Shown here: positions 1-64,000 of the stretch, in pieces
Numbering within the stretch: position 1 is the first letter of the stretch
How the letters are laid out: every line of letters starts with the position of its first letter
Source: Ostreococcus lucimarinus
Taxonomy: Eukaryota
Reading direction: 5' to 3' (one strand)
DNA: 64,000 bases
NCBI GenBank assembly: GCA_000092065.1
Contig: CP000584.1
Program-made: the position numbers and the translations under genes
Notes under the pieces: model-generated
Seen by the model: the letters and a program-made list of their open reading frames with translations, nothing else
Database searches by the model: none
What the model was told of the DNA's origin: nothing

Positions 1-160
1 CCGCCATCACCGCCACCATCACCACCGCCACCGTCACCACCGCCATCACCACCACCACCGCCGCCGCCGCCGTCCCCGCCGCCGCCGCCGCCTTCACCGC
101 CGCCGCCGCCGCCGTCGCCACCGCCGTCGCCGCCGTCGCCGCCGCCGCCGCCCCCTGCGA
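1..160 (+). repeat. CCN-rich coding microsatellite tract (CCG/CCA/TCA)n encoding (P3-7 S)n.
   Basis: Direct reading of nt 1-160. In frame with gene 1. Confidence 0.9.
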
Positions 161-3100
161 AAGCTATCAGAGGTAACAGCGTCGATTGGACGGTGAAGAA
201 GAACGTCGATAGTACCTCATCGGGGGGAGTTTTCTTGGTCGGATGGAATTCGAAGGGTGCTGCAGTGAGCGCGCGGGCGATCCATTCGTCCTCAAATGTC
301 ACTCGAGGGATATCTGCAACTTTGGAACGTGGGCCTTATTCAATGGGTCACACTTGCGTAGGTCTGACGAGCTCTGCGGATCGCGAGACGGTTGATAGTT
401 CTAACATCGATTTCGCCATGTGTTGCGAATGGGGTTATCTTGGTGTTTTTGAAAAGGGATCGCGCAAATGGCGTGCTAGTGGAAACTTGCAGGATAGTTG
501 TTCACAAACGGACACGCTACAAATCGTCGTGAACGATGGGGATGGCGCGATCGAGTACTTCAAGAATCGGCGTCGCGTGTATACCAGTCAACGGACACCT
601 CAGTATCCGCTTCACGCAGACGCTGAAGTCTATTTCGGAAGACTGGGTGAAGTTGTTTGGATTGAACGAATTCCATCACCGCCTCCTTCTCCTCCTCCAC
701 CGCCTTCACCGCCGCCGCCACCATCACCGCCCCCGCCGCCCCCGCCTTCACCGCCGCCATTGCATCAGTTTACATCCGCGGATGTAGATCCACGCATCAA
801 CACGGCCGCGGCTATTCCGCACATCACACGCGAGGAGTTCGAGGATTTCATCGAAAATATAACAGGCTTCCCTAATTTGGGACACGCCATCGTGATGGAT
901 GAAATCTGGCAGTATATCGACGACGACGGGGACGGTGTTTTGAGTGAGATTGAGTTCCAGCACGCGTCTTACAAAATGCACACTCACGAGCTGTACGTTG
1001 ATCCCATCATCGTCTACCCCAGCCGCTCGATAAAACATCGCTACGGCTTCAAGGTTTCCAAATCAGTCAGGAGTGATTCTAGTGCCTGCGTGGGTGACGC
1101 CGTATCTTACGACGGTCCCTCTGCGTCGCTTGGTTCGTGCGAATTGACTTCGGAGAAGGAGCCTGTAGAGATTACATTATGGGGAAATGGTTTTGCTGGC
1201 ACACCGTCGACGACCACTATTTACAGCTTGGGAGCTTCCAAGAATGGAGACACTACGTACATCGCGAGCGCGCGCGTTTCTGTCGGCACCTGGTTCACGT
1301 ACAACGTGTGTGCGGTGATAAAGTTTCGCGTGATAAAGAAAGATGGTCAGTGCTCGATCGTCGTTGACCAAGTTCATAAGATGTGGCCAAGCCTGGTGTC
1401 TTCGAAATGTGGCATCACGCCACCCATCTATGACAGATGGAGCCGCTACATGGTTGCATCCGTTGCGACGTCGGCGACGAACGGCTTTGCTGGCATGAAA
1501 TCTTCTATGTTCAAGAGCTGCGCTGCGAGTTGTGAGAATGCGATTCTACTTCGACACAATAAAACTGTGCCGTACAATACATCTGAGTGGCGAAATTATT
1601 ACGAGTCTCTAGTAAAACGAGACATGGAGCCGACTACTCACGTCGACTGCTCTCACCGAGAAGACATGGTTGTGCTCGGCAGAGAAGAGGACACGCTCGC
1701 CATGCCCATGGTGCTCTCATCCATGGCTAGGAAGCAATGGCTTCTTGACCTCGATTCGGCGCGGCGAAAGCAGAGTACCAGTGAGAATGTCACCAAATTG
1801 CTCGGCACCATGCACTCCAATTTTGCCATCAGTTCAGATTTATGGCTGCCGGATATTGTACACGTGTTTGACAAAATTCCAAAGCCTGAAAATGCTTCTT
1901 CGGGTCCATCCAAGGAGGATGAAATTCACGTGGTGGATAACGATCTCGGGAATTCTTTCTCAAACTTTGCGCGTATAGAAGTAAACCGACTCCAACTTGA
2001 ACACAAGCGCATTGGAGAAAAAACATTTACAGATGACACCGCCGCTGTGGTCAAAGGCGCTATTCTTTTCCCACAGCATCTCACGGGCGGCAGTCCAAAC
2101 TGTGGATTGTTTGAAGCCATGATTCGTGTTTACGACGTGGAAGAAGACGGCGAGCCAGATGTATACTTGACTGAAGAAGATGGCTCGTTCGAGATGGCTT
2201 TAACGCGTGGAAAGACCTTCAGAATTGAAGCCTTTTATGAAGGACACACCATTTGCTACGCCGGAAGTCAGCCTCAAGACGCGACGTCACCCAATGGCTA
2301 TGATTTCGAAGGAGGACAGCAGGCGTGTGTCAAGACGACCCACACGCTCGCTCGTGTCGGCGATGGCAACTTTTTATACTTTACAGATATTACGCGCGGA
2401 AATATTGACCTTGGTTTGTATGCGGGAGAATGCGAAGAAAGGTACACGGGCGAAGATGTCAAGTTTAGGGTAACGCCCGTCAACGGCTGTCATAAACCCG
2501 TCATCGTTTCCGAAACCGACATCAACGAGCGATGGCATACGATTGAGGATATCCTACCGGAAGGCCAGCAGGTTGGCGACAACGCCCGCGTGTGGAAATT
2601 CGCGGCGATGGATTACTCCATCACGCTAGCGAGTGGTTCCGACATCAGTAGAGTTACCGAAAAAGCGTGTCCAGACGAGGCATGCCCAGATTACTGGGAT
2701 GGATGTCAAGTCGAGCCAGACGACATGCGTCAATTTTTCCGCAATCGAAACTCACTCGAAAGACTTGCGCTGATGAGAGATGAATTTGCGTGGAATTCCA
2801 TCAGGTACAAGTATCACGGATATATCTGCGCACAAATAATGGACATTCCTCGAATCACTGATAACGAGCTCAGACTCGAGACTTGCGTAGGCAACTTAAC
2901 TTCCGGAATGTTGACAGAGAAGCATTTACTGGGTTCGTCTGATCACGACACAATCAGCGTCGCCGCTGACAAATCGTTGAGGGTGAAGGTGTTTGAACTT
3001 CACGATCTCACACCGAATGCCGCAGATGCCCCATTTAAATGCACAAAGTTTCCAAATACGCAAAGTCGCACGGGAAACACGAAATTTTCCGTTCGACAGA

Positions 3101-6100
3101 CTGTCACAAATGAAGAAGATAACGTGTGTCATCCAAATCGCGGGGGTGGGCCCCTGTGCGATTTTGAAGTTAATATATCAACGGCTGACGTCGGCAAACT
3201 CATCTTTCCGACGGAAGAAGATACGGATCAGGAAACTACCCAAATGGTCATTGCCGCGGGGTATCCAAACCTTGCAAACCCGTATCGACGAGAAGTCACG
3301 ATCACTGTGACACGCGACGATACACCCTTGGACGGTGGTCTTGGGCGATCGCTGCAAGCAACGATGACGCGAGTACTTATCCCATTGGGCTCCAAGCCAC
3401 GAGGAGGATTTGACACGGGAGATGACACCTTGTGGGCGACAGTGCCTATTGATGGATTGGTATACACAGTGGTGCACGATCCGCCAGGTGGTAATTCTGT
3501 AGCCGAGCTGCAATCTGGATCTGAGATTACGATTCAGTGGGAAATCGCTTCAGCTCGCTCTGTGAAAGTTGGCAGATCGATCGAGCTCAACCTCGGTTTC
3601 GCAGGTAAAACTACGTTTGATCTAGGCTTTAACGCCGGTTACACCGCAGAGGCTGCTACAAAATCGAGCGTTCTCACGTTGGAGACGGAGAAAGATTTCG
3701 GACACAAAGAATCTGGTCCACACTTCACCGCGAAGGCGACGTCCGAAGAAGTGTGGGAGACGACGGTTACGATGGATCGACACATCCGGAGCAGCGACGA
3801 TGAAGGCACACCTGGACGTCCGGGCGACGTCATTTTAGGAGGTGGTATCGAACTCGTGTACAAGGTATCAGATACGCTCGACGTAGGTACTGTTGACGAC
3901 TGCTTAACTACGGGTGTTGGTATAACCTGGTTACCGCGTCGACCAACCTCTTACGTGTTCAACGTCTTTTCCATCGAGTCTCAAGTGCTGCCGAATCTCT
4001 ACTTTCTGTATACTGTCGCCAAGTCTGGCGAAAATACGGCGAAGACACCGTCAGATAGAATCGTCAAGGATGGATCGGGTATGCGATATGAGTGCGCGTC
4101 ATCGCCGTGCTCTAACTCAGAAATGAATCAACATTGGGCAAGCTACATACTGAGACGAATCCATACGTGGAAGCGAACGTTGCTTTGGTCCTCGCCCGAA
4201 GTTTACTGGATGCCAAAGGGTGCGAGTTATGAAAAGAACTACAAAGCATACGATCGCATCAATGAACCGTACATCGATTCACGTTCCCTCTTTGAACGGC
4301 GCATGTCATCCGCGTTGGCACAGCGTGATTCCAAGCGTGATCCATCGATTCTGAGGGTTGCATTCGAGCTGAGTAAAATGTGGTACGAGCAATCCCTCCT
4401 CAGTGTGGGTGACAGAGGCATGCTTCGTTCGAAACCTCACATCCCTGCTTTATTTCTCACTGCAGGACTGGAAATTCCGAGACTAGCACCATTTCTCGAA
4501 AATTCACGAGCAGCGTCTTTTGCTTCGATCGCGTACCCACGTTCGTCAAAGGGTGCGTGGTCATTCGATGAAGTGGTAAATGACCAAACAAACATCGGAA
4601 TGTACTCTTTTGGGATGAACGAAGTCGCCGCTCGTGACCTCGATGCGCAGGTCAAGAAGTGCGACGGTGTACTGTGCGAGACCAGTGGAGAATTCGACGC
4701 CGCACCACATGACGTGTTGTACGGAGGATCACTGAACGCCATGGGTGAGACCGGCGACCTTCGCGCCACGGACCCTTCGCGCTTAATGGCGTCTCTTACT
4801 GGGACTCCTGGTCCAACCGGAATGCTTCAAAAGGATGCCGTCGCGAGCGGCGGAGAAGAGGAGACGATATACTTAACTTTTGGTGGTGGTGGACATGCGT
4901 TGGAATTCTCTTTCAGCGCAAAGGAGTCCATCAACCGCGATGCATTCGCGTACTCGCTTGACTTTGATGCAAGCGCCGAAAACACAAACAACATGAAGTT
5001 CTCGGGCTCACCAATACCCACCATCGAGTTTAATCGAGCGACAGACATCGCCAGAACGCTGTCCACGGATCGTATCTTTGCGTGGAACAAGTACGGAACG
5101 ATGACGACGGTGTATTCTCTCGCGGATCCAGATTATGGCGATAAATTTGTTCTGAAAGTCGGAAGCGATGCGCGATTCGGCACACCGCTCTTCATGACAA
5201 TGGGCGGTAGATCCATGTGTCCCGGCGAATTGACGACGATGTGGCGCGAATCGGGAAATATCATTGAAAGACCTCGTTCGTTATCCTTTGGTACGCTCCC
5301 GCTGAACCCAGGAGAGCGCGCTGTTCACGAAATAACTATTCAGAATGAATCTCCATACAGAGAAGCCCGACCGCTGTATTTACGTATCGTTGATGGACAC
5401 TCAGAGTCGTTACGATCGCTGGTGCGCGCAGCGCTGAACATCATCAAGGATGATGAATCAGCTTCGGCACAACATGTAGCCACAGTTGTCACGAACACTG
5501 CTGCAAACTCAGTAGCTTCGGCATCCCTGTCCATGGCCACTGTCATAGAGAAAGTTGAAGAGGCAGCTGGCAGCGGCGACGCGACTGCCCTGAGTGTTAT
5601 GCAAGTCGTCGTCGCCGAAGTCGAGAGCGTCAGTAAATCGGCTATGACGCCGTTACAGGATGTAGAGATTACCGTGAACGGCAAGAAGGTGGTACCTGTC
5701 GCTGAGTGGCTTCCTTTGAAGCATGTCATCGGCGATGCTCTTGAATCACAACGGACCGTTCACAAGACTGTGTTCAACTTGGGTTTCAAGCCAACGGAAA
5801 CCTCGCATCCTATCATTGAACACATTCAAGTTGAAATTGGATCTCTGTGCGAAATGCAAATCTCATATGATGGAGCTGGTCTGTATCGCGATCCAATCGC
5901 CGTCAAGGCTCAACTTGAAAAGATGCGATGGGAATCCAAGTGTCCGAGCGTGACGTTTTCCAAGTCCACCGTCATTGACAGTGAAATCACGCGCGCAAAC
6001 GCGACTGCGCCGCCGCTTCGTTTGGTGGTGGTCAATCCCGATTCTGGAAACTTGTGGGATCCTAGCAGCGCCAGTAGACTCGAAAAGGTTGTCGTACAGT

Positions 6101-7371
6101 ACAGACCGCTTTCGGGTGGCGAATGGATTACTGCGAAGGAGGATCATGTGAAGTACAAAGACGACTCGTACAAGAAAAATCTCATCTGCGAACATTCTCG
6201 AACGAGCGGATGCACGTGGGACTGGGATTTGAACAACAAATACGACAAGTTACTCAGCGGATACAAGGACGGTGCGTACGAGGTTCGCGTTAAAAACTTT
6301 TGCTCGGGCGGTGACGCTTTCGCCGCGACCGAGGTGCACGAGTACGTCGGCGATAAGACGCTATTACTCTTCACGGATACGAAAAACCCGCTCGTCGAGC
6401 AGCACGTGTCGTCACCCGCGGCGCGCACCGTCACCATCGTGTACGCGGAGGAAATCGATTGCGCAGATCCACCGACCTTCGAAGTGGCGCAAACTCACGA
6501 CGAATCCTGCGTCGCCGTCGCGGGCGATGGCACAGTCAGCGCGGCTATCATTCGTGAGTCTTACGAGCAAACGTGCCTCAACACCGGCGTTCAAGGAAAG
6601 TGGATGATGCAATATCCCAACAATGAGGATGCTCCGAATCCTGGATTGTACAGAGTCACCGTCAGAGACATACGTGACAAAGCCGGTAACCCTTTCGTCG
6701 GCGATTTGACGATAAACTACGTCGTGGGTGACGTCGTCGATGACTGTGACATTTTGAAAGCATCCAAAGATGACCTCACCCCGCTCATCGGTTTGGGAAA
6801 TTTCGCCGATGTTCAAGGCAATACCATCTGGGGGGTGTACTCTAAAAATATCGACTGTCGCTCGCAGCGAGTCACCATCACGAAGAGTTTTGATCAATCG
6901 TGCCGATCCACGAGCACAGAAATTGGCACAACCAACTTCACGCTTGCGTGCGTGAACGTCGGCGGAACGGGACAATGGATCATGAAATATCCTGAAGATC
7001 TGGAATCTGGAGTTTACACCGTGCGAGTTCAAGGCGTGAAAGATCGCACTGGTCACGAAGCGTCTTCTTTCATTCGCAAGTTTACAACGCTTCATAACTC
7101 GGATGGAACGTTGAACGAATGCGACGACGCGTCCGCCTCTTTTGCCATCGGACTTGGGCGGATGCGTCGTCGACGTCTCGCTCCGAGCGCGTCCGCGACA
7201 AAGACGTCCACAAACTTGATTCTGTCCGATCTCGCCATCGTCGTGTTCGCTATCTGCGCGCTCGTGATGATCATCAAGAAAAGAATCGCGCTGCCCGCGG
7301 ATGAGAGTGAGCTGCGCGAACGCGAAGCCTTCGACAAGGTGGACATTCCGCGCTATGGTTCATCTTTGTGA
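1..7371 (+). CDS. Giant secreted or type-I membrane protein, 5'-partial (reading frame 1 is open from nt 1; at least 2456 codons). Extensin-like (S)P3-7 tracts, one canonical EF-hand loop, two tandem ~95-aa Cys-containing Ig-like repeats near the C-terminus, a single C-terminal TM helix and a short basic tail.
   Basis: ORF track 193..7371 (2392 aa); the same frame has no stop back to nt 1 and encodes PPSPPPSPPPP repeats from nt 1. Second Pro tract PSPPPSPPPPPSPPPPPSPPPPPPPSPPP at ~664-765. EF-hand loop DDDGDGVLSEIEF. C-terminal hydrophobic segment LILSDLAIVVFAICALVMII followed by KKRIALP. Repeated G-Y-V-(V/R)-V-D-AGN-like motifs. No antisense competitor of comparable quality. Confidence 0.8.
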   Translation, partial: PPSPPPSPPPPSPPPSPPPPPPPPSPPPPPPSPPPPPPSPPPSPPSPPPPPPAKAIRGNSVDWTVKKNVDSTSSGGVFLVGWNSKGAAVSARAIHSSSNVTRGISATLERGPYSMGHTCVGLTSSADRETVDSSNIDFAMCCEWGYLGVFEKGSRKWRASGNLQDSCSQTDTLQIVVNDGDGAIEYFKNRRRVYTSQRTPQYPLHADAEVYFGRLGEVVWIERIPSPPPSPPPPPSPPPPPSPPPPPPPSPPPLHQFTSADVDPRINTAAAIPHITREEFEDFIENITGFPNLGHAIVMDEIWQYIDDDGDGVLSEIEFQHASYKMHTHELYVDPIIVYPSRSIKHRYGFKVSKSVRSDSSACVGDAVSYDGPSASLGSCELTSEKEPVEITLWGNGFAGTPSTTTIYSLGASKNGDTTYIASARVSVGTWFTYNVCAVIKFRVIKKDGQCSIVVDQVHKMWPSLVSSKCGITPPIYDRWSRYMVASVATSATNGFAGMKSSMFKSCAASCENAILLRHNKTVPYNTSEWRNYYESLVKRDMEPTTHVDCSHREDMVVLGREEDTLAMPMVLSSMARKQWLLDLDSARRKQSTSENVTKLLGTMHSNFAISSDLWLPDIVHVFDKIPKPENASSGPSKEDEIHVVDNDLGNSFSNFARIEVNRLQLEHKRIGEKTFTDDTAAVVKGAILFPQHLTGGSPNCGLFEAMIRVYDVEEDGEPDVYLTEEDGSFEMALTRGKTFRIEAFYEGHTICYAGSQPQDATSPNGYDFEGGQQACVKTTHTLARVGDGNFLYFTDITRGNIDLGLYAGECEERYTGEDVKFRVTPVNGCHKPVIVSETDINERWHTIEDILPEGQQVGDNARVWKFAAMDYSITLASGSDISRVTEKACPDEACPDYWDGCQVEPDDMRQFFRNRNSLERLALMRDEFAWNSIRYKYHGYICAQIMDIPRITDNELRLETCVGNLTSGMLTEKHLLGSSDHDTISVAADKSLRVKVFELHDLTPNAADAPFKCTKFPNTQSRTGNTKFSVRQTVTNEEDNVCHPNRGGGPLCDFEVNISTADVGKLIFPTEEDTDQETTQMVIAAGYPNLANPYRREVTITVTRDDTPLDGGLGRSLQATMTRVLIPLGSKPRGGFDTGDDTLWATVPIDGLVYTVVHDPPGGNSVAELQSGSEITIQWEIASARSVKVGRSIELNLGFAGKTTFDLGFNAGYTAEAATKSSVLTLETEKDFGHKESGPHFTAKATSEEVWETTVTMDRHIRSSDDEGTPGRPGDVILGGGIELVYKVSDTLDVGTVDDCLTTGVGITWLPRRPTSYVFNVFSIESQVLPNLYFLYTVAKSGENTAKTPSDRIVKDGSGMRYECASSPCSNSEMNQHWASYILRRIHTWKRTLLWSSPEVYWMPKGASYEKNYKAYDRINEPYIDSRSLFERRMSSALAQRDSKRDPSILRVAFELSKMWYEQSLLSVGDRGMLRSKPHIPALFLTAGLEIPRLAPFLENSRAASFASIAYPRSSKGAWSFDEVVNDQTNIGMYSFGMNEVAARDLDAQVKKCDGVLCETSGEFDAAPHDVLYGGSLNAMGETGDLRATDPSRLMASLTGTPGPTGMLQKDAVASGGEEETIYLTFGGGGHALEFSFSAKESINRDAFAYSLDFDASAENTNNMKFSGSPIPTIEFNRATDIARTLSTDRIFAWNKYGTMTTVYSLADPDYGDKFVLKVGSDARFGTPLFMTMGGRSMCPGELTTMWRESGNIIERPRSLSFGTLPLNPGERAVHEITIQNESPYREARPLYLRIVDGHSESLRSLVRAALNIIKDDESASAQHVATVVTNTAANSVASASLSMATVIEKVEEAAGSGDATALSVMQVVVAEVESVSKSAMTPLQDVEITVNGKKVVPVAEWLPLKHVIGDALESQRTVHKTVFNLGFKPTETSHPIIEHIQVEIGSLCEMQISYDGAGLYRDPIAVKAQLEKMRWESKCPSVTFSKSTVIDSEITRANATAPPLRLVVVNPDSGNLWDPSSASRLEKVVVQYRPLSGGEWITAKEDHVKYKDDSYKKNLICEHSRTSGCTWDWDLNNKYDKLLSGYKDGAYEVRVKNFCSGGDAFAATEVHEYVGDKTLLLFTDTKNPLVEQHVSSPAARTVTIVYAEEIDCADPPTFEVAQTHDESCVAVAGDGTVSAAIIRESYEQTCLNTGVQGKWMMQYPNNEDAPNPGLYRVTVRDIRDKAGNPFVGDLTINYVVGDVVDDCDILKASKDDLTPLIGLGNFADVQGNTIWGVYSKNIDCRSQRVTITKSFDQSCRSTSTEIGTTNFTLACVNVGGTGQWIMKYPEDLESGVYTVRVQGVKDRTGHEASSFIRKFTTLHNSDGTLNECDDASASFAIGLGRMRRRRLAPSASATKTSTNLILSDLAIVVFAICALVMIIKKRIALPADESELREREAFDKVDIPRYGSSL

Positions 7372-7653
7372 TTCCACCGCGCGAATTGACCGTCGGCGAC
7401 AAAGTCGAGAAACCGACGAACCTACGTCGCCGTCACTTTTTGACAATTTTGATTTACTCCTTTTCTCTATGTTCGAGTCGCCGCCGTTCGACCTCGCGTC
7501 TCGCCTCCTTCGCGCGCCGTCGCCCCGGGAGTCACCGCCGTCGTTTGGCGAAATCTCGCGCCGTCGAGCGTTTTGAGCGTTTTTCGCCGCGCGCGACCGC
7601 CTCGACCGCCGCGCCCTCGGCCGCGCGAGCGCGCGACGCGCGGCGAGGGCGAC

Positions 7654-9631
7654 ATGGCGGCGACGCGCGAGGACGACGGCGACGTTGAGGCGCGGCTGCG
7701 CGCGCGCTGGGCGGCGGACGGACGCAAAAACCCCGACGTCGAGGACGCGCTGCGGCGCGTGGGGATCGCGAAGGCGCGCGAGCGACGGTGCGTCCGCGCC
7801 GCGCGGGCGACGACGACGACGGCGACGAGCGATGCGCGAACGACACTAACGCTCGTTTATGCGACGCAGGGCGATGATGGCGCGAGCAAAGAATGTGGAG
7901 TTGCGCTCGAGCGAGGACGTCGGCGCGGCGAAGACGTACGAGGAGGCGGCGCCGCGCGCGGACACGCCGCCCAAGCGCGAACGGAGCGTGGAGGCGGCGA
8001 GTGAGTCGGCGGCGGACGAAGAGGCAACGCGTAAAGAAGCGATGCTCATCGAAACGTTCGATTCATCGCGGGCACCGAGGGGCCGAGGCGAAGGCGTCGC
8101 GGGGTCTCGTCGAGCGACGCCGAACGCGTCGATTGACGAACGCGCGCCAGGCGCGGGATTGCGGCTGAAAGGGAACGAAGCGATGAAGTGCGGCGATTTT
8201 GCACTCGCACAGGCGTTATACGGCGAAGCGCTGGATGCCGCGCGAGAAGAGGATGCGCATCTTCGAGCGGTGGTGTTTTGTAATCGCGCGTTGGCGTTTC
8301 ACAAGATGAACGAATACGATGCCGCGTTGTGCGACGCCAAGTGCGCGGAAGAGCTCGCGCCGACTTGGAGTAAACCCAAGCATAGACTCGCTGAGGCGTG
8401 TTTACGCCTGGGGTCGTACACTCTCGCCGTCACATACGCGCGTCTGGGCGAAAAACTCCAGTTCGAGGAGGGCGATTTCAGCAAATCGTTTCGCGACGTG
8501 CTGGACGAAATCGCGATTTGCGCCGCGGAGGACGGGTCCGTCGCCGGGTTTGACGGCAAATTAATTTACGTCCGAAGCGCGGGCGAAGACGCATGGCTCG
8601 GACGAGAGGCTCCTTTGAACGCGGCTTTCGATGAGCTAGAAGGCGAAGTCGCGGATCCTATGTTTGGTGGCGGCTCGGCGAAGGACGCGAATTCGATGAA
8701 ACCCGTGCACGCGAGGTCACTTCCGGAGGCAATTTCTAAAGCAAACGACGGTGACCGCATACTCTTACTGCGTGGCGTTCACAACGGGCTCGGAACCGTG
8801 GTTGAGATTGACAAGCGCGTGCTCATACGAGGCGAAGGCGCGCTTCGAGACACGACGTGCGATTGCCGAAACAACGCGGCGTTATTTCGCATCAAGCGTC
8901 CGTGCGTGATTCAAAATCTCGACATCGATTTCACAGGGTTTAGCGAGGCGATTCGCATCAAGGGAGATTCGCGCGTGAACGCGTTGATCGAGAATTGCGT
9001 GATCAGATCGAGCGGCGGCGACTGCGTTGCGGTCGGTGGCAAATCTGCGCCGACATTTCGCAACTGCTCAATCACGGGAAAATTGAGCGGCGTTCGCTCG
9101 TACGCCCAAGCAACGCCGACGTTTATCGATTGCAACATCACGCGCTCGGGATTACAGGGCGTGCTCGCCATGAAGGAATCACGAGTCATCATGCACGGCT
9201 GCGCGGTGCAAAACAACGAAGAAGACGGCGTCGTCGTCATGGAACAGTCCAACGTGGTGATGAGCAAATGCGTCGTACAAGACAACAAAGGCCCGGGCGT
9301 GGACGTTTCGAATACGGCAAAGGTTGTCGTGAACGATTGCGACATCGACGCCAATGTCGGCGGACTGTGGCTGTGGGACCATTCGTGCGCGCACGTCGCC
9401 GCGTCCAGCGTGAACGGGGGCAAATCTCACGCCGTGCTCGTCGACGTCAACGCTCGCGCGAATTGTCGCAGAACCAAAATCATCGGCGTCGTGCACGCGT
9501 CGGAGACGGGCGCGCGGGGCGTTCGGGGCGAAGGCACCGTCGTCGAGACGTTGGAAACGCCCACGTCGCTTCCCCAAGAAGCCAAAGGCGCGTTCAAGCA
9601 CGACCCGTGCGGCTTTTCACGAAAACAATAA
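7654..9631 (+). CDS. TPR-repeat plus right-handed parallel beta-helix (PbH1/CASH-like) protein. Proposed two-exon model join(7654..7787,7870..9631).
   Basis: ORF 7859..9631 contains a TPR-like segment (LRLKGNEAMKCGDFALAQALYGEALDAA...NRALAFHKMNEYDAAL) and about 8 beta-helix rungs (NCVIRSSGGDCVAVGG / NCSITGKLSGV / DCNITRSGLQGV / GCAVQNNEEDGVVV / KCVVQDNKGPGVDV / DCDIDANVGG). The upstream ORF 7573..8004 ends in a GTGCGT donor. A CACTAAC branch and a GACGCAG acceptor join the frames in phase (...AKARER-R-AMMARAKN...). The true ATG is probably 7654 (MAATREDDGD). Confidence 0.65.
7788..7869 (+). other. Putative 82-nt spliceosomal intron (GTGCGT...CACTAAC...GACGCAG) in the TPR/beta-helix gene.
   Basis: The donor GT sits at the third base of an Arg codon. 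The yeast-like branch point CACTAAC lies ~20 nt upstream of the CAG acceptor. Splicing is phase-consistent and links ORF 7573 (frame 1) to ORF 7859 (frame 2). There is no homology support for exon 1. Confidence 0.5.
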
Positions 9632-9676
9632 TCTCACATTCCTCCGCAATCCATCGCCCGCGTTCGCGCGCGCCGC

Positions 9677-10258
9677 CTATTCGTCCCCGAAATCGAACCC
9701 GCCGCTCTCGACGAGTCGCGCTTCGTCGTCCGTCGCCGTCGCCGTCGTCCCCGCGTCGACGTCGATCCTCGCGCGACGTCGTTCGCGCGTCGCGTCTCCC
9801 TCCTCTCGCGCGCGCGTCCGCCTCCGCGCGTCGTCCTCGCGAATCGCGCGCTTCGCCTCCGCGGTTCTCGCCCTCGCCTTCGCGTTCGCGTCGTCGCGTT
9901 CTCGCCGCGCGTCGTCTCGCGCCCTCTCGTTCGCCCTCGCGCTTTCGATCGCCCTCGCGCACGTCTCCGCGAGTCCTTCCCCTCCCGCCCGTCGCGTCCT
10001 CGCCGATTCCTCGCCCCCGTACGCGCGCGCCGCGCCGTCGCCCGCGCGTCCGCGCGACCACGCCGTGTGCGTCGGTTCGCCGTCGCGCGCGGTCGGCATC
10101 GTCGCGCCGCGAAACCCGTGTCGCGCGAGCGCCTCCATCGACACCGCCGCGCGTCGCGCCGTCGCGCCTTTCGTCGTTTTTTCTTCCCCGTCGTCGTCGT
10201 CGTCGTCGTCGTCGTCGCTCGACGTCGCGCCGAGCGCGTCCATGAATTTCGCCGGCAT
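9677..10258 (-). CDS. Low-complexity acidic/basic protein (Asp9 run, R/E/A/D-rich); hypothetical.
   Basis: Minus-strand ORF 9677..10333, trimmed to the internal ATG (MPAKFMDALGATSSDDDDDDDDDGEEK...). GC-ending codons. Convergent with the TPR gene and divergent from the ZZ gene. Could also be a spurious GC-rich ORF. Confidence 0.35.
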   Translation of the reverse strand: MPAKFMDALGATSSDDDDDDDDDGEEKTTKGATARRAAVSMEALARHGFRGATMPTARDGEPTHTAWSRGRAGDGAARAYGGEESARTRRAGGEGLAETCARAIESARANERARDDARRERDDANAKARARTAEAKRAIREDDARRRTRAREEGDATRERRRARIDVDAGTTATATDDEARLVESGGFDFGDE

Positions 10259-10502
10259 GCGCGCGGCGACCGACCGCGACCGCGCGACTGTGTTTGCAGT
10301 CCCGATACACATTTCGCGAATCGTCGCGCGCACGCGATGCGTTAAATACGGTTAAATACGGCGCGACGGCGACGCGAGCTCCGGCGCGCGCGGCGACCGA
10401 CCGCGACCGCGCGACTGTGTTTGCAGTCCCGATACACATTTCGCGAATCGTCGCGCGCACGCGATGCGTTAAATACGGCGCGACGGCGACGCGAGCTCCG
10501 GC
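10259..10502. repeat. Direct tandem duplication, period 127 bp (copy 1 = 127 bp including an extra 10-bp TTAAATACGG insertion; copy 2 = ~117 bp), in a divergent promoter.
   Basis: ORFs 10294 and 10421 begin with the identical 19-aa peptide MQSRYTFRESSRARDALNT, giving a 127-bp period. The unit GCGCGCGGCGACCGACCGCGACCGCGCGACTGTGTTTGCAGTCCCGATACACATTTCGCGAATCGTCGCGCGCACGCGATGCGTTAAATACGG...CGCGACGGCGACGCGAGCTCCGGCGC is read twice in the sequence. It contains the AT-rich TATA-like TTAAATAC. Confidence 0.85.
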
Positions 10503-10736
10503 GCGCGCGCGCTGACGTGGCGAACCGAAACGGCGCCGTCGTCGCCGCACACCTCGACGGCGCGCGCGACGCGACGGCGCGCGACGCCGGCGCGACGGAC
10601 GACGGCGCGCGCGCGGGCGGGCGAATCGACCGCGCGCGCGATTCGCGACGCGCGACCGGGCGCGCGAGGACGACGCGCGTCGCGCGAGGACGACGCGCGA
10701 GGACGACGCGGGACGTGCTGACGCGGCGTCGCGGCG

Positions 10737-11411
10737 ATGGCGACGCTCGCGCGCGTGCCGCGCGCGCGGAGCGGCACGGAACTGAGCGGGATGGAGGCGA
10801 AGAGCGCGAAAACGACGTCGACGACGACGCAGACGGGCGCGAGCGGGGCAGGGGCGACGCGAGGGAAGGGAAGGCGAAGCTGCGTGAAGGCGGCGCGCGG
10901 GCGCGGGACGGCGAAGCGACGCGGACCGCGCGTCGCGTTCGCGCGCGAGGTGTGCGAGGTGATCGGACGCGCGGATGCGGACGTCGATCGAACGCCCAGG
11001 GGTGAACCGTCGAAGTGTTCGTCGTGTGGATTGCACGTCGTCGGGTACTCGTTCGAGTGTTTGGCGTGCGCGGGGGCGGGCGCGGGGAACGACGGCGGCG
11101 CGTACGCGCTGTGCGCGATGTGCTTTACGGCGCACGCGCACTTGACGGCGGCGCCGGAGTTGGCGCGAGCGCACGGGATCACGTATTTGATTCACAAACA
11201 CGCGCCGTCTGTGTTCGTCAGAGGCGGGGACGACGATCAGATGATGCTCGATGAGATTTTGCGAGATCGTCGCGAGCTCATGGTCAACGGCGGCGCGCCG
11301 CCCGAGCGCGAAGCCTCGACCGGGGACCTCGAGCGGTGTTTTGAACGCGAGCGTCAGCCGAGCGCGGGGAGCGACGAATCGGAGGATGTTTTGCAGTATT
11401 GTCCCGTGTGA
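10737..11411 (+). CDS. ZZ-type zinc-finger protein.
   Basis: Cys/His pattern CSSCGLHVVGYSFECLAC...YALCAMCFTAHAH...H matches the ZZ finger (CxxC-x-CxxC ... CxxC ... HxH). The start is uncertain (ORF-track start 10737; alternative Met at 10791). Confidence 0.6.
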   Translation: MATLARVPRARSGTELSGMEAKSAKTTSTTTQTGASGAGATRGKGRRSCVKAARGRGTAKRRGPRVAFAREVCEVIGRADADVDRTPRGEPSKCSSCGLHVVGYSFECLACAGAGAGNDGGAYALCAMCFTAHAHLTAAPELARAHGITYLIHKHAPSVFVRGGDDDQMMLDEILRDRRELMVNGGAPPEREASTGDLERCFERERQPSAGSDESEDVLQYCPV

Positions 11412-11482
11412 TCATCTCGCGCGAGGCTGATGTTTTGTTGTACTTTTAGACCTCATTCTTTTCTCAATATCACAGACTAGTG

Positions 11483-12889
11483 TCACTTCTTCTTCGCCGC
11501 CTCGCGACCTCGAGCGATGGCGAGATCAAACATCCGTTTCAAGTCTGCGTTATCACCGTCGACTTGCAAACCCTCAAAAAACGCTAACGCGGCGTCTTCG
11601 TACTCCTCTAACTCTAGCGCGGCCTCGCCCTCGCGGTACCACGCCTTGATGAACATCGGATCGAGCGTCCTCGACGCGCGCGCGTCGTCCCTCGCGCCTT
11701 CGTATTTCTTGAGCTTTAGACGCGCCGCCGCGCGATTCGCCCACGTCTTCGCGCACGAACCATCCTGTTCGAGGGATGACGAGTACTCCGTTTCTGCCTC
11801 TTCGAATTTCCCCGCCACGAACGCTTCGTTACCCGCACGTTTCGTCTTCGCCGCCGCCTCGGCGTCTCGCGTGACGAATCGTTCCGAGGTCGACGCTGGC
11901 GCCTCGCCGGCGTCGACGCCACTGTCTCTTTGCATCGCGCTCAGTTTCGCGGCGACGCGCGCGATGATGGCATCCGTCGTCCACTCGCCCTCGTCATCGG
12001 GCGTCGTCACGGGTAGCAACACGTCGACGACGACGCGCCTCTTCGTCGCCGCGGCGGCGTGAATCGCCTTCATGCCTCCCGAATCCGCCTTGTCGGCGTC
12101 GGCGCCGCCCTTCAACAGCGCCTTCACCATCGCCTCCGAGCACGTCTCCGTCGCGGGATGCGCGGCGGCGATGTGCAACGCCGTCATACTCCCCTCCGGT
12201 CCCGCGTTCACGTTCGCGCCGGCGTCAATCAACACCTCCACGCTCTTCAAATCTCCCGAAGCGCACGCGAGCGCCGTCGCCGCGACGCCGCCCTCGAGCG
12301 CGACGTCACACCTCGCCCCGTGCTTCAACAGCGTCTCCAGCATCCCCGAGCACCCTCTCATCGCCGCCACCAGCAACGGCGTCCCCACGTTCGCGCACCG
12401 CTGTTCGATCGCCTCCGATATCGTCAGCCCGTACGTCCCGCTCGCGAGCGTCCGCAGCGCCTCCTCGCAGCGCGTCGCGTCCGCGCCGATCCCTTTCGCG
12501 TGCGCCCCCATGACGATCTGATGCATCGCTCCCGCCCCAGATTTCGTTAATTTCCTCGCGTCCGCTCCCAGGCTCACCAGCGTCTTCACGCACTCGACGT
12601 GTCCGAGCGCCGCCGCCGTCGTGAGCGCGGTGAAGCCCTCGGCGTCGGGCGCGTCGGCGTCGCACCCGAGCTCGCACACCAGCGCCTTGAGCACGCCGAC
12701 GTCCCCTCGCGCCGCCGCGACGTGCGCGCAAGACCGTCCATCGCCGTCGACGATCGTCGCGACCGCGGACGCGCCGTGCGCGAACGCCGTGGACGCCGCG
12801 CGGACGTCGTCGGCGCCGCCGAGCTGAATGGCGCGCATGAGCGTCTGCAGCGCCTCGACGTCGTTCGTCGCGGGCGCGCGACGCGACAT
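11483..12889 (-). CDS. Ankyrin-repeat plus C-terminal TPR-repeat protein.
   Basis: ORF 11483..13132, trimmed to the ATG at 12889 ([15 protein letters not shown]). Ankyrin repeats (G.TALH.AA..GH...V..LL..GAD...). C-terminal TPR helices ([28 protein letters not shown]... [62 protein letters not shown]). Confidence 0.7.
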
Positions 12890-13294
12890 GGCGCGCGACG
12901 CGACGAACGACGATTGACGACTCCGCGCGCGCGCGCGCGAGGGCGGGACGCGCGGGCGAGCGACGCAATGGCGACGCGATGGCGTCGGCGACCGAACGGC
13001 ATTCGCCGCGCGGCATTCGCCGACGCCGCGCGTCGAACGATCGCGCGCGCGAGGCGCGGACGCGACGCGCGGACGCGTCCGCGACGCGCGCGCGCGCGTC
13101 GAGCGCGCGCGAGAGACGCGGCGAGGAGGCATCGACGGGACGACGCGCGAGGCGTTGAATCATTCCGACGCATTCGCGGTGATATCTCTCGCGCGCGCGC
13201 GTGCGAGCGACGGCGGACGGCGCGAGGGGGCGACGAGCGTCGAGCGTCGACGCGAGGCGCGATCGAGGGGCGCGGGCGCGCGGGCGCGAGTGCG

Positions 13295-14212
13295 ATGAGT
13301 CACGAGCTCGACGGGTGGATCGCGGCGCTGCGCAAATGCGAGCCATTGGAGGAAGACGACGTCAAGCGATTGTGTCAGATGGCGATCGAGATCTTGGTGG
13401 AAGAGTCGAACGTGCAGACGATCGATTCGCCGGTGACGATATGCGGGGACATTCACGGGCAGTTTTACGATTTGTTGGAACTGTTTAAAGTCGGCGGCGA
13501 CTGCCCGGATACAAACTATTTGTTCATGGGGGACTTCGTCGATCGCGGGTTTTACAGCGTGGAGACGTTTTTGTTGCTCCTGGCGCTGAAGGTGAGGTAC
13601 CCGGATCGAATGTATCTCATTCGGGGGAATCACGAGTGTCGACAGATCACGCAGGTGTACGGGTTTTACGACGAGTGTTTGCGCAAATACGGGAGCGTCA
13701 ACGTGTGGCGATATTGCACGGATGTGTTCGATTACCTTTCGTTGTCTGCGCTCATAGATAACAAGATATTTTGCGTGCACGGGGGGTTGTCCCCGAGCAT
13801 CACGACGATCGATCAGATTCGAACGATCGATCGTAAACAAGAGGTGCCGCACGAAGGCGCGATGTGCGATTTGCTTTGGAGCGACCCCGAGGACGTCTCC
13901 GGCTGGGGGCTTTCCCCTCGAGGGGCGGGGTATTTGTTCGGCGACGACGTGTGCACGTCGTTCACACAGACGAATAGCGTAGACATGATCGCGCGAGCGC
14001 ATCAGCTCGTGATGGAGGGGTACAAGTGGATGTTTAACAAACGGCTCGTCACTGTGTGGTCGGCGCCGAATTACTGCTACCGCTGCGGCAACGTCGCGGC
14101 CATCTTAGAACTGGACGAAAACCTGGCGCACGACTTCAAGGTTTTCGAGGCGGCACCGCAAGAGGCGCGCGGGGTGCCGGCGAAGAGGGCGACGCCCGAT
14201 TACTTCCTGTAA
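13295..14212 (+). CDS. Ser/Thr protein phosphatase 2A catalytic subunit (PPP family).
   Basis: 305 aa, near-identical in motifs to eukaryotic PP2Ac: [34 protein letters not shown], and the C-terminal TPDYFL. The ORF-track 5' extension (12599-13294) is a GC-rich run-on. Confidence 0.95.
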
Positions 14213-14238
14213 TGGTATTTAGAAATTTCACGCCGACG

Positions 14239-15096
14239 CTACCGTTTTCGGCAAAAGCTCAAGCCGTCGCCGACGGGAATCATACTATAACTCACGCGTT
14301 CGTCCCCGGCGACGAACTCGTTGAACGCGCGAATGGCCTCGGTCTGTTTATCGTTCACCTCGGCGTCGGCGACTTTACCGTACCACAGCACGTTGTCCAC
14401 GATTATCAAACCGCCCGGCCGCACGAGCTCGAGCAGCGCCTCGTAATACTCCCTATACGCGCGTTTATCGGCATCTATGAACCCTAAATCGAACGACCCC
14501 GCCCCGTGCGCGTCCAACAACTCCCTCACGCTCTCCTTCGCGTCGCCAAACTTCTCCTTTACGATCCCCTCGACCCCCGCGCGCGCCCAATACCGTCTCG
14601 CCGTCGCCAGCGCTTCCTCGCTCTTATCGCACGCGTACAGCGCTCCCTCGCCTCGCATCGCGAGCGCCATCGCGATCGAGCTGTACCCGGTGTACGTGCC
14701 GATCTCGACGACGCGCCGCGCGCCGATCATCTCCACCGCGAGCGCCAGCAGCGCGCCCTGCTCCGGCGCCACCTGCATGCGCGCGCCGCGCAGCGCGCTC
14801 GTCTCCTCTCGCAGCGCGCGCAGCACCGCGGGCTCGCGCGTGTGACGCAGCACGTACGCGTACAGGTCATCGCTCATCACCAGCGGCGCCGTGTTCCACG
14901 GCCCCGTCGACGACGACGACGCGCTCGACGACGACGCGCGCGCGAGGACGGGACGTCGACCGGCGGCGGCGGCGACGACGCGCGCGCGCGACGCGCGCGA
15001 CGGCGACGCGCGCGACGACGCGGGCGGCGACGCGAACGAGCGCCGCGTCGCCGCGCGCGCCGCGCGGTGCATCGCGCGCGTCGCGCGCGTCGTCAT
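14239..15096 (-). CDS. Class I SAM-dependent O-methyltransferase, caffeoyl-CoA O-methyltransferase-like, with a putative S/R/A-rich N-terminal transit peptide.
   Basis: The C-terminal 212 aa (from MSDDLYAYVLRHTREP) align with CCoAOMT-family motifs (VEIGTYTGYS, GDA, FIDADK, GGLIIVDNVLWYGKV, PVGDGLSFCR). Start set at Met MTTRATRAMH (15096); alternative start at 14877. Confidence 0.8.
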   Translation of the reverse strand: MTTRATRAMHRAARAATRRSFASPPASSRASPSRASRARVVAAAAGRRPVLARASSSSASSSSTGPWNTAPLVMSDDLYAYVLRHTREPAVLRALREETSALRGARMQVAPEQGALLALAVEMIGARRVVEIGTYTGYSSIAMALAMRGEGALYACDKSEEALATARRYWARAGVEGIVKEKFGDAKESVRELLDAHGAGSFDLGFIDADKRAYREYYEALLELVRPGGLIIVDNVLWYGKVADAEVNDKQTEAIRAFNEFVAGDERVSYSMIPVGDGLSFCRKR

Positions 15097-15406
15097 TCGC
15101 GCGCGCGAGTGCGCCGACGCCGACGCGACGCGCGCCGAAACGCCTCGGCGAAAACGCACGGACGCGACCGCACAGCGCGACCGATGGCGACGGACGGCGC
15201 GCGCGGCGGCGGCGCGACGGCGACGGACGCGAAAAAAAACGATGGACGCACGATTTGGTCGTACAGGGACGAGTGCCAGACGTGGCGCAACTACGACGCG
15301 TCGAAGGGGTTGCGATACACGCGAGAATCGATCGATGCGGTGCGTTCGAAGACGTCGCGCGCGCGATGGTCGGAACGACGCGACTGACGGCGCGCGAACG
15401 ACGCAG

Positions 15407-15808
15407 ATGACGCGCGCGCACGAGTCGTTCGGGGAGCTGACGAAAGACTTGGACATGGACATCGATGATCCGGGGGAGCGGGCGTTGAATATTTTGAGAA
15501 GGGAACGCGCGGATCCGACGAGGCCGCCGGACGAGCCGACGCCGTTGCGGTTGAAACCGTTCGACGCCTCGCCGGGAGACGAGACGTGCGTGGTGAAGTA
15601 TACGTTTAGAAATGAACTCACGACGATCGGGGAGGTCGTCGAGGAGTTGGCGGAGATGCTGGGATTGATGCCGTGCGCGGTGTCGCTCGTGCACGCGGGG
15701 CGCGAGCTCGGGCCGCTCGAGCACACGTTGACCGATTGCGGTGTTTGCGCGAATTACGTGGTGTACTGGCGCGTGAAAAATGGCATCGCGGTGGTGACCA
15801 CCGCGTGA
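15407..15808 (+). CDS. Small hypothetical protein (133 aa), possibly a ubiquitin-like beta-grasp fold.
   Basis: ATG at 15407 within ORF 14891..15808. Non-low-complexity C-terminal half (CVVKYTFRNELTTIGEVVEELAEMLGL...VSLVHAGRELGPLEHTLTDCGV). No confident family assignment. Confidence 0.35.
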   Translation: MTRAHESFGELTKDLDMDIDDPGERALNILRRERADPTRPPDEPTPLRLKPFDASPGDETCVVKYTFRNELTTIGEVVEELAEMLGLMPCAVSLVHAGRELGPLEHTLTDCGVCANYVVYWRVKNGIAVVTTA

Positions 15809-15860
15809 TGTAATTTATCGTACTGAGCTAGCGTGCTACGTCTACGTTCCTAATGCGTTG

Positions 15861-17090
15861 CTAATCGCGCTTCTTCCCGGCGCGGCGAAACCGCGCGACG
15901 CTTCGCGCCACTTGCGTCGACAAGAGCGTCTGCGTGCACGCGTACACCAGAGTGATGGCGTAGTAGAAATTTGCGTTCGCAACCCGAGTGTGTATCCACA
16001 TGTACCACGTCAAAGGGCTCAACAGAGCGACGTACAAGAAACCTCCCGCGATGACGGCGCCGTACTTGACGTACACCAACGGATTTCCACGATCGTCCAT
16101 GGCGACGACGGAGAGCAGGGAAACGTACGTCACGAAATCGTTCGCGGTCGGATACGGCGCGCACGTCGAGATGGCTATCAAACACAACGTCATGGCGACG
16201 AGAGGATCGTCTGCGAACCCAAGCGTCAGCGGCGCGGACAGGGCCAGCGGAATCGCGTTCAGAGCGACGACGTAAAACAGACGAAACTGATCAAACATCG
16301 TCGTGAATAGATACCAATGCAACCCAAGATTCGGCGTTTGATCTTCGCTCATCACCGCGAACGTCACCGCGGCGCGCCACCACTTCGGAAAATCGTCCCC
16401 CATCGCGACGAAGGACGCCGCGGCGGCGACCGCAAACGCGCCCGCGAACCGCCCCGCGCTCACCACCGCTCGACCTCCTCGACTTTTCACCGCGCGCGCG
16501 CTCGTCCACATCAGCGCCGGTGCGAGCGCGACGTAATGCGGGTTCAGTTGCGCCGCCAACGCGAACGCGACGCCCGCGACGACGTCGTTCCCGAGCGTCG
16601 CCGCCAACGCGCTCGCGTACGCGCACGCCCGCGTCGCCGTCGCCGTCGTCCGCGCCAAGCGCGCCATCGCGTGCAGCGGATTCATCGCATACATCGCGTA
16701 CACTCGTCTCACTTTCCCCTCGTCGCGCGTCACGCCGCACGCGAGCGCGCACAGCGCCGCCGCCGCCAACGCGTCCGCCGCCGTCGTCGCCAAGTCCAAT
16801 CCGAATCCACCCCCGAGCGCGCCCGCCGCCGCCACCGTCCACGGGTGCCCGTGAAACGCGCTCCCGTCGTACGCCGACGCGCCCAGCGCGCGCGCCGCGT
16901 GCGCGCCCTCGAGCGTCTTTCGCACCGCGTCCGTCGCCGCGCTCAGCTCGATGCGTTTGCTCAGCGCGTCGCGCGCGAACGGCGCCACCGCGCTCGCGAC
17001 GCCGACGCACGCGCCGTAAATCGCGACGTGCGCGACGAAGGCGCACCGCGCCGCCCTCCAGCGCGCGCGCGCGGCGTCGCGCGACGCCAT
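15861..17090 (-). CDS. PIGU: GPI transamidase subunit PIG-U (Cdc91/Gab1 family).
   Basis: ORF 15861..17441 trimmed to MASRDAARARW (17090). Matches the PIG-U N-terminus (YDGSAFHGHPW vs SPYSGAVFHETP), the signature TPNLGLHWYLFTTMFDQFRLFYVV, and the C-terminal WYMWIHTRVANANFYYAITL. Confidence 0.8.
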   Translation of the reverse strand: MASRDAARARWRAARCAFVAHVAIYGACVGVASAVAPFARDALSKRIELSAATDAVRKTLEGAHAARALGASAYDGSAFHGHPWTVAAAGALGGGFGLDLATTAADALAAAALCALACGVTRDEGKVRRVYAMYAMNPLHAMARLARTTATATRACAYASALAATLGNDVVAGVAFALAAQLNPHYVALAPALMWTSARAVKSRGGRAVVSAGRFAGAFAVAAAASFVAMGDDFPKWWRAAVTFAVMSEDQTPNLGLHWYLFTTMFDQFRLFYVVALNAIPLALSAPLTLGFADDPLVAMTLCLIAISTCAPYPTANDFVTYVSLLSVVAMDDRGNPLVYVKYGAVIAGGFLYVALLSPLTWYMWIHTRVANANFYYAITLVYACTQTLLSTQVARSVARFRRAGKKRD

Positions 17091-17172
17091 CGCGCGACGA
17101 CGCCGTGGTTTGACGCCGTGACGTCGACGCCGCGCGACAACGCGACGCGACGCGACGACGACGACGCGACGG

Positions 17173-19812
17173 ATGATGACGATCGCGCGCGGCGCGCGCG
17201 CGAGCGGATGCGCGACCGCGCGGCGCGCGCTGCGGCAGCGGGATCGCGCGCGCGGCGCGGTCGGCGCGCGCGCGCGCGGCGATGATTTCATCGCGACGCT
17301 GCGGCGGCGACGCGCGCGGGCGACGACGACGACGACGACGCGCGCGACGCCGACGGCGCGGCTCGCGGGCGTGATCGACGTGAAACGCGTGACGGAAGTC
17401 GCGGGCACGGCGGCGCTGGAGGTGTCGAAGAGCGTGCGCATGCGAGGCGTGGAGGCGCCGGATGTGGATAAATCGTACGTCGCGCGGTCGAGCGCGTTGG
17501 AGATGGACGAGGACGGATTGCCGCTGGTGTACGATAAAGCACAGATTCAAAAGTACTGGGATAAGCAAGGCGGGGCGTTGCAACGACGATGGGGGGAGTT
17601 TTTAAGCCTGAGCGTGCCGTTTTTGACGAAAGTGGCGACGCTCGCCATCACGGGCGGAAGCGCCGAGTTGAGCAAAAACGACAGAGCGTTGGCGAAGGAT
17701 GCGAGGATAATCATCGAAAAGCTTGGACCGACGTACATCAAGGCGGGGCAGATGATGAGCGTGAGACCGGACGTGTTGCCGCAGGCGGCGCTGGACGAGT
17801 TGGCGGTGTTGCAAGATTCGGTCAAGGCGTTCGAGACGTCGGTCGCCATCGATACCATAGAGAGTGAGCTCGGCGGGCCTTTGGCTGAATTCTTCGATGA
17901 AATTAGCGAAACACCCGTCGCGGCGGCGTCGCTGGCGCAAGTGTATCGCGCGAAACTGAAGGGCAAGGATGAGTACGTCGCTGTCAAAGTGCAACGGCCT
18001 AAGATTTTGGACACCGTGTCGAAGGACTTGTACGTGTTGCGTCGCGCGGCGGAGGTGTATCAAGGCTTGATTGAGCGTTTCGCGCCGCAACAGCGCACGG
18101 ATTACGTCGGTTTATTGAACGAATGGGCGGTCGGCTTTTACACCGAGCTTGATTTCTTGAACGAAGCTGCGAATCAGCAAAAGCTGCGCGACCTGTTGAT
18201 GCAAGAGGAAGTCAAGGACATTTACGTGCCAGAGGTGAAACACGAGCTTTGCACGCGTCGTATCCTCGTAACTGAATGGATGGACGGCGTCAAACTGAGC
18301 GATTGCCCGCCAGAAGAGATTCGCGAGTTGGTCGGCATCGGTCAAGAGTGTTTCCTCGTGCAGCTTTTGCAAGTTGGCTTCTTTCACAGCGATCCGCACC
18401 CTGGAAATTTGATGAAGCTCAACGATCCGTCCAAGGGCAAGCTGGCGCTTTTGGATTTTGGACTCGTGGCTTCTATTCAACAAGAAGACATGGACACCAT
18501 GGTGAGCTCGATCATTCACTTGGCGAACAAGGATTACCCAAGTCTGGTCGACGACTTCATCAATCTTAAAATTTTACCGACGGACTGCGACCGGGCCAAG
18601 GTCGTGCCGTTGATGGATAAAGCGCTGTCACCGTACGTCAAGGGTGGTGGTGCGAAAAAGTACGAAGCTGAACTGAAGCGCATGTACAACATGGATGGAT
18701 CGTTGAGTTCCACCGCCGGGGGATTTCAAGCGATGACGCAGGATTTGTTGACGGTGTTGAACGACATCCCGTTCTCGATTCCGCCGTATTTCGCACTCCT
18801 CGGACGCGCTGTCGTGACGCTCGAGGGCATCGCGCTTCTGGGCAACCCGGATTATAGGCTCGTGATGGAGGCGTACCCATTCGTCGCTCGAAAGTTGCTT
18901 CGCGAAGACCGTCCGGAGGCGCAGCGGGCGTTGCAGGAGGTGTTGTATGCCTCGACGCAAGGCGGTGGGAGCATTTTGCAAGGACGTCGACTCGCAGTGA
19001 TGTTGAACAGCGCAATGGGCATCGTGGCGAAGAGCGAAGACGTGTTTGTCGATTTAGAAACCATTCCGGAAGACGCCGCGACGCTGGACCAATCGTTGAA
19101 GTATTTACTTCAGCCGCAAGCGGCGAGCTTACGGAACTTGCTCGAGCGTGAGGCGGAGACTGCGGCTGATTTGCTCTTGCGCCAGTCGCTGCGAAAGGGC
19201 GCGACGCGCCTCTTCGCGCAATTGCCGAAGCCGCCATCCTGGTTGCCGTTCGCGAGCTCGCTGCCGAATCCGCTCGATATCAGTGGGCCAGTATTGTTAC
19301 CGGTCCGCGGAAGCTCCACGCCAGCGCCGGCTTTCGCGTCGCCGGGGCAGTTATTGGACCTCGCCGCGCCACAGCTCGATCTCGAAGAGGAGGTGTTTGC
19401 GATCTCCCTCGGGGATTTGGCCGCCGGTCTGATTGGTAAAGATGCGGCGACGGTATTGACCGGTGATGCGTTCCTCGAGCCGGAGGCCATCGCGGCGCTG
19501 TTCTTGAGCATCATCGCCACGGGCGAGTTACCCATCGGTAGCAGTCAAGAGGTGCGACAGTTGGCGGCAAACGCTCGCGATTCGCTTCGCCGCGTCACTC
19601 CAGAAGGCGAAGAGAGCGAAGAGCAAAGCTTCGAAGACTTGATCGCCGCCGTGCAGAGGCTCGATGAGAACGAGCGCGAGGTCTTGCAGGCCACTACCTC
19701 GCGAGTCATCTCTCGTGTGTACGATAAGTTCTGCGATCGCCTCGTGCCACTGACGGGCGGCGCTCCCGTGGCCGTCGACGAAGTGTCGTCGGTGGCTTTG
19801 AACGCGCGATGA
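17173..19812 (+). CDS. ABC1/ADCK/UbiB-family atypical protein kinase (plastid or mitochondrial ABC1K-like).
   Basis: Conserved ABC1 domain (KLGPTYIKAGQMMSVRPDVLP, AAASLAQVYRAKL, AVKVQRP, GFFHSDPHPGNLM, LALLDFGL). The start is uncertain (17173 vs internal Met at 17440); the N-terminus is R/A/T-rich and presequence-like. Confidence 0.85.
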   Translation: MMTIARGARASGCATARRALRQRDRARGAVGARARGDDFIATLRRRRARATTTTTTRATPTARLAGVIDVKRVTEVAGTAALEVSKSVRMRGVEAPDVDKSYVARSSALEMDEDGLPLVYDKAQIQKYWDKQGGALQRRWGEFLSLSVPFLTKVATLAITGGSAELSKNDRALAKDARIIIEKLGPTYIKAGQMMSVRPDVLPQAALDELAVLQDSVKAFETSVAIDTIESELGGPLAEFFDEISETPVAAASLAQVYRAKLKGKDEYVAVKVQRPKILDTVSKDLYVLRRAAEVYQGLIERFAPQQRTDYVGLLNEWAVGFYTELDFLNEAANQQKLRDLLMQEEVKDIYVPEVKHELCTRRILVTEWMDGVKLSDCPPEEIRELVGIGQECFLVQLLQVGFFHSDPHPGNLMKLNDPSKGKLALLDFGLVASIQQEDMDTMVSSIIHLANKDYPSLVDDFINLKILPTDCDRAKVVPLMDKALSPYVKGGGAKKYEAELKRMYNMDGSLSSTAGGFQAMTQDLLTVLNDIPFSIPPYFALLGRAVVTLEGIALLGNPDYRLVMEAYPFVARKLLREDRPEAQRALQEVLYASTQGGGSILQGRRLAVMLNSAMGIVAKSEDVFVDLETIPEDAATLDQSLKYLLQPQAASLRNLLEREAETAADLLLRQSLRKGATRLFAQLPKPPSWLPFASSLPNPLDISGPVLLPVRGSSTPAPAFASPGQLLDLAAPQLDLEEEVFAISLGDLAAGLIGKDAATVLTGDAFLEPEAIAALFLSIIATGELPIGSSQEVRQLAANARDSLRRVTPEGEESEEQSFEDLIAAVQRLDENEREVLQATTSRVISRVYDKFCDRLVPLTGGAPVAVDEVSSVALNAR

Positions 19813-19899
19813 ACACGCACATTGCTTTTTAGGACACCTGTGTAAGATATATATAAGCGAAAGTCGATTCTTTAATTAAATCCTACCGAGCTACTGATA

Positions 19900-21351
19900 T
19901 CAGCTTTGGTGCAATTGCGCGAAGTAATCCTTGTACAGACCTTCGCGAATGGACATGAAGCCGGCGATGTATCGCTTGTACTGCTGCAAGCGCGCGAGCT
20001 CCTTCTTCGTGAGCAACGTATGCAATCGCCACACGACGTGCTTGATGTATTGGATCACGAAATAAGTTATCAAACTCGCACTCAAGGAGTACGCACCGCC
20101 GTGCTTGATACCAGACCAACGAATTTGCCCTTCTCGCGGGAGCAAGCCCTCGAGTTGCGGGACGCGCGGAAGAAGCGTTCTCAAGCCGTGGGCGATGACG
20201 GGCGTCGCACAAATCTCCAAAGCCGCGACGTAAATAGACAAGAACAAGAACACCCACCCGAGGAGCATCAGCGCGATCCCACGGAGCGATCGTTTCAAGT
20301 TATCCTTCTTGTTCAATTCGTTCGTTTTAATAACTTGATCGATGCGATCTTCGATGCGCGTGCAATCCTCCTTCATCGTCGTCAGGTTTTTCTGCACCGT
20401 CAAACGAATCGCTCTATCGATGTCTTCACACACCTCCTCGATAGCGTTCGGAATTGGGACGGTCAAATCGTCTCGTGGCAGATAAATCGTCGGTAATTTG
20501 AACGCGTGCGAATTCTTAATTCGCGAGCTCAAGTTTTGCGTAATCTGAATCAAAACCCGCTGTCGATCGTGCTCCTTCTCTACCTGGTCCGCCTTCGACA
20601 TGTAATACGCCAGCTTGTCCGCGTGGTTCTCATTCAACGCCTCGATGACCTTCATCGTGCGCTTACACAGCGCCTGACCGATCGGGTCAAAGAACACCAA
20701 AATTAAGTCAACGTGGTCGGCGAGCGACTCGATGACTTTCGCCACGTCAAACGGGTAGCACATATCGCCATCCACCAACCCCGGCGAGTCCACGATGTCG
20801 ACGCAACTAAAGTTTTTCTCCTTACTCGTCGAAATCTCGGTAAAAATGTTCGCATTCAAACCCTCGACGTTCTGCACGCCTTCCAAATAATCGTAAAACG
20901 CGAACGTCGCGTCTCCCTTCAGCGTCTCCCGCTTCCTTCCGCTCGTCACGAACGTGAACCCACGCGTCTCGATCGCAACCCCCGTGGTTTGCACGCTCTC
21001 TCCGATGTACCAATTTATGAACGAGCTCTTCCCCGCGGAGTGATTCCCGATGATCATCGCGCTCACCTTCTTCCTCGGCTTGAAGCACTTCACCCTGAGC
21101 AGCGCGTCGTTCGCGATGTCGAGCAACCCGATCGACGTTCGCGACGTCGACGACCCAGCCCCCGGGCTCGGTCCTCGTTCGTACAATTCGTGTATGCTCT
21201 TCAGGATGCGCTCCTGCGCGTCGTCGCGGCGTCGCATCGTCGCCGTCGTCGTCGTCAGTCGTCTCGGTCGCGTCGCTCGCGCGTCGTCGCGTCGCTTTTC
21301 GCGTCGTTTTCGCCCCACGCACGTTCGGCGACATCGCCAGCGCGCCGGCAT
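19900..21351 (-). CDS. Dynamin-superfamily GTPase of the EHD/sarcalumenin type with a C-terminal TM segment.
   Basis: P-loop IIGNHSAGKSSFINWYIG and a downstream DSPG motif. The fold resembles the EHD/sarcalumenin G domain. Hydrophobic segment ALMLLGWVFLFLSIYVAALEI. Alternative start at 21237 (MRRRDDAQ). Confidence 0.65.
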   Translation of the reverse strand: MPARWRCRRTCVGRKRREKRRDDARATRPRRLTTTTATMRRRDDAQERILKSIHELYERGPSPGAGSSTSRTSIGLLDIANDALLRVKCFKPRKKVSAMIIGNHSAGKSSFINWYIGESVQTTGVAIETRGFTFVTSGRKRETLKGDATFAFYDYLEGVQNVEGLNANIFTEISTSKEKNFSCVDIVDSPGLVDGDMCYPFDVAKVIESLADHVDLILVFFDPIGQALCKRTMKVIEALNENHADKLAYYMSKADQVEKEHDRQRVLIQITQNLSSRIKNSHAFKLPTIYLPRDDLTVPIPNAIEEVCEDIDRAIRLTVQKNLTTMKEDCTRIEDRIDQVIKTNELNKKDNLKRSLRGIALMLLGWVFLFLSIYVAALEICATPVIAHGLRTLLPRVPQLEGLLPREGQIRWSGIKHGGAYSLSASLITYFVIQYIKHVVWRLHTLLTKKELARLQQYKRYIAGFMSIREGLYKDYFAQLHQS

Positions 21352-21582
21352 CGTTCGAGGTGTTCACTCGCTTCGCTTTGCCCGCGCTCATGCTCGCCGC
21401 GCGCGCGTCCGCGCGTCGTCGTCTGCGGTCGCGCGCGTCGCGTCGTCCCAGCCGTTGGTCGGCGGGACAAGATGATGCGCGACGCGCGCGTCCGCACAGC
21501 GCATCGCGCGAGCTCGCGAGCGCGACGCGGGCGAGAGAAACGCGCGCGGAGGACGTCGCGGCGCGCGCGCGCGCGAGCCGCG

Positions 21583-21589
21583 ATGTCGA

Positions 21590-21625
<36 letters not shown>

Positions 21626-22239
21626 ACGACGTGTTGGACGCGCGCGAAACGCTGGCGGACGGAGGTAAACGCCTCGCGCGCGCGCTCAGGGGACCGTTCG
21701 CGCGCGCGCAGCCGCACTGGAAGTCGTTCGCGCAGTTGACGTTCGCGTGTCCGACCGCGTCGGAGGTGCCGGGGCGGATGAAGAAGAATTTGCAACAGTT
21801 TGGATACTGCTACGTCAGCCTGGCGGCGGCGCTGGCGGCGTATAACGCGCTCTCGCGCGCGCTCCTCGCGGTGATGCTCGCGGGAGCGTTCATCGGACAT
21901 CATTACGTCACGCGCGTTCGACGGGCGCCGATCGAGATCGGTGGGCGAGTCTTCGGCGCGAAGACGCAGGGCGTCGCGTGCGCGGCGGCGACGGCGATTT
22001 TCTTTTGGAAGTTTATCACCGACGTGTTTTTCAGCGCCGCGTCCGTGGCGCTCGCGTTCGCGGCCGCGCACGCGGTGATGCGCGTGCCGGAACCGAAGAC
22101 GGACGAGGACGAGGGCGAGATTCCGTTGTTGCGCGATTTCGCCGCCGCGTACAGGGAGAGCGGCGCCGACGACTACGTCCCGCCGCAAGTCTCATCCACG
22201 GTTCGCGGTCTGTTCGCCTCCGTCTTCGCGCGCAAGTGA
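21583..22239 (+). CDS. PRA1 (prenylated Rab acceptor / Yip3) family protein.
   Basis: RPFARAQPHWKSFAQLTF...RMKKNLQQFGYCYVSLAAALAAY...LLAVMLAGAFIGHHYVTR...GAKTQGVACAAATAIFFWKF matches PRA1-family topology and motifs. The N-terminal (AG)n is encoded by a (GCGGGC)5 microsatellite. Confidence 0.7.
21591..21626 (+). repeat. (GCGGGC)5-6 hexanucleotide microsatellite encoding (AG)n at the PRA1 N-terminus.
   Basis: gcgggcgcgggcgcgggcgcgggcgcgggcgcggac is read directly. Confidence 0.85.
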
Positions 22240-22360
22240 GGCGAGCGATGTCGCACCAATATAAACGACGCGCGCGTCGGCGCACCGCGCCGCGTCCCGC
22301 GCGTCTCGTGTAACTAATAAAAATCCCAGCGGCTCGACGCTTCGTCCGCACTCGTCGCCG

Positions 22361-22966
22361 ATGCGCGCGAACGCCGACACTCGACTGGCGTACGCGCGCG
22401 TCGAGCTCGTGCCGTATCGCGCCGAACACGTCGAGCGTTACCACGCGTGGATGTCCGACGAGCACCTCCTGGAAGCCACGGCGAGCGAGCGCCTGAGCGC
22501 GGACGAAGAGCTCGCCATGCAGCGCGAGTGGGCGCGCGACGAGCGAAAGTGCACCTTCATCGTCCGCGACGCCGCGACGCACGCGATGATCGGCGACTGC
22601 AACCTCTTCTTCAACGACCACGACGACGACAGGGCGTGCGAGATCGAGATAATGATCGCCGAGCGCGCGTTCAGGCGGCGCGGGCTCGCGCGCGAGACGC
22701 TCGAGGCGTTCACCGCGTACGGCGCGTGTTCGCTCGGCGTCACCACCTTCGTCGCGAAGATCGGGTTCGGCAACGACGCGTCGAACGCGTTGTTTAAATC
22801 GTTCGGTTTCGTCGAGCGGAGTCGAAGCGAGGTGTTCGAGGAGACGACGTACGCGCTGCGCGCTCGCGACGCCGCCGACGCGCCGACGCCGCGGTTCGCC
22901 GACGCGTGGGCGCGAACGACGCGCGATTCCTACGACGCCTTCGAGGCGGCGCGCGCCGTAAAATAA
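22361..22966 (+). CDS. NAT9: N-acetyltransferase 9-like GNAT acetyltransferase.
   Basis: Collinear with NAT9 from memory (VELVPYRAEHVERYHAWMSDEHLLEATASERLSADEELAMQREW...KCTFIV...IGDCNLFFND...EIEIMIAERAFRRRGLARE...TFVAKIGFGNDASNALFKSFGF). Confidence 0.85.
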   Translation: MRANADTRLAYARVELVPYRAEHVERYHAWMSDEHLLEATASERLSADEELAMQREWARDERKCTFIVRDAATHAMIGDCNLFFNDHDDDRACEIEIMIAERAFRRRGLARETLEAFTAYGACSLGVTTFVAKIGFGNDASNALFKSFGFVERSRSEVFEETTYALRARDAADAPTPRFADAWARTTRDSYDAFEAARAVK

Positions 22967-23088
22967 CATGACCGCGAGCCGTTTCGCGCGCGCGCGATAG
23001 ACGTAGCGATAGATGTAGCGATCAGCGATAGACGTAGCCGAGCGCCGCGTCGCCGTCTCGGTCGGTCGGTCGTCACTCGCGCGCGCGC

Positions 23089-23571
23089 ATGGACAGACTC
23101 GCGCCGCCCGCGCGGCGCGCGCACGTCCTCGCGTGCGGACGCGTCGCGTACGAGTGGGAGCAAACGCTGGACGCGGTGTCGGTGTACGTGCGCGCGCCGC
23201 CGGGCGCGCGCGGGCGCGACTTGGACGTCGCGCTCGAGCCGACGCGCGCGCGCGTCGGCGTCAAGGGAAACGCGCCGTACATGGAGCACGAGCTCTGGGC
23301 GCGCGTCAAGGCGAGCGAATCCACGTGGACGCTCGCGGACGGCGAGCTCGCGTTGACGCTGGTGAAGGCGACGCGAGGCGAGGCGTGGCGGTCGCCGTTC
23401 GCGGCGCACGGCGACGCGAGCGACGCGAAGGAAGACGAGCGAGATAAGCAGCGGTTGATGCTGGAGCGGTTTCAGGCGGAGAATCCTGGATTCGATTTCA
23501 GCGACGCGAGCTTTAACGGGCAGACGGTGCCGGACGCGTCGACGTTCATGGGAGGGTGCGGCGGCGGGTGA
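23089..23571 (+). CDS. NUDCD2: NudC domain-containing protein 2-like (CS/p23 domain).
   Basis: YEWEQTLDAVSVYV...STWTLADGELALTLVKATRGEAW... and the tail KQRLMLERFQAENPGFDFSDASFNG align along the whole length of NUDCD2. Confidence 0.8.
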   Translation: MDRLAPPARRAHVLACGRVAYEWEQTLDAVSVYVRAPPGARGRDLDVALEPTRARVGVKGNAPYMEHELWARVKASESTWTLADGELALTLVKATRGEAWRSPFAAHGDASDAKEDERDKQRLMLERFQAENPGFDFSDASFNGQTVPDASTFMGGCGGG

Positions 23572-23596
23572 GCGACGCGCGGCACAACGAGACGCG

Positions 23597-24508
23597 ATGG
23601 CGCCCGCGGTGGATGATTACGACGAATCCTACGACGCGCTCGATGACGCGCTGAATGAAGAGTTATCCGCCATCGAGAGCGATTTGATACGTCTGAACTC
23701 GCGGTCGTGGCCGAAACCAGAGGATGGGGAAGACGCGCGCGGGGCGCGTCGGTTTCGCGACGGCGCCGAAGCCGAGCGCGCGGAAGTCGTCGTGCTCGAC
23801 GACGAAGACGGGACCGTGGAGGCGGCCGCGTGGATGACGCGCGCCGAGGATGCCATGGTGCGTGGCGCGCGCGAAGACGGCGCGGTGTCGACGAGGACGG
23901 CGTCGGGGTCGTTCGCGCGCGCCGAGACGAGACGCGACGCCGACGCCGATGAACGAGACTTTCAAACGGACCCGCGTCGCGCGAGATGGACTTTGGCGTT
24001 CTTGCTCGTCTGTCTCTCGCTGTCGTTCGTCGCGTTTGCGTTTAAGCGCGGCGAAGACGGACTGTTGAGCCCGATGCGCGTCGTGGAAAAGTTGGCGTAT
24101 CGCGGCGCGACGAATCGAATCGTCGCGTACTACGATCCGGCGCGCGTCGTCGAGATGCAGCGAAAATGGATCGAGACCCTCATGGATGAAAAGGTGCTCC
24201 TTATCGAGAGATTACGTCGCGCGCGACGCATCGCTGACGAAAACCGCGAATCAGCGCTCGCGTGGCGGCGCGCGTACGTCGACTGTCGCGCCAACAAAAA
24301 CGCCTTCGCCGAGCCGAAGCCAATCGTCGCGAAGCCGCACGACGCCACCTCGTGGTCTCCCGCGTGGTCGTGGTACGCCCATCCTCGATCAAAGTCGACC
24401 GTAAAAACCGTGAACGTGATCCGTCGGTTTTGTCCGATCGTCGCGGAACTCCGACTCCGACGAATCGTCGAGTGGATGGCTCGCCGACTCGTCTCGACGA
24501 AACGATAG
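23597..24508 (+). CDS. Hypothetical protein with one predicted TM helix (WTLAFLLVCLSLSFVAFAF).
   Basis: ORF-track ORF starting only 25 bp after the NUDCD2 stop. No family recognised. The start codon is doubtful. Confidence 0.35.
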   Translation: MAPAVDDYDESYDALDDALNEELSAIESDLIRLNSRSWPKPEDGEDARGARRFRDGAEAERAEVVVLDDEDGTVEAAAWMTRAEDAMVRGAREDGAVSTRTASGSFARAETRRDADADERDFQTDPRRARWTLAFLLVCLSLSFVAFAFKRGEDGLLSPMRVVEKLAYRGATNRIVAYYDPARVVEMQRKWIETLMDEKVLLIERLRRARRIADENRESALAWRRAYVDCRANKNAFAEPKPIVAKPHDATSWSPAWSWYAHPRSKSTVKTVNVIRRFCPIVAELRLRRIVEWMARRLVSTKR

Positions 24509-24651
24509 ATGGCGCGTCTTGCCCGCGCGCACGAACGAGCAACGCAAGAACCCATCGCAGACAATGTAACGCAACGCAACGCAGTCACGCACGCATTCAC
24601 CGTTCGTCTACCGATCTACTCAACTACTCTTATTACACATCGACGTTCGCG

Positions 24652-25104
24652 TCAGTTCGTCACCGCCGTCGCCACGATTTTCCCTTGCGTCTCCAAAATC
24701 CCCTCCACGTCCGCCTCCCTGACCCGTCCCTCGGCGACTAGCGCGTGTAACCTCGCCGAGAGCCTTCGCACGCACGCGTCGCGCGCCCCTCGCACCGTGC
24801 CTCCGCAGTGCGTCACCGCGAACGCCGCTCGCCGTCCTCGAAACCCCTCCATCGTCGTCACCGCCCCTCGCACCGCGCGCGCCCGCTCGCGATCGCATCG
24901 CACGACGCACACCCCCGTCATCGCGTCCGCGTATCGCACGCTCAGCGCCGCCACCGCGCGCCCCGCGCCGACGTCGCCAAAGTTTTCCTTGACGGCGTCC
25001 CGAATGGCGTCCAGTAAATCCCTCTCCTTGCGCGCGTCCTCCATCGCGCGCCCGTCGTTGTGCGCGATCTCGACGACCAAGTAGCGGTTCTTGAACCTCA
25101 CCAT
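24652..25104 (-). CDS. POP5: RNase P/MRP protein subunit POP5.
   Basis: 150 aa beginning MVRFKNRYLVVEI, collinear with Pop5/Rpp14-family proteins (MVRFKxRYLL...VRYxNxxTGxxxLRCxR...HxGGTIR). The rest of ORF 24652..26004 upstream of this Met is low-complexity run-on. Confidence 0.8.
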   Translation of the reverse strand: MVRFKNRYLVVEIAHNDGRAMEDARKERDLLDAIRDAVKENFGDVGAGRAVAALSVRYADAMTGVCVVRCDRERARAVRGAVTTMEGFRGRRAAFAVTHCGGTVRGARDACVRRLSARLHALVAEGRVREADVEGILETQGKIVATAVTN

Positions 25105-25206
25105 GGCGCGGCGTCGCGCGAGGCGCGCGCGACGCGGTGTGGCGACGATCGTCTCGTCGATTGTCGTCGCCCGCGGCGGCATTGACGCGCGCGCGAGGGC
25201 GTCGCG

Positions 25207-27675
25207 ATGTACGCCACCGCGAGCGCCAACTCGGACGTCGTGCGGAACAGATCGTTCGCGTCGCACTCGCGCTCGCACAGCGCGGAGCCGCTGGACGTCG
25301 AGGGCGGACGCGGCGCGCGCGAAAAGACGCAACGAAATGAATTCAGCGCGCATCCGAACGGCATTCATAATCGCGTGCAGCGCGCGATCCAGCGCGACGC
25401 GAAGGCGCTGACGAACGCGGCGATCGTCGCGGCGGTCGTGTGCTTCTTGCTGGCGTGGCGCGCGTCGTGGACGGCGGCGAGCGTGTTCGTCGCGTGCGCG
25501 GGGTCGTTGGCGTTCGCGGGACACCTGGCGCGGTGGACGCTGGCGGTGGACGAGGGAAGCGAGGACATGCGCGCGGTGAGCGATGCGATTCGAGACGGTG
25601 CGGATGGATTCTTCGCGACGCAATACGGATTGATCAGTCGATTGGCGGGCGTGGTGGCGGGGTCGATCTTTTTCGTGTACTTGTTCCGAGCGACGACGCC
25701 CGAACAGCAAGAGGCGGGCGTCGGCGCGTTTACGATGGCGACGCTCACGACTGTGAGTTTTGTGAGCGGTGCGGTGTGTAGTGGAGTGAGTGGATACGTT
25801 GGAATGTGGGTGAGCGTGCGGGCGAACGTGCGCGTCGCGAGCAGCGCGAGACACGGGGCGCGAGAGGCGCTCACGGTGGCGCTGCGCGCGGGCGGATTCG
25901 CGGCGTTGATCGTCGTCGGCATGACGGTGCTGGGGGTGACGATCTTGTTTTCGGTATTTTCGTTCATCTTCAGCGTCGGTCGCGACGGTGGCATGGATGT
26001 GCATGAAATTCCTCTCATGCTCGTCGGATACGGCTTCGGCGCGTCCTTCGTCGCGCTCTTCGCGCAGTTGGGCGGCGGTATCTACACCAAAGCCGCCGAC
26101 GTCGGCGCCGATTTGGTCGGCAAAGTTGAGCAGGGCATTCCCGAAGACGACCCAAGAAATCCTGCGGTGATCGCGGATTTGGTCGGCGATAACGTCGGCG
26201 ACTGTTCAGCGCGCGGGGCGGACCTGTTCGAGTCCATCGCCGCCGAAGTCATCTCGGCGATGATTTTGGGCGCCACCATGGCCAAGAGCGCGGGCATCGA
26301 AGACTCCACCGGTTTCATCATGTTTCCACTCGTCATTCACGCGATGGACTGCATCGTGAGCGCGTGCGGTATCATGTCGATAAGCGAAACGTCTACTCGT
26401 CGTGAGGATCCTTACAAAGTTCTCAAGGGTGGGTACAACGTCGCCATTTCGCTCGCCGTCGTCGGATTTGGCGTGGCGTGTCGCGTCATGCTCGTCTCGG
26501 ACAAACATCCAGGAGCGTGGTTTTCCTTTTACATGTGTGGGCTGATCGGTATCGCGTGCGCGTATGCTTTCGTGTTCATCGCGCAGTACTACACCGATTA
26601 CAAGTTCCCGCCCGTACGTCACATCGCCGAAGCGTCGACAACCGGTCACGGCACGAACATCATCGCCGGCATTGGCGTCGGCATGGAATCCACGGCGGTG
26701 CCCGTAATCGTGATCTCGATCGCCATCATCTCCGCGTACTGGTGCGGCAACGCGAGTGGTATCACGGACGCTAATGGTAAAGCGATCGGTGGGCTGTTTG
26801 GCACCGCTGTGGCGACCATGGGTATGTTATCGACGGCGGCGTACGTGCTCACTATGGACGTCTTCGGGCCGATTGCCGACAACGCCGGTGGCATCGTCGA
26901 AATGTCGGATCAACCCGAAAGCGTTCGCGATATTTGCGACGAACTTGATGCCGTCGGAAATACGACTAAGGCTACGACGAAAGGTTACGCCATCGGTTCC
27001 GCTGCCCTGGCGTCCTTCTTGTTATTTTCGGCCTTTATGGATGAAGTCACCGCGTTCACGGGGAAGCCTTTCAATCAAGTTGACATTGCGATTCCAGAAG
27101 TCTTCGTCGCCGGCCTGCTCGGTGCCGCACTCGTCTATCTATTCTCCGCGTGGTCCATCACCGCAGTTGGACGATCTGCGCAAGAAGTCGTGCGAGAAGT
27201 GAGACGGCAGTTTGCCGAACGTCCGGGTATCATGACGGGCGAAGAGAAGCCAGATTACGCTCGATGCGTCGCCATAGTCGCCCAGAGCGCGTTGCGCGAG
27301 ATGGTTCGACCTGGCGCGCTCGCAGTTTTGAGCCCAGTTGTGGTTGGCATCGTATTCAAAAACCTTGGCGCGGCGACAGCGCAAGAGCTGCTCGGCGTCA
27401 AAGCGGTCGCCGCGTTCTTGATGTTCGCCACCGTCGCCGGTATTTTGATGGCGCTCTTCTTGAACACAGCGGGAGGGGCTTGGGATAACGCCAAAAAATA
27501 CATCGAGACCGGGGCGCACGGTGGCAAAGGAAGCGAAGCACACAAAGCGGCGGTCTCAGGAGATACGGTTGGCGATCCGTTCAAAGACACCGCCGGACCA
27601 AGCATACACGTGTTGATAAAGATGCTCGCGACGATTACTCTAGTCATGGCTCCGATGTTCCTCGACGCCGTTTAA
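25207..27675 (+). CDS. H+-translocating inorganic pyrophosphatase (V-PPase/AVP1 type).
   Basis: Hallmark motifs GGIYTKAADVGADLVGKVE, DPRNPAVIADLVGDNVGDCSARGADLFES, DNAGGIVEMS and the DTVGDPFKDTAGPS-like C-terminal region. About 16 TM segments, 822 aa. Confidence 0.95.
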   Translation: MYATASANSDVVRNRSFASHSRSHSAEPLDVEGGRGAREKTQRNEFSAHPNGIHNRVQRAIQRDAKALTNAAIVAAVVCFLLAWRASWTAASVFVACAGSLAFAGHLARWTLAVDEGSEDMRAVSDAIRDGADGFFATQYGLISRLAGVVAGSIFFVYLFRATTPEQQEAGVGAFTMATLTTVSFVSGAVCSGVSGYVGMWVSVRANVRVASSARHGAREALTVALRAGGFAALIVVGMTVLGVTILFSVFSFIFSVGRDGGMDVHEIPLMLVGYGFGASFVALFAQLGGGIYTKAADVGADLVGKVEQGIPEDDPRNPAVIADLVGDNVGDCSARGADLFESIAAEVISAMILGATMAKSAGIEDSTGFIMFPLVIHAMDCIVSACGIMSISETSTRREDPYKVLKGGYNVAISLAVVGFGVACRVMLVSDKHPGAWFSFYMCGLIGIACAYAFVFIAQYYTDYKFPPVRHIAEASTTGHGTNIIAGIGVGMESTAVPVIVISIAIISAYWCGNASGITDANGKAIGGLFGTAVATMGMLSTAAYVLTMDVFGPIADNAGGIVEMSDQPESVRDICDELDAVGNTTKATTKGYAIGSAALASFLLFSAFMDEVTAFTGKPFNQVDIAIPEVFVAGLLGAALVYLFSAWSITAVGRSAQEVVREVRRQFAERPGIMTGEEKPDYARCVAIVAQSALREMVRPGALAVLSPVVVGIVFKNLGAATAQELLGVKAVAAFLMFATVAGILMALFLNTAGGAWDNAKKYIETGAHGGKGSEAHKAAVSGDTVGDPFKDTAGPSIHVLIKMLATITLVMAPMFLDAV

Positions 27676-27769
27676 AAGTGTAATTTAATAAGTGCTGCTG
27701 AAATTAAAGGGGAGTGCTGTACGTTGCTCGTCGAGAAAATTTGAATGATCAGTTATTGGTTGCGAGCGC

Positions 27770-28663
27770 TTACGCGCCGCGACCGATTTGCGCGGCTTGA
27801 CCTTGCATCAAGCCCATGCGAATATCGCGGGACGCCTCCGCGACGGCGCCCGGACCGGAAGGCACAAAAATGGTCGAGTTGCCGCCTTGCGTGCCGACTT
27901 CCTTCATGGTGTCAAAGTACTGCGTCATCATCATCATCTCCAAAACGTCTTTGCTTGAGATACCATCCACAGATTCTTGGAAGTCAACCACGGATTCGCG
28001 CAAACCGGCGATGATGGCTTGACGTTGACGCGCCATCCCCGTACCCGCGAGATACTTGGACTCCGCATCGGCTTCGGCAGCCTTGACGACCATGATCTTA
28101 TCCGCCTCGGCGCGATCTTGCGCCGCGACTCTCGCGCGCTGCGCGGCGTTGATCTCGTTCATCGCCTGTTTGACTCGCGCGTCCGGCGCGATGTCCGTCA
28201 CGAGCGTGTTCATGATTTGATACCCGAATCCCTCCATCGACTTGCTCAGCAACTCCTTCACGCTCTGCGCGATCTCTTCCTTGCTCTCGAACACGTCGTC
28301 CAACTTGATCCTCGGCACCGTCGATCGCACGACGTCGAACACGTACGACCGAATCTGCGCCTTGGAATCCGTCAGTTTGTAAAACGCGTCGTACAATCGC
28401 GTCTCGTCCATCGACAGCACCTGATACTGCGTGCTCACGACGATCGTCACGAACACGTTATCCTTCGTCTTCGTCTCCACGCTCACGTCCAGCGACTGCA
28501 CGCGCGTCGACACCGTCCCCGCGACCGCCTGCCCGATGAACGGGTTCACGAAGTGGCACCCCTCGCGCGCGAAGAACGCAAACTTCCCGCACTGCTGGAT
28601 CACCTGCACCGTGCCCGTGGGCACGCACGTGAAGCAGCAGCACCCCGTGGGGCCGGCCGTCAT
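27770..28663 (-). CDS. SPFH/band-7 protein of the hypersensitive-induced-response (HIR) type.
   Basis: Near-collinear with plant HIR proteins (RVQSLDVSVETKTKDNVFV, DAFYKL, YVFDVVRSTVP, VKQAMNEINAAQRARVAA, ESKYLAGTGMARQRQAII, TQYFDTMKEVG, FVPSGPGAV). The N-terminus MTAGPTGCCC is compatible with acylation. Confidence 0.9.
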   Translation of the reverse strand: MTAGPTGCCCFTCVPTGTVQVIQQCGKFAFFAREGCHFVNPFIGQAVAGTVSTRVQSLDVSVETKTKDNVFVTIVVSTQYQVLSMDETRLYDAFYKLTDSKAQIRSYVFDVVRSTVPRIKLDDVFESKEEIAQSVKELLSKSMEGFGYQIMNTLVTDIAPDARVKQAMNEINAAQRARVAAQDRAEADKIMVVKAAEADAESKYLAGTGMARQRQAIIAGLRESVVDFQESVDGISSKDVLEMMMMTQYFDTMKEVGTQGGNSTIFVPSGPGAVAEASRDIRMGLMQGQAAQIGRGA

Positions 28664-28754
28664 GTCGGTCGTCGTCGTCGTCGCGCGGCGATGTGCGTCG
28701 TCGTCGCGATGCGATGGCGCGCGAGATCGCCACGTGGCTTTTTTAAAAAATAAA

Positions 28755-28815
28755 ACTGTTTGCGCATATAAAAAGTATAAAAAGCCTTTTTATACTTTTT
28801 ATATGCGCAAACAGT
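28755..28815. promoter_or_regulatory. 61-bp perfect AT-rich palindrome (30-nt arm + C + 30-nt arm) carrying back-to-back TATAAAAAG boxes; candidate symmetric bidirectional core promoter.
   Basis: The sequence ACTGTTTGCGCATATAAAAAGTATAAAAAG C CTTTTTATACTTTTTATATGCGCAAACAGT is read directly. It lies between the divergent ATGs of the HIR gene (28663, minus) and the 28868 (+) gene, and is preceded by the palindromic TTTTTTAAAAAA at 28739-28750. Confidence 0.6.
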
Positions 28816-28867
28816 CCGACGCTCTTTTCGACACCGCGCCGCTGGGCACGCCGGACAGCGACACACG

Positions 28868-29938
28868 ATGGCGACGGCGCGCGCGACCGCGGGCGCGCCG
28901 GCGCGCGCGACGACGGCGCGCTGGATCGCGACGCGATCGCGCGCGACGCGCGCGACGCGCGGGACCCGCGGCCGCGCGCGCGCGACGCCGAACGACGGCG
29001 AAGCGCACGCGGCGTACCTGCGAGACGTCGCGGCGACGCGCGCGCCGGCGGAGCTCGAGGCGCTCGCGCGCGTGCTCGACGCGCTGGGGTGCGAAACGAT
29101 CGCGCCGAACGCGCGGCGAGGGATCCACCCGCTGGTGATGCCGCTGGCGAGGACGCGCGAGGGAGGGGTGATCGGACTCATGGTGACCGAGGACGACGGC
29201 GAGGCGACGCCGGTGGTCGAGGTGCGGGACGGCGCGCACGCGACGATGCTGGCGAAGAGCGCGAGGGATTACGTGCACAGAGCGATCGTCGAGGAGGAAG
29301 CGATGAGCGATGAGCAGACGACGACGGTGGCGGCGGCGGCGGGCGCGGTGGGGGTGAGCCTGCACGCGCACGGGGCGTTTAAGACGTCGGGGAAGGAGTT
29401 CGACGTGTACGTGACGACGCAAATCGGGAAGTTTCCGTCGTCCATGGAGGGGCTGGTTCGGAGACACTTGAAACGAAACGACGAACAGTCGGCGTTGATC
29501 ACGTGTGATCTGTACAAGGCGACGTTCGGCGATTGGGGGGCGCCGCACGTGTTCATCTCTGATTTATATTCCAAATTAGGACGCGACGAGGAGGCGCGAG
29601 ACGCCGCGCGACAGGCGTTGCAAACGCCGTGGTCCACCATCGGCGGCAGAGACGCCATCACGCGAATGATTGACGTCGCCGGGTGGTCTGGTAAGACCGT
29701 GGCAGAGATCAAAGAAGTCCTAGAGAGCCGACGCGGTCCATCCGCGGCGGCGTTCGACGGCCCGAAGAGCGAAAAGCAACTCGCGCGCGAAGAGGGCGAG
29801 CTCTTGCTCGACCAAATCGCCGCGGGTGAGATCGAATCCTCGACCGTCAATCAGCGTTTGGCGGAGTGTTACATGAACGCCGGCAAGCCCGCGCTCGCGA
29901 AGTTCATCATGTGCGGCGCGGGGATGCCGGCGCTGTGA
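28868..29938 (+). CDS. Hypothetical protein with an R/A/T-rich transit-peptide-like N-terminus.
   Basis: 356-aa ORF with mixed composition and a green-lineage organellar presequence look (MATARATAGAPARATTARWIATRSRATRATRG). No confident family. Confidence 0.5.
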   Translation: MATARATAGAPARATTARWIATRSRATRATRGTRGRARATPNDGEAHAAYLRDVAATRAPAELEALARVLDALGCETIAPNARRGIHPLVMPLARTREGGVIGLMVTEDDGEATPVVEVRDGAHATMLAKSARDYVHRAIVEEEAMSDEQTTTVAAAAGAVGVSLHAHGAFKTSGKEFDVYVTTQIGKFPSSMEGLVRRHLKRNDEQSALITCDLYKATFGDWGAPHVFISDLYSKLGRDEEARDAARQALQTPWSTIGGRDAITRMIDVAGWSGKTVAEIKEVLESRRGPSAAAFDGPKSEKQLAREEGELLLDQIAAGEIESSTVNQRLAECYMNAGKPALAKFIMCGAGMPAL

Positions 29939-29991
29939 GCGCCGATAGCGAGCATTGGAATTTAATATCGAACCCCACAACGCGACTCAAC

Positions 29992-30582
29992 ATGATGCTC
30001 CGATCGCACGACGACGACGACGACCACGTCCGAAAGACGCTCGACGAGGCCGAAGACGACGCAGTCGAAGAATTTTTCACGCGTTGCCCGCGACTGACGC
30101 CACCGCGCGGACGAGGACGGACTCGCGCGCGCGACCGCGACGGTTGGCCTTCTGGCGCCGCCGCGCGCGCAAAGGGCGCGCGGTGTGCGACACCACACCC
30201 GACGGCGACGGCGTCGAGATTTTCGCACGGTACCGGCGATGAGATCGATTACGACGTCGTGCGCGTGAAGGCGTTCGCGGTGACACCGCCGGGCTGTTCT
30301 CCGCCAACGTCTCGTCGTCGATATCGCTCGGCGTCGTCCGACGACGACAACGACGAGAACCAGAGTCCGAAGGACGAACTTCGACGACTCAAGCGTCGAG
30401 GCGCTGAACGCGCCGAGAGACTGTTACACAGTGTGTCTCCCGTGAGGTTATCGCGAAAGCGACAGGCGCTCGAACAGGTTGAAGAAATTCGACGCCGCCA
30501 AGATAAAGTCATCGACGATATGGGTGTGTTGCTCGCGAAGATGCACTCGCTAAAGGTCGCGTCAAGTCGATCGAGCCCGTGA
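29992..30582 (+). CDS. Hypothetical acidic protein with a coiled-coil C-terminus.
   Basis: Internal ATG of ORF 29866..30582 chosen because the upstream part overlaps the previous gene. Low complexity; weak support. Confidence 0.3.
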   Translation: MMLRSHDDDDDHVRKTLDEAEDDAVEEFFTRCPRLTPPRGRGRTRARDRDGWPSGAAARAKGARCATPHPTATASRFSHGTGDEIDYDVVRVKAFAVTPPGCSPPTSRRRYRSASSDDDNDENQSPKDELRRLKRRGAERAERLLHSVSPVRLSRKRQALEQVEEIRRRQDKVIDDMGVLLAKMHSLKVASSRSSP

Positions 30583-30651
30583 TGCGAGACGATCGACGCG
30601 ATATGATACGAACTGAACTACGTGATTCGATTATATGTACACTTTTGAACT

Positions 30652-31833
30652 CTACCCCGCGAGCGCCTCGTCGTCGGCGACGGTCATGGTCGCGTCCTCG
30701 GGCTCTTGCTTTAAAGTTTTCTTCGCCGTTGCGAGGGTTTTCTTCGCCACCGTGGACAATTGAGACGCCGACGGTTTCCCCGGTCGTTTCTTTGTGCTTT
30801 TCGCTTTCGTTTTCTGCGCCAACGGTGCCTCCGGCTCCATGGGAACGTCGATGACGACTTCAATCTTTGGTTCGATCGGCGCCGCCGCCGCCGCGTCGGG
30901 CTCCTCGGGCGCGGGCTTCGGTTTCGGCGGCAAGGGCGGATACCGCGCGCGCACCTTCTTAAACGCTTCGATCGTCGCGTACGGCATTCCAGTCACGGGA
31001 TCCTTATACTTTGCCGGCAAACCGGTGATGACGCACTTGTCCTTGTGCGCCGGAGTCGGCTTGTTTTGCCGCAACGGTTCGGGCGTCTCGGCGCCGCGCG
31101 CGAGCTCAATCATCGTCGCCCCCTCGTCGACTTTCGCCGAGCTGCGATACACCAACGATGGTCCTTCATACGCGTTCGAGACCGTCGGCGCCTTTTTCTT
31201 CATCTCCGCCTCCAGCGTGAGTAAACGTTCCAAATCAATCAAATTCCAATACTCCGTCTCCTTCGCCTCCTCGAGCAACTCCTCCTGCGTCCACGTCCTG
31301 TGTTCAACCTTTTGCCGCTCTTGCGCCGGTTTCGACGCGCGCTCCGCGCGCATTCGTTCGCTCCGCTCCAAAATCGCTTGCGCCGTCGACCGTTTCGATT
31401 TCCGCATCTCAAAATCCCCTCCCGCCGCCGCCGCCGCCGTCGTCGCCCTCGCCCCCCGCGCGTTCGCGTCGCCGCGCCCGTCCCCCACCGCCGCCGCCTC
31501 CCCCCCCTCGCCCGTCCCTCCTCCCCCCGCCCCTCGCGCATCCTTCCCTCGCCTTTCCGGCGCCTTCAGCGTCCTCTTCGCGCGTTCTCTCGCCACTCGC
31601 ACCTCTCCCTCGCTCTCGCTCGACTCGCTCTCGTCGAAGTCGTCCTCGAACACGTCCTCCGGCTCCTCCTCGCTCTCGTACGCGTCGTCCCCGCTCTCCT
31701 CCGCCAGCGCGTCTTGGTTCCAGAACGCCTCATCCGCGCTGTCCTCGTCCTCGAGCAGCGTCGCGAGCCGTCGTCCGCGCGTCGATCGCGACGGCAGCGC
31801 CGAGACGTACCGCGGCGCGTCCGCCGCGCCCAT
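30652..31833 (-). CDS. VPS72: VPS72/YL1 homologue (SWR1/SRCAP chromatin-remodelling complex subunit).
   Basis: N-terminus with GRRLATLLEDEDSADEAFWNQDALAEESGDDAYESEEEPEDVFEDDFDESESS (YL1 N-domain), the TWTQEELLEEAKETEYWN stretch, and the YL1_C motif CVITGLPAKYKDPVTGMPYATIEAFKKVR. Confidence 0.75.
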   Translation of the reverse strand: MGAADAPRYVSALPSRSTRGRRLATLLEDEDSADEAFWNQDALAEESGDDAYESEEEPEDVFEDDFDESESSESEGEVRVARERAKRTLKAPERRGKDARGAGGGGTGEGGEAAAVGDGRGDANARGARATTAAAAAGGDFEMRKSKRSTAQAILERSERMRAERASKPAQERQKVEHRTWTQEELLEEAKETEYWNLIDLERLLTLEAEMKKKAPTVSNAYEGPSLVYRSSAKVDEGATMIELARGAETPEPLRQNKPTPAHKDKCVITGLPAKYKDPVTGMPYATIEAFKKVRARYPPLPPKPKPAPEEPDAAAAAPIEPKIEVVIDVPMEPEAPLAQKTKAKSTKKRPGKPSASQLSTVAKKTLATAKKTLKQEPEDATMTVADDEALAG

Positions 31834-32063
31834 CGTCGCGCGCGCGTCGCGCGTCGCGCGTCGCGGCGTCGCGTCGCTCGAATCGCCGCGCACGGCGCCG
31901 ATCCGCGCGCACGCGCGCGCGTCGCGAATCCGCGCGTCGCGACGTCGCGTCGCGAATCCGCGTCGTCCAATGCCGCCGACGACGCGCGCGCGACACGACG
32001 GCGCGCGCGCGCGCGCGGACGGGACGCGCGACGGCCGACCGTCGACCGCGTCGACCGCGCGCG

Positions 32064-34577
32064 ATGGCGGACCTCGACGGCGCGCGCGCGGCGCTGCGTC
32101 GCGCGGTCGAGCGGCTCGAGGGCGGCGGCGCGCGCGACGACGGCGGCGCGGACGACGACGGCGGCGCGCGACGACGGCGCGCGGCGTCGCGGCGCGCGCG
32201 CGCGGACGTCGATCTGCACCACGCGTTGGGCGCGCGCGCGGAGCGGGCGATCGAGCGCGAGACGGGGGCGTACGCGAGCGCGGCGAGCGCGGCGAGCGCG
32301 GCGAAGGACGCGAGCGAGGACGCGTACGAGAGCCTGGCGCACGTCGCGCGAGGATGCAGCGCGAGAGCGTTCGTGCGAGGGTTGGGGACGTGGACGACGA
32401 CGCTGAGCGAGCGGGTGAGGGCGAGCGAGCGAGGAGGGGCGAGCGGGGCGACGCGGGCGGCGAGCGAGGCGCTGCGGGAGACGCTGACGCGGGCGGGCGG
32501 ACTGGCGGACGTGCCGGGGGTGAGGAAGGAGTGCTCGAACGCGATCGCGACGGCGTCGAGCGGGATGGTGCGGATGATGACGCAGGGAACGCGCGAGGGG
32601 TTCGAGTTGGCGACGACGTGCGCGAGGTGGCATCCGGGGGCGCTGCGGCCGCACGCGGCGGCGCTGGAGAAGGCGTGCGCGGCGATCGTGAGTTCGAGCG
32701 AGGATGAAGACGCGCGCGGGCGCGCGGTGGTGTGTTTGGCGGCGCTGCCGAGAATCGCGGGCGATGCTGGGGCTTGGAGCGCGCACGCGAGGCGCGTGAT
32801 GTACGCCGCGCACTCGGCGATGCACGACGCGTTCGAAGGCGCCGAGGACGGCGAGCTCAAGCGTCAACTCGACGTTACGCTCGCACCTCCGACCGAAACG
32901 TTGCCGAAACCGTTCACCGAGGGAGGGTGGCCGCTCGGTTCGATCGAGGCTTTGGTTTCAATGTTGGAGTGTCTCGAGGAAATGTGTCGCGCTCGATTTC
33001 CGTGCGCCGTGCCGATGCCCACCGCCGCCGCGGTGACGCTCGTCGCTCGAGCGCTCGCGTGCGATGGCACGCCGGTGGCGTCCATACCGGGGCTTCCACC
33101 GTCTCCGGTGGCGCCAGAGCTCGTCGTCGCGTTGCCGCGCGTGCACATCGCGGCTTTGGGGGTATTAGAGGCGCTACTAGAGACGGCGCGAACCACGGCG
33201 CTGCCGCAGGGAGGTAGAATAGCTAGAGCTCTCGAGGGCGTGCTGCGGGCTAGCGCGCCTTCGCCGAGCGACGTCGAGAATGGGGAACCAATTCGGCATC
33301 GCATGCACGCTCGCGCGTGCGCGCACGACGCCATCGCCATTGCTTCGTACGCGCTCGGCGGGGCGTACGTGAGCGGCGAGCTCGCATCCGCGGTCGCTTC
33401 GTTCGTCATTCAAGATGCGAAACCGTGTGGAACGGGGAAGAGCGCGCTCGCCAGCGGTGGTCAACAAAGCAAAGCGAGTGCGAAGAAACGCAAAAAAGGT
33501 GGCGCGTGGGGTAACGCCACGGCAGAAGGTTTGGACGATCTCACTACGGCTGCGGCTTTGGACGATATGAGCGGCCCCTCGGCGGGGTCGGCGGCTTTGG
33601 AAGCCATCAAGTTGCAAACATCCGCGCTGCGAGCGCTGACTGCGATGCTCACGATCGCCGGCGCCATGCTCGCTCCGGGCATTCGATCGAGAATGGACGT
33701 CACGATCTCACAAGCAATCGCGCAAGTGTGCGATTTGTCCGCGCCGATGGCTGAGGTGGACGACGCGAGCGCCGAACGCCGCGATGCGGCGTTCGACGCT
33801 CTCCTCGCGTCCGTGCTGGCACCTCGACCTTTCCGATCGCCGAATCTACCCTTAGCCGTGGCTGTGTTCGCCAAGGGTTCGTGCGATCCGCAGACGTCGA
33901 AGAAGTGCGCGCAGGCGGCGCTCGCGATTAACGCGTTGTTGCACCCGTCGGCGCCGCCGTTGGCTTCGCAAGCCATTGCGCCGCCTGTCGAGCGCATGGG
34001 TGCCGAAAGTAACGCGATGGCACCACAGTGGGCGTCATTTACATTTGACGCGCACACTGCGGCGAACGTCGGCGCCGCTGACGCGCTGCGAGCGAGCGTT
34101 GGTGATTATTACAAGACGGCGGATGCGCCGACGGCGATAAACGCCGCGGTCAAACAGAATGCCGTGGCGCCTGCACCCGTCGATGATGAGCCCGACGGCG
34201 AGAATGTCGATATGGAAAACAGCGAATTGCCGGCGAATGCAAACGCAACCGTGCAGCCGGCCGAGGTCGAGGCGTTCAAAAACGTCCCCGTCTCCGGATT
34301 CGGAGCGGCCGCCGGCGCGCCGGCGTTCGCCGCGCCAAAGGCAAATGTCGAACCACCGACGGACTTCATCTCCTTCTCCGCACCCGCGAATAAAAAGGCC
34401 AAATCGGACATGTGGGACACCAATCCCGAACCCGTCGGTCTCGGCAGTGGGAAGTCTAAAGTCGTCATGGAGCTCTCCGACGACTCGGACGGAGAACTAC
34501 CCGAAATTCACAGCGGCGACGACGAAGACGAAGAAGACGAAGAAGACGAAGAAGACGAAGGCGAAGAAGACGAATAA
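32064..34577 (+). CDS. Large alanine-rich hypothetical protein with a strongly acidic C-terminal tail ((D/E)n encoded by a (GAAGAC)n repeat), possibly ARM/HEAT-like and Rix1/PELP1-like in architecture.
   Basis: 837-aa ORF. The antisense ORFs are R-rich junk. The C-terminus reads ELSDDSDGELPEIHSGDDEDEEDEEDEEDEGEEDE. Family assignment is speculative. Confidence 0.5.
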   Translation: MADLDGARAALRRAVERLEGGGARDDGGADDDGGARRRRAASRRARADVDLHHALGARAERAIERETGAYASAASAASAAKDASEDAYESLAHVARGCSARAFVRGLGTWTTTLSERVRASERGGASGATRAASEALRETLTRAGGLADVPGVRKECSNAIATASSGMVRMMTQGTREGFELATTCARWHPGALRPHAAALEKACAAIVSSSEDEDARGRAVVCLAALPRIAGDAGAWSAHARRVMYAAHSAMHDAFEGAEDGELKRQLDVTLAPPTETLPKPFTEGGWPLGSIEALVSMLECLEEMCRARFPCAVPMPTAAAVTLVARALACDGTPVASIPGLPPSPVAPELVVALPRVHIAALGVLEALLETARTTALPQGGRIARALEGVLRASAPSPSDVENGEPIRHRMHARACAHDAIAIASYALGGAYVSGELASAVASFVIQDAKPCGTGKSALASGGQQSKASAKKRKKGGAWGNATAEGLDDLTTAAALDDMSGPSAGSAALEAIKLQTSALRALTAMLTIAGAMLAPGIRSRMDVTISQAIAQVCDLSAPMAEVDDASAERRDAAFDALLASVLAPRPFRSPNLPLAVAVFAKGSCDPQTSKKCAQAALAINALLHPSAPPLASQAIAPPVERMGAESNAMAPQWASFTFDAHTAANVGAADALRASVGDYYKTADAPTAINAAVKQNAVAPAPVDDEPDGENVDMENSELPANANATVQPAEVEAFKNVPVSGFGAAAGAPAFAAPKANVEPPTDFISFSAPANKKAKSDMWDTNPEPVGLGSGKSKVVMELSDDSDGELPEIHSGDDEDEEDEEDEEDEGEEDE
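34517..34572 (+). repeat. (GAAGAC/GAAGAA)n coding repeat giving a (D/E)n acidic tail.
   Basis: gacgaagacgaagaagacgaagaagacgaagaagacgaaggcgaagaagacgaa at the 3' end of the 32064..34577 gene. Confidence 0.85.
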
Positions 34578-34723
34578 TATCCCGAACGTCGCACTTGTAA
34601 CCATATCGATTCCTTCCACAACGAAACTCTACAGAAACATTTCACGAAACTCGAAAAGTCAACGCGCCCGAGTTCGCGCGCGCGCGACCGACGAGTCGCG
34701 TCACTCTCCCGCGCGCGTCCACG

Positions 34724-35168
34724 ATGAGTGCCGAGGACGCCGTGAAGGCGATACGCATCAAAACCGGCTCCTTGCGGCGTCTGTTTAAAGAGCGCGCGAT
34801 GTACGCCGAGGAAGTTACGAGCGGCGAGGCGAAAGTCGCCGCGATGAAGCGCGAAAACGTCGACGACGGTGACATCAAGCAGCAGGTGCGCGCCCGAGCG
34901 CGAACGACGCGAGCAACGCGACCTCGATGCGTTTTCGTCGCTCACGGTGACTGACGCGCGATGCGGTCGACGCGCGGGGACGCAGGAGAACGTGCTCGAG
35001 GAGAGTGCCATGATGGTGCAAGACAACGCGACGCGCTTGCACGACGCGCTCGGGTCGTTGCAAGTCACCGTGGAGCATTTCGAGTCAGATGCGATGGTAG
35101 AGGCGAGTGAGGAATATGCGGCGGCGGTGGTGTTGTTGAAGGAGGTCGAGGACGCGCTGAGGAAATGA
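34724..35168 (+). CDS. TBCA: Tubulin-specific chaperone A (tubulin folding cofactor A), two exons: join(34724..34885,34986..35168).
   Basis: Exon 1 (MSAEDAVKAIRIKTGSLRRLFKERAMYAEEV...DIKQQ) and exon 2 (ENVLEESAMMVQDNATRLHDALGSLQ...EEYAAAVVLLKEVEDAL) together reproduce the 108-aa TBCA family. Exon 1 is from ORF 34724 and exon 2 from ORF 34869, in different frames. Confidence 0.8.
34886..34985 (+). other. 100-nt phase-0 spliceosomal intron of TBCA (GTGCGCGC...GTGACTGACG...GACGCAG).
   Basis: Coordinates fixed by residue counting from the ORF-track anchors (DIKQQ ends at 34885; E40 of ORF 34869 starts at 34986). The GT/AG ends and a CTGAC branch ~30 nt upstream of the acceptor are visible in the sequence. 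Confidence 0.75.
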
Positions 35169-35265
35169 AGGGGGCGCGGACGTCGAGCGTCGAGCGCTGA
35201 CGCGGTAGTGCTAACAGTTTGTGATTCTAATGCAACTCTATTGATTCTATGTCTACTGGCGCGCG

Positions 35266-36606
35266 CTACGCAATCGTGAAATCGTCCAATCGCCGACGCG
35301 GACTCGTAGATGAAATCGAGGTGATTTCCACGAGCGGCACGGCGTCGGAATCGTCGCCGCGGCGTTGCGACGTCAACGCTTTCAATTTCAGCTGTTCCCA
35401 CTTGTACTTGTTGTATCCGACCACGCCCACCATGCAAAGTCCGAGGCCGACGACGTTCGCGGATCCGAACTTGTCGCCAAAGAGCAACATCCCACACACG
35501 ATGTTTATGATGTCTTTCAACACTCCTATGAACATCATGGACATCGCGCTCGTCTCGTTGAGCAGCTCGAATTCGGCTAAAGTCAAACAAAACGCCATCG
35601 ACGCCCCGCAGGCGAACACGACCAAGTCGACGAATACGTCGATAGGGCTCGCGAGCCACTTTGAGTGTGGAATCGCGAACCACCACCGCTCTTTCAACGA
35701 AGAGAACGTGAAAACGATGACGAACATTATCGGATAAATCAAGGACACGAACACCACCGGATGACTCACGTGATGCGAATCCTTGATCCCCTTCGCGTGG
35801 TCTCCGGGCTCATCGCGGTCGCGATGCATCACGCGCTGCGAAAAGATCCACCGAAGCGCGCTCATGAGCGCCGCGATGAGACACATGATGAAACCAAACA
35901 CATCAAACTGGGCGTCGCCCTCCACCGACATCACCTGCCCGACGACGACCAGCGTCACCACGCCGCCCAAGAACCACGTCGGCCTTTCAAACCTAAATAA
36001 AAACGCCAACCCAAGCGTGAACACGATCGTGCTCGTCTTCGCCACCGTGTACACCGACACCGTGATGAACGCCAACGACAAATTACTCAGCGCGATGTCC
36101 AACGCCATCGCCGCCCCCACCGGCGCCAAATTTCGCCAGTACACCTCCGACGGCACCTCTTCTCGCTTCCCGCGCGCCTTTTCCGCGTCTTCGAGCACGC
36201 CCGCTCCCAGACACGCCCTCGCCATCGCGTACTGCATCGCAAACTGCATCGAAGTCAGGAATATCGGGCACGGAAACCCTCCTCGCTCGACGCCCAGAAT
36301 CTGTTTGTTGAACAGCGCCAACCCGGTCCCCGTGCTGAACCACACGAGCACCAACAGCGAGCACTTCAGCCCGCGCGCGCGCACGTCGCGCATCGCGCGC
36401 GTCGCGGCGTCTTCCCCGTCGCGTCCATCGCGTCCGCGTCCGCGCTTCGCGCGCATGTACCGACGCACGGCGTTTTGAATCTTCACCACCGCGCGGTGCG
36501 TCGCCCTCGCGCGCTCGCTCGGTCGCGCGTCCTCGCCGTCGCTCGCGCGCGCGCGGCTCGCGGCGTCGCGCGCGCCGCGCGATGCGCTCGGCGAGAGCGT
36601 CTGCAT
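35266..36606 (-). CDS. TPT-domain solute carrier (triose-phosphate / nucleotide-sugar transporter, SLC35-like) with an N-terminal IQ-like calmodulin-binding motif.
   Basis: ORF 35266..37008 trimmed to MQTLSPSAS (36606). About 10 TM helices typical of the TPT/NST family (LLVLVWFSTGTGLALFNK...; ...MSMMFIGVLKDIINIVCGMLLFGDK). IQ-like AVVKIQNAVRRYMRAKRGR upstream of TM1. Confidence 0.7.
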   Translation of the reverse strand: MQTLSPSASRGARDAASRARASDGEDARPSERARATHRAVVKIQNAVRRYMRAKRGRGRDGRDGEDAATRAMRDVRARGLKCSLLVLVWFSTGTGLALFNKQILGVERGGFPCPIFLTSMQFAMQYAMARACLGAGVLEDAEKARGKREEVPSEVYWRNLAPVGAAMALDIALSNLSLAFITVSVYTVAKTSTIVFTLGLAFLFRFERPTWFLGGVVTLVVVGQVMSVEGDAQFDVFGFIMCLIAALMSALRWIFSQRVMHRDRDEPGDHAKGIKDSHHVSHPVVFVSLIYPIMFVIVFTFSSLKERWWFAIPHSKWLASPIDVFVDLVVFACGASMAFCLTLAEFELLNETSAMSMMFIGVLKDIINIVCGMLLFGDKFGSANVVGLGLCMVGVVGYNKYKWEQLKLKALTSQRRGDDSDAVPLVEITSISSTSPRRRLDDFTIA

Positions 36607-36960
36607 CGCGCGCGGCGCGACGCACCGACGCGCGCGCGATGTGACGCGCGCGAGCGACGCGCGGGACTTCGCGACGCGATGCACCGACGGCGCGCGAGCA
36701 ACTGTCGCATCGTCGTCCCGGGCGCGGACGACGACGCGCGCGAACGCGACGCCGATGACGCCGGCGACGTCGGCGGCGGCGGCGGCGGCGCGCGCGGTGA
36801 GGGAGGCGAACACATGTGCGTGCGCGGGAGACGATGACTTTTCGAGACGACGACGACGACGACGACGGAAGAACGGCGGAAGCGCGCGCGAGAGACGAAC
36901 GACTGACCCAACGCGCGCGCGCGCGCGTCGTCGCGCAGCACGGGGTCGGGGACGCTCACG

Positions 36961-38004
36961 ATGGATGAGTTTCGGTTGAACAAGCTCGGACTCGGGGTGT
37001 CGGCGCAAAACTTGCGAGCGCTCGGCGACGACGGCGGACCGAGCGCGTCGGCGTCGACGAGCGAGGTGAGGGAAGCGAACGAACAGGATGAGTTTATATT
37101 AGGCGTGGCGGATCTGGACATCGTGGGGGTGATCGGGACGGGGTCGGGAGGGGTGGTGCGGTTGGCGAAGCATAAGCGAACGGACGAGGCGCTGGCGGTG
37201 AAGAATATCGCGATTTCACTCGCGAGGGACGACGATGGGCGAAAACGCATCATCACCGAGCTTCGTACGTTGCACAAGAGCTCGTGCGAGTACATCGTTC
37301 GTAGTCTAGGGGCATTTTTCGATCAGGGGAGCGTCAACTTGGTGATGGAGTACATGGAGGCGGGCACGATGAGCGACGCAACCAAGTATCTCGGACCGTG
37401 GGGAGAGGACGATTTAGCCGCGGCGACGGCGATGTTAGCGGATGGATTACATTATTTACACACGAAATTGAGTGTCGTCCATCGAGACATCAAACCGTGT
37501 AACGTCCTGCTCAATTTACGCGGCGAGGCGAAACTGAGCGATTTCGGCGTGAGCGGACATCTCGTCGACGCGAGTAAATGTCACTCGTGGGTGGGAACGG
37601 TTACGTACATGTCACCCGAGCGTATTCAGGGTGAGTCATACGAGTTCACCGCGGACGTGTGGAGTTTCGCTCTCACTGTCATGGAGTGCGCGCTCGGTCG
37701 GTTTCCGTACAATTCGCCCGACGTCGCGAGGCGGTATAGCTTTTGGGATCTACTCGATGTCGTCGTCAAAGAGCCCGTGCCTTGTCTTCGACCCGAGCTC
37801 AACGTTTCGGAGGAATTCGACAATTTCGTCGCCTTGGGCTTGAACAAAGACCCTAGCGGTCGCATGTTGGCGAGAAACATGATCGCGCACCCGTGGATTT
37901 TCGGCCGCGACAGGCGCGAAGACAAGCGTAAAATCGCCGCGCTCTCTCGCAGCGCGCTCGAAGCGCGCACGACCGCGAACGCCGCGCGTGATTCGTCCAG
38001 TTAG
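36961..38004 (+). CDS. MAP kinase kinase (MEK/MKK-type dual-specificity kinase).
   Basis: Kinase subdomains GVIGTGSGGVV, AVKNI, HRDIKPCNVLLN, the activation loop LSDFGVSGHLVDASKCHSWVGTVTYMSPER (S/T-x5-S/T-like), and DVWSFAL. Confidence 0.85.
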   Translation: MDEFRLNKLGLGVSAQNLRALGDDGGPSASASTSEVREANEQDEFILGVADLDIVGVIGTGSGGVVRLAKHKRTDEALAVKNIAISLARDDDGRKRIITELRTLHKSSCEYIVRSLGAFFDQGSVNLVMEYMEAGTMSDATKYLGPWGEDDLAAATAMLADGLHYLHTKLSVVHRDIKPCNVLLNLRGEAKLSDFGVSGHLVDASKCHSWVGTVTYMSPERIQGESYEFTADVWSFALTVMECALGRFPYNSPDVARRYSFWDLLDVVVKEPVPCLRPELNVSEEFDNFVALGLNKDPSGRMLARNMIAHPWIFGRDRREDKRKIAALSRSALEARTTANAARDSSS

Positions 38005-38120
38005 CCGTCGAACGCGGCGTCATCTTTTGTAACTCACCGCTCGCGCATCGCTCGTTTCACTCATTCGCGCGTCGCTCGCGTGGCGTCGCCTGAAATACCG
38101 GTACTCTGCGGCGCGCAGCG

Positions 38121-40265
38121 ATGCACCTCGAGCGCCTCGTAGCGCCGCCGGCGCCCGCCGCCGGCGCGCCGCTCGACGCGGTCGAAGTCCTCGCGCGCTT
38201 CGTCGCGATGCGAGACGTTCGCGGCGCGACGACGGCGTGCGGCGCCGTCGCGAAGGCGCGTTTCGACGACCGCGTCGTGGAATCCGCGCGCGCGTTCGAG
38301 GTCGCGCTCGACGCGCTCGCGCTCGCGACGGCGCGCGAGGGCGGTGACGCGCTGGGCGCGCGCGCGGCGCGCGTGATCGCCGCGTGCGCGCGCGGACGAC
38401 GGTTCAGAGAGGATGCGTTCGGGTCGCGCGCGGCGACGCGGTGCGCCGCGGCGTTCGCAGAGCGAAGGCGCGGCGAAGGCGCGGCGACGGCGAGCGCGTT
38501 GGCGCTCGCGGCGATCGGAAGCGAAGAGTCGTTCGAGGCGTTGGTGGTGCTGGTGCGATCGGGTATCGGTGCGGTGGCGTTTGAAACGCCGTCGTCGGCG
38601 TTGGAATACGCGTACGCGTACGCGTACGGCGTCGCGGCGGAGCGCGCGAGCGGGACGGCGGCGGCGAGCGCTTTACTCGAAGCTTGGGAACGCGTGGACG
38701 TCGGTGACGAGTATGCGGTGTTACGAAAGTGCCTATTTGGAGGGCGGTCGCTGCGGCGCGTTTTGGAGAGCGTGGTGACGGGTGGGGCGGTGCCGAAGGC
38801 GAACGCGGACGTCGTCGTCGCGGCGTGCGCGAAGGACGGTCGCTGCGGCGCCGTGTACGTCTTATCGGCGATGTATAGATCGAGCGTGGCTTTGAACGAC
38901 GAAGCCATGCGTGCCTCGTGTGGGGTGGCGTTGATGCGTTCGGTCGGCGTCCTCGAGCGCTGGATCGCGTGCACGGCGCGTGACCCGTCGCTGGAAGCGC
39001 GTGCGTTTGCGAGCGTGTCGACGATTTCGGCGTGCTTGGATATGGATGGGCAAAACGGACCGTTACAGTCCGTGCGCGCCGTCGTGGCGCGAGCGACTTG
39101 CAAGATATTCGCTCTCATGAATGTTTCCTTGTTGCAATCGCTAGCGCGCGGGCGGGATCCGCGAGAAGCCTCGAGAATATTAGAGGATCTCACGACGTCG
39201 CCCATTTACATGAATGCGCACTTCATTGCCGAAGCGGTTTCACGAGACGACGGTCTGGATCCGCGGCAATCGCTGCCGATGCTGATGGAATTTTCAAGAA
39301 ACGTATACGACACGGCGCAGGAGCTGGCTGCTTCAGAGTGCGCGGGTTGGACTGACACTTTGGATAATTCAGTTGTGCGCGCGGCGCGTGCGAACATTTA
39401 TGACTTCGCGCTCATTACACTCAAGAACGCTCTACGAGGACGTCTTGAGGCGCATGTCGGTGATGCGATGTTTGTTTTGTCGCACCTTGAATTCGCTAGA
39501 TCAACAAGTCTTGAGTACGCTCAAGTCCTTGGCGCGCTCGCGACGTTGCTGAATAGTTTGCCGTCGAGTAGCGACGCGCCCGCCGCGATGGCGTTTCTCG
39601 CGTCGTTACCCGAGCTCGCGGGCGACGCGTGGCGCGGCGACAAGATTCTCGGCGCTCGAATGCACCTAATCCTCAGGCTACTGCCGTTTGCGTTGTCGAA
39701 GTTTACGACGCCACGCATCATCGTTGATGTGTGTCCTTACGTGCGTCGATGTTGCGACCACGAGGCGAAGCACGTCGTGAAAGCGGCGCACGTGGCGTAC
39801 GTGGGCATTTTCCACGCGCGTCCAGAACTCAACGGACAGTTGTTCCCAGACTATCTTCGAATGTCGCTCGAACGATACCCTGCATCCACGCCCCTAGAGC
39901 CGCTCGTCGCTGCTGTTGGATTGGTGACCAAGTTCGGCGAAGCTGGAAGTGAGTTGGCGCTCTTCGTCGCGCGCGAGCTCTCTGAAAAGGTGAAGAACAT
40001 GGACGCGGCGCCGCCAACGATGAGTTCAGAAGACCCGCCGGTCGAGCCTCTGAGACGATTACTCTTTCAGCTCGTCACTTTGGTCGACTTTCCACTCATA
40101 CCTGTCATACAGGACATCTTAGAGGATGCCGTTTTAGATAGCTCGGACCCGTTCACGAGAGCGAGGCGGCACGAGACGCTCGCATACACGGTGATGCGAT
40201 GCCCGGATTACGCGCGAAAGCCGATGATGGTTGATTGGGTGATGCAAATGAATAGCAAGTTGTGA
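38121..40265 (+). CDS. Hypothetical alpha-helical (ARM/HEAT-like) protein, 714 aa.
   Basis: Long ORF with globular-looking composition (C, W, Y, F, M, I present). The antisense ORF 38057..39205 is S/A/R-rich low complexity and is rejected. No family recognised. Confidence 0.55.
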   Translation: MHLERLVAPPAPAAGAPLDAVEVLARFVAMRDVRGATTACGAVAKARFDDRVVESARAFEVALDALALATAREGGDALGARAARVIAACARGRRFREDAFGSRAATRCAAAFAERRRGEGAATASALALAAIGSEESFEALVVLVRSGIGAVAFETPSSALEYAYAYAYGVAAERASGTAAASALLEAWERVDVGDEYAVLRKCLFGGRSLRRVLESVVTGGAVPKANADVVVAACAKDGRCGAVYVLSAMYRSSVALNDEAMRASCGVALMRSVGVLERWIACTARDPSLEARAFASVSTISACLDMDGQNGPLQSVRAVVARATCKIFALMNVSLLQSLARGRDPREASRILEDLTTSPIYMNAHFIAEAVSRDDGLDPRQSLPMLMEFSRNVYDTAQELAASECAGWTDTLDNSVVRAARANIYDFALITLKNALRGRLEAHVGDAMFVLSHLEFARSTSLEYAQVLGALATLLNSLPSSSDAPAAMAFLASLPELAGDAWRGDKILGARMHLILRLLPFALSKFTTPRIIVDVCPYVRRCCDHEAKHVVKAAHVAYVGIFHARPELNGQLFPDYLRMSLERYPASTPLEPLVAAVGLVTKFGEAGSELALFVARELSEKVKNMDAAPPTMSSEDPPVEPLRRLLFQLVTLVDFPLIPVIQDILEDAVLDSSDPFTRARRHETLAYTVMRCPDYARKPMMVDWVMQMNSKL

Positions 40266-40320
40266 ATAGTAAGCTGTAGAACAAGCTTTAGAAATTCAGT
40301 AAGACTGGTGTAACAACTGC

Positions 40321-41802
40321 TTAGCGCGCGAAAGGAATGGATTTGCGAATGTCTTCTAAAAATCCCACTGGATCTTTTTGAAACGTCTCTATTCCGTCTT
40401 GAATCCACTTCGACCCGAGCTTGAGACGATGTTCGTTTGTGGGCATACGATAGAGGTACGCCAGCCGCCGCAGCGCCGCCGCAGCAGGTCCCTCTAACGT
40501 GATGTCGCCGACGGGAAACGCGACGGCGGCGTCAAGACTACCGAGAACCATCATATCGCCGAGGTGTTGGTAGCGAAACGGAAGCTCCGTTCGTCCGTTC
40601 ATCGAAGCCCAGATGTTCCAGGCCGCGTAGTCGGCCTGTTGGAACGCCACTTGCGCCGTGGACGGTAAGTGGTCCCAGTCCGCGTTCATCACCTCGGCCG
40701 AGCTCGAAGAAGCGTCACCCACGGCATAAATGCGCGAGTGTCCATTCACTCGAAGCGTCGCGTCCGTTTTGATTTTGCGCGCCGGCGTCGTCGCCACGGG
40801 CCAATCACTCGGTGTTTCTGCGCGCTGCCCGACGGTCCAGCAAACGAGGTCGTATGTCTCAACTCCTTCTGCCCCATCGTCGTCGGCGAGAGTGATTTTT
40901 GACGCGGTACTCACAGTCTCTTCGTCGTTTGCGACTTTGTCCAGACGCATGACTCGACCGCCGACGACGTTGACCCGCGCCTTTTCGAGCACTCGCAGCG
41001 CCGCTTCGCGTTGCCCTGGCGGCGCCGTCGCCATCACGCGCTTATTTGGCGTGATCACATCCACCACACCGTTCGTTGATTTCCCATTCAAGCGCTCGGC
41101 GATCACCGAAGCCAACTCTACGCCCGACAGCCCGCCGCCGATGACGGCGACGCGCGCGTCTCGCCCCGCGCGTTCAAGCTCCCCGAGCACTCCCGCGATC
41201 CGCACCGCATCTTCCGCCGTGTTCAGCGCCACCGCACACTCTCTCGCTCCCGCCACACCTCCATCGCTCGTCGACGTCCCGAGCGCGAGCACCAAGTAAT
41301 CGTACGCCAGCGTCGTCCCGTCCCCGAGCGTAATCGACCCTCCCGTCGCGCTGTACGGCGTCCCATCCCGCATCGTACCCCTGTCCTCCGGCTCGAACGA
41401 CACGACTTCACCCTTCACGTGCGTCACCTTCGTCGGCTTCAGCAGCTCTTCGAACGTCGGCGCCACCTCCCACGGCTCCAGCGTCTCGTTGACGAGTTCG
41501 TACAGCAGCGGCTTGAACACGAACGCCTCCGCGCGATCGACCACGGTGATCTCCGGCCTCGTCTCGCCCGCCCACTCGAGCGAGTCCAGCCGCAGGGCGG
41601 TGTAGAGCCCGCCGAATCCACCGCCGAGGACGACGACGCGCCGCGGCGAGGACGAGGACGAAGGTTCGGCGGTCGCTCGAGGCGACGTCACGCATCTTTT
41701 ATCGGGACGCGCGCGAAGCGAACGCGCGCGGGACGGCGCGCGACGCGTCGAACGCGTCGAGCACGATGCGTCGAACGCGGTGCGCGCGATCGAAGGAGGC
41801 AT
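40321..41802 (-). CDS. Type II NADH dehydrogenase (NDH-2, alternative rotenone-insensitive NAD(P)H dehydrogenase) with an N-terminal presequence.
   Basis: Two dinucleotide-binding motifs (VVVLGGGFGGLYTA; RVAVIGGGLSGVELA) and a conserved NDH-2 core. The ORF's first codon is GTG; the real ATG is 3 nt downstream (41802). Confidence 0.9.
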   Translation of the reverse strand: MPPSIARTAFDASCSTRSTRRAPSRARSLRARPDKRCVTSPRATAEPSSSSSPRRVVVLGGGFGGLYTALRLDSLEWAGETRPEITVVDRAEAFVFKPLLYELVNETLEPWEVAPTFEELLKPTKVTHVKGEVVSFEPEDRGTMRDGTPYSATGGSITLGDGTTLAYDYLVLALGTSTSDGGVAGARECAVALNTAEDAVRIAGVLGELERAGRDARVAVIGGGLSGVELASVIAERLNGKSTNGVVDVITPNKRVMATAPPGQREAALRVLEKARVNVVGGRVMRLDKVANDEETVSTASKITLADDDGAEGVETYDLVCWTVGQRAETPSDWPVATTPARKIKTDATLRVNGHSRIYAVGDASSSSAEVMNADWDHLPSTAQVAFQQADYAAWNIWASMNGRTELPFRYQHLGDMMVLGSLDAAVAFPVGDITLEGPAAAALRRLAYLYRMPTNEHRLKLGSKWIQDGIETFQKDPVGFLEDIRKSIPFAR

Positions 41803-41979
41803 CACGGCGCGGGCGCGCGCGTCGGTGTGACGAACGACTCGGCGGACGACGCGAACGACGCGAACGCGCGGCGGACAACGCGAAGGCGAAAGACGCCGCG
41901 CGCGATGGGCTACGCACGTCGTGGACTACACATTACATCGAAAATTATTTCTACGATCGCGAGACGGTCGGCGGCGCGC

Positions 41980-42648
41980 TCACCCCATCGTCTCGCGCGG
42001 CGCGCCGTCGGCGGCGCGCGCGTACAACTTTTGCGTTTCGTCGAGGGCGACGTGCGCGAAGCAATAACTCACGCACGGCATCGACCGCGCCTCGCACGAA
42101 GGTTCCTGACACACCGACGTCGTCCCTTCGAGCGCGCGCGCGGCCTCGGCCTCCTCCGCGGCGTCGCGCGATCCCCCGTGTCCGCGTCGTAACTCAAACC
42201 TTCGATGCTTCTTGCGCAACTCCTCGAGCAGGCGCCAATACTGATCCCTATACATCGACCGAAGCTCGCGCATGCGCTTCAACCGTCGCTCGACGAGCGC
42301 TCGCTGCGTCGTGTTCCCGTCGTCGTCGTCGTCGGCATCGTCGCCGTCCGCACCGACCGACTCGCGTCTCGCGTCGTCGTCGTCGTCGTCGTCGTCGAGC
42401 GCGTCGTCGAGCGCGTCGTCGTCGAAGCCGAGCGCCGCGCGAAACTTGGCGCGAAGCGCGACGTCGCGATCGACGACGTTCGCGCGCGTTCCGTTCGTCG
42501 TCGTCGTCTCGTCCGCGCGCGTCGTCGTCGCCGCGTCCGCGCCGCCGTCGCGCGTCGCGCCTTCGCCGCCCAATCCTCGTCCTTTCCCGTCCTCGTTCGC
42601 GTCGCTCGCCGCGCGCGCGCCTCCCCGCGCCCCTCCCGCGTCGCGCAT
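41980..42648 (-). CDS. Small acidic/basic nuclear-type protein with a C-terminal Cys/His cluster (C-x4-C-x6-C-x3-C-x-A-H), possibly a KANSL2/INO80D-like zf-C3Hc3H finger.
   Basis: Minus-strand ORF with an Asp-rich run, a basic helix (RMRELRSMYRDQYWRLLEELRKKHRRFELRR) and CQEPSCEARSMPCVSYCFAHV. The plus-strand reading of the same DNA is poly-Arg junk. Family assignment is tentative. Confidence 0.5.
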   Translation of the reverse strand: MRDAGGARGGARAASDANEDGKGRGLGGEGATRDGGADAATTTRADETTTTNGTRANVVDRDVALRAKFRAALGFDDDALDDALDDDDDDDDARRESVGADGDDADDDDDGNTTQRALVERRLKRMRELRSMYRDQYWRLLEELRKKHRRFELRRGHGGSRDAAEEAEAARALEGTTSVCQEPSCEARSMPCVSYCFAHVALDETQKLYARAADGAPRETMG

Positions 42649-42734
42649 GTTCACCCGCGGTCCGATCGCGCGCGGTTTCGTCGCGCGCGGTCGCGCGCGC
42701 CGCGCAGTGCGTCGTCACACGTCGACGCGCCGCG

Positions 42735-44420
42735 ATGCGATGCCGACGCGCCGTCGCGCCGTCCGAGCCGCTCGCGGCGCGCGCGCGGCCTCGCGACGCG
42801 CGGCGCGCGGCCCGGCGACGCGCGACGCGCGCGCGCGCGTCGTCGACCGCGGTCGATCTCGATCGCGCGCTCGAGCGCGCGCGAGACGCGGTGAACGCGA
42901 ATGAGAATTTGGCGTACGGTTTGTGGGGACACGGGAAGCACCTCGGATTGCCCGCGAAATGGTACCTGCGCGTGGACGACGACGGGTTCGTGGAGGAGAC
43001 GATGAACGCGGAGCTGTGCTACGTGAGCGGACGAGCGAAAGGGCGCGCGGGTGGGTGCTGGGAGGTTGATTTCAGTGGGTACGCGCAGGCGCTGGAGCTG
43101 GACGACGCGGAGGCGTCGACGATGAGCGCGTGGACGCGAAGCGGATACTGGGCCACGCAGGAGTGCGTGAACGAACACTTAGAGCTGACGCTTCGTGACC
43201 GCACGGAAGAGGACGCGCGCGATGGGGTGGTGAGGATGGGGATGAAACTTCGCGGCGGGCGAGTGACGAGCGAGTTGACGCTCGACGCGACGGCGTGGAC
43301 GCCGAAGAAGCTCGCGGTGGCGGTGTGCGGTGACGAGGACTTGTGGACGTTCGATGATTGGACGACGAGTGCGTGCGGGGTGACGTACGCGCGAACGACG
43401 AAGCTGTACGGGGCGAACGGTGGGGTGCAGGAATTCATCGCCGACGGCGTCGCGTGGGGGCGCGGGAAGGAGGGGCGTAAGATTTTTGAGAAACCGACGA
43501 TCGCGACGCCGACGGTGACGGTCGATCCCGATTCGAGTTCGGAGGTGCCGGTCATTCGAGCGTCGTCGTCGCACGTGTTGGTTGAGCCGTTAATCGATGG
43601 TAAGAGCGCGGGACCGTTTATATTAGACACGGGCGCGAGCGGTTTAGTCATCACGCCAAAAGCCGCGAAAACGCTCGGTCTTCGCGCGTTCGGCGAAGTG
43701 CACGTCTCCGGGGTCTCCGGGCGCGTACCTTGTCAGTTTCGTCGGGGGAACAAACTCAAGCTCGGGCCACTGACGCTGCAGAAGCCGCTGTTCATGGAGA
43801 TGGGATTGGACGGCATCGTGAGCGGGGCGTCGAAACCCATCGCCGGAATAATCGGATTCGATGCCTTCAAAAGTGCAATTTTGAGTGTCTCGGAAGGAGG
43901 CGAGCGTGTTAATATTTACGACTCGAGGCAACTGAGTGCGATCGATGAGGACTGGGCGTGGCAGGAACTTCGACTCGTGTCCAACGTGCCGCACGTGGCC
44001 GCGACGTTCTCTGGCGTCAACGATGCGCACAAAACCGAACCAAACATTTTCATGATTGATAGTGGTGCAGGCGGCGCGGACGTGATTTTTCATTCCAAAG
44101 CGGTTGATGAGCTCGGTTTGAGCGATCTTCTCGACTCCGAAGGCAGAAGAGTTTCCAGTCGCGTGCGAGGCGTGAGCGGCGCTAACGGCGAGAGTGGCGG
44201 CGCCACGCTGACGTACCGTACGACGATGGAATGGCTGCAACTCGTCAGCGCCGATGCCAAGGGTGAGTGCGTGCGTTTTGAAAACATCGACACTTTATTA
44301 GCTTCGGGAGAGGGTTTCAGTCTCTCCGAGCACAGTTGTGGGATGATTTGCGCGAGATTATTAGGTAAGAAAACGATCGTCTACGACGTGCCTCGCCGGC
44401 GCATCGCCTTCATTGAATGA
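42735..44420 (+). CDS. Aspartic peptidase-like protein with two D(T/S)GA catalytic-type motifs (bilobed pepsin-like or duplicated retropepsin-like) and a presequence-like N-terminus.
   Basis: FILDTGASGLVI and FMIDSGAGGADVI, each followed by a hydrophobic-G-hydrophobic segment, sit about 140 aa apart. 561 aa, starting at the MRCRR Met (position from residue counting). The part of ORF 41766..44420 upstream of this Met is antisense junk of the neighbouring gene. Confidence 0.6.
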   Translation: MRCRRAVAPSEPLAARARPRDARRAARRRATRARASSTAVDLDRALERARDAVNANENLAYGLWGHGKHLGLPAKWYLRVDDDGFVEETMNAELCYVSGRAKGRAGGCWEVDFSGYAQALELDDAEASTMSAWTRSGYWATQECVNEHLELTLRDRTEEDARDGVVRMGMKLRGGRVTSELTLDATAWTPKKLAVAVCGDEDLWTFDDWTTSACGVTYARTTKLYGANGGVQEFIADGVAWGRGKEGRKIFEKPTIATPTVTVDPDSSSEVPVIRASSSHVLVEPLIDGKSAGPFILDTGASGLVITPKAAKTLGLRAFGEVHVSGVSGRVPCQFRRGNKLKLGPLTLQKPLFMEMGLDGIVSGASKPIAGIIGFDAFKSAILSVSEGGERVNIYDSRQLSAIDEDWAWQELRLVSNVPHVAATFSGVNDAHKTEPNIFMIDSGAGGADVIFHSKAVDELGLSDLLDSEGRRVSSRVRGVSGANGESGGATLTYRTTMEWLQLVSADAKGECVRFENIDTLLASGEGFSLSEHSCGMICARLLGKKTIVYDVPRRRIAFIE

Positions 44421-44457
44421 AAAAATATAGCGTTTGTATTAATGAATCTCGACTATT

Positions 44458-45828
44458 TTAGACTTCAGGCACTTGCGGAAGATGCATTATCTTATCAACC
44501 GCCGTTTTCGCGTCCATGTGCCCGTCCAAGATGCTCGCCACCGCGGTGAGCACGGGCAAGTGCACTCGGTATCTCTTCGCTAATTGTACGACGGCAGCCG
44601 CCGTCGCGACACCCTCAGCCACTTGGTTCATGGACCCTAACACTTCTTCCAAGGTCTCGCCAGAGCCTAATCTCACACCAACTGTGCGGTTTCGGCTCAA
44701 GTTGACGAAACACGTGAGCATGATATCGCCGGTACCGCTCACGCCCGCGAGCGTCTCCGGTCGGGCGCCCATCTTCCCGGCGAGCCAGCGAATCTCAGCC
44801 ACGCCCTGCGCCACGAGCGCAGCCATGGCGTTGTTGCCGAGCTCCAACCCTTCGACAATACCCGCCGCGATCGCCAAGACATTCTTCATCGCGCCCGAAA
44901 GCTCGACACCGGTCACATCGGTGCTCGTGTTCACTCGAAGACACGACGACCCGAAGAGCTGTTGCACGCTTATCGCCAAACTTTCATCCTCGCTCGCGGC
45001 GACTATGGTCGTGGGCAACCCTTGCATCAGCTCCACCGCGAACGTCGGTCCAGAAAGCACCGCGAGCGGCTGATCGCGTCCCAATCCAGAGGGAATGATT
45101 TCGCTCATCATATCGCACGTCCCCGTCTCCAATCCTTTACTCAAGCACAGCATCGGCGTCTTGGGATCGATGTAATCCTTCACCCCCGCCAAAAACTTCC
45201 GCGATTGTTGCACCGGAACGGCGTGAATGATAAAGTCGCACCCCGCCAGCGCCTCCTTCGCGTCCGTGGACGCCCGTATGTTCACCGGCAGCGAGTACTT
45301 TGGCAAATACTTTACGTTTCTATGCTCCTCGTTCAACGCCCTCGCGTCGTCTTCGTTCCGCATCAATATCACGACGTCCAAATCCGCCTTATTCCTCGCC
45401 AACAGCGTCGCCATCGCCGTTCCAAAGCTCCCACCGCCCATGATCGCCACCTTCTTCGAGCTCTGCAGCACGCTCTCGTCGTTCGCGTGCGCGCTCTCCA
45501 CGAACGCCGCCCAGCGCATGATTTTATCCCACTCCGAGCCGATCGCCGCGCGATCCGCCTCGCTCACGCCCGCGCGGAACGCGTCGTACGCGCTCGCCGC
45601 CGTCGTCGTCCCGCGTCGCCGCGCCGCGCGCGCGTTCGCGCGCTCGCGCGTCGTCGTCGCCGTCGCCGTCGCGGATAGCGCGCGTCCCGCGCTCGTCGCC
45701 GTCGTCGTCGCGCGCGTCCTCGCGCGTCGCCGCGCCGGCGCGTCGCGTCGTCGCGCGCGTCCTCGCGCGTCCTCGCGCGTCGCCGCGCGCGCGCCGGCGC
45801 TCGAGCGCGTCGCCGTCGCCGTCGCCAT
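44458..45828 (-). CDS. NAD+-dependent glycerol-3-phosphate dehydrogenase (GpsA/plastid-type) with a transit-peptide-like N-terminus.
   Basis: KVAIMGGGSFGTAMA, the core ...GTCDMMSEII..., and the C-terminal GVSGTGDIMLTCF...NRTVG.LGSG. The ORF's first codon is GTG; the real ATG is at 45828. Confidence 0.9.
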   Translation of the reverse strand: MATATATRSSAGARAATREDARGRARRRDAPARRRARTRATTTATSAGRALSATATATTTRERANARAARRRGTTTAASAYDAFRAGVSEADRAAIGSEWDKIMRWAAFVESAHANDESVLQSSKKVAIMGGGSFGTAMATLLARNKADLDVVILMRNEDDARALNEEHRNVKYLPKYSLPVNIRASTDAKEALAGCDFIIHAVPVQQSRKFLAGVKDYIDPKTPMLCLSKGLETGTCDMMSEIIPSGLGRDQPLAVLSGPTFAVELMQGLPTTIVAASEDESLAISVQQLFGSSCLRVNTSTDVTGVELSGAMKNVLAIAAGIVEGLELGNNAMAALVAQGVAEIRWLAGKMGARPETLAGVSGTGDIMLTCFVNLSRNRTVGVRLGSGETLEEVLGSMNQVAEGVATAAAVVQLAKRYRVHLPVLTAVASILDGHMDAKTAVDKIMHLPQVPEV

Positions 45829-45917
45829 GGTCGTCACGCGGTCGGTCGTCGCGCAGTGCCGCGACCGCGGTTCAAATTCGCGCGCGTCGTCGCCCGCACG
45901 GCGCGACGCACGCGCCC

Positions 45918-48284
45918 ATGCGCGCCGCGAACGCCGCCGCGCGGTCCCACGGATCGTGGACGACGCGCGCGCGACGCGACGCGCGCTCCAGCGCCGGAGG
46001 CGCGACGACGCGACGCGCGCGAGTCGCGATGCCGCGACCGCCAGCGCTGGCGACGACGACGACGACGCGCGAGGGACGCGCGACGCGCGACGCGACGCGG
46101 ACGAACGCGGTCGACAGCGCGAAGAGCGTCGACGTCGACGCGACGACGACGCGGGACGGCGCGGAGGCGATCGCGCGGGACGAGGGACTGCGAGGACACG
46201 AGGAACACTTGAAGTATCGGTACGCGACGTATCGAGCGCGGCGAGAGGCGATCGAAAGCGCGGAGGGATCGCTGGATGCGTTTTCGAAATCGTACGAAAA
46301 GTACGGGTTTAACGCGGATGAAAAGAGCGGGGAGATCACGTACCGGGAGTGGGCGCCGGCGGCGGCGCACTGCGCGTTGATCGGGGACTTTAACGGGTGG
46401 AACGGCGAGGCGACGGCGATGACGCGGGACGAGTACGGAACGTGGGAGGTGAAGCTGCCGAAGGGAGCGATCGAGCACGGATCTCGGGTGAAGGTGAGGA
46501 TTTTTACCGGGGATGGCGCGCAGATCGATCGCGTGCCGGCGTGGGTGCGCCGGGCGACGGTCGAGGAGGGAGTGATGGGCGCCGGATACGACGGCGTCTA
46601 CTGGGCGCCCGAGGAAAAGTACGAGTTCAAACACGCGGCGCCGAAAAAGCCGCAGGCGTCGCGAATTTACGAAGCGCACGTTGGGATGAGCTCGAACGAT
46701 GCCAAGGTGAACTCTTACCGCGAGTTCGCCGATGATGTTTTGCCGAGAATCGCCGCCGGTGGGTACAACACCGTGCAACTCATGGCGGTGATGGAGCACG
46801 CGTACTACGGATCCTTCGGCTACCACGTCACGAGTCCGTTCGCGGTGTCGTCGCGAAGCGGGACGCCTGAAGACTTGAAGTACTTGGTCGACAAGGCGCA
46901 CGGCTTGGGCGTGCGCGTGTTGCTCGATATCGTGCACTCGCACGCGTCGAGCAACGTCAATGACGGCATCGCCGGATTTGATTTCGGACAACGCGCCGAG
47001 GATTCGTACTTCGGTCAAGGCGAGGCTGGCTATCACTGGTTGTGGGACTCTCGCCTGTACAAGTACGACAACTGGGAAGTGTTGCGGTATTTGCTCTCGA
47101 ACTTACGCTACTGGGTCGACGAGTACAAATTGGACGGCTTCCGATTCGACGGCGTCACGTCGATGCTGTACCATCACCACGGATTACAAATGGAATTTTC
47201 CGGTGATTACGAACAATACTTTTCTACCGCCACGAACGTCGACGGTGTTGTGTACTTGATGCTCGCGAACGAGATGCTTCACTCGTTGTACCCTGAAATT
47301 GAAGTCATCGCGGAGGACGTGAGCGGCATGCCCACGTTGTGCTTGCCCGTCAACGAAGGCGGCGTCGGTTTCGACGCTCGTTTGGCCATGTCCATCCCCG
47401 ACTTTTGGGTGAAGTATCTGAAAGAACGCCCCGATGAGCAATGGAGCATGTTCGAAATGGTGAGCACGCTGTGCAACCGCCGTTACACCGAGAAGGCCAT
47501 CGCGTACGTCGAGTCGCACGATCAATCCATCGTCGGCGACAAGACGACGGCGTTTTGGTTGATGGATGCGGAAATGTACTCTGGTATGTCCACTTTGAAC
47601 GAACCATCCATCGTGATCCAACGCGGCATCGCGCTTCACAAGATGATGCGTCTCGTCACCGCTTCTCTCGGCGGTGAGGGCTACCTTACCTTCATGGGCA
47701 ACGAGTTCGGGCATCCCGAGTGGGTGGATTTCCCGCGCGAAGGCAACAACTGGAGCCACGACTACTGCCGCCGACGCTGGGACTTGGCCGACGCCGACCA
47801 CTTGCGTTACCAACACCTTCTCAAGTTCGACAAAGCCATGCTCGCGCTGGACAACGATTACCCGTACATGGGTGCCGCCCACCAACACGTGAGCACCGCC
47901 GACGACGGTCGCCAGATCCTCGTCTTCGAGCGCGGCGACCTCCTCTTCGTCTTCAACTTCCATCCCACGAACACGTACGAAGGGCTCGAGATCGGCGTCC
48001 CCGAGCAAGGCAAATACCGTCTCGCTCTCGATACCGACGCCGGTGAATTCGGCGGCGCCTCCCGATGCGGTTTCGGCGTCGATCACTTCACCTCGCCCGA
48101 GCCCGTCGAGAGCTGGGTCGGCCCGTACGAGCAAACGCCTCGCGCGGCGAAGATGTTCGTCTTATCGCCCAGTCGCAGCGCTCAGGTGTACTACCGCGTG
48201 CACGAGCACACGCCCGTATCTTCCGAGCCATCGACCGAGGATATCGTGCGCGAGAACGACGCCTCCGCCTCCAACGCGCGTTAG
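45918..48284 (+). CDS. SBE: 1,4-alpha-glucan (starch) branching enzyme, GH13.
   Basis: YEAHVGMSS, GYNTVQLMAVMEH, YHVTSPFAVSSRSGTPEDLKYLVDKAHGLGVRVLLDIVHSHAS, FRFDGVTSMLYHHHG, GNEFGHPEW - the canonical SBE catalytic regions. Alternative start Met at ~46029. Confidence 0.95.
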   Translation: MRAANAAARSHGSWTTRARRDARSSAGGATTRRARVAMPRPPALATTTTTREGRATRDATRTNAVDSAKSVDVDATTTRDGAEAIARDEGLRGHEEHLKYRYATYRARREAIESAEGSLDAFSKSYEKYGFNADEKSGEITYREWAPAAAHCALIGDFNGWNGEATAMTRDEYGTWEVKLPKGAIEHGSRVKVRIFTGDGAQIDRVPAWVRRATVEEGVMGAGYDGVYWAPEEKYEFKHAAPKKPQASRIYEAHVGMSSNDAKVNSYREFADDVLPRIAAGGYNTVQLMAVMEHAYYGSFGYHVTSPFAVSSRSGTPEDLKYLVDKAHGLGVRVLLDIVHSHASSNVNDGIAGFDFGQRAEDSYFGQGEAGYHWLWDSRLYKYDNWEVLRYLLSNLRYWVDEYKLDGFRFDGVTSMLYHHHGLQMEFSGDYEQYFSTATNVDGVVYLMLANEMLHSLYPEIEVIAEDVSGMPTLCLPVNEGGVGFDARLAMSIPDFWVKYLKERPDEQWSMFEMVSTLCNRRYTEKAIAYVESHDQSIVGDKTTAFWLMDAEMYSGMSTLNEPSIVIQRGIALHKMMRLVTASLGGEGYLTFMGNEFGHPEWVDFPREGNNWSHDYCRRRWDLADADHLRYQHLLKFDKAMLALDNDYPYMGAAHQHVSTADDGRQILVFERGDLLFVFNFHPTNTYEGLEIGVPEQGKYRLALDTDAGEFGGASRCGFGVDHFTSPEPVESWVGPYEQTPRAAKMFVLSPSRSAQVYYRVHEHTPVSSEPSTEDIVRENDASASNAR

Positions 48285-48408
48285 CTTTAGAGACGTTGCG
48301 ACGTTGCGACCCTAAACCGCCGCCCGCGCCCCGCGAATCCCTCCACCATTCGTCGCGCGCTCGCGTCACACGCCCGCGCGCGCTCGCGGCGCGAGCCACC
48401 ACGCGCCG

Positions 48409-50307
48409 ATGCGCGCGCCCCTCGCGCTCTCCCTCGCGCTCCTCGCGCTCGTCGCCGCGCGCGTCGACGCCGCGTCGTCGGATCGCGCCGCGCCGACCGC
48501 GCTCCCGACGGCGACGCTCGATGATTTACTCCGCGCCCGCGCCGACGACGTCGTTCGATCGGCGTTCATCGGCGCGAACGCCCCGGGAGCGATGGTCGTG
48601 CGCGAGATCGGCGCGACGTACGCCGAGGCGCGACGACGAGGGCTGGACGCGTTCGCGGCGTGCGCGAGACGAAGCGGCGGACGAGGGAAGACGCTCGGAC
48701 GAAGCGAGGGATGGGAAAAGGCGCACGATGGCGCCGTGCGAACGACGATCGCGAGCTTGGCGAAGGAAAGGCTGAAAATGGACGTCGATGACGATTGCGG
48801 GGGGTCGGCGGTGATGCGGGGAGACTTGGAGATTGTTCGAGACGGGGCGGACGCGGCGGCGCGCGCGGCGCTGGGGCGGTTGGACGCGGCGTTTCATAAC
48901 GCCACGCGCGGGTTCTTCGAGCGGAGCGCGCGATCAGATATGAGTTTGGATAACTTTCACGCGTACGGGGCGCCGAACGTCGGGCGCGCGGAGGGTGAGA
49001 TTGAGGAGGAATTGGATGTCGAAGGGAAGCACGCGCACACGGACGTCGGCGTCGCAATCGTGATGACGCCCGCGTTGCTTCGCGGGGAGAAACCCGGGAC
49101 GGGCGGATCTAGAGGCTTATTTATCGGTGATATCGAACCGGACGTGCCGGACGACGGGATGATCGTCATGTTAGGCGAGGCTGCGCGGGCGTGGGTGCCG
49201 GGATTGAGCGCGGAGTTGCGAAGTTTGATTAAAGTGCCCACGCACACGATGCGCCTCACGGGCGAGCGTGCGTGGTTCGGTAGAATGGTTCTTCCGGAAT
49301 CCTCGCTCGCGCATCCTGAGGGTGAAATGACTTTTGGCGCCTGGCACGCCGGCGCGATCGAAGCGGCGATGGAATCGAATGACAGAGCGGAGAACGAGCG
49401 TTGGGCCGCCGTCGCGTGCCCGTCGCCGGCGGTGGACGAGTCCGGTTTGGCCACGTCGCGCAGACGTATTCTATCCGATGACAACACGTGCCCGGCGGGC
49501 AAAATTTATTGTTGGCTCACGTGCGTCGACGCCCCCGCGGCGTGCGCAGATACGAGTAGCGCCAGCCATGCGGTGTGCATCGACACCGCGACTGGGAACC
49601 CGTGGGTGAACGCGGCGGGCAATCACTGTGGCACGTGCGCGGCGCAGTGCCCTGGGTCAAATATCACCGCACCGACGGGAATGTGTAACACGCGCATTGC
49701 GCCGACGACGATGTACATGGATGGCTTCAAGCTCAACGGCGGCGGCGCTTCGCAGCCCTGCGTGGCGCTTTTGTTCAAAAGCTGGTCATTGCACACCCCC
49801 GCGTTGCTCGCGCTCGGCTTCTTCGCCACCGTCGCGATGGGGATGTCCATCGAGGCCTTAGCGTCACTTCGACGCAACTTACAAAATCCCGGCTTCTGCA
49901 ACTGCCACAACATCCCCACCTCCAAATCGCGCGCGTACGCCGTCGCGCTGTACGCCGTACAAATCACCCTCGGTTATCTCTTAATGCTCGTCTCCATGAC
50001 GTACCATTTCGTCCTCTTCTCCGCCGTCATCGTCGGTCTCCTCATCGGCCACATCGTCTTCGGCGCCAAAGCCCCAGTCGCCGCCAACACCACCGCGTGC
50101 TGTTCTTTCGCCTCTCCCAGCGACAAGCAAGACTGTCCCGGCTGCGCGCCGACGCCCGGCGTCGACGCCGACCCGCTCCCTTCGTGTTGCGCCGCGCGCG
50201 CCGCCGAGTCGCGCGGCTCGCCCGCGAGTTCCGACAGCGGCGACGCCCTTCGCGCGCCCTTGACTCGTCTCCGCCGCGTCCTCACGGGCGTCGCCAGCAA
50301 CGTGTAA
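48409..50307 (+). CDS. CTR/COPT-family copper transporter with a signal peptide and a ~430-aa Cys-rich N-terminal ectodomain.
   Basis: Signal peptide MRAPLALSLALLALVAARVDAAS. C-terminal CTR core (MYMDGFKLNGG...; LGYLLMLVSMTYHFVLFSAVIVGLLIGHIVFG with the MxxxM-like and GxxxG hallmarks). The ectodomain contains CxxC/Cys clusters (CWLTCVDAPAACADTSSASHAVCIDTATGNPWVNAAGNHCGTCAAQCPG). Confidence 0.75.
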   Translation: MRAPLALSLALLALVAARVDAASSDRAAPTALPTATLDDLLRARADDVVRSAFIGANAPGAMVVREIGATYAEARRRGLDAFAACARRSGGRGKTLGRSEGWEKAHDGAVRTTIASLAKERLKMDVDDDCGGSAVMRGDLEIVRDGADAAARAALGRLDAAFHNATRGFFERSARSDMSLDNFHAYGAPNVGRAEGEIEEELDVEGKHAHTDVGVAIVMTPALLRGEKPGTGGSRGLFIGDIEPDVPDDGMIVMLGEAARAWVPGLSAELRSLIKVPTHTMRLTGERAWFGRMVLPESSLAHPEGEMTFGAWHAGAIEAAMESNDRAENERWAAVACPSPAVDESGLATSRRRILSDDNTCPAGKIYCWLTCVDAPAACADTSSASHAVCIDTATGNPWVNAAGNHCGTCAAQCPGSNITAPTGMCNTRIAPTTMYMDGFKLNGGGASQPCVALLFKSWSLHTPALLALGFFATVAMGMSIEALASLRRNLQNPGFCNCHNIPTSKSRAYAVALYAVQITLGYLLMLVSMTYHFVLFSAVIVGLLIGHIVFGAKAPVAANTTACCSFASPSDKQDCPGCAPTPGVDADPLPSCCAARAAESRGSPASSDSGDALRAPLTRLRRVLTGVASNV

Positions 50308-50773
50308 TTCGACCCTCTCTCGAGCGCGCGCGCCGAAAAAAACGCACCACCCTCAACGCGCTAGGTCAGCGCCGGTCGCCAATCGTCACTCCTCGGCGCG
50401 CGCTCGCGGGCCTCTCGGCCGTCGACGCGCTCGTCGCGCGCGCGGGCGGCGCGTGGGCGGCGGCGACGTCATGACCGACGTGTTCCCGCGCGCGCACGAC
50501 GCGCGCGGGAGCGAAAACGACGAGGTGCGACGCGGCGAGAGACGCGCGACGCGTGCGCGATGGCGATGGGAAAACGCGTCACGACGACGTTCGCGAGCGG
50601 TGAAGGGCGCGAAATGCGCGCGAACGCGCGGAAAACGCGCGAAAACGAAGAAGGGGGGACTCTCGCGCGATGCGCGCGCGACGGGGAGGCGGCGAGGCCG
50701 GCGCGCGGGCGCGACGTGGATTTTGAGTGAATGCGCGGACTGACGAACGCGCGCGAGCGAACAGGCGCCGGCG

Positions 50774-52417
50774 ATGCCGATGCCGAAGAGACGGATTCAA
50801 GCGCGCTACCGACGATCTGGCGCGTCTTTTTCGGTGCAAGATCGTGATTTAGTCGCGGCGCTGGAGAATATTAAGAATACGCGCGCGACCGCGTCGTACG
50901 GGAACGCGAACGCGTACTCGAGCGCGACGGCGAGCGGCGTGCACGCGGACGTGCCGACGGCGCTCGGGGTGTACGTCAAGGGCTTGGCGCATACCGTCGG
51001 GTTTAAGGATTCGCTGCAGAATGAACCGGATGCTGAAGAAGTGCCGGTGCCGGAGCAGCCGAAGACGCTGACGCTCGAGCACGTGTACGACGCGTTCACG
51101 GTGGAGACCATCCCGTCGCGAAGGCTGGTCGACGTGCACGCGCGCGCCGCGGAGCTCGTCGAAAAGCATTCTCTCGAGGAAAACTTTTGCATCGTCGACT
51201 TGGCCACGGTGAAGGCGCTTTACGATTACCACAAAGCGAAGCTTCCGCGTGTGCGGCCGCATTTCGCCGTCAAGTGCTTGCCCGACCGCGGCATCATCTC
51301 CACCCTCGCCGCGTTGGGCGCCGGTTTCGACTGCGCGTCTCAAGGCGAAGTTGAGTTGGTTACTGGTCTCGGTGTGCCTTCTGAACGCATTATCCTCGCA
51401 CACCCCGTGAAGCGGCCGTGCGATTTGCGCTGCATCGCCGAGTACGAGGTGCCGTACACCACCTTTGACTCTGTGTCCGAGTTGCACAAGATTCTCGCGT
51501 CCAAGGTCAAGGTGAAGCTCATCTTGCGAATTCGCGCTGATGATCCCATGGCGCGTCTTCCGCTCGGAGCCAAGTACGGCGCGCCACTTGACAAGGTCTC
51601 AGAGCTTCTTTCTGTCGCCGCGTTGCTCAACTTGGACGTCGCCGGCGTTTCGTTTCACGTCGGTTCTTCCTCGCGCAATCCGGACGCCTACCGCAACGCC
51701 ATTCAGTTTGCGAGGAAAATCTTCGACGAAGCGAAAGAGATAGGTTTCAACATGCACCTCTTGGATATCGGCGGTGGTTTCACCGGTTCGTTCGACGCCA
51801 ACGGCAACGTCACCGAAGCGCCATCCAACTTTGATCGCGTTCGAGACGCTCTCGATGAAATTTTTCCCGACGACGGAACGTTTGAAGGTTTGCAAATCAT
51901 CGACGAGCCCGGTCGCTACTTCGCGCAAGCTCCGGTCACGATGGCGTGCCTCGTATACGGTACGCGCGAAGGGACGAACGATGCAGGTGAGCGTCACATG
52001 GATTACTACATCACCGACGGCTTGTACGGCTCGTTCAACGGCATCATCTATGACGGTCTCGACTTGCCGACGTACTTCTTGCAACCGAACAAGGTTGCCC
52101 CGCTCGCTGGAATCGATAACGATTTCGACAAGATTAAGATTTCGTCCACCGTGTACGGGCCGACCTGCGATTCGCTCGATTGCGTCATGCGAAACATTCC
52201 TCTGCCGGAGCTGTCCAACGGTGACTGGCTCATGTTCCCAGATGCCGGAGCTTACACCATGGCTGGTGCGTGCGATTTCAACGGTATCCTGTGCTCGAAA
52301 TATCTTTGCTTCTACGTGAGTAGCGAAAAGATGACGAGCACGGCGACGGAGAAAGAGCTCTCAGATTTGGTTTACGCAAACGATCGACCGGCGTGCACGC
52401 TCGTTCAAAACCGCTGA
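50774..52417 (+). CDS. ODC: Ornithine decarboxylase (PLP-dependent fold-III decarboxylase) with an ~110-aa N-terminal extension.
   Basis: FAVKCLPD (the PLP-lysine region), GFDCASQGEVELV, GGGF, and the C-terminal substrate-binding region collinear with eukaryotic ODC. Confidence 0.9.
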   Translation: MPMPKRRIQARYRRSGASFSVQDRDLVAALENIKNTRATASYGNANAYSSATASGVHADVPTALGVYVKGLAHTVGFKDSLQNEPDAEEVPVPEQPKTLTLEHVYDAFTVETIPSRRLVDVHARAAELVEKHSLEENFCIVDLATVKALYDYHKAKLPRVRPHFAVKCLPDRGIISTLAALGAGFDCASQGEVELVTGLGVPSERIILAHPVKRPCDLRCIAEYEVPYTTFDSVSELHKILASKVKVKLILRIRADDPMARLPLGAKYGAPLDKVSELLSVAALLNLDVAGVSFHVGSSSRNPDAYRNAIQFARKIFDEAKEIGFNMHLLDIGGGFTGSFDANGNVTEAPSNFDRVRDALDEIFPDDGTFEGLQIIDEPGRYFAQAPVTMACLVYGTREGTNDAGERHMDYYITDGLYGSFNGIIYDGLDLPTYFLQPNKVAPLAGIDNDFDKIKISSTVYGPTCDSLDCVMRNIPLPELSNGDWLMFPDAGAYTMAGACDFNGILCSKYLCFYVSSEKMTSTATEKELSDLVYANDRPACTLVQNR

Positions 52418-52940
52418 GCGCGGGGACTGAGCCGACCATTCAATTTCCTATGTCCAAACGACAAATTCAACACAATCAATTTTGTTCGAACAAACATAAT
52501 CCAACCTTTGCTTCTTCAGAAGCGAGTCGAGAATGACCGTGGTAGCAGTTCGTCAAGAAGACGAATGCGGACGACATCGATTCCAAGTCGAGCTTCATGG
52601 TCGAGACACATTGTCTCGGGATGCGTCCTGTACAATATTAACAACATGCGATAGATCACACACATAGATGGTGCCACACTGTAAGCTGATCCTCAATATA
52701 TCATCAACCTGACATCGTCGAAAGCGCGCCGCGTCCCGATTTGTCCCGATTCTTCTTTGCTCCAGGCGCGCGCGTGCTCGCGGCAGTCCTCGTCGTGCGA
52801 GCCGTGTCGTCGCGCGCGGACGCCGCGTTCACGAGTTCACGTCATCGCACGCGCGCGCGCGCGTTCGTTCGTCCTTCGACGTCGCGCACCGCCGCGTGTA
52901 ACGTTTCTTTAGCGCCGATTCAATCCAACAATCCTTCGCC

Positions 52941-53165
52941 ATGGCGCTGGATAATCGGTGCTTAAACCGCGTCACCACGGGCGCCGCGCTCGGCGCCGCC
53001 GTGGGCGGCGCCGTGGGGGCGTGTTACGGCACGTACGAGGCGTTCGCGTACAAGGTGCCGGGAATGCTCAAGGTGCGACACATCGGAAGGGCGACGGTGG
53101 GGTCGAGCGCGCTCTTCGGGCTCTTCCTGAGCGCCGGGTCGTTGCTGCAGTGCGGCCGACGATGA
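52941..53165 (+). CDS. ROMO1/Mgr2-family small mitochondrial inner-membrane protein (74 aa).
   Basis: Gly-zipper TM pattern CLNRVTTGAALGAAVGGAVGACYGTYEAF...GRATVGSSALFGLFLSAGSLLQC resembles ROMO1 ([26 protein letters not shown]...GTFGTFMAIGMGIRC). Confidence 0.65.
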   Translation: MALDNRCLNRVTTGAALGAAVGGAVGACYGTYEAFAYKVPGMLKVRHIGRATVGSSALFGLFLSAGSLLQCGRR

Positions 53166-53279
53166 CGCGCGCGAACGCCGAACGAGAGAACGCGTAGGGA
53201 ATTAATTAGGCACGCGCCCGAGCGAGCGGCGCGGTATGAATACAAAACTCAGAGCTTTAGCGACGCGACGTCGCCGAGG

Positions 53280-53915
53280 TCACCTCGCCGCGTCTCGAGC
53301 GGCGACTTGTCGCGCGATGAAATCGGCGTTGATCTCCCGGCACAGCGCCTCCTCGCACCCCACCGCGACTTCGATTCCGGCGTCCAGCAGCGTCTGAATC
53401 CCTCCGCCAGAGACGCGCGGATCCGGATCGATGAATCCCACGACGACGCGCGCCACGCCCGCGTCCACGAGCGCGCGCGCGCACGGCGGCGTCCGTCCGT
53501 AGTGATTACACGGTTCGAGCGTCACGTACGCCGTCGCCCCTCTCGCGAGTTCTCCCGCCGCGCGCAGCGCGAACACCTCGGCGTGCGGTTCGCCCGCTTT
53601 CGGGTGATATCCCTCGCCGACGACGACGTCCTCGCGCGCGTCCACCACGACGCACCCGACGCGCGGATTCGGAAACGTCTCCGCCGTCGTCGCCGTCGCC
53701 GCGACTTCCAGCGCGCGCCGCATGTGCGCCTCGTCTTTCGCGTCCGTCGCGGACGTCGTCGTCGGCGCGACGTCCCCGCTCGAGCTCCCGCGCCGCGCGC
53801 GTCTCGGTCGCCGCGTCGTCGCGTCGCGGCGTTTCGTCGACGCCGCGCGCCGCGCGTCGCGCGCCCCGCACGCGCGCGCGCCGACGCGCGCGCGCGCGAC
53901 CGTCGCGGTCGCCAT
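53280..53915 (-). CDS. Riboflavin-biosynthesis pyrimidine deaminase (RibD N-terminal CDA-fold deaminase domain only) with a presequence.
   Basis: HAEVFALRAAGELARGATAYVTLEPCNHYGRTPPCARAL is the zinc-binding H-x-E ... PC-x-x-C signature of RibD/PyrD deaminases. No reductase domain follows before the stop. Confidence 0.8.
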   Translation of the reverse strand: MATATVARARVGARACGARDARRAASTKRRDATTRRPRRARRGSSSGDVAPTTTSATDAKDEAHMRRALEVAATATTAETFPNPRVGCVVVDAREDVVVGEGYHPKAGEPHAEVFALRAAGELARGATAYVTLEPCNHYGRTPPCARALVDAGVARVVVGFIDPDPRVSGGGIQTLLDAGIEVAVGCEEALCREINADFIARQVAARDAAR

Positions 53916-54001
53916 CGCCGCCGTCTCGCGCCGCGCCGCGTCCTCGCGCGCGCGTCTGCGGCGGCGGCACTTCGCGACGCGACGGCGACCGCGCGACCGC
54001 G

Positions 54002-54170
54002 ATGTCCGCCGACACCGCGTCGCTCGTCGCGAACGCGCGGCAGCAGATCGCGCGCTTGCTGACGCAGCTCGCGGACCTGGAGGACGCGCGGGAGGTGCGC
54101 GCGACGGCGCGCGACGGCCGACGCGGCGACGACGGATGAATGCGTGGAACGACGATTGCGAATGGCTGAC

Positions 54171-54206
<36 letters not shown>

Positions 54207-54613
54207 AGGAGTTCGACGACGATGAGTACGCGGAGACGAAGGCGGCGACGCTGACGCAGCTGGACGCGTTCAAGACGTCGCTGCAGCGCATGACGACCGG
54301 GGACGTGACGCTCGAGGACGAGCTCGCGACGGTGAAGGCGGCGACGAAGGCGGCGATCGCGAGCGCGTTCAGGACGCCGGAGGTTTTGAAGATGTTCGCG
54401 CTGCGACAGCCGGACGAACTGCGAGAGCGGATGCAGCGAGCGGCGAGGGACGTGATGCTTGGGAAGATGAGCGCGGAGCGGGGTGAAGTGATACGGGTGG
54501 AGGCGCTGACGGCGCTGAAGAAACTGGGAAGCGAGTTGGAGGCGGAGGAATTGGAGTTTTTACGCGCGCACATGACGCGCGGGTTGACGGATTTCGTGGA
54601 CGCGGTGGAGTGA
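54002..54613 (+). CDS. LZIC: LZIC (leucine-zipper and ICAT-homologous domain) protein, two exons: join(54002..54094,54209..54613).
   Basis: Exon 1 (MSADTASLVANARQQIARLLTQLADLEDARE) plus exon 2 (EFDDDEYAETKAATLTQLDAFKTSLQRMTTGDVTLEDELATVKAATKAAIASAFRTPEVLKMFALRQPDELRERMQRAARDVMLGKM...) align collinearly with LZIC from memory ([63 protein letters not shown]...[27 protein letters not shown]...DRDLMVGKL). Confidence 0.75.
54095..54208 (+). other. 114-nt phase-0 intron of LZIC, containing a (GAC)11 microsatellite and an in-frame TGA.
   Basis: Donor GTGCGCGC immediately after the exon-1 Glu codon. A CTGACTGAC branch motif sits upstream of the (GAC)n run. Acceptor GACGCAG|GAG. Coordinates were derived from the ORF-track anchors; the exon-1 frame's TGA lies at 54137, one nt after the ATG for M139 of ORF 53722. 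Confidence 0.7.
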
Positions 54614-54676
54614 GCGGACGTAGCGCTGCGGGCGGTTGTAGTATTATATATATGTGTGGTAGCTTGCCTGGCGTGG

Positions 54677-57600
54677 TTAGGGCTGCGGGCGCGCTTGGAC
54701 GATGCAAATTTCCCCAGAGGGAAGGATGCAGCCTTCGACGTCTTGCGGGAGCGTCTCGCCGCGCGGACTCAACTCGCGCTCGAGCTCAGAGCCGATGGCG
54801 AGAAGTTTGGTGGCGATTTCGTCGCGCTTCGCGACGTCGTTGTGAAGCCAGTGGGATGCGTAATCCGCGGCGACAGATTTCATTCCGGTTGCCGAGTCGT
54901 CATCGCGGACGAGGGCGGTTCCGAACGAGGCGAACGCATTCACCGTCGCTTTGCCGGATCGCTTGTCGACGCTCACGCGGCAGGGCGATCCTCGAACCGC
55001 GCCCGACGCCAAAGTCTCGCCCAAACCGAGCGCAAACTCGACGTACGCTTCGTTATTATCATTTGTGAGCGGGTGCTTCGTGTGTAGAACGAAACTGACC
55101 TCGGGCGAGAGCATCTCTTGGACGAGGACGCACATGTGCGCCTCGAGTTGATCGACGCCGGCGGCGGCGCGAGAAGCCACGGCGCGAGTGGTGTACAGGG
55201 ACGCCCATACCTCGCCAACAGCGCGACTGAATGCGTCTTCCGAGTTCGGGTCGACATTTGGGATGGAATCGTACAAACCAGCCGCGGACATCCCCTCGAG
55301 ATCTTCAACGTTGGCGCTACTTCGAACCATGACGCGCGCATTCGGGCCAAACTTTTCAGCGACGGATTGCAGCGCGCTCGCGGACGGCTTGAGCGAACGA
55401 ACGAGGTTCTGGATGGCTTCGCACGTGTGTCGCATCCTCACTGGGTCGTCCGCGTACTGGTTGAGTTCGAGGAGCAAACTGTCGAGATGTTCGAGCTTGC
55501 TGATGCTCGCGCACGCGAATTCCATTGCGCCGAATGGAATGACGACACCGGCGGGCGCGGCGAACGCCGCCGATCCAGAAGAGTTTTCGGCGATAGTGCT
55601 CAATCGTGCGCACATAGCGGACTTCGTACCGGCGATGCGAATCGACTTTTCGAGTCCACGCTTGTCCAGCGCGACGAGATCGAACACGGTTCCCGCTCTT
55701 GAGAGATCAGTGTCGAGGCGGATCACGGGTTTCGTCGCCTGTGGCCCCGCTTCGCTTGAAGCAGCCGCAACAGACGCCGGAGCCGTCGTTGGCTCGAGCT
55801 TAATTCCAGTGGTTTCCGCACTGAGCTTCACGGCAGGTTCATTCGCCAAAGAACGCGCGTAGTCGACAAGCTTGTCGTCTTCGACGGCGATGAGGGGCAC
55901 TTTGGCTTGACGCGCGCGAAGCGCCAAATGACTGAGATGCGGCAACGCGTGACACAGCACCACGCCGCGCACGTTCGGGCCGCACGTCGACACTTCTTCA
56001 TCACCATCAGCACTAGCAACGAGCACGATTACTGGCTCGGTGAACTGCGCGCACTCTTCGGGCGTGAGCCTTTCGACGCACTTGAGCGCGCCGATAGCCT
56101 CGCCTTGCACGACGCAATCCCATCCAGCGGCGCCGGTGATTTGCCGGCTGACTCGCAGCAACAAGGAAGCGATCTTGGCGGATTGGAACACTACGCTCGC
56201 GCGAATCTGACCTTCTGTGAACACACTGATTGAGCCGTGGTCAATACCGAGCGCATTGCCGAGACTCGACGCCCGTCCATCGAATAAAGATTCCAACAGC
56301 GAACAAAAGTCGACGGCGCCGCGTCGAGCGCGTTCGGCGACGGCTTGGACGCGCAAACCGCCTTCCTCGCCCGCGGGCAAACCATTACGAGCCAGTGCTT
56401 CGGCTTCGGACGCGATTGCCTCTAGCTCGTTATCGCCTCCTGCACTCAGCGCCATGGTGCGAGAAGTCAAAGCCAGCGCCTCAAGAGTGAGTTTTACTTC
56501 GCTCGCGCTGATGTCGTTTCGCGGCGGCTCAGACTCTGCGCCGAGCGCGTTGAGCAATCGGCTCAACAACACGAACGCGTAATCTTCCATGCTCACCTCG
56601 GCCAAGCGCCACTGTTGACGCGTCGATGATTCAGCTTGACCCAAATCCCCGCCCGATTCCAAGGCGGCGGTGATGTCCGTTCGCGCGTCGTGAATAGCAC
56701 GCAAGCACGCGACGAGCGCGCTCATAGTCGTTTGATCGCCCACGCGGTCGCTCGCAGGAAGCGCATCCACGGTCGCCTTCGCAGAGAGAAACTTCTTTGA
56801 GCTATCGGCCGCACGGCCAGGGGCGCCATTTTCGTTCGCGATACGATCGATGCGATCGGCCACAGAGGAGGCGTTGAAGAATTCCTTGAGCTCGCGATAG
56901 AAAATCTTAAACTCGTTGACAAACTCTTCGGGGTAGTCGGTTCCCGGAGCGGTGAGTTTGGCGAGCATAGATTCCGTCGCAACTAGATCCTCGGGACCAG
57001 CGCAGCGATGGAGTTTGTTCTGAATCGTGTGCTTGATTTCTTGTCGAACTTCGCGACATTTCCCATGTTGATCACCCTTGCCGTGCGCGATGTCGCGAAT
57101 GCGCGTCAGCGGCACGCTTTGCGTGAACTCGGCGGTGAACGCGGGGAGTCGTGGATGCAGACGGCGAATCAACGCACGAAGCTCACGCGCGCGGTAAATA
57201 TCACCACCACTCGCAACATCGTTCGCGAAACGTTCCGCAGCCTCGATTGCGCCGTACATACGTTCAGCCGAACCGGCGTGGTGGTTTGGACGGTAGTGCG
57301 TACCGTCCTCGACGCACGCGATGGCGCCGACAGATATCCAAAATAAATACACAGTAGCGTACGCCAAAGAGTCAACGTCGGCGCCGTCATCGCAAATTAG
57401 CTTCTCAACCATTTGCAGTTTCTGTCTCCATGAAGAAGAGTCGCGATCGCCCTCGACGATACGGCGCGCGGCGTCGGCGAGATTATCCGTGTTCCACTGA
57501 AGGTTACGTTCGCCGCCGCCGCCTTTGTGCGTTTGTAATTTCACTTCTTGACCGCGCCACTGGTTCAGCGCCGCGAAACTCGTGTCTTCGGTGACTTTGA

Positions 57601-58522
57601 TCGGTTCGACTTGCGGTGGCGGTGGCGGTGGCGGCGGCGGCGGCGGCGACGGCGCTTCCGCGCTCGGCACCTCCCGACGCCGCTCGGGCGTTTCTCTGCG
57701 CTCTTGACGCGACGGCGAATCGACCGCACCGATCGCGCCCGAAAGATCAAACACCAAATCTCTCCCATCGTGCTTGTACCACACCTTGCAATCTTGCGTG
57801 CGAATCAAGCACACGACCGACGCCACGTCACCGTCGCGCGGTTCGACGGCCAGCTCGACGATTTGCTCGCCGCTCCCGTCGTCCCGAAACCCCGACTCGC
57901 ACGACTTCCCATCCGGCGCGCGCGAATTCATCGGCACCGCTCGCAGCGCATCATACGGCGACCACCATTCGCCGCCGGCGCGCGACTGCACCCCCCAGTG
58001 TAGCAACAAGTTCCTCGAATCGCTTCCGCGAGCGTCCACCTCGCTCGTCCGCAGCGTCAGCGTCGCCCCCCCGCCCGCGCGCGCCTTCACCGCGTACGCC
58101 AACCTCGCCGTCGCGCCTTCGCTCGACCGCAGCTCCATCGTTTCCCACGCCTTTCCGTCTCGTCCCTCGCCCGCCCGTCGCGTCGAATCACCGACCGACC
58201 GTTCGCGCGTCGTCGACGCGCCGCCGTCTCGCGCCGCGTTCAAACCGTTCAAACCGTCCGCTCGCCGCACCTCCGCCGCGAGCGCCTCCAGCGTCGCGCG
58301 CGCGTCGTCCGCGCGGAACGGGTCCTTGACGCCGCGCGCGACGCACCCCGCGCGTCCGCGCGCGCCCGTCGTCGCGCCCGTCGTCGTCGTCGCGCGTCGT
58401 CGTCGTCGCGCCAGCGCTGGCGTCGTCGTCGCGTCGCTCGCGCGCGCGCCTCGCGCGTCGCGATGCGCGCGCGCGCCGCCGAGTCGCGCGCGCGCGGGCG
58501 CGGCGCGCGTCGTCGCGCGCAT
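54677..58522 (-). CDS. GWD: Alpha-glucan (or phosphoglucan) water dikinase, GWD/PWD family, with a plastid-transit-peptide-like N-terminus.
   Basis: C-terminal PEP-utilising nucleotide-binding domain ([27 protein letters not shown] ... ICIVQARPQ). Starch-binding-module-like LHWGV...EWW region. ~1281 aa from Met277 of ORF 54677..59350; the alternative Met222 (58687) would overlap the UTP4 ATG. Confidence 0.88.
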   Translation of the reverse strand: [1281 protein letters not shown]

Positions 58523-58685
58523 CGCGCTCGACGCGCGCGCTCGCGCCCGTCGCGCGTCGCGATGTCGCGCCGGCGCGGCCGACGCCACATCGCGACGCGT
58601 CGAGCGCCGACCGACGCGCGCGACGCCGACGCGCGACGGCGCGAACGCGGCGACGCGCGACGCGCGACGCGCTCCTGTCGTCGCC

Positions 58686-61109
58686 ATGCTCGAGCTCCAC
58701 CGCGGGCGCTTCGTGGAGTGGACGCCGAGCGCGGTGACGGCGCTCGCGGTCGCGCCCGGCGGCGCCCTCGTCGCGTGCGCGCGCGAGAGCGGCGCGATCG
58801 AGGCGTACGACGGCGAGTGGCGGTGCGTCGCGCGCGTCCCGGGAAGCGCGGACGCGGCGACGAGCGCGCTGGCGTGGTGCGAGGCGTTCGCGGACGACGA
58901 CGGGGCGACGACGCGGGACGAGGAGGCGGCGGCGGCGGCGACGAAAAAAGAGGAACGACGACGCGAACGACGACGACGAGGAGGCGCGGACGCGCGAAGA
59001 GCGACGCTGCTGAGCGCCTCGCTCGATGGACGCGTTCGGGCGTGGGATCTGGCGACGGGACGGACGACGAGCGAGACGGACAGCCGAGGAGGGGCGATTT
59101 GGGCGATGGAGGCGCAGCCGAGGACGCGGACGAGAAGAGGCGACGCGCAGCTCGTGGCGATCGCGTGCGACGATGGGTGCGCGAGAGTGCTGACGATGGT
59201 GGCGGGGAAAGACGTGGGAAGCGGGTTGGCGCATAAACGGGCGTTTCTGCGAGTGCAGGGTCGATTGCTGAGCCTGGCGTGGCACCCGAGCGAACCGCTG
59301 TTGGCGTGCGGGTCGTCGAGAGGCGCGGCGCACGTCATGGATTGCGTCAATTACAACGAGCTGATGCGCGTGTCGGTGTGTAATATTCCTCACGGGGCGC
59401 ATGGGATACTGAACGCCGGAGATGAGCACTGCGTGTGGGCGCTCAAGTATCTTCCGGACGGGACGCTCGTGACTGGGGATTCGGATGGCGCGGTGACGTT
59501 TTGGGACGGGAAGTTTTCCACCGAGTTGGTGCGATACCAGCAGCACAAGGCTGACGTGCTCGCGCTTGCGACGACTCCGAGTGGGAACAAAGTGTTCGCC
59601 TCGGGTGTGGATTCGCAAGTGGCGGAGTTTGAAAAGCTCGACGAGCACTTGGACAAGGAGGAGGGATACAATCAGTGGACGTACACGACGAGTAAACGAC
59701 CGCACACGCACGACGTGCGCGCGCTCGCCATGCTGACGACGGGCGCGGACGACGAGGACGGTATATTAATTTCGGGTGGTAACGACGCGCAACTCTTAGC
59801 GTACAATGCGGGGTCGTTTAGGAAGCAGCATCCGGTGCGCGTCGTGAGCGTGCCGCAGCGAACGCCGATTTCCATCACGAGCGTTGGGGGACCGAATCCG
59901 CCGCTTCTTCTCGCAGAGCACGCAAAATGGTTAGACATTTGGCGCATTGGTGAAAGTCGCAAGCGCGCGGATAAAAAAGAAGGCACGATGAAGCTCGCTT
60001 CGGCACCGGCGCACGTGTTGCGTGCCGAGCTTGCGGGGACGCGGCACATTTTATGCTCGGCTATTTCACCAAATGGTAAAATGATCGCGGTAAGCGACGT
60101 TCACAGCCTGAGACTGTTCGATATCCAATCACCAAAAGAAGGCGACGACGACTTGACGTGGTCGATTCGTCGTCAAGAACCCCCAGCGGGCGTGACTTCG
60201 GCTCAACTTCTCGCGTTTGCGCCCGATGGAAAGCACCTCACCGCCGTGTCGAATTCGGGCGCCGTGTACGTCATAGACCTCGAGGACTGGGTGGTTTCGA
60301 ACGTCCTCAAGTCGCACTTGCCAAAGCAAAGCGCCGCGGCCGAGGCTCTCGCGGAGGCGGTGCGTCAATCGAGTCAAGGCGTGGAAACGGTTACCGCAAA
60401 CGACATCGCGGTTCCCGTGGTGAGTCACCTGAGAGTGAGTAGCGACAACCAATGGCTCGTTGTCGTCACCGCGCGCGGCGGTGATGAAGCCGAGCGCGCC
60501 GTGGATGGTTTGGCGCCATCCTTCGGTGGCGGTGTTCACGTATACAACTTCGATACGATGAAGCTTCACGTATCTTTACCTCCCCCAAAGACGCACGCGT
60601 TGTGGCCGCCGATTTCGTCCGTCGCGGTGAGCGCCGACGGTGTCTTGGCGCTCGCCGGCCCTTCCAACGCGCTCTTTACGTACGACATCGACAGCGTGAA
60701 ACCGACAAAGTGGAGCGCCGCGCTCGCCGACGCCGGCGTCGACGCTCCAACAGCACTTCGCGAGATGCCCGGCCAGATTTGCGGTTTGAGCTTTGATCCA
60801 AAGTCAAAAAAGTCAGTGTTGCTCGCGCACACGCCCACCGCCATCGCGCGGGTGGATTTGAACGCCAAAATCACCGACGACGCGACTACAACGTCCAAGA
60901 AAAAACGCAGACGCGAGCGCGAGCGTGGGGCTCCCGAAAATTACGCCACAAGCGACGCCCCCGGAGGCGTTCGCGTCGTTAAACTCGACAACCCGTGCTT
61001 GTATTTGGGTTACGCCGGCGTGAACAAGGCACTTTTGATCGAGCGTCCGTGGGCCGACGTACTCAAGTCCTTGGCGCAGCCGTTGTACAGGCATAGATTC
61101 GGCACCTAA
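58686..61109 (+). CDS. UTP4: U3 snoRNP protein UTP4/Cirhin (WD40).
   Basis: N-terminus MLELHRGRFVEWTPSAVTALAVAP...AIEAYDGEW parallels Cirhin MGEFKVHRVRFFNYVPSGIRCVAY...TVEIYNLS. Internal SKRPHTHDVRALAM...ISGGNDAQLLAY parallels TKPFQHHTHDVRTVAH...ISGGTDTHLVF. The C-terminus ends in ...FGT, as in Cirhin. The ORF-track ORF 57774..61109 has a 304-aa junk extension upstream of this Met. Confidence 0.8.
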   Translation: MLELHRGRFVEWTPSAVTALAVAPGGALVACARESGAIEAYDGEWRCVARVPGSADAATSALAWCEAFADDDGATTRDEEAAAAATKKEERRRERRRRGGADARRATLLSASLDGRVRAWDLATGRTTSETDSRGGAIWAMEAQPRTRTRRGDAQLVAIACDDGCARVLTMVAGKDVGSGLAHKRAFLRVQGRLLSLAWHPSEPLLACGSSRGAAHVMDCVNYNELMRVSVCNIPHGAHGILNAGDEHCVWALKYLPDGTLVTGDSDGAVTFWDGKFSTELVRYQQHKADVLALATTPSGNKVFASGVDSQVAEFEKLDEHLDKEEGYNQWTYTTSKRPHTHDVRALAMLTTGADDEDGILISGGNDAQLLAYNAGSFRKQHPVRVVSVPQRTPISITSVGGPNPPLLLAEHAKWLDIWRIGESRKRADKKEGTMKLASAPAHVLRAELAGTRHILCSAISPNGKMIAVSDVHSLRLFDIQSPKEGDDDLTWSIRRQEPPAGVTSAQLLAFAPDGKHLTAVSNSGAVYVIDLEDWVVSNVLKSHLPKQSAAAEALAEAVRQSSQGVETVTANDIAVPVVSHLRVSSDNQWLVVVTARGGDEAERAVDGLAPSFGGGVHVYNFDTMKLHVSLPPPKTHALWPPISSVAVSADGVLALAGPSNALFTYDIDSVKPTKWSAALADAGVDAPTALREMPGQICGLSFDPKSKKSVLLAHTPTAIARVDLNAKITDDATTTSKKKRRRERERGAPENYATSDAPGGVRVVKLDNPCLYLGYAGVNKALLIERPWADVLKSLAQPLYRHRFGT

Positions 61110-61170
61110 TCGGCCCGAAATTGTTCAATACGATGAAGTAGTCTAAAATGATGTCGGTCGATTAAAATTC

Positions 61171-62099
61171 CTATTGTTGCAAACCGAGCAACATGTTCGC
61201 GCCACCGCCCGGCAAGTACATGACGTTGCGGCTTCGCGCGAGCGTCTGCGCAATCTCCTTGCTCGCTTCGATTCGGCGCAGCTCGACGAGCGCTGGGCCG
61301 GCAGCCTTGGTCGCTTGCGAGATCAAACGCGCGGATTCGGATTCACCCTCGGCGCGAATAATCGCAGCCTCTCGCTCTTGCTCGGACCGCTTCACGACGT
61401 AGGCCGCGCGTTCCGCTTCCTGTTGACTCACTTGCTTTGCTTCGATCGCCTTGGTGTACTCGGAGGAGAAGCTCAAGTGCGTCAGCGCGACGTCGTCTAA
61501 GATGATGCCGAAATCAGCCGCTCGCAGTCGCAAAGCCTCGCTGACTCGCTGACTCACCAATTGACGCTGCGTCAGCAACTGATCCGCGTTGAACTGCGCC
61601 ACGGTCGCCTTCAAAACTTCGTTCCCGATCGACGGCAACACCCGATCATCGTAGTCTTGCCCGAGCTCTTGATGAATCTTCGGCAGCTTGTCCACGTCCG
61701 GTCTGCACAGCACCCGCAGCGTCAAGTTCACCTGCTGCAAATCCTTCGTCCCCGTCACCGACGTCAGCGACTTCGCTCGCGTGCGCACGTCGTAAATCGT
61801 CGGGTTCTGAATGAACGGCACCACGAAGTGCGTGCCCTCGCCCGACGTCACCGGAAGCACCCCTCTGAAGCGGTCGAACATGACCGCGCGTTCGCCCCCG
61901 TCCACTGCGTACGATTACGCCCCGCGCGCGCGTCTCGTCAGTCTTCGCGCGCCTTCGCGCCGCGCGGGCGGTCGTATCATTTACGCGCCGCGCGTCAATC
62001 GCCTTCGCGTCGCGTCGCGTCGCGTCGACGACGCGCGCTCGTCGACGATTCGCGTCACCAACCCTCGATCGAGGCGTCGTCGCGTGCGTTCGCCGTCGT

Positions 62100-62132
<33 letters not shown>

Positions 62133-62236
62133 CGTCGCGCACCGTCGTAGATGGCCTGCGACGCCACGGAGGCGCCGACGCCGATCGTCACCGCCGCGCG
62201 GGCGAGATTCGTGAGCGCGTTCGCGGCGGCGCTCAT
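61171..62236 (-). CDS. PHB1: Prohibitin (PHB1-type), two exons: complement(join(61171..61904,62143..62236)).
   Basis: ORF 61171..61905 matches prohibitin from (V)DGGERAVMFDRFRG to the C-terminus. The missing N-terminal membrane anchor (MSAAANALTNLARAAVTIGVGASVASQAIYD) is encoded by an upstream exon in ORF 61646..62275, which ends in a GTGCGCG donor. Splicing recreates ...QAIYD-V-DGGERAV, matching the prohibitin consensus (...ALYNVDAGHRAV). Confidence 0.8.
61905..62142 (-). other. 238-nt intron of the prohibitin gene (phase 1), containing (GCGTC)n pentanucleotide repeats.
   Basis: Donor G|GTGCGCGACGC on the minus strand. Acceptor ...CGTACGCAG|TG GAC. The boundaries come from residue counting in the two ORF-track ORFs and are consistent with the directly read sequence around 62141-62160. 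Confidence 0.7.
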
Positions 62237-62309
62237 GGATTCCGGAGCGACGCGACGCGATGTGACGACGACCACTTCGCGGCGCGTCGCGCGGCGCGCG
62301 CGCGCGCGG

Positions 62310-62486
62310 ATGGGCGAGCGCGCGAGTCAGTGGGAACACCAAGCGCAGTTCGCGGGCGAGCTGTTCGTCGGGACGAGCGCGCTGGTGGGGGGATTCTTGA
62401 CGTTCATGTATTGTCACCTGCGAGCGCAAAAGCGTCGCCGCGACCGCGAGCGGTTGCTGTCGCGACAGCAGGAGGCGTTGTTGTAA
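62310..62486 (+). CDS. Putative 58-aa single-pass membrane protein (hydrophobic core LFVGTSALVGGFLTFMYCHL followed by a basic tail).
   Basis: Internal ATG of ORF 62151..62486, chosen to avoid overlap with prohibitin exon 1. No homology recognised. Could be a spurious GC-rich ORF. Confidence 0.25.
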   Translation: MGERASQWEHQAQFAGELFVGTSALVGGFLTFMYCHLRAQKRRRDRERLLSRQQEALL

Positions 62487-62549
62487 TAGATGAAGAAATT
62501 TGTGTTTGCTTATTAACGCGGCGAATGTTCGGGGACGATCGCGCGTGGA

Positions 62550-64000
62550 TTACTTTTCGCCCTCCTTCTTTTCCTCGGAGACGGTCTCGCCTTCGTACGT
62601 GTTCCCCTCGGATGCGGCGCCCGAGGCGGCACCGCCGGCGTTAAGCGCCTCGCCGATCTTCATCACGGCTTGTTGGAGACCATTGATCGCTTCGCGGAGC
62701 TTGGCGAGGTCTTCGCCCTCGGCCGCGGAGCGCACCTCGGCTTGAGCGTTGGTGATGGCGTCCTTGACGTCTTGCGGCAACTTGTCGCCGTGCTCGCTCA
62801 AGTTCTTATCGGCGCTGTAAACCAACGTATCAGCCTCGTTTCTCACTTCAATGAGTTCCTTTCTCTGCTTGTCGGACTCAGCGTGCGACTCCGCGTCGCG
62901 AACCATTTGCTCGATGTCCGCGTCGGACAAACCGCCAGAGGACTGAATGGTGACCTTTTGTTCCTTATTCGTAGCCTTGTCCTTGGCGCTCACGTTCACG
63001 ATGCCGTTGGCGTCGATGTCGAACGTGACTTCAATTTGCGGGACGCCGCGCGGCGCGGGCGGGATGCCGACGAGGTCGAACTGGCCGAGTGTCTTGTTAT
63101 CCGCCGCCATCTCTCGCTCGCCTTGCAACACCTTGATGCCGACTTGAGTTTGGTTGTCAGCAGCGGTGGAGAACGTTTGACTCTTCTTCGTCGGAATCGT
63201 GGTGTTACGGCTGATCAAGCGCGTGAACACACCACCCAAGGTTTCGATGCCGAGAGAGAGCGGGGTGACGTCCAAGAGCAAAATGTCCTTGACGTCGCCG
63301 CGAAGGACGCCCCCTTGGATGGCGGCGCCCATGGCGACGACTTCATCCGGGTTCACCCCCTTGCTCGGGTCGCGGCCGAAGAGATCTTTGACGATACCTT
63401 GCACCTTGGGCATGCGAGACATACCACCGACGAGCAACACTTCGGAGATTTCACCCGTGCTCACACCCGCATCCTTCAAGCAGTTCTTGCACGGTTGCTT
63501 GGTGCGCTCGAGAAGACTACCCACGAGCTCTTCGAGCTTGGCGCGCGAGAGCGTCATCGCCATGTGCTTCGGGCCCGACGCATCGGCAGTGATGAACGGC
63601 AAGTTGATGTCCGTGCTTTGCGCGGAAGACAACTCAATCTTCGCCTTTTCAGCGGCTTCGCGGAGACGCTGCACGGCGAGCTTGTCTTGCTTGAGGTCGA
63701 TGCCTTGGTCCTTCTTGAAGTTATCAACGAAATGGTCCAACAATACGGTGTCGAAATCTTCCCCACCCAAGAACGTATCACCATTCGTGGCCTTGACTTC
63801 GAACACACCGCCGGAAATCTCGAGGATGGAGACGTCGAAGGTACCGCCACCCAAATCGTAGACGGCGACGAGGCCCTCCTTCTTGTCGACGCCGTACGAA
63901 AGCGCGGCAGCAGTAGGCTCGTTGATGATGCGAAGAACGTCGAGACCGGCAATCTTACCCGCATCCTTCGTCGCCTGTCTTTGAGCATCGTTGAAATACG
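62550..64000 (-). CDS. Mitochondrial-type Hsp70 (DnaK/HSP70-9/mortalin family), 5'-partial - the frame stays open to the window end.
   Basis: [14 protein letters not shown], the substrate-binding domain with [23 protein letters not shown] (organellar DnaK signature), and a C-terminal lid ending EEKKEGEK. Translating 63855-64000 on the minus strand continues as ...[39 protein letters not shown]. Confidence 0.95.

What the first reader, a model, noticed from the sequence alone, without database searches (positions are those of the whole stretch)
1..7371. 7.4-kb single-exon giant membrane protein: extensin-like tracts + EF-hand + tandem Ig-like domains, at lower GC than its neighbours
The longest uninterrupted frame in the window is 5'-partial, with at least 2456 codons. 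It encodes a protein of unusual architecture. It has two (S)P3-7 extensin/HRGP-like tracts, a canonical EF-hand loop (DDDGDGVLSEIEF), and about 2000 aa of Cys- and N-glycosylation-site-rich sequence. Near the C-terminus are two tandem ~95-aa repeats with G-x-Y-x-V-x-V...D-x-AGN-like motifs reminiscent of bacterial Ig-like (Big) domains. It ends in one TM helix and a short basic tail. Sampled lines in this gene are ~45-62% GC with many A/T-ending codons, versus ~65-75% in most of the rest of the window. This may suggest low expression, a different origin, or a compositional domain boundary near 7.4 kb.
Basis: partly seen in the sequence, partly recalled or inferred. Interest (0 to 1): 0.6.

Follow-up and report, generated by a model that had tools for sequence, protein, structure and literature searches.

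The report
Giant low-GC surface protein gene, Ostreococcus
The window opens inside a roughly 12-kb intron-free gene of the tiny marine alga Ostreococcus lucimarinus that encodes a 4,000-residue membrane-anchored surface protein of an unnamed family, and the gene alone, not its region, has unusually low GC.

Summary
Window 1-7371(+) is one open frame of 2,456 codons with two Ser/Pro tracts, a canonical EF-hand loop, two tandem Ig-like repeats, one TM helix and a 31-residue tail. Only "Cys- and N-glycosylation-rich" fails.

The window is Ostreococcus lucimarinus CCE9901. Environmental contigs at least 99% identical show the full gene is about 4,007 codons and starts with a signal peptide, so the protein is type I.

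GC3 is 0.554, against 0.70-0.85 (mean 0.77) in 17 neighbouring genes. A contig that reaches the gene start returns to GC 0.6-0.8 upstream. The low-GC tract is therefore the gene itself, not the edge of a large compositional domain.

Three relatives in other, non-syntenic contexts also have clearly depressed GC3. No viral relative was found. Recent transfer looks unlikely. A gene-intrinsic cause (weak codon selection and/or weak GC-biased conversion) is favoured. Raw pN/pS is about 0.76, against 0.17 in neighbours.

About 1,600 residues form a conserved core with no Pfam or NCBIfam family and no PDB sequence match. Within it, a roughly 270-residue module with an invariant D-P-P-G motif recurs in giant secreted bacterial and protist proteins and matches no solved fold.

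Best reading: a giant adhesion or recognition glycoprotein. That function is inferred, not shown.

The parts
1..7371 (+). C-terminal 2,456 codons plus stop of a roughly 4,007-codon intron-free gene. The 5' 1,551 codons lie upstream of the window.
   Evidence: No stop in frame 1. The ORF is intact in contigs L009-L013 (>=98.9% identical) and is called there as 4,008-4,018 aa. The start codon and signal peptide were seen in L015. The full length was reconstructed as 4,007 aa.
1..156 (+). Ser/Pro (extensin-like) tract 1, aa 1-52. It begins 3 residues upstream of the window.
   Evidence: Translation. The tract spans full-protein residues 1549-1603.
157..672 (+). Globular segment of about 170 aa between the two Ser/Pro tracts. 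No family assignment.
   Evidence: Translation. No Pfam hit.
673..759 (+). Ser/Pro tract 2, aa 225-253.
829..978 (+). EF-hand region. The canonical loop DDDGDGVLSEIE lies at nt 919-954. A degenerate first hand precedes it; that hand is canonical in some relatives.
   Evidence: Weak Pfam hits to EF-hand_1/_7/_6. The family-wide best is E 6.6e-7, and 4 of 10 members hit. Loop residues are nearly invariant. The only weak PDB hits to the family profile are calbindin D9k/S100 pairs. N-termini of P0100 and P0103 show a canonical first loop.
1510..6396 (+). Conserved family core, aa 504-2132. Several hundred invariant positions across 10 sequences at 36-42% identity. No described domain.
   Evidence: Alignment A1. 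No Pfam or NCBIfam hit. No PDB sequence match.
3244..4206 (+). 'DPPG module', aa 1082-1402. This is the only part shared with distant bacterial and protist giant proteins. The invariant H/R-D-P-P-G-G motif lies at nt 3475-3492.
6421..6726 (+). Ig-like (Big-type) repeat 1, aa 2141-2242.
   Evidence: Pairwise match to repeat 2 at E 6e-14. The collinear bacterial relative P0099 has a weak Big_5 hit at the equivalent place.
6817..7089 (+). Ig-like (Big-type) repeat 2, aa 2273-2363.
   Evidence: Big_13 hit at E 2e-4, 22 bits, below the 27-bit cut-off.
7216..7275 (+). Single transmembrane helix LILSDLAIVVFAICALVMII.
   Evidence: Highest hydropathy window of the whole protein (2.88). The only other strongly hydrophobic window is the N-terminal signal peptide.
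7276..7368 (+). 31-residue basic cytoplasmic tail ending in YGSSL. The C-terminal Y-G-[SA]-x-[LVI] is conserved across the family.
7372..7876 (.). Intergenic spacer where GC returns to the genomic level (0.69). This is the 3' edge of the low-GC island.

Best explanation
**What it is.** The frame is the 3' 61% of a roughly 12-kb intron-free nuclear gene of Ostreococcus lucimarinus. It encodes a type I cell-surface glycoprotein of about 4,007 aa.

**Order of parts**
- signal peptide
- Cys-containing N-terminal segment
- three Ser/Pro spacers, probably polyproline-II rods that are hydroxylated and glycosylated, separating globular modules
- an EF-hand pair with one canonical Ca2+ loop
- a conserved, beta-rich core of about 1,600 aa that contains an undescribed 'DPPG module'
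- two Big-type Ig domains forming a membrane-proximal stalk
- one TM helix
- a short tail ending in a conserved YG(S/A)x(L/V/I)-COOH

**Shown.** The ORF, its topology elements, family conservation and module sharing are shown.

**Inferred.** It projects far from the wall-less cell and serves Ca2+-dependent adhesion or recognition: of a mate, another cell, a particle or a virus.

**The low GC.** It is a property of the gene, not of the region. In Mamiellophyceae, mutation is AT-biased (equilibrium GC 37-46%). GC3 is held high by selection for GC-ending codons in expressed genes and/or by GC-biased gene conversion. This gene largely escapes those forces, most simply because it is rarely or conditionally expressed and many of its sites are weakly constrained. 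It has therefore drifted toward AT at all three codon positions.
For: **Organism.** Neighbouring ORFs are exact matches to O. lucimarinus CCE9901 proteins XP_001417314 and XP_001417563.

**Gene extent and topology**
- establish the full ORF.
- There are only two strongly hydrophobic segments: the N-terminal signal peptide and the C-terminal TM helix.

**Function is maintained**
- The ORF is intact in 5 independent environmental contigs at >=98.9% identity.
- Hundreds of residues are invariant at 36-42% identity.
- None of 21 non-synonymous polymorphisms in the aligned part falls on an invariant column.

**Extracellular, adhesin-like company**
- The core is collinear over three blocks with a 4,683-aa bacterial T9SS protein carrying LamG, FG-GAP, fn3 and Big_5.
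- A relative of another module-bearing protein (P0214) lies in an Ignavibacteria MAG.
- A eukaryotic relative has DUF285 and Laminin_G_3 upstream of the module.
- The EF-hand is conserved and the Big-like repeats are present.

**GC is gene-confined**
- Flanks on both sides are at GC 0.6-0.8.
- GC3 is 0.554 against a neighbour mean of 0.770, z = -4.4.
- GC1 and GC2 are also lower. FYMINK residues are 23% against 18%, and GARP residues 25% against 35%.

**The depression recurs in non-syntenic relatives**
- L002: 0.57 against 0.67-0.75.
- L016: 0.60 against 0.67-0.80.
- L017: 0.62 against 0.72-0.85.
- There is no contrast in a 48%-GC genome.

**Relaxed constraint**
- The giant gene has 10 synonymous and 24 non-synonymous polymorphisms. 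Five neighbours have 20 and 11. Fisher P = 0.006.

**Background from the literature**
- Mutation is AT-biased, and GC is held up by selection or gBGC (PMC5455958).
- Codon bias is GC-ending and rises with expression in O. tauri (PMC3673656).
Against: - No expression, localisation or binding data exist, so the adhesion role rests on architecture alone.
- Two of seven relatives show no GC3 depression (L001, L005) and one only a slight one (L007). The effect is therefore not universal in the family.
- Other long genes in the window (1,557 and 1,118 codons) keep GC3 at 0.72, so length alone does not explain the effect.
- The boundaries are sharp, which gBGC alone would not obviously produce.
- The polymorphism sample is small: 7 consensus sequences from metagenomes.
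- The amino-acid composition shift would also fit an old foreign origin.
Confidence: 0.55

Rival explanations
1. The gene was acquired horizontally from a low-GC donor (bacterium or giant virus) and has not yet ameliorated. That would explain its low GC, its lack of introns and its bacterial-type Ig-like domains.
For: - The DPPG module and following blocks are shared with bacterial T9SS giant proteins, and a relative of one of them lies in an Ignavibacteria MAG.
- There is a weak Big_13 hit.
- GC3 of 0.55 is near the prasinovirus range of 0.47-0.52 reported in PMC3673656.
- The amino-acid composition is shifted.
Against: - No relative was found in 2.9 million viral contigs, and there was no BFVD fold match.
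- The best bacterial similarity is only 22-32% identity over short blocks.
- About 13 full-core lineages exist in compact eukaryotic genomes at 36-42% identity, so any transfer would be ancient and long since ameliorated.
- The GC3 depression recurs in non-syntenic relatives.
- The protein has green-algal Ser/Pro tracts and a eukaryotic signal peptide with type I topology.
- CpG o/e is still above 1, as in the host genes.
- Most genes in this window are intron-free ORFs anyway.
Confidence: 0.1
2. The gene sits in a local recombination cold spot, or is a long-lived polymorphic recognition locus under diversifying or balancing selection. Reduced GC-biased gene conversion lowers the GC, and selection raises non-synonymous diversity.
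For: - Raw pN/pS is about 0.76, against 0.17 in the neighbours.
- Multi-allelic in-frame indel loops occur at nt ~2520-2560 and ~2860-2900.
- Synonymous diversity is lower than in the neighbours: 10 in 7.4 kb against 20 in 8.4 kb.
- The low-GC outlier regions of Mamiellophyceae genomes are a precedent (PMC5455958).
Against: - All sampled sequences are at least 98.9% identical. There are no deeply divergent haplotypes of the kind balancing selection would give.
- A cold spot would not be expected to end exactly at the start and stop codons.
- It would also not be expected to recur at different chromosomal sites in relatives.
Confidence: 0.2
3. The window starts at the edge of a large low-GC compositional domain, such as the outlier-chromosome regions of Mamiellales, and the gene is merely the last gene inside it.
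For: GC of 0.52 is close to the values reported for outlier chromosomes (50-54%, PMC5455958). Within the window itself only one boundary is visible.
Against: L015, about 99% identical over the stretch it shares with the window, shows GC 0.59-0.80 in the 3.3 kb upstream of the start codon, with GC-rich ORFs there (GC3 up to 0.88). The island is about 12 kb.
Confidence: 0.03
4. The frame is a decaying pseudogene or a chance ORF.
For: Raw pN/pS is high. One contig (L008) has stops in frame.
Against: - The L008 stops follow a run of N in a scaffold.
- A 12-kb frame is intact in five other contigs.
- Invariant columns are avoided by polymorphisms.
- The chance probability is below 1e-20.
Confidence: 0.02

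Closest known systems
Giant modular secreted or surface proteins of FCB-group bacteria (T9SS substrates with LamG, FG-GAP, fn3 and Big domains), e.g. P0099 here, with a relative of another such protein in an Ignavibacteria MAG
   Same: - They share the DPPG module, two further collinear blocks and a Big-type Ig domain in the same order.
- They are thousands of residues long and extracellular.
   Different: - The bacterial proteins end in a Por_Secre_tail sorting domain rather than a TM helix and cytoplasmic tail.
- They lack Ser/Pro tracts and the EF-hand.
- Identity is only 22-32%.
- None of these bacterial proteins has a described function either.
Chlamydomonas sexual agglutinins and other chimeric hydroxyproline-rich glycoproteins of green algae
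   Same: - They are very large green-algal surface glycoproteins in which proline-rich rod segments carry globular domains.
- They act in cell-cell recognition. The agglutinins are high-molecular-weight HRGPs (PMC2113696 and PMC2113723 abstracts).
   Different: - To my knowledge agglutinins are extrinsic flagellar-surface proteins, not TM-anchored.
- No sequence comparison could be made here, so homology is untested.
- Ostreococcus has no flagella or wall (my own knowledge, not checked in a paper here), and its sex has never been observed directly.
- The Ser/Pro tracts here are short spacers (17-55 residues), not a long shaft.
Low-GC outlier chromosomes or regions of Mamiellophyceae
   Same: GC is about 10 points below the genome average, and the value (0.52) is similar (PMC5455958).
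   Different: Outlier regions span whole chromosomes or hundreds of kb (the larger-scale figure is from my own knowledge). Here the depression covers one gene of 12 kb with normal-GC flanks.

Membership tests
EF-hand (Pfam PF00036 / PF13499) | 12-residue Ca2+ loop with D1, D/N3, D/S5, G6, hydrophobic 8 and E12, flanked by helices | tested here: met
   DDDGDGVLSEIE at aa 307-318. The loop residues are nearly invariant in the family.
EF-hand (Pfam PF00036 / PF13499) | Score above the Pfam gathering threshold | tested here: not met
   16 bits against 25.4 for the window protein. The best relative reaches E 6.6e-7.
EF-hand (Pfam PF00036 / PF13499) | Hands occur in pairs | tested here: inconclusive
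   A weak EF-hand_7 (pair) hit covers aa 275-322. Weak calbindin/S100 matches cover both hands. The first loop is canonical in P0100 and P0103 but degenerate here.
Bacterial Ig-like domains (Big_13 PF19077 / Big_5 PF13205) | Score above the Pfam gathering threshold | tested here: not met
   Big_13 scores 22 bits against 27. Big_5 is only a weak hit, in the bacterial relative.
Bacterial Ig-like domains (Big_13 PF19077 / Big_5 PF13205) | Ig-like beta-sandwich fold | not tested
The tandem duplication itself is shown.
Extensins / hydroxyproline-rich glycoproteins | Repeated Ser-(Pro)3-7 motifs in a secreted protein | tested here: met
   There are three tracts of 17-55 residues and an N-terminal signal peptide.
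Extensins / hydroxyproline-rich glycoproteins | Tyr-containing cross-linking motifs within the repeats (classical extensins) | tested here: not met
   The tracts contain only S and P.
Extensins / hydroxyproline-rich glycoproteins | Prolyl hydroxylation and O-arabinosylation/galactosylation | not testable with these tools
   This needs biochemistry.
Mamiellophyceae low-GC outlier region | Low GC extends over many genes (100 kb or more) | tested here: not met
   GC is 0.6-0.8 immediately upstream of the start codon and downstream of the stop codon.
Recently transferred (foreign) gene | Close relatives in a donor lineage; patchy presence in the recipient clade | tested here: not met
   No viral relatives were found. 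Bacterial similarity is remote. There are multiple deep eukaryotic lineages.
Chlamydomonas sexual agglutinins (SAG1/SAD1) | Sequence homology to the agglutinin head or shaft | not tested
The resemblance is architectural only.

The most novel reading that the evidence does not exclude
The family would be the long-sought cell-cell recognition molecule (gamete adhesin) or the virus-docking molecule of the wall-less Mamiellophyceae. It would be expressed only in a rare life stage, which would explain its weak codon bias. Its invariant Asp-Pro-Pro-Gly module would be a new self-processing or membrane-interacting domain, shared with giant bacterial surface proteins and analogous in role to GPS, SEA or GDPH autoproteolytic modules.
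Probability: 0.1. Interest if true: 0.75.

Novelty: new variant of a known kind. Interest (0 to 1): 0.45.

Why it matters
Ostreococcus is a minimal, naked model phytoplankter. Its sexual cycle has never been seen, and I know of no identified prasinovirus receptor on its surface. A conserved 4,000-residue surface protein that appears to carry no name in any source is therefore an obvious candidate for either role, and a concrete target for knock-out or tagging.

The gene-confined GC3 trough recurs in relatives at unrelated loci. That makes it a clean natural test case for what holds GC3 high in these genomes: codon selection or biased gene conversion.

The DPPG module is a widespread but undescribed extracellular domain of bacteria and protists, with no solved structural relative.

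Tried and rejected
- AF2 on the 1,096-aa core with a 6-sequence alignment failed (pLDDT 31) and was not used.
- The afdb50 library was unavailable.
- Pfam gave nothing for the N-terminal 1,638 aa or for seven distant module-bearing proteins. NCBIfam gave nothing.
- PDB sequence and profile searches gave nothing beyond weak EF-hand hits.
- The second and third word-indexed homology searches added almost nothing, and no named proteins.
- Cluster look-ups found no NCBI or UniProt member.
P0300 turned out to be the same gene with frameshifts.

Rejected ideas:
- Outlier-chromosome boundary.
- L008 as a pseudogene: the stops follow a run of N.
- Gene length as the cause of low GC3: other long genes keep 0.72.
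- CpG decay through methylation as the sole cause: CpG o/e is lower (1.35 against 1.55-1.93) but still above 1.
- An N-terminal thrombospondin-like motif seen by eye in L015. Pfam does not support it, so it is not claimed.
Full report
**Observation**

Frame 1 of window 1-7368 is open for 2,456 codons and ends with a stop at 7369-7371. Given the stop-triplet frequency of the window, the chance of this is about 1e-21 to 1e-30.

The translation shows:
- Ser/Pro tracts at aa 1-52 and 225-253.
- The loop DDDGDGVLSEIE at aa 307-318.
- Two related segments of about 95-100 aa at aa 2141-2242 and 2273-2363, matching each other at BLASTP E 6e-14.
- One strongly hydrophobic helix at aa 2406-2425.
- A 31-residue tail, KKR...PRYGSSL.

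Pfam gives only sub-threshold hits: Big_13 at E 2e-4 and EF-hand_1 at E 8e-3.

Two descriptors fail. Cys is 1.83%, against 1.69% in the neighbours. N-X-S/T sequons number 11, against 15.1 +/- 3.6 expected from shuffles.

**Organism and context**

Neighbouring ORFs are exact matches to Ostreococcus lucimarinus CCE9901 proteins on a roughly 931-kb chromosome. These are the H+-PPase XP_001417314 and the Band 7 protein XP_001417563; a third ORF shares a 90% cluster with a shorter model, XP_001417313. The window is a compact run of mostly intron-free housekeeping genes: PIG-U, ABC1 kinase, H+-PPase, Band 7, an O-methyltransferase, an ankyrin/TPR protein and a NosD/beta-helix protein.

**True extent of the gene**

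The downstream neighbour (584 aa) was looked up in public assemblies. This returned six environmental contigs that are >=98.9% identical to the window.
- In five of them the giant frame runs on upstream and is called as a protein of 4,008-4,018 aa.
- The sixth (L008) has stops only after a run of N in the scaffold.
- A 40-mer from the upstream part retrieved contig L015, which contains the start.
- The ORF opens with MRARFARGASMSALLLALCALASLLGVARG, a typical signal peptide, followed by a third Ser/Pro tract.
- Splicing L015 to the window gives 4,007 aa, and the window begins at residue 1552.
- The signal peptide and the C-terminal helix are the only strongly hydrophobic segments, so the topology is type I with about 3,900 extracellular residues.

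**Composition**

| Measure | Giant gene | 17 neighbouring genes |
|---|---|---|
| GC | 0.522 | about 0.55-0.70 |
| GC3 | 0.554 | 0.70-0.85 (mean 0.770, sd 0.049) |
| CpG o/e | 1.35 | 1.55-1.93 |
| FYMINK residues | 23% | 18% |
| GARP residues | 25% | 35% |

- The giant gene's GC3 lies at z = -4.4 relative to the neighbours.
- GC1 and GC2 are also lower.
- Other long genes in the window keep GC3 at 0.72.
- The 3.3 kb upstream of the start codon in L015 is at GC 0.59-0.80, and the spacer after the stop codon is at 0.69.
- The low-GC tract is therefore about 12 kb and coincides with the ORF. It is not the edge of an outlier-chromosome-type domain.

**Relatives**

A word-indexed search found one 98% cluster and eight proteins at 36-39% BLASTP identity, all from metagenomes. 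They align over about 1,900 columns with several hundred invariant residues. Conserved features include the EF-hand loop and a C-terminal Y-G-[SA]-x-[LVI].

Their contigs are compact eukaryotic DNA at GC 0.55-0.60. The neighbours are unrelated to those here: P5CR/WD40/bromodomain-AAA, raffinose synthase, CMAS/Dna2 and MoaC/P2X.

| Context | GC3 of relative | GC3 of its neighbours |
|---|---|---|
| L002 | 0.57 | 0.67-0.75 |
| L016 | 0.60 | 0.67-0.80 |
| L017 | 0.62 | 0.72-0.85 |
| L007 | 0.69 | 0.70-0.72 |
| L001 | no contrast | |
| L005 | no contrast | |
| L020 (48%-GC genome) | no contrast | |

A signature that recurs at different loci points to a gene-intrinsic cause rather than a regional one or a recent transfer.

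**Deep homology**

An exhaustive HMMER scan of 1.84 billion representatives used the core profile. It found 244 proteins at E<=1e-3, of which only about 13 cover the full core.

The rest share a module of roughly 200-270 residues (window aa 1082-1402) built around an invariant D-P-P-G motif.
- Some carriers have C-terminal TM helices and look eukaryotic. Others are bacterial.
- P0099 (4,683 aa) carries LamG, FG-GAP, fn3, a weak Big_5 hit and Por_Secre_tail. It is collinear with the Ostreococcus core over three blocks.
- A relative of P0214 lies in an Ignavibacteria MAG.
- A eukaryotic relative has DUF285 and Laminin_G_3 upstream of the module.
- Seven distant carriers have no Pfam domain at all.
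- No member of any cluster read carries an NCBI or UniProt name.
- No relative was found in 2.9 million viral contigs.

**Structure**

The 1,096-residue core could not be modelled with six sequences (pLDDT 31).

The module, with a 39-sequence alignment, gave pLDDT 71 and pTM 0.62.
- It has beta strands around the DPPG turn, where local pLDDT exceeds 90.
- It has a poorly defined, length-variable insert of about 50 residues.
- It has a long beta-hairpin of about 20-residue strands.
- It ends in a helical hairpin.

**Polymorphism**

Seven near-identical sequences were compared after masking columns near indels.
- The giant gene carries 10 synonymous and 24 non-synonymous differences.
- Five neighbours carry 20 and 11. 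Fisher P = 0.006. Rough pN/pS is 0.76 against 0.17.
- None of the 21 non-synonymous sites in the aligned part falls on a family-invariant column.
- Two loops show multi-allelic in-frame indels.

The core is therefore constrained, but many positions are free or diversifying.

**Interpretation**

Mutation in Mamiellophyceae is AT-biased, with equilibrium GC of 37-46%. Observed GC is held above that by selection and/or GC-biased conversion (PMC5455958). Codon usage is GC-ending, and bias rises with expression in O. tauri (PMC3673656).

A gene that is rarely or conditionally expressed and loosely constrained would relax toward AT at all codon positions. That matches what is seen.

The architecture is that of a giant surface adhesion or recognition glycoprotein:
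- signal peptide
- rigid Ser/Pro spacers
- Ca2+ loop
- large beta-rich core shared with bacterial surface giants
- Ig-like stalk
- TM helix
- conserved tail

Its ligand is unknown. It could be a mate, a bacterium, a particle or a virus. The function and the expression-based explanation are inferences. The gene structure, topology elements, family and composition are shown.

**Rivals**
- Recent horizontal transfer is disfavoured by the age and spread of the family, the absence of viral relatives, the remote bacterial similarity and the recurrence at other loci.
- A large domain boundary is refuted by the upstream flank.
- A pseudogene is refuted by the intact frames and conserved columns.
- A recombination-cold or diversifying recognition locus remains possible. 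It is partly compatible with the main reading.

**Verdict**

The finding is real. It is mostly correctly described but only partly correctly interpreted.

It is an uncharacterised family of giant surface proteins with an undescribed domain and a gene-confined GC trough. This is a new variant of a known kind (giant modular adhesin-like proteins) and of moderate interest.

Noticed in passing
window 9600-11500: A GC-rich (0.70-0.74) stretch lies between the NosD-like gene and the ankyrin/TPR gene. Among seven near-identical O. lucimarinus-type sequences it is by far the most indel-variable part of the first 20 kb: 57 segregating sites and 490 gap columns within 10-11 kb. Overlapping long ORFs occur on both strands.
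   Followed up: no
window 2520-2560 and 2860-2900: Multi-allelic in-frame indel loops occur inside the giant gene. Examples are INERWHTIEDILPEG / INARWRRLLVEDILPEG / INARWVLPEG, and RITDNELRLETCVGNLTSG / RIKTDNELTQETCVGNSTSG. Eight of the 24 non-synonymous polymorphisms cluster in aa 768-1007.
   Followed up: partly
window 7276-7368, and C-termini of relatives: The cytoplasmic tail ends in Y-G-[SA]-x-[LVI]-COOH in nearly all full-length family members. This may be a sorting or PDZ-type ligand motif.
   Followed up: no
whole window: CpG observed/expected is 1.55-1.93 in all 17 neighbouring genes, an unusual CpG excess. It is 1.35 in the giant gene, where TG+CA is correspondingly higher.
   Followed up: partly
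window 1-7371, and family clusters: No member of the clusters read for this family carries an NCBI or UniProt accession, although the neighbouring genes do. The gene may be missing or fragmentary in the reference annotation of O. lucimarinus. This is unverified, because only 40 of 185 members of the closest cluster were read.
   Followed up: partly
L020 1430-13627: A long-read contig at GC 0.47 carries a ~12-kb relative broken into many same-strand ORFs, with DUF285 (three copies) and Laminin_G_3 upstream of the DPPG module. It shows no GC contrast with its flanks.
   Followed up: partly
several family contigs (clusters of P0101, P0102, P0105, P0106): Many contigs carrying relatives are barely longer than the gene itself: for example 2,978 aa on ~10.0-10.4 kb, and 3,773-3,847 aa on ~12 kb. 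Assemblies may break at the gene borders, or some of these may be transcript assemblies.
   Followed up: no
window 829-918, and N-termini of P0100 and P0103: The segment before the canonical EF loop looks like a degenerate first EF-hand. In some relatives that first loop is canonical (DLDQSGGVDRSE, DADGSRNLTKSE). The ancestral state was therefore probably an EF-hand pair.
   Followed up: partly

What the first reader, a model, noticed from the sequence alone, without database searches (positions are those of the whole stretch)
7788..62142. Rare short introns with a stereotyped GTGCG(C/T) donor, CTRAC branch and GACGCAG acceptor
Four introns (82, 100, 114 and 238 nt) were needed to restore conserved proteins. 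Their donors are GTGCGT (TPR gene) and GTGCGCG (TBCA, LZIC, prohibitin). Their branches are CACTAAC, GTGACTGAC, CTGACTGAC and CGTAATC-like, roughly 20-35 nt from the 3' end. Three of the four end in GACGCAG and the prohibitin intron ends in GTACGCAG. Such constrained, yeast-like signals in an otherwise intron-poor, GC-rich genome fit Mamiellophyceae-type intron architecture. Other genes called here as single-exon could hide similar introns, for example hypothetical genes whose neighbouring same-strand ORFs differ in frame.
Basis: partly seen in the sequence, partly recalled or inferred. Interest (0 to 1): 0.55.

Follow-up and report, generated by a model that had tools for sequence, protein, structure and literature searches.

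The report
Known constrained introns of Ostreococcus lucimarinus
The four short introns are real, ordinary spliceosomal introns of the tiny green alga Ostreococcus lucimarinus, and their unusually uniform GTGCG / ACTGAC / CGCAG signals were already described for this species in 2008, so this is a correct but not a new observation.

Summary
The window is Ostreococcus lucimarinus CCE9901.

- **Prohibitin:** the spliced model equals RefSeq XP_001417571.1, and three 99.8%-identical contigs lack exactly this intron.
- **TBCA, LZIC and the TPR/beta-helix gene:** each is supported by gap-free homology across the junction. Each also has an intron at the same position in other Ostreococcus-like species. 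There the interior and length differ, but GTGCG, ACTGAC and CGCAG persist.

One detail is wrong. The prohibitin branch is a perfect AGACTGACG 33 nt from the 3' end, not "CGTAATC".

I found three more of the same type:
- 15340..15406 (+), which is in RefSeq.
- 21214..21322 (-), supported by homology.
- 50525..50764 (+), the first intron of ornithine decarboxylase, confirmed by polyadenylated cDNA contigs and missing from RefSeq.

A fourth candidate (36816..36938) is untested. The introns show no introner-like similarity, only low-complexity repeats.

Irimia & Roy 2008 (PMC2483917) already reported this exact consensus for the species: GTGCGTG, GACTGACG, CGCAG and a branch-to-AG distance of 20-35 nt.

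Verdict: real, and already known. The residual value is correction of gene models.

The parts
7788..7869 (+). Intron I1 (82 nt, phase 2) of the TPR/beta-helix gene. Exon 1 is 7654..7787 and exon 2 is 7870..9631. Signals: donor GTGCGTC, branch ACTAAC at 7845, acceptor GACGCAG, branch A 20 nt from the 3' splice site.
   Evidence: The 82 nt shift the frame, so read-through is impossible. The exon 1 motif RLRARW..G..P.vE is invariant in distant homologues. Introns at the same position in two other species have GTGCGG/GTGCGA donors and GACTGAC branches. No transcript evidence was found (contigs are all genomic).
15340..15406 (+). Exon 1 is 15184..15339 and exon 2 is 15407..15808. Signals: donor GTGCGTT, branch CGACTGACGG at 15383, acceptor GACGCAG.
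   Evidence: The spliced model is identical to RefSeq XP_001417308.1. A 94-nt intron sits at the same position in L019, with GTGCGTT / TGACTGACG / GACGCAG. The overlapping minus-strand ORF is genic only downstream of about 14950 (O-methyltransferase domain).
21214..21322 (-). Exon 1 is 21323..21391 and exon 2 is 19900..21213. Signals: donor GTGCGTG, branch CGACTGACG at 21259, acceptor GCGCAG, branch A 41 nt from the 3' splice site.
   Evidence: Spliced N-terminus MSAGKAKRVNTSNDAGALAMSPN|ERILK aligns with Micromonas pusilla and MMETSP transcript proteins (e.g. MAQKDKKRVNTKSSVEDMTMSPNERILK). The read-through ORF does not align. A 113-nt intron lies at the same position in L019.
34886..34985 (+). 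Intron I2 (100 nt, phase 0) of the tubulin-folding cofactor A gene. Exon 1 is 34724..34885 and exon 2 is 34986..35168. Signals: donor GTGCGCG, branch TGACTGACG at 34950, acceptor GACGCAG.
   Evidence: Pfam TBCA matches residues 6-103 in one stretch across the junction. The alignment to human 1h7c and Arabidopsis 3mxz is gap-free over ...KQQ|ENVL.... An intron lies at the same codon boundary in 19 metagenome loci, 12 of them from other lineages at 46-78% protein identity.
36816..36938 (+). Candidate intron d (123 nt, or 119 nt from an alternative donor at 36820), just upstream of the annotated ATG (36961) of a MAP kinase kinase gene. Signals: GTGCGTG, CGACTGACC at 36902, GCGCAG.
   Evidence: Motif match only. 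Two possible coding first exons are in frame, but neither spliced protein is in the protein collection. No orthologue or transcript was available. Unproven.
50525..50764 (+). Exon 1 is 50471..50524 and exon 2 is 50765..52417. Signals: donor GTGCGAC, branch GGACTGACG at 50739, acceptor GAACAG.
   Evidence: The spliced 568-aa protein exists exactly in the collection (P0246). Five Logan contigs from five runs, 99.6-100% identical to the window, carry the exact exon-exon junction. One ends in poly(A) and one begins with a cDNA template-switch adapter. The orthologue in L021 has the same exon 1/donor arrangement and lacks the internal ATG used by RefSeq.
54095..54208 (+). Intron I3 (114 nt, phase 0) of the LZIC/ICAT-domain gene. 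Exon 1 is 54002..54094 and exon 2 is 54209..54613. Signals: donor GTGCGCG, branch TGACTGACG at 54169, then a (GAC)n tract and acceptor GACGCAG.
   Evidence: Homologues, including MMETSP and Trinity transcript proteins, align without a gap over ...LEDARE|EFDDDEY.... Gene calls from genomic contigs read into or out of the intron. A 60-nt intron lies at the same position in L021. The (GAC)n tract varies in length between strains: 114, 117 and 99 nt.
61905..62142 (-). Intron I4 (238 nt, phase 1) of the prohibitin gene. Exon 1 is 62143..62236 and exon 2 is 61171..61904. Signals: donor GTGCGCG, branch AGACTGACG at 61942, acceptor TACGCAG, branch A 33 nt from the 3' splice site.
   Evidence: The spliced model is identical to RefSeq XP_001417571.1. 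Contigs L001-L003, from three samples and 99.7-99.8% identical, contain the exact exon-exon junction and lack the 238 nt. Introns at the same position occur in L021 (294 nt) and L043.

Best explanation
These are canonical GT-AG (U2-type) spliceosomal introns of Ostreococcus lucimarinus. They belong to the 'constrained' class that populates the GC-rich, intron-poor bulk of this genome.

Each is the single, first intron of its gene, 54-162 nt downstream of the start codon. Recognition depends on three near-invariant signals:
- a GTGCG(Y) 5' splice site;
- a (G)ACTGAC(G) branch site, ACTAAC in one case;
- a (A/G)CGCAG 3' splice site, about 20-40 nt after the branch adenosine and without a polypyrimidine tract.

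The interior is GC-rich and T-poor low-complexity filler that drifts freely in sequence and length. It sometimes contains polymorphic microsatellites.

Shown here:
- the positions;
- the restoration of conserved proteins;
- removal from RNA for two introns (I4, I7);
- conservation of position and signals, but not of interior, across species.

Inferred from general knowledge of splicing: U1/U6 pair with the donor and U2 pairs with ACUGAC, with the A bulged. The uniformity is taken to reflect selection for strict signals in an intron-poor genome.
For: - **Organism and gene models:** exact matches to RefSeq proteins.
- **RNA-level removal:**
  - I7 by five cDNA-derived contigs, one with poly(A) and one with a SMART adapter.
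  - I4 by three contigs carrying the exact junction.
- **Homology across junctions:** TBCA, LZIC, TPR gene, GTPase.
- **Orthologous introns at identical positions with signals kept and interiors unalignable:**
- **Composite-motif enrichment:** 12 vs 1.36. Eight of only 20 ACTRAC sites in the window lie at supported or candidate branch points.
- **Published description of the same consensus in this species:** GTGCGTG, ACTGAC in 87% and GACTGACG in 66.5% of EST-confirmed introns outside chromosome 2, a CGCAG preference, and branch-to-AG 20-35 nt.
Against: - I found no transcript evidence for I1, I2, I3, I5 or I6.
  - A junction scan of metagenome contigs returned nothing.
  - All contigs retrieved for those genes retain the introns.
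- L001-L003 carry no poly(A) or adapter, so their RNA origin is inferred.
- Two introns fall slightly outside the published 20-35 nt branch-to-AG range: I5 at 19 nt and I6 at 41 nt.
- I7 ends in AACAG rather than CGCAG.
Confidence: 0.95

Rival explanations
1. The introns are copies of an introner element (transposon-like intron family), recently inserted as in Micromonas pusilla.
For: All introns share end signals and GC-rich repetitive interiors. Local alignment scores between introns exceed mononucleotide shuffles. Introner elements exist in the sister genus Micromonas.
Against: - Similarity is confined to short (GAC)n/(CGCGA)n low-complexity runs, which also occur all over the window in exons and spacers.
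- I2 has no other hit in the window beyond itself, and I5 only one weak one.
- Lengths range from 67 to 240 nt.
- Every intron tested sits at the same codon position in other species, with a different interior. They therefore predate speciation.
Confidence: 0.02
2. Some of the 'introns' are chance motif matches, and the genes simply start at a downstream ATG. This would apply to I1, I5 and I6, where an ATG lies at or after the acceptor. Under this view the upstream 'exons' are not coding.
For: - Prokaryote-style gene calls in all related contigs start downstream: a 585-aa TPR protein, a 133-aa Ubl protein, a 445-aa GTPase.
- About one composite motif per window is expected by chance. One such match (28355..28628) is indeed false.
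Against: - Exon 1 sequences are conserved at the protein level in distant relatives and in transcript-derived proteins.
- Exon 1, donor and phase are conserved in other species.
- I5 is in RefSeq.
- For ornithine decarboxylase the same doubt was settled by cDNA contigs.
Confidence: 0.03
3. The contigs lacking the prohibitin intron (L001-L003) are DNA from natural intron-less alleles, not spliced RNA. The intron would then be polymorphic in the population.
For: These contigs span several genes on both strands, include intergenic DNA, and show no poly(A) or adapter.
Against: - The deletion is exact at the GT..AG borders.
- Two contigs from different samples end within 2 nt of each other near 59020, as at a transcript boundary.
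- The intron is present at this position in two other species.
- Multi-gene contigs are expected from overlapping transcripts in this very compact genome (inference).
Confidence: 0.07
4. The atypical GTGCG donor and ACTGAC branch are read by altered or dedicated machinery. This could be a co-evolved U1/U6/U2 snRNA or a second spliceosome variant, distinct from what splices the short AT-rich introns of the low-GC outlier region of chromosome 2.
For: Irimia & Roy raise this as an open possibility. The two intron classes coexist in one genome. In related lineages the donor of the TBCA intron drifts between GTGCGC, GTACGC and GTGAGG.
Against: - Nothing in the window bears on it: no snRNA gene is present.
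- The published view favours a single spliceosome.
- ACUGAC can still pair with the canonical U2 GUAGUA through a G-U wobble (established base-pairing rules, not tested here).
Confidence: 0.07

Closest known systems
Constrained introns of Ostreococcus lucimarinus outside the chromosome-2 outlier region (Irimia & Roy 2008, PLoS Genet 4:e1000148, PMC2483917)
   Same: Same species and same signals. The paper reports 5' splice site GTGCGTG, branch ACTGAC / GACTGACG, a preference for CGCAG at the 3' end and a branch-to-AG distance of about 20-35 nt. The seven introns here show GTGCG in 7/7, ACTGAC in 6/7 (ACTAAC in one), CGCAG in 6/7, and distances of 19-41 nt.
   Different: Nothing essential. Added here:
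- per-locus evidence;
- conservation of position across species;
- position +6 can be A (ornithine decarboxylase);
RefSeq ODC lacks I7, and no public model matches I6.
Introns of hemiascomycete yeasts (GTATGT ... TACTAAC ... YAG)
   Same: Few introns per genome, a strong 5' bias within genes, near-invariant donor and branch motifs, and a constrained branch-to-3' splice site distance. This is convergent 'intron-poor' architecture.
   Different: Different consensus sequences (GTGCG vs GTATGT, ACTGAC vs ACTAAC), GC-rich interiors, and an unrelated lineage.
Short AT-rich introns of the Mamiellales big outlier chromosome region (BOC1 / chromosome 2)
   Same: Same genome and presumably the same spliceosome.
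   Different: Those are 40-65 bp, AT-rich, dense (about 1.5 per gene in Bathycoccus) and lack detectable branch or splice motifs. The introns here are 67-240 nt, GC-rich, about 0.18 per gene, and have strong motifs.
Introner elements of Micromonas (Simmons et al. 2015, PMC4540971)
   Same: Mamiellophyceae host; spliceosomal introns with canonical splice sites.
   Different: Introner elements are repeated families with sequence similarity along their length and lineage-specific presence. The introns here share no such similarity and are conserved in position between species.

Membership tests
U2-type GT-AG spliceosomal intron | GT at the 5' end and AG at the 3' end | tested here: met
   All seven supported introns and candidate d.
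U2-type GT-AG spliceosomal intron | Branch-site motif (CTRAY-like) a short distance upstream of the 3' splice site | tested here: met
   ACTGAC in 6/7 and ACTAAC in 1/7, with the branch A 19-41 nt from the 3' end.
U2-type GT-AG spliceosomal intron | Precise removal from mature RNA | tested here: inconclusive
   Met for I7 (cDNA contigs with poly(A) or adapter). Probably met for I4 (exact junction in three contigs). No transcript data found for I1, I2, I3, I5 or I6.
U2-type GT-AG spliceosomal intron | Removal restores a continuous, conserved reading frame | tested here: met
   Exact RefSeq identity for two genes.
O. lucimarinus constrained intron class (Irimia & Roy 2008) | 5' splice site consensus GTGCGTG | tested here: met
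   GTGCG in 7/7. Position +6 is T in 3, C in 3 and A in 1. Position +7 is G in 4/7. Published consensus.
O. lucimarinus constrained intron class (Irimia & Roy 2008) | Branch ACTGAC, extended GACTGACG | tested here: met
   ACTGAC in 6/7 and GACTGACG in 6/7. I1 has CACTAACG.
O. lucimarinus constrained intron class (Irimia & Roy 2008) | CGCAG at the 3' end and branch-to-AG distance about 20-35 nt | tested here: met
   CGCAG in 6/7 (I7 has AACAG). Distances are 20, 19, 41, 31, 21, 35 and 33 nt, in window order I1, I5, I6, I2, I7, I3, I4.
O. lucimarinus constrained intron class (Irimia & Roy 2008) | Located in the GC-rich, intron-poor part of the genome, not in the low-GC half of chromosome 2 | tested here: inconclusive
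   All introns lie in 61-66% GC sequence with about 0.18 introns per gene. The chromosome record is 930,724 bp, but I could not establish which chromosome it is. The first 8 kb of the window are 52-55% GC.
Introner elements | Many copies with similarity along the whole element | tested here: not met
   Only short low-complexity matches within the window. A genome-wide test is not possible with these tools.
Introner elements | Recent, lineage-specific insertion (absent at the same position in relatives) | tested here: not met
   Introns at the same position in other species for I1-I7.
Mamiellales BOC-type small introns | 40-65 bp, AT-rich, no conserved splice or branch motifs | tested here: not met
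   Lengths are 67-240 nt, T content 4-13%, motifs strong. Definition taken.
U12-type (minor) introns | RTATCCTT donor and TCCTTAAC branch close to the 3' end | tested here: not met
   All donors are GTGCG and all branches ACTRAC.

The most novel reading that the evidence does not exclude
The strict GTGCG/ACTGAC/CGCAG class and the motif-less short introns of the outlier chromosome region may be recognised by different machinery in one cell. This could be a co-evolved snRNA 5' end or distinct spliceosome variants, an open question raised in 2008. A more modest possibility is that the signals are strict enough to show that many public O. lucimarinus gene models lack a short first exon. In this window only 2 of 7 intron-containing genes have a public model identical to the supported structure.
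Probability: 0.07. Interest if true: 0.6.

Novelty: already known. Interest (0 to 1): 0.15.

Why it matters
As a phenomenon it is established. Intron-poor genomes converge on strict splice signals, and O. lucimarinus is a textbook case because a second, unconstrained intron class coexists in the same genome.

The practical value here is limited to annotation. The signals are specific enough to find introns from sequence alone, and doing so in one 64-kb window uncovered several model problems:
- a first exon of ornithine decarboxylase that RefSeq lacks, confirmed by cDNA contigs;
- a first exon of a dynamin-family GTPase;
- spliced models for TBCA, LZIC and the TPR gene that are not in the public protein collection.

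A genome-wide re-annotation using this composite motif plus RNA-seq would probably correct a noticeable share of 5' ends.

Tried and rejected
- **Junction scan.** I scanned JGI metagenome contigs with a degenerate 100-nt pattern covering the three exon-exon junctions of I1, I2 and I3. It returned no hits.
- **Transcript-derived contigs through neighbouring or identical proteins.**
  - The TPR gene (P0031) and ornithine decarboxylase (P0114) returned only intron-containing, genomic-type contigs.
  - All 19 TBCA loci from the second metagenome scan retain the intron.
- **Motif match 28355..28628 (-).** It fits GTGCGT...AACTGACG...GCGCAG but lies inside a continuous Band_7 domain and strongly coding sequence. 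Rejected as chance.
- **Other looser matches.** Those at 12401.., 16211.., 23858.., 39001.., 43936.. and 61549.. lie in coding sequence. Rejected.
- **Donor of the ornithine decarboxylase intron.** I first placed it at 50553 (GTGCGCG). The orthologue and the cDNA contigs show the true donor is GTGCGAC at 50525.
- **Candidate d.** Two spliced MAP kinase kinase models are not in the collection, so it remains open.
- **Rfam.** The window scan found no RNA family, so no snRNA gene could be used to examine donor complementarity.
- **Introner test.** Only low-complexity similarity.
- **Gap at 52444..52464 in cDNA contigs.** This is a 3' UTR indel polymorphism that is also present in an intron-retaining contig. 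It is not an intron.

Full report
**What the window is.** The window is about 64% GC, except for the first 8 kb at 52-55%. Two further window proteins match RefSeq proteins of the same strain exactly.

**Checking the observation.** A pattern scan and direct reading place the four introns exactly where stated, with the stated lengths, donors and acceptors. Each removal yields an open frame.

| Intron | Gene | Coordinates | Length |
|---|---|---|---|
| I1 | TPR/beta-helix | 7788..7869 + | 82 nt |
| I2 | TBCA | 34886..34985 + | 100 nt |
| I3 | LZIC | 54095..54208 + | 114 nt |
| I4 | prohibitin | 61905..62142 - | 238 nt |

One detail is wrong. The prohibitin intron does not use a 'CGTAATC-like' branch. 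It has the full AGACTGACG motif, with the branch A 33 nt from the 3' end.

The combination GTGCGY...ACTRAC...CGCAG occurs 12 times (8 distinct branch/acceptor modules), against 1.36 expected from dinucleotide shuffles. The single motifs are each rarer than expected. ACTRAC occurs only 20 times on both strands, and 8 of those sites are at supported or candidate branch points.

**Are the four introns real?**
- **I4.**
  - Its spliced model is identical to RefSeq.
  - Three contigs from three samples (L001-L003), 99.7-99.8% identical to the window, contain the exact exon-exon junction and lack the 238 nt.
- **I2.**
  - The Pfam TBCA domain runs 6-103 in a single stretch over the junction.
  - Human and Arabidopsis TBCA align without a gap over ...KQQ|ENVL....
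- **I3.**
  - Homologues, including transcript-derived MMETSP and Trinity proteins, align gap-free over ...DARE|EFDDDEY....
  - Gene calls from genomic contigs of close relatives read through or start inside the intron.
- **I1.**
  - The 82 nt shift the frame.
  - Exon 1 carries a motif (L..RW..G..P..E) that is invariant in distant homologues (P0049, P0051, P0052, P0057, P0064) and in two orthologues.

**Comparative evidence.** I retrieved syntenic contigs from other Ostreococcus-like species and 19 TBCA loci from metagenomes. Every intron examined has a counterpart at the same codon position:
- I6 and I5 in L019;
- I3 and I4 in L021, and I4 also in L043;
- I1 in L041 and L042;
- I2 in 12 non-identical loci.

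Lengths differ (for example 60 vs 114 nt, 294 vs 238 nt) and the interiors cannot be aligned. GTGCG, (G)ACTGAC and CGCAG persist, and in more distant lineages the TBCA donor drifts to GTACGC or GTGAGG. This is the signature of old introns with selection on the signals only.

**Hidden introns.** The composite motif pointed to further sites.
- **I5, 15340..15406 + (67 nt).** It joins two same-strand ORFs in different frames. The spliced protein is identical to XP_001417308.1.
- **I6, 21214..21322 - (109 nt).**
  - It lies in an ORF that stays open through the intron.
  - The spliced N-terminus MSAGKAKRVNTSNDAGALAMSPN|ERILK matches Micromonas and MMETSP transcript proteins, and the read-through version does not.
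- **I7, 50525..50764 + (240 nt, donor GTGCGAC).**
  - It adds an 18-codon first exon to ornithine decarboxylase.
  - The spliced 568-aa protein is in the collection.
  - Five Logan contigs from five runs carry the exact junction. One ends in poly(A) and one starts with a cDNA template-switch adapter.
  - RefSeq XP_001417323.1 starts at the downstream ATG and lacks this exon.
  - The orthologue in L021 lacks that ATG altogether.
- **Candidate d, 36816..36938 +, upstream of a MAP kinase kinase ORF.** It fits the motif but could not be tested.
- **False match.** One match (28355..28628 -) is false, because it lies inside a continuous Band_7 domain.

**Anatomy.** Pfam annotation of the long ORFs gives about 39 genes. 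That is roughly 0.18 introns per gene, close to the 0.15 reported for non-outlier regions of Bathycoccus.
- All seven introns are the only intron of their gene and lie 54-162 nt after the start codon.
- Five are phase 0, one phase 1 and one phase 2.
- They are T-poor (4-13% T), with no polypyrimidine tract between branch and acceptor.
- Their interiors are (GAC)n/(CGCGA)n-like low complexity.
- In I3 the (GAC)n tract between branch and acceptor varies between strains: 114, 117 and 99 nt.

**Introner test.** Intron-to-intron and intron-to-window comparisons give only short low-complexity matches, which also occur in exons and spacers. I2 matches nothing else in the window, and I5 only one weak hit. 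Together with positional conservation across species, this rejects the introner idea.

**Comparison with what is known.** Irimia & Roy (2008, PMC2483917) analysed EST-confirmed O. lucimarinus introns. Outside chromosome 2 they reported:
- the atypical 5' consensus GTGCGTG (4.8 bits);
- ACTGAC in 87% and GACTGACG in 66.5% of introns;
- a preference for CGCAG;
- a branch-to-AG distance of about 20-35 nt.

They contrasted these with the weakly defined introns of the intron-rich half of chromosome 2. A literature search for the donor motif with the genus name returns only that paper.

The finding is therefore correct and already known. What is new is limited to gene-model corrections in this window.

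**Limits.**
- I found no transcript evidence for I1, I2, I3, I5 or I6.
- The RNA origin of L001-L003 is inferred, because they carry no poly(A).
- I could not determine which chromosome the window lies on.
- No snRNA gene is in the window, so the question of how GTGCG is recognised stays open.

Noticed in passing
window 50471..50524 (exon) and 50525..50764 (intron): The RefSeq ornithine decarboxylase model (XP_001417323.1, 547 aa) starts at an internal ATG. cDNA-derived contigs show an extra first exon, giving a 568-aa protein.
   Followed up: yes
window 1..8000: This stretch is markedly lower in GC (52-55% vs about 64%). It coincides with a giant ORF (193..7371, running off the window start; 3,300-3,900 aa in related contigs) with only a faint bacterial Ig-like (Big_13) hit. 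Whether it is an edge of a low-GC outlier region was not determined.
   Followed up: partly
window 10259..10509: A 127-nt tandem duplication with a 93-nt core that is 100% identical, in an intergenic spacer. Alignments of 99%-identical strains break and re-join here, which indicates copy-number or length variation between strains.
   Followed up: partly
window 54172..54203: [quoted passage not shown] Intron length is 114 nt here, 117 nt in L015 and 99 nt in the strain behind P0016, so the branch-to-AG distance is polymorphic.
   Followed up: partly
window 52444..52464: A 21-nt indel polymorphism just after the ornithine decarboxylase stop codon. It is seen in both intron-retaining and spliced contigs, so it is not an intron.
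   Followed up: partly
whole window, both strands: The individual splice motifs are under-represented relative to dinucleotide shuffles: CGCAG 173 vs 271+-15, GTGCGY 180 vs 221+-13, ACTRAC 20 vs 29+-5. This could reflect avoidance of cryptic splice signals or simply codon usage.
   Followed up: no
window 15407..15808 (protein P0075 from a JGI contig): One environmental variant of the ubiquitin-like protein lacks 19 residues (GERALNILRRERADPTRAP, 57 nt) inside exon 2. This could be a deletion allele, an assembly artefact or a cryptic splice event.
   Followed up: no
window 54677..61109: Two very long ORFs on opposite strands overlap over 57774..59350: glucan water dikinase on the minus strand and a WD40 protein on the plus strand. 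Pfam hits show each is genic only in its non-overlapping part. This illustrates how long shadow ORFs in this GC-rich DNA can hide introns and true starts.
   Followed up: partly
window 41766..44420: An 884-aa ORF with a retroviral-type aspartyl protease domain (Asp_protease_2 / gag-asp_proteas). It is conserved in synteny in L021, so it is probably a DDI1-like host gene rather than a mobile element. Not examined.
   Followed up: no
loci L022, L030-L040 (TBCA orthologues): At one conserved intron position the donor differs between Mamiellophyceae lineages (GTGCGC, GTGCGT, GTACGC, GTACGT, GTGAGG), and the branch ranges from ACTGAC to TTGAC. The strict GTGCG/ACTGAC form is therefore lineage-specific rather than class-wide.
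   Followed up: partly

What the first reader, a model, noticed from the sequence alone, without database searches (positions are those of the whole stretch)
10259..10502. 127-bp tandem duplication carrying a TATA-like TTAAATAC core in a second divergent promoter
Two head-to-tail copies lie between the minus-strand acidic-protein ORF and the ZZ-finger gene. Copy 1 carries an extra 10-bp TTAAATACGG. The two copies give identical 19-aa peptides in the ORF track, which fixes the period at 127 bp. The unit has an AT-richer core (TGTGTTTGCAGTCCCGATACACATTTCGCGAATCG ... GTTAAATACGG) in a GC sea. This looks like a recent duplication of a promoter module rather than coding sequence; only two copies and no spacers, so not a CRISPR array.
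Basis: seen in the sequence. Interest (0 to 1): 0.5.

Follow-up and report, generated by a model that had tools for sequence, protein, structure and literature searches.

The report
Copy-number-variable promoter repeat in Ostreococcus
The two head-to-tail copies are real: in wild populations of the marine picoalga Ostreococcus lucimarinus this non-coding ~120-bp unit occurs 1 to 4 times between two divergent genes, an ordinary kind of variable promoter repeat.

Summary
Window 10259-10385 (127 nt) and 10386-10502 (117 nt) are head-to-tail copies. They are identical except for an extra 10-nt GTTAAATACG in copy 1.

The window is Ostreococcus lucimarinus-type DNA. The same locus was recovered from 24 independent marine metagenome contigs whose flanks are at least 99.4% identical to the window. 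Counting the window, 22 alleles have no assembly gap. They carry 1 unit (9 alleles), 2 (7), 3 (5) or 4 (1).

Unit lengths are 112-127 nt and differ by amounts that are not multiples of three, so the unit is non-coding. Diversity within units is about 3 times that of the neighbouring unique intergenic DNA.

The unit was found nowhere else: not in the rest of the window, and only at this locus in a metagenome scan. It matches no Rfam family and shows no RNA-fold signal.

Two short blocks, ATTTCGCG..AATCG and TTAAATA, persist at the same place in two sister lineages. The nearest box lies 84-94 bp upstream of the minus-strand gene's ATG. The best reading is a variable-number tandem duplication of a promoter module, formed by slippage or unequal exchange at flanking GCGCGCG microhomology. 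Any effect on expression is untested.

This is a known kind of feature, of modest interest.

The parts
10259..10385 (.). Repeat unit 1 (127 nt), directly next to the ATG of the minus-strand acidic gene. It carries the doubled TTAAATACGG.
   Evidence: (families D2 and D9)
10386..10502 (.). Repeat unit 2 (117 nt), identical to unit 1 apart from the 10-nt insertion/deletion.
10503..10509 (.). GCGCGCG, a 7-nt repeat of the unit's first bases just after the last unit. It is the microhomology flanking the unit and the likely site of the original slippage or unequal exchange.
   Evidence: Read from the sequence; single-unit alleles have the same GCGCGCG on both sides.
10341..10361 (.). 10-nt micro-duplication GTTAAATACG x2.1 inside unit 1.
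   Evidence: (TRF: period 10, 100%)
10309..10323 (.). Conserved block ACATTTCGCGAATCG in unit 1. It contains the palindrome TTCGCGAA, a 7/8 match to the E2F consensus, and GAATCG. The same block is in unit 2 at 10436-10450.
   Evidence: Nearly invariant among the 42 population units (one G->A in the ATTTCGCG part, one G->A at the last base). Kept in sister lineages L016 and L017.
10436..10450 (.). Conserved block ACATTTCGCGAATCG in unit 2.
10342..10358 (.). Two TTAAATA boxes of unit 1 (10342-10348 and 10352-10358). On the minus strand they read GTATTTAA. They lie 84 and 94 bp upstream of the acidic gene's ATG.
   Evidence: these are the only TTAAATA in 64 kb; invariant in all units and in L016 and L017.
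10469..10475 (.). TTAAATA box of unit 2, 268 bp upstream of the plus-strand gene's ATG.
10322..10339 (.). Small palindrome CGTCGCG-CGCA-CGCGATG. Its loop is the most variable patch of the unit in the population, and it is deleted (13 nt) in many units nearest the plus-strand gene. The second copy is at 10449-10466.
   Evidence: Sequence; variants CGC, TGT, TTC, TGC and TGG and the 13-nt deletion.
10310..10312 (-). ATG on the minus strand inside unit 1, in frame with the acidic ORF. It explains the 214/231/253-aa gene calls in metagenomes. It is out of frame in sister lineage L016, so it is probably not the true start.
9677..10258 (-). Acidic (poly-Asp) protein gene, 193 aa. It starts MPAKFMDALG, and the start region is conserved in relatives (MAPRFMDALG, MGYMDALG). 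No known domain.
10737..11411 (+). Divergent 224-aa gene with Cys/His pairs resembling a ZZ finger. Its protein cluster includes O. lucimarinus CCE9901 protein XP_001417306.1. No Pfam or PDB match.
10513..10520 (.). TGACGTGG (ACGT-core box) in the unique part of the intergenic region, just after the array. It is conserved in L016 and L017.

Best explanation
The feature is a copy-number-variable minisatellite. Its unit is a 112-127-bp piece of the shared promoter region between two divergently transcribed Ostreococcus lucimarinus genes.

Each unit starts directly at the acidic gene's ATG. It carries what looks like that gene's 5' leader, a conserved ATTTCGCGAATCG block and a TATA-like TTAAATA box (GTATTTAA on the gene's strand).

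The first duplication most likely arose by replication slippage or unequal exchange between the GCGCGCG heptamers that flank the unit in single-copy alleles. Further unequal exchange and small slippage events then produced alleles with 1 to 4 units and many unit variants. Those events include the 10-nt TTAAATACGG doubling, a 13-nt loss of a small palindrome and an 8-nt deletion. The window's allele, with two identical units, is a very recent duplication or conversion.

Functionally, the copy nearest the acidic gene most likely serves as its core promoter. Extra copies add redundant upstream promoter or factor-binding modules, which may shift expression of one or both genes.

Shown: the repeat, its polymorphism, its non-coding nature, its restriction to this locus, and conservation of the two blocks. 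Inferred: promoter function, the orientation served, and any expression effect.
For: **Repeat structure and significance:**

**Organism:** the protein cluster of the plus-strand gene contains O. lucimarinus CCE9901 protein XP_001417306.1.

**Population variation.**
- 24 independent contigs of the same locus have 2.4-kb flanks 99.4-100% identical to the window.
- Their arrays hold 1, 2, 3 or 4 units, in 9, 7, 5 and 1 of the 22 gap-free alleles (window included).
- 35 of the 42 units are distinct sequences.
- L032 (1 unit) and L033 (4 units) encode exactly the window's 193-aa acidic protein.

**Diversity (pi):** 0.026-0.031 in the units, 0.010 in the unique intergenic DNA and 0.0008 in the plus-strand gene's coding sequence.

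**Non-coding:** unit lengths are 112, 117, 118, 119, 125 and 127 nt.

**Mechanism:** GCGCGCG lies on both sides of the single unit in one-copy alleles.

**Conserved blocks.**
- ATTTCGCG(CG)AATCG and CTTAAATA(C/G)G persist at the orthologous place in L016 and L017, while the sequence around them diverges. L016 holds three diverged modules.
- TTAAATA occurs only 3 times in 64 kb, all in the array, 84-94 bp from the acidic ATG. The equivalent distance in L016 is about 81-87 bp.

**No RNA gene:** no Rfam hit above noise, no tRNA, and fold z-scores of +0.4 to +1.2.
Against: - There are no transcription start or expression data, so promoter function and orientation are inferred from position and conservation alone.
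- TTAAATA/TATTTAA is only a near-match to the TATA consensus. Other divergent promoters in the 7.4-21.5-kb stretch that was examined have no such box.
- The spacing between the two conserved blocks varies from 10 to 25 nt among units and lineages. That argues against a strict two-part core promoter.
- The distance from the last box to the plus-strand gene's ATG is also conserved (268-277 bp), so the module could serve that gene instead.
- Short-read metagenome assemblers can collapse or mis-join 117-127-bp repeats. Three scaffolds have N gaps in the array and three contigs end in or just beyond it. Allele frequencies, and some one-copy alleles, are therefore unreliable.
- The window's exact allele was not seen in any other assembly.
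Confidence: 0.62

Rival explanations
1. Same polymorphic repeat, but the module works in the plus orientation for the plus-strand ('ZZ') gene. An E2F-like or MYB-like site (TTTCGCGAATCG) lies about 25 nt upstream of a TTAAATA box. Transcription would start about 30 bp after the last box, giving a leader of roughly 235 nt. Copy number would then change the number of upstream activator sites.
For: - The order 'factor site then box' on the plus strand is the classical arrangement.
- The distance from the last box to the plus-strand gene's ATG is conserved in L016 and L017 (268-277 bp).
- L017 has an exact E2F consensus TTTCGCGC at this place.
- A more distant lineage, L034, has GCGGGAAAA in the same promoter.
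Against: - A leader of about 235 nt would be long in this compact intergenic region, and other intergenic regions in the window are 83-406 bp in total. That Ostreococcus leaders are usually short rests on my own knowledge.
- The unit abuts the acidic gene's ATG, and the boxes lie at 84-94 bp from it.
- The plus-strand gene has its own conserved GCTGACG motifs closer to its ATG.
- The window's own site, TTTCGCGA, is only 7/8 of the E2F consensus.
Confidence: 0.2
2. A neutral slippage product with no regulatory content. The region is simply unstable, CG-rich intergenic DNA, and the blocks 'conserved' in sister lineages reflect short divergence time rather than constraint.
For: - The region shows high indel and substitution diversity.
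- The window is full of short CG-rich tandem repeats (300 TRF rows).
- Alleles with one to four copies all occur in nature, so copy number is clearly tolerated.
Against: - In L016 and L017 the sequence around the two blocks has diverged beyond easy alignment, while the blocks themselves are intact.
- The TTAAATA box is invariant in all 42 units, and the ATTTCGCGAATCG block changes in only two single units, whereas neighbouring positions are tri-allelic.
- The unit necessarily includes the 84-94 bp directly upstream of a gene's ATG, where a promoter must lie in a 478-bp divergent intergenic region.
Confidence: 0.12
3. Assembly artefact. The second copy in the window comes from mis-assembly, and the true sequence has one copy or a different number.
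For: - The two copies are identical, which is the pattern an assembler error would give.
- The exact allele was not found in other assemblies.
- L032, which has the same acidic protein and a 100% identical left flank, has one unit.
Against: - 13 of the 21 gap-free assemblies other than the window, made by different assemblers from different samples, have 2 to 4 units at this locus. Their units can be told apart by sequence.
- Copy 1 differs from copy 2 by the 10-nt doubling, which is also seen in the non-terminal units of other alleles.
- Collapse of identical copies in short-read assemblies would explain L032 better than expansion in the window would.
Confidence: 0.04
4. A small-RNA gene, or an snRNA-type (USE + TATA) promoter driving an unannotated non-coding RNA, that has been duplicated.
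For: GTCCCGATACACAT followed about 30 nt later by a TATA-like box loosely recalls the plant USE/TATA arrangement described in PMC8287931.
Against: - The USE reported for O. lucimarinus is CCCRTAA (PMC8287931, Table 1). The unit has only CCCGATA, and the motif is absent from the array.
- The USE-like stretch is not conserved in L016 or L017.
- There is no Rfam match above noise.
- Folding gives no stability signal, in the unit or downstream.
- No T-run terminator lies downstream.
Confidence: 0.02

Closest known systems
Promoter minisatellites / VNTRs. Examples from my own knowledge are the unstable tandem repeats in yeast promoters (Vinces et al. 2009) and the human INS and MAOA promoter VNTRs. 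Promoter tandem repeats in general are discussed in PMC3566118.
   Same: - Head-to-tail non-coding units upstream of a gene.
- Copy number polymorphic in the population.
- Units carry potential factor-binding sites.
- Generated by slippage or unequal exchange.
   Different: - The unit is long (112-127 bp).
- It appears to comprise a whole proximal promoter plus leader, starting at the base next to the ATG.
- It sits in a bidirectional promoter.
- No effect on expression has been measured here.
Tandemly duplicated enhancer or promoter modules, such as the 72-bp repeats of the SV40 enhancer and duplicated 35S enhancers (my own knowledge).
   Same: Exact tandem duplication of a roughly 70-130-bp regulatory segment that contains factor sites close to a TATA-like element.
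   Different: Those are viral or engineered elements with a proven dosage effect. This one is a cellular locus with natural 1-4 copy variation and untested activity.
Introner-like elements and other dispersed short repeats of Mamiellales
   Same: Short (~100-200 bp) and GC-rich, in a prasinophyte genome.
   Different: - This unit is found at one locus only.
- It is intergenic, not intronic.
- It has no terminal repeats or splice-site architecture.

Membership tests
Minisatellite / VNTR | Head-to-tail copies of a unit of at least 10 bp | tested here: met
   Units of 127 and 117 nt, 100% identical apart from one 10-nt insertion/deletion.
Minisatellite / VNTR | Copy number differs among individuals of the same species | tested here: met
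   1 to 4 units among the 22 gap-free alleles (window included), with flanks at least 99.4% identical. Caveat: these are short-read metagenome assemblies.
Minisatellite / VNTR | Confined to one locus rather than dispersed | tested here: met
   nhmmer on the window gives a best other hit of E=0.6. All 5 hits of the metagenome 27-mer scan are this locus. The complete genome was not available.
TATA-box core promoter | Match to TATAWAWR | tested here: inconclusive
   The minus strand reads TATTTAAC in the window, and TATTTAAA or TATTTAAG in population variants and sister lineages, which is 6-7 of 8 positions. The plus strand, TTAAATAC, is weaker.
TATA-box core promoter | Located about 25-35 bp upstream of a mapped transcription start | not testable with these tools
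   No transcript 5'-end data were available. The box is 84-94 bp from the acidic ATG.
TATA-box core promoter | Conserved at the orthologous position in related lineages | tested here: met
   TTAAATA is invariant in all 42 units and in L016 (three times) and L017.
E2F binding site | Match to TTTSSCGC | tested here: inconclusive
   The window has TTTCGCGA (7/8). L017 has an exact TTTCGCGC, and L034 has GCGGGAAAA. TTCGCGAA is not enriched in the window (5 found, 6.8 expected).
snRNA-type (type 3) promoter | The species' own USE (CCCRTAA in O. lucimarinus, PMC8287931) upstream of the TATA box | tested here: not met
   CCCRTAA is absent from the array. Its only two matches in the window are at 1177 and 26701.
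snRNA-type (type 3) promoter | A known small RNA downstream | tested here: not met
   Rfam returns only noise (E of 2.9 and 3.9, far below the gathering scores). Fold z-score is +1.2.
Dispersed repeat / introner-like element | Many copies at unrelated loci | tested here: not met
CRISPR array | Short repeats separated by unique spacers | tested here: not met
   The units abut directly with no spacers, and the genome is eukaryotic.
Coding repeat (N-terminal extension of the acidic protein) | Length variants keep the reading frame | tested here: not met
   Units of 112, 117, 118, 119, 125 and 127 nt. The upstream ATG is out of frame in L016.

The most novel reading that the evidence does not exclude
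Copy number of a complete promoter module (factor site plus TATA-like box plus leader) could act as a natural 'tuning knob' for one or both genes of this divergent pair in wild O. lucimarinus populations.

The promoter would then be under recurrent selection for repeated cis-modules. Supporting this, the orthologous promoters of at least three other Ostreococcus lineages each carry their own, unrelated short direct repeats at the same place: L016, L019 and L036.
Probability: 0.2. Interest if true: 0.45.

Novelty: new member of a known kind. Interest (0 to 1): 0.27.

Why it matters
It is a clean, natural example of a hypervariable promoter repeat in one of the smallest and most compact eukaryotic genomes. 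The flanks differ by less than 0.6%, while the array ranges from 1 to 4 units.

In practice it could serve as a high-resolution strain marker for O. lucimarinus in metagenomes. It is also a ready-made allelic series for testing whether dosage of a promoter module changes expression.

It also serves as a warning. The repeat breaks or collapses short-read assemblies, and it makes gene callers add spurious N-terminal extensions to the neighbouring protein (214, 231 and 253 aa instead of 193-196 aa).

Tried and rejected
- **Known RNA families and tRNAs.** Rfam on 9000-12000 at E<=10 gave only two noise hits. No tRNA or tmRNA was found in the window.
- **RNA structure.** Both strands of both units, and the 239 nt downstream, fold no better than shuffled sequence (z of +0.4 to +1.2).
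- **snRNA-type promoter.** The USE reported for O. lucimarinus, CCCRTAA (PMC8287931), is absent from the array.
- **Dispersed or introner-like element.** There are no other copies in the window, and the metagenome scan hits only this locus.
- **General promoter motif.** TTAAATA, and the pair TTTCGC..TTAAATA, occur nowhere else in 64 kb. TTCGCGAA is not enriched.
- **Coding repeat.** Rejected by the unit-length variation and by the out-of-frame ATG in L016.
- **Identity of the flanking proteins.** Pfam and PDB sequence searches found nothing for either the acidic or the 'ZZ' protein.
- **Global three-way alignment.** The MAFFT alignment of the whole intergenic region mis-aligned the unit. It was replaced by an alignment of the module alone.
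- **Literature.** Searches found no paper on Ostreococcus minisatellites at this locus and none giving Ostreococcus transcription start sites for these genes.
- **One invalid number.** One diversity estimate ('left 600-2300') is invalid, because some loci are truncated there, and is not used.

Full report
**1. The observation**

Window 10259-10385 (127 nt) and 10386-10502 (117 nt) are direct, abutting copies. The repeat finder reports 93 nt at 100% identity with spacing 127, and 42 nt at 100% identity with spacing 117. The only difference is one extra GTTAAATACG in copy 1, which TRF lists as a 10-nt repeat of 2.1 copies at 10341-10361.

Seven more bases, GCGCGCG (10503-10509), repeat the start of the unit. 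By direct count it is 49% G+C, in a stretch that is 0.677 G+C.

The array fills the left half of the 478-bp gap between the ATG of a minus-strand acidic ORF (10258..10256, MPAKFMDALG...) and the ATG of a plus-strand 224-aa ORF (10737). The one exception is the 'ZZ-finger' label, which has no Pfam support.

**2. Organism and population data**

The plus-strand protein belongs to a 90%-identity cluster that includes XP_001417306.1 of Ostreococcus lucimarinus CCE9901. Gene content around the locus is eukaryotic; for example, a metallophosphatase (PP2A-type) gene lies at 13295-14212.

The exact protein is indexed in 879 blocks of public assemblies. Exact-protein look-ups and one DNA scan recovered 24 independent contigs covering the whole locus. 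Their 2.4-kb flanks are 99.4-100% identical to the window on each side.

The array in these contigs is not constant. Among the 22 alleles without assembly gaps, window included, 9 have one unit, 7 have two, 5 have three and 1 has four. L032 (one unit) and L033 (four units) both encode exactly the window's 193-aa acidic protein.

Of the 42 units, 35 are distinct sequences. Unit lengths are 112, 117, 118, 119, 125 and 127 nt, so length variants do not respect a reading frame. Pairwise diversity compares as follows:

| Region | Diversity (pi) |
|---|---|
| Repeat units | 0.026-0.031 |
| Adjacent unique intergenic DNA | 0.010 |
| Plus-strand gene coding sequence | 0.0008 |

There is a caveat. These are mostly short-read assemblies. 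Three scaffolds carry N gaps in the array, and three contigs end in or just beyond it. Identical units may therefore have been collapsed, and allele frequencies are only indicative. Arrays of 2-4 sequence-distinguishable units, produced by several assemblers from different samples, nevertheless show that multi-copy alleles are real.

**3. Anatomy of the unit**

The 42-unit alignment shows which parts vary.

- The central block GTTTGCAGTCCCGATACACATTTCGCGAATCG is nearly invariant, and the TTAAATACG box is invariant.
- The most variable patch is the loop of a small palindrome, CGTCGCG-NNNA-CGCGATG. Five loop variants occur.
- Many units nearest the plus-strand gene have lost this palindrome through a 13-nt deletion.
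- The TTAAATACGG box is single or doubled.
- An 8-nt deletion between short direct repeats also occurs.

In one-copy alleles the unit is flanked on both sides by GCGCGCG. That is the expected substrate for the first slippage or unequal-exchange event.

A minus-strand ATG inside the unit (10312..10310) happens to be in frame with the acidic ORF. It accounts for the 214, 231 and 253-aa gene calls in metagenomes. It is out of frame in sister lineage L016, where the protein starts MAPRFMDALG. It is therefore unlikely to be the real start.

**4. What it is not**

- **Not an RNA gene.** There is no Rfam family above noise, no tRNA and no thermodynamic structure signal in either strand of either unit or in the downstream 239 nt.
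- **Not a dispersed element.** A profile of the 42 units finds nothing else in the window, with a best other hit of E=0.6. An exact 27-mer scan of the JGI metagenome collection returned five stretches, all at this locus.
- **Not a general promoter motif.** TTAAATA occurs three times in the whole 64 kb, on both strands combined, and all three are in the array.
- **Not an snRNA-type promoter.** The USE reported for O. lucimarinus snRNA genes is CCCRTAA (PMC8287931, Table 1), and it is absent from the array.

**5. Evidence for regulatory content**

Synteny (beta-helix gene, then the acidic gene on the minus strand, then the 'ZZ' gene on the plus strand, then the ankyrin/TPR gene on the minus strand) is conserved in relatives.

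In two sister lineages most of the unit has diverged, yet two blocks remain at the orthologous place. These lineages are L016 (right flank 98% identical to the window) and L017 (95.5%). The blocks are ATTTCGCG(CG)AATCG(C/T)CGC and, about 20-25 nt further on, CTTAAATA(C/G)G. L016 carries three diverged modules with a period of roughly 60 bp.

The box nearest the acidic gene lies 84-94 bp from its ATG in the window and about 81-87 bp in L016. On that gene's strand the box reads GTATTTAA, a 6-7 of 8 match to TATAWAWR. About 30 bp downstream of it lies the conserved CGATTCGCGAAATG block, where a start site would be expected.

I therefore read the unit as the acidic gene's proximal promoter plus leader. 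This is an inference. The spacing between the two blocks is not fixed (10-25 nt). The last box is also at a conserved 268-277 bp from the plus-strand gene's ATG, so a plus-strand role is a serious rival. In that reading an E2F-like or MYB-like site would sit upstream of a TATA-like box.

The E2F resemblance is only partial in the window (TTTCGCGA, 7/8). It is exact in L017 (TTTCGCGC), and a canonical GCGGGAAAA lies in the same promoter of a more distant lineage (L034). A CGATTC motif, present on the minus strand of the unit, was reported as enriched in blue-light-induced genes of Ostreococcus RCC809 (PMC10662239). As a 6-mer it is a weak lead.

**6. Comparison with known things**

This is a promoter minisatellite or VNTR, a well-known class. 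From my own knowledge, examples are the unstable promoter repeats of yeast and the human INS and MAOA VNTRs; promoter repeats in general are covered in PMC3566118.

It differs in detail only:
- the unit is long;
- it seems to be an entire proximal promoter starting at the base next to an ATG;
- it lies in a bidirectional promoter of an extremely compact algal genome.

I found no paper describing it.

One point is mildly interesting. Orthologous promoters of other Ostreococcus lineages carry their own, unrelated short direct repeats at the same position. L036 has a 33-40-nt unit containing CCAATCAAAA, three to four times. L019 has an 18-nt motif three times at 30-nt spacing. This could mean recurrent selection for repeated cis-elements, or merely an unstable region.

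**7. Verdict**

The feature is a recent, non-coding tandem duplication of a promoter segment, polymorphic in copy number, and neither dispersed nor a CRISPR array. The mechanism of origin (microhomology-mediated slippage or unequal exchange) is well supported by the sequence. Promoter function, orientation and any dosage effect remain untested.

It is a new member of a known kind, with interest of about 0.27.

Noticed in passing
window 28755-28813: A perfect ~59-nt AT-rich palindrome, ACTGTTTGCGCATATAAAAAGTATAAAAAG-C-CTTTTTATACTTTTTATATGCGCAAACAGT, lies in another divergent intergenic region (minus ORF ATG at 28663, plus ORF ATG at 28868). It has two TATAAAAAG boxes facing each way, which looks like a symmetric bidirectional TATA promoter.
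   Followed up: partly
window 10189-10227: The (GTC)n tract encoding the poly-Asp run of the acidic protein is length-polymorphic: 193 aa in the window and in 2 contigs, 196 aa in most metagenome alleles.
   Followed up: partly
window 1-7371: This stretch is markedly lower in G+C (0.50-0.54, against 0.60-0.70 elsewhere). It encodes the C-terminal 2392 aa of a giant protein that is 4008-4018 aa in metagenome contigs, has PPPPSPPPP runs and has no Pfam family on record.
   Followed up: no
L036 2170-2293; L019 2326-2404; L016 2492-2690: Orthologous acidic/'ZZ' promoters of other Ostreococcus lineages carry their own short direct repeats. L036 has a 33-40-nt unit ending in CCAATCAAAA, x3-4. L019 has an 18-nt ATCGGTnTTTCCATCGA motif x3 at 30-nt spacing. 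L016 has three diverged TTTCGC..TTAAATA modules.
   Followed up: partly
L013 1421-1664: In this contig one unit, which has an internal 12-nt duplication, is followed abruptly by unrelated AT-rich sequence up to the contig end. This is either a chimeric assembly or an insertion in a more diverged haplotype (left flank 98.4% identical).
   Followed up: no
window 10322-10339 and 10449-10466: The three loop bases of the small palindrome CGTCGCG-NNNA-CGCGATG are the most variable positions of the unit in the population (CGC, TGT, TTC, TGC, TGG), while the stem arms are invariant. Several neighbouring sites are tri-allelic. The cause is unexplained; it could be hairpin-loop hypermutability or an unconstrained spacer.
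   Followed up: partly
window 10513-10520 and 10717-10730: GCTGACGTGGCG (an ACGT-core box) and GTGCTGACGCGGCG, just upstream of the plus-strand gene's ATG, are conserved in L016 and L017. A GCTGACGCG motif also occurs in the more distant L019 promoter.
   Followed up: no
window 10661-10710: Further exact short tandem repeats lie just upstream of the plus-strand gene's ATG: CGCGCGAGGACGACGCGCGT x2 and CGCGCGAGGACGA x2.3. They are present in all population alleles inspected.
   Followed up: no

What the first reader, a model, noticed from the sequence alone, without database searches (positions are those of the whole stretch)
28739..28815. 61-bp perfect AT-rich palindrome with back-to-back TATA boxes centred in a divergent promoter
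In a ~70% GC context, 28755-28815 is a perfect inverted repeat: 30-nt arm ACTGTTTGCGCATATAAAAAGTATAAAAAG, a single central C, then the exact reverse complement. It is immediately preceded by TTTTTTAAAAAA, itself a palindrome. Each arm carries two TATAAAAAG-type boxes, so one TATA pair points at each flanking gene. The HIR/band-7 ATG (minus strand) is ~92 bp to the left and the 28868 gene's ATG is ~53 bp to the right, the spacing expected for TATA-to-TSS plus a short 5' UTR in both directions. This looks like a mirror-symmetric bidirectional core promoter. Alternative readings are a foldback/MITE remnant or a cruciform-forming element.
Basis: seen in the sequence. Interest (0 to 1): 0.7.

Follow-up and report, generated by a model that had tools for sequence, protein, structure and literature searches.

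The report
Young inverted duplication of a TATA promoter
The perfect 61-bp AT-rich palindrome is real. It is a recent copy-in-reverse of an old TATA-box promoter element, found in only some strains of the marine alga Ostreococcus lucimarinus, so its mirror symmetry is a mutational by-product and not a conserved promoter design.

Summary
Window 28755-28815 is a perfect 30+1+30 palindrome. The next-best perfect hairpin in the 64 kb has 11-nt arms.

The window is Ostreococcus lucimarinus CCE9901. The palindrome lies in the 204-bp divergent promoter between a Band-7/HIR gene (minus strand) and a PAB-like gene (plus strand).

Comparison with other sequences shows how it arose:
- Only the right, PAB-side arm is ancestral. 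Its outer 21 nt (TTTTTATATG-NNN-AAACAGT), next to a G-box, are conserved as a single copy in two other Ostreococcus species.
- Within O. lucimarinus itself (99.2-99.7% identical flanks), wild haplotypes carry one of four forms: the single arm only; the single arm plus an 11-bp tandem duplication; a 41-bp palindrome; or the full 61-bp palindrome.
- The reference allele differs from the single-arm allele by a 48-bp insertion (28739-28786). Of these, 32 nt are the exact reverse complement of the adjacent ancestral sequence. The other 16 nt (T6A6TAAA) have no identifiable template.

It is single-copy, has no target-site duplication and matches no RNA family, so it is not a MITE or an RNA gene.

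Best reading: a derived, polymorphic inverted duplication, probably from replication template switching, that doubles a real TATA/G-box core promoter. Transcription start sites were not tested. This is a clean new example of a known mutational process.

The parts
28786..28815 (-). Right (PAB-proximal) arm, the ancestral promoter element. On the HIR-sense (minus) strand it reads ACTGTTTGCGCATATAAAAAGTATAAAAAG, with two TATAAAAAG boxes.
   Evidence: It is present in every O. lucimarinus allele, including the single-arm alleles. Its outer 21 nt, TTTTTATATG-NNN-AAACAGT, are invariant in two other Ostreococcus species (L035, L036), in the same position and orientation.
28755..28784 (+). Left (HIR-proximal) arm, the derived inverted copy of the right arm.
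   Evidence: It is absent from L019-L021 and L023, which are the same species (99.2-99.5% identity), and from all other species examined. It carries the O. lucimarinus-specific GCGC, so the copy was made after that substitution.
28739..28786 (.). The 48-bp segment inserted relative to the single-arm allele. It consists of a 16-nt filler (TTTTTTAAAAAATAAA) followed by a 32-nt exact reverse complement of the adjacent ancestral GGC + 29 nt. The placement is ambiguous by the 6-nt CTTTTT microhomology.
   Evidence: Removing 28739-28786 reproduces the L023 junction GGC|TTTTTATAC. The 32 nt match the reverse complement of the neighbouring sequence. The filler has no template of more than 8 nt within +-1.5 kb.
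28729..28738 (.). G-box palindrome GCCACGTGGC, the element of this promoter conserved across the genus.
   Evidence: CCACGTGG(CGA) is found at the same promoter in L011, L015, L016, L018 and L036, and in a variant form in L035 and L013. It occurs only once as a 10-mer in the window. It is mutated (CAGGTG, CGGGTG) in the single-arm alleles.
28739..28750 (.). T6A6 tract, part of the untemplated filler.
   Evidence: Seen in the sequence. It is present in alleles A1 and A2 only.
27770..28663 (-). Band-7/SPFH (HIR-like) gene, 297 aa, the left-hand gene of the divergent pair.
   Evidence: Pfam Band_7, E = 1.9e-32. Identical to XP_001417563.1 of O. lucimarinus CCE9901.
28868..29938 (+). PAB-like gene, 356 aa, the right-hand gene of the divergent pair.
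   Evidence: Precomputed Pfam hits PAB_middle and PAB_C on the identical product. The HIR-PAB arrangement is syntenic in all Ostreococcus loci fetched.
28651..28737 (.). Hypervariable patch (HIR codons 3-4, 5'UTR and G-box), directly adjoining the insertion.
   Evidence: 15 of the 39 differences between the window and L019 fall in these 87 bp, against roughly 0.4% divergence elsewhere. The segment 28684-28692 has three alleles.

Best explanation
The palindrome is a derived, still-segregating inverted duplication inside the shared core promoter of the divergent HIR/Band-7 and PAB-like genes of Ostreococcus lucimarinus.

The ancestral promoter had a G-box followed directly by one TATA-bearing element (CTTTTTATACTTTTTATATGCGCAAACAGT). 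In one haplotype lineage, 48 bp were inserted between the G-box and this element. Of these, 32 nt are an exact reverse-complement copy of the adjacent sequence. The most likely cause is a short-range replication template switch or fold-back synthesis. The other 16 nt are an untemplated T6A6TAAA filler. The result is a perfect 61-bp palindrome.

Functionally, the conserved arm is most likely the TBP-binding TATA element of this divergent promoter. The duplication doubles the TATA boxes from two to four. It widens the AT-rich tract, which is presumably nucleosome-poor, to 92 bp. It also moves the G-box 48 bp away from the original TATA. This probably shifts the start site or expression level of HIR in particular.

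What is shown: the anatomy, the direction of change (derived), the polymorphism and the single-copy status. What is inferred: the template-switch mechanism, TBP binding and any effect on expression. The mirror symmetry itself is a by-product of the mutation, not a selected design.
For: - Perfect 30+1+30 palindrome, unique in the window.
- The organism is O. lucimarinus CCE9901.
- Single-arm haplotypes L019-L021 and L023 are 99.2-99.5% identical to the window over several kb, so they belong to the same species.
- Allele series: A1, 61 bp, in at least 11 assemblies; A2, a 41-bp palindrome, in 4 independent assemblies; A3, single arm; A4, single arm plus an 11-bp tandem duplication.
- Outgroup species L035 and L036 conserve the right-arm element once, in the same orientation, with no inverted partner.
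- Both arms carry the lucimarinus-specific GCGC where the outgroups have GTAT, so the copy postdates the species split.
- 32 of the 48 inserted nt are an exact reverse complement of the adjacent sequence.
- TATA consensus is rare in the window. The G-box is conserved across species.
- Template switching is documented as a source of inverted-repeat expansion in promoters: PMC13100816 and the PMC7954356 abstract.
Against: - The 16-nt filler (25 nt in A2) is not explained by a single template switch.
- The A1/A2 difference needs a second event whose direction is unresolved.
- A 48-bp deletion between the CTTTTT direct repeats (28738-43 and 28786-91) would convert A1 to A3 in one step. Within the species alone, the direction of change is therefore ambiguous and rests on the outgroups.
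- No transcription start site, expression or TBP-binding data were available.
- In each arm the TATA reads towards the distal gene, so which arm serves which gene is unknown.
- Allele sampling was biased by exact-protein look-ups.
Confidence: 0.85

Rival explanations
1. A selected mirror-symmetric bidirectional core promoter. The symmetry itself is functional, giving each gene its own TATA pair.
For: The distances to the two ATGs are plausible. The outgroup element already has a small back-to-back TATA arrangement, TTTTTATA-TG-TATAAAC. O. lucimarinus lost the PAB-facing TATA (GTAT to GCGC), so the duplication could compensate. A1 is the commonest allele among the contigs retrieved and sits on several SNP backgrounds.
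Against: Single-arm alleles persist in wild populations. The symmetry is not conserved in any other species. Allele A2 has only 20-nt arms. The boxes face inward, not outward. Allele frequencies are biased by the look-up method.
Confidence: 0.1
2. A MITE or foldback transposon remnant inserted in the promoter.
For: It is a perfect inverted repeat, AT-rich and short. Weak sub-threshold Rfam hits go to MITE-derived miRNA hairpin families.
Against: There is one copy in the window. A metagenome-wide scan with the 21-nt arm recovers only this locus (3 contigs) and one unrelated bacterial coding sequence. There is no hit in viral contigs. The flanks (TAAA / CCGA) show no target-site duplication. One arm is orthologous ancestral sequence conserved across species. 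The presence/absence polymorphism involves half the element, not the whole.
Confidence: 0.02
3. The palindrome is ancestral, and the single-arm alleles arose by deletion between the CTTTTT direct repeats.
For: A 48-bp deletion with 6-nt microhomology reproduces the A3 junction exactly. Palindromes are deletion-prone (established knowledge). The single-arm alleles have derived G-box mutations.
Against: Two other species have a single element with no partner. Both arms share a lucimarinus-specific substitution. A palindrome staying perfect over the time since the species split is unlikely, given that the adjoining 87 bp are hypervariable.
Confidence: 0.04
4. A structural DNA or RNA element: a cruciform-forming fragile site or replication origin, or a transcribed hairpin (small-RNA precursor or 5'UTR translational block).
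For: The hairpin is strong, -31.4 kcal/mol with z = -7.7. The centre is AT-rich. The neighbourhood is hypervariable, which could reflect palindrome-induced instability.
Against: No Rfam family reaches its gathering score. O. lucimarinus lacks Dicer and Argonaute (PMC4014436). The structure is not conserved in other alleles or species. An ATG inside the right arm (28803) argues that the PAB start site lies downstream of it, so the hairpin is not in that mRNA.
Confidence: 0.04

Closest known systems
Short-range template-switch mutations and inverted-repeat expansion at promoters (four-point model of Loytynoja & Goldman 2017, from memory; Walker et al. 2021, PMC7954356; yeast promoter IR expansion, PMC13100816)
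   Same: The new sequence is an exact reverse complement of the immediately adjacent DNA. It creates a perfect inverted repeat in a promoter. It is lineage-specific and can be polarised with outgroups. A cluster of nearby changes accompanies it.
   Different: The inverted copy here is long (32 nt) and creates a palindrome from nothing, with essentially no spacer, rather than homogenising a pre-existing quasi-palindrome. The 16-25 nt of AT-rich filler are not templated. Several intermediate or alternative alleles still segregate in wild populations.
TATA-box / G-box plant-type Pol II core promoter in a head-to-head gene pair
   Same: The TATAWAWR consensus lies 65-140 nt from both ATGs. CACGTG lies beside it. 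The intergenic region is compact (204 bp), as is typical of Ostreococcus (average below 200 bp, PMC3236181). The element is conserved across species.
   Different: There are four TATA boxes in mirror symmetry, facing inward. No start-site data exist. The G-box is mutated in the single-arm alleles.
MITEs / foldback elements
   Same: It is a short, AT-rich, perfect inverted repeat with hairpin potential.
   Different: It is single-copy, has no target-site duplication, and one arm is ancestral host sequence.

Membership tests
MITE / foldback transposable element | Multiple dispersed copies in the genome | tested here: not met
   There is one locus in the window at up to 3 mismatches. A metagenome scan with the 21-nt arm returns only this locus in 3 O. 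lucimarinus contigs, plus one unrelated bacterial coding sequence. Viral contigs give no hit. The full assembly was not available.
MITE / foldback transposable element | Target-site duplication flanking the terminal inverted repeats | tested here: not met
   The flanks are ...AATAAA | palindrome | CCGACG..., or GCGACG in most alleles. No direct repeat is present.
MITE / foldback transposable element | Empty site lacks the whole element | tested here: not met
   The alleles and species without the palindrome retain exactly one arm at the same position.
Template-switch / inverted-duplication mutation | Inserted sequence is the exact reverse complement of nearby sequence | tested here: met
   32 of the 48 inserted nt equal the reverse complement of the adjacent GGC + 29 nt.
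Template-switch / inverted-duplication mutation | Ancestral state without the inverted copy, established by outgroups | tested here: met
   L035 and L036 conserve the element as a single copy with no partner. Both arms carry the lineage-specific GCGC.
Template-switch / inverted-duplication mutation | One switch-and-return event accounts for all the changed bases | tested here: not met
   The 16-nt filler in A1 and the 25-nt filler in A2 have no template of more than 8 nt within +-1.5 kb. At least one additional event or untemplated synthesis is needed.
TATA-box core promoter | TATAWAWR consensus | tested here: met
   There are four TATAAAAA matches at 28767 and 28776 (plus strand) and at 28794 and 28803 (minus strand). 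Only 3 other loci in the 64 kb match.
TATA-box core promoter | Located about 25-35 nt (up to about 120 nt in some lineages) upstream of a mapped transcription start site | not testable with these tools
   No transcript 5'-end data were accessible. The distances to the ATGs (65-140 nt) are compatible.
TATA-box core promoter | Conservation at the orthologous promoter | tested here: met
   TTTTTATATG...AAACAGT is invariant in the alignment of O. lucimarinus alleles with L035 and L036, while the surrounding intergenic DNA is unalignable.
miRNA / structured RNA gene | Match to a curated family, or a conserved structure with covariation | tested here: not met
   The best Rfam hit scores 35 bits against a gathering score of 86. 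The hairpin is absent from other alleles and species. The host lacks Dicer and Argonaute (PMC4014436).

The most novel reading that the evidence does not exclude
The HIR/PAB promoter of O. lucimarinus is a target of diversifying or balancing selection. At least five structural alleles and a 17%-divergent 87-bp patch sit in a background that is about 99.5% identical. The palindrome allele may rewire expression of the Band-7/HIR gene, whose plant relatives act in hypersensitive and antiviral responses, possibly in the arms race with prasinoviruses. On this reading the palindrome would be an adaptive regulatory allele captured in mid-evolution, with the A3 -> A2 -> A1 intermediates still segregating.
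Probability: 0.07. Interest if true: 0.6.

Novelty: new member of a known kind. Interest (0 to 1): 0.35.

Why it matters
This is a clean natural example of how a perfect palindrome appears in a eukaryotic promoter. The ancestral element, the single-arm alleles, a half-way allele and the full palindrome are all recoverable from wild marine populations. It warns against reading perfect symmetry as design, since here perfection marks youth. It also gives an experimentally tractable allele series, in an alga related to the transformable O. tauri, for asking how doubling TATA boxes and moving a G-box changes divergent transcription. It does not reveal a new kind of element.

Tried and rejected
- **Dispersed family.** I searched for the arm in the window at up to 3 mismatches, in viral contigs and in JGI metagenome contigs. 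Only this locus was found. L022 is a chance 21-mer match inside a low-GC bacterial coding sequence.
- **RNA gene.** Rfam at gathering thresholds over the whole window, and a permissive E-value search over 28500-29100, gave only generic sub-threshold hairpin matches.
- **Template for the filler.** I looked for a template for the 16/25-nt filler and for the outer-arm replacement in A2. None was found.
- **Rooting the alleles.** I tried to polarise the within-species alleles from flanking SNPs. Recombination mixes the backgrounds, so rooting rests on the outgroup promoter sequences instead.
- **Distant species.** L011, L015, L016, L018 and L013 keep the synteny and the G-box, but their promoters are too diverged to align with the arm.
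- **Literature.** Searches for mapped Ostreococcus transcription start sites or TATA usage found nothing specific to this locus.
- **Other ideas.** I considered a Pol III type-3 (USE + TATA) promoter driving a small RNA. There is no USE motif and no RNA family hit, so I dropped it. A forkhead- or MYB-like reading of ACTGTTTGC was considered and dropped as unsupported.

Full report
**1. The observation**

The sequence at 28755-28815 is ACTGTTTGCGCATATAAAAAGTATAAAAAG, then C, then the exact reverse complement. TTTTTTAAAAAA lies at 28739-28750. Each arm holds two tandem TATAAAAAG units.

An exhaustive scan of the 64-kb window for perfect hairpins with loops of 0-8 nt finds nothing else with arms longer than 11 nt, and those are GC-rich. 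The arm has no other match at up to 3 mismatches, and none in shuffles. The 92-bp stretch 28726-28817 is the longest island with GC at or below 30% in a window that averages 62% GC. As single-stranded DNA the hairpin folds at -31.4 kcal/mol, z = -7.7.

In each arm the TATAAAAAG reads towards the palindrome centre, that is, towards the distal gene. The boxes are face-to-face, not back-to-back.

**2. Context**

The flanking ORFs are a Band-7/SPFH (HIR-like) protein on the minus strand (27770-28663; Pfam E = 1.9e-32) and a 356-aa PAB-like protein on the plus strand (28868-29938). An H+-pyrophosphatase lies further left. The Band-7 and pyrophosphatase proteins are identical to XP_001417563.1 and XP_001417314.1 of Ostreococcus lucimarinus CCE9901.

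The palindrome therefore sits in a 204-bp head-to-head intergenic region of a compact picoeukaryote genome. Ostreococcus intergenic regions average below 200 bp (PMC3236181). A perfect G-box palindrome, GCCACGTGGC, lies at 28729-28738, directly left of the T6A6 tract.

**3. Same species, other samples**

Exact-protein look-ups returned many marine-metagenome contigs that are 99.2-99.7% identical to the window over several kb. Extracting the promoter from all of them, plus contigs from a metagenome scan with the 21-nt arm, gives an allele series.

| Allele | Form | Where found |
|---|---|---|
| A1 | Full 61-bp palindrome | Window and at least 10 further independent assemblies; L010 has one mismatch in the right arm |
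| A2 | 41-bp palindrome; outer 10 nt of the left arm and part of the filler read TTTTTTAAAAAGAAAAATATATTTT | L003, L024, L032, L034 (four independent assemblies) |
| A3 | Right arm only, abutting a mutated G-box | L023 (GCCGGGTGGC\|TTTTTATAC), L020 (GCCAGGTGC\|CTTTTTATAC) |
| A4 | Right arm only, plus an 11-bp tandem duplication of the TATA unit | L019, L021 |

The palindrome is therefore a structural polymorphism within O. lucimarinus, not a fixed feature.

**4. Direction of change**

Within the species, A1 and A3 differ by 48 bp (28739-28786). This could be an insertion, or a deletion between the CTTTTT direct repeats at 28738-43 and 28786-91. Outgroups decide the question.

Synteny (pyrophosphatase, HIR, PAB) holds in every Ostreococcus locus fetched. 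Two species whose PAB is 75% identical, L035 and L036, have a G-box followed by a single copy of TTTTTATATGTATAAACAGT, in the same orientation as the right arm. In the alignment, TTTTTATATG and AAACAGT are invariant while the rest of the intergenic DNA is unalignable. Neither species has an inverted partner.

O. lucimarinus has GCGC where these species have GTAT, and it has GCGC in both arms. The copy was therefore made after that substitution. More distant species (L011, L015, L016, L018, and O. mediterraneus L013) keep the G-box and a CTTTTAT-like tract but have no palindrome. The right arm is ancestral and the left arm is derived.

**5. Mechanism of origin**

Of the 48 inserted nucleotides, 32 are the exact reverse complement of the immediately adjacent ancestral sequence (GGC + 29 nt). 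The remaining 16 (T6A6TAAA) have no template longer than 8 nt within +-1.5 kb. In A2, 22 of 47 inserted nt are templated.

An exact inverted copy of adjacent sequence is the signature of a short-range replication template switch or fold-back synthesis. That process is documented in great-ape genomes (PMC7954356, abstract). It is also documented as a frequent source of inverted-repeat expansion in yeast promoters, with effects on expression (PMC13100816).

A single switch does not explain the filler. It also does not explain the A1/A2 difference, so at least two events occurred. A2 to A1 by arm extension has a ready template, but the direction is not resolved.

The site is a mutational hot spot. 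Fifteen of the 39 differences between the window and L019 lie in the 87 bp (28651-28737) that adjoin the insertion. These include three alleles of a 5'UTR segment, a 3-bp indel in HIR codons 3-4, and three different G-box mutations.

**6. What it does**

The conserved single element next to a conserved G-box is most plausibly the TATA core of this divergent promoter. In the outgroups it already contains back-to-back boxes, TATAAAAA on the HIR strand and TATAAAC on the PAB strand. TATAWAWR is rare in the window: four loci, and only this one and one other lie upstream of a gene start.

An ATG inside the right arm (28803) is conserved across species. In the window it would start an out-of-frame ORF overlapping the PAB start codon. 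This argues that the PAB start site lies downstream of it, consistent with the arm being upstream promoter DNA.

The duplication doubles the boxes, widens the AT-rich tract and moves the G-box 48 bp away from the original TATA. I infer an effect on the HIR start site or expression level. This is not shown. Because single-arm alleles persist in nature, the second arm is not required.

**7. Rivals**

- **MITE/foldback.** Rejected. It is single-copy, has no target-site duplication, and half of it is ancestral host sequence.
- **RNA gene or miRNA precursor.** Rejected. No Rfam family reaches threshold, the structure is not conserved, and O. lucimarinus lacks Dicer and Argonaute (PMC4014436).
- **Palindrome ancestral with later deletions.** Unlikely given the outgroups and the shared GCGC.
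- **Selected symmetric design.** Cannot be excluded, but it is unsupported by conservation.
- **Cruciform or fragile site.** Structurally possible, untested.

**8. Verdict**

The promoter location and TATA content are right. The 'mirror-symmetric promoter design' reading is not supported, and the MITE alternative is refuted.

The feature is a young, polymorphic inverted duplication of a conserved TATA element. It is a new member of a known kind of mutation. Its interest is moderate-low and comes mainly from the unusually complete allele series in wild populations.

Noticed in passing
window 28651-28737 (and L019-L021, L023): A hypervariable patch within one species. Fifteen of the 39 differences between the window and L019 fall in 87 bp covering HIR codons 3-4 (a 3-bp indel), the 5'UTR (three alleles of 28684-28692) and the G-box (three different mutations). 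The flanks are about 99.5% identical.
   Followed up: partly
window 28600-28640; L011 2543-2760; L015, L016, L018: The Band-7/HIR gene of four other Ostreococcus lineages has a GT..AG intron of about 220 nt between TTCACGTGCG and TGCCCACGGG. The intron is precisely absent in O. lucimarinus, and HIR is called as one uninterrupted ORF in L013, L035 and L036, so it has been lost or gained within the genus.
   Followed up: partly
window ~28856 and 28803-28805: A 4-bp indel (GAGC) that is polymorphic in the population puts the ATG inside the right arm in frame with PAB. Metagenome gene callers then report ORFs of 379, 402 or 416 aa instead of 356 aa. In the window that ATG is out of frame and would start an ORF overlapping the PAB start.
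   Followed up: partly
window 193-7371 (+): A 2392-aa ORF at about 50% GC in a window averaging 62% GC. It has no Pfam domain at E <= 1e-5. It contains an exact copy of the 10-mer GTATAAAAAG (2370-2379, minus strand) inside coding sequence.
   Followed up: partly
L011 2890-2930; L015 2730-2770; L018 355-385: In other Ostreococcus species the G-box CCACGTGGCGA is flanked by an A-tract on the HIR side and a T-tract on the PAB side (GAAAAG..G-box..CTTTTAT). The promoter was therefore already quasi-palindromic around the G-box. The CGA extension lies on the opposite side of the core in O. lucimarinus.
   Followed up: no
L022 6723-6743: An exact 21-nt match to the arm inside a low-GC bacterial coding sequence (apparently aminotransferase-like, not checked). 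This is a chance hit, at roughly the rate expected for a database of this size.
   Followed up: yes
window 54645-54655: The only other canonical TATA (TATATATA) in the window that lies upstream of a gene start. It is about 75 nt from the ATG at 54573 on the minus strand.
   Followed up: no
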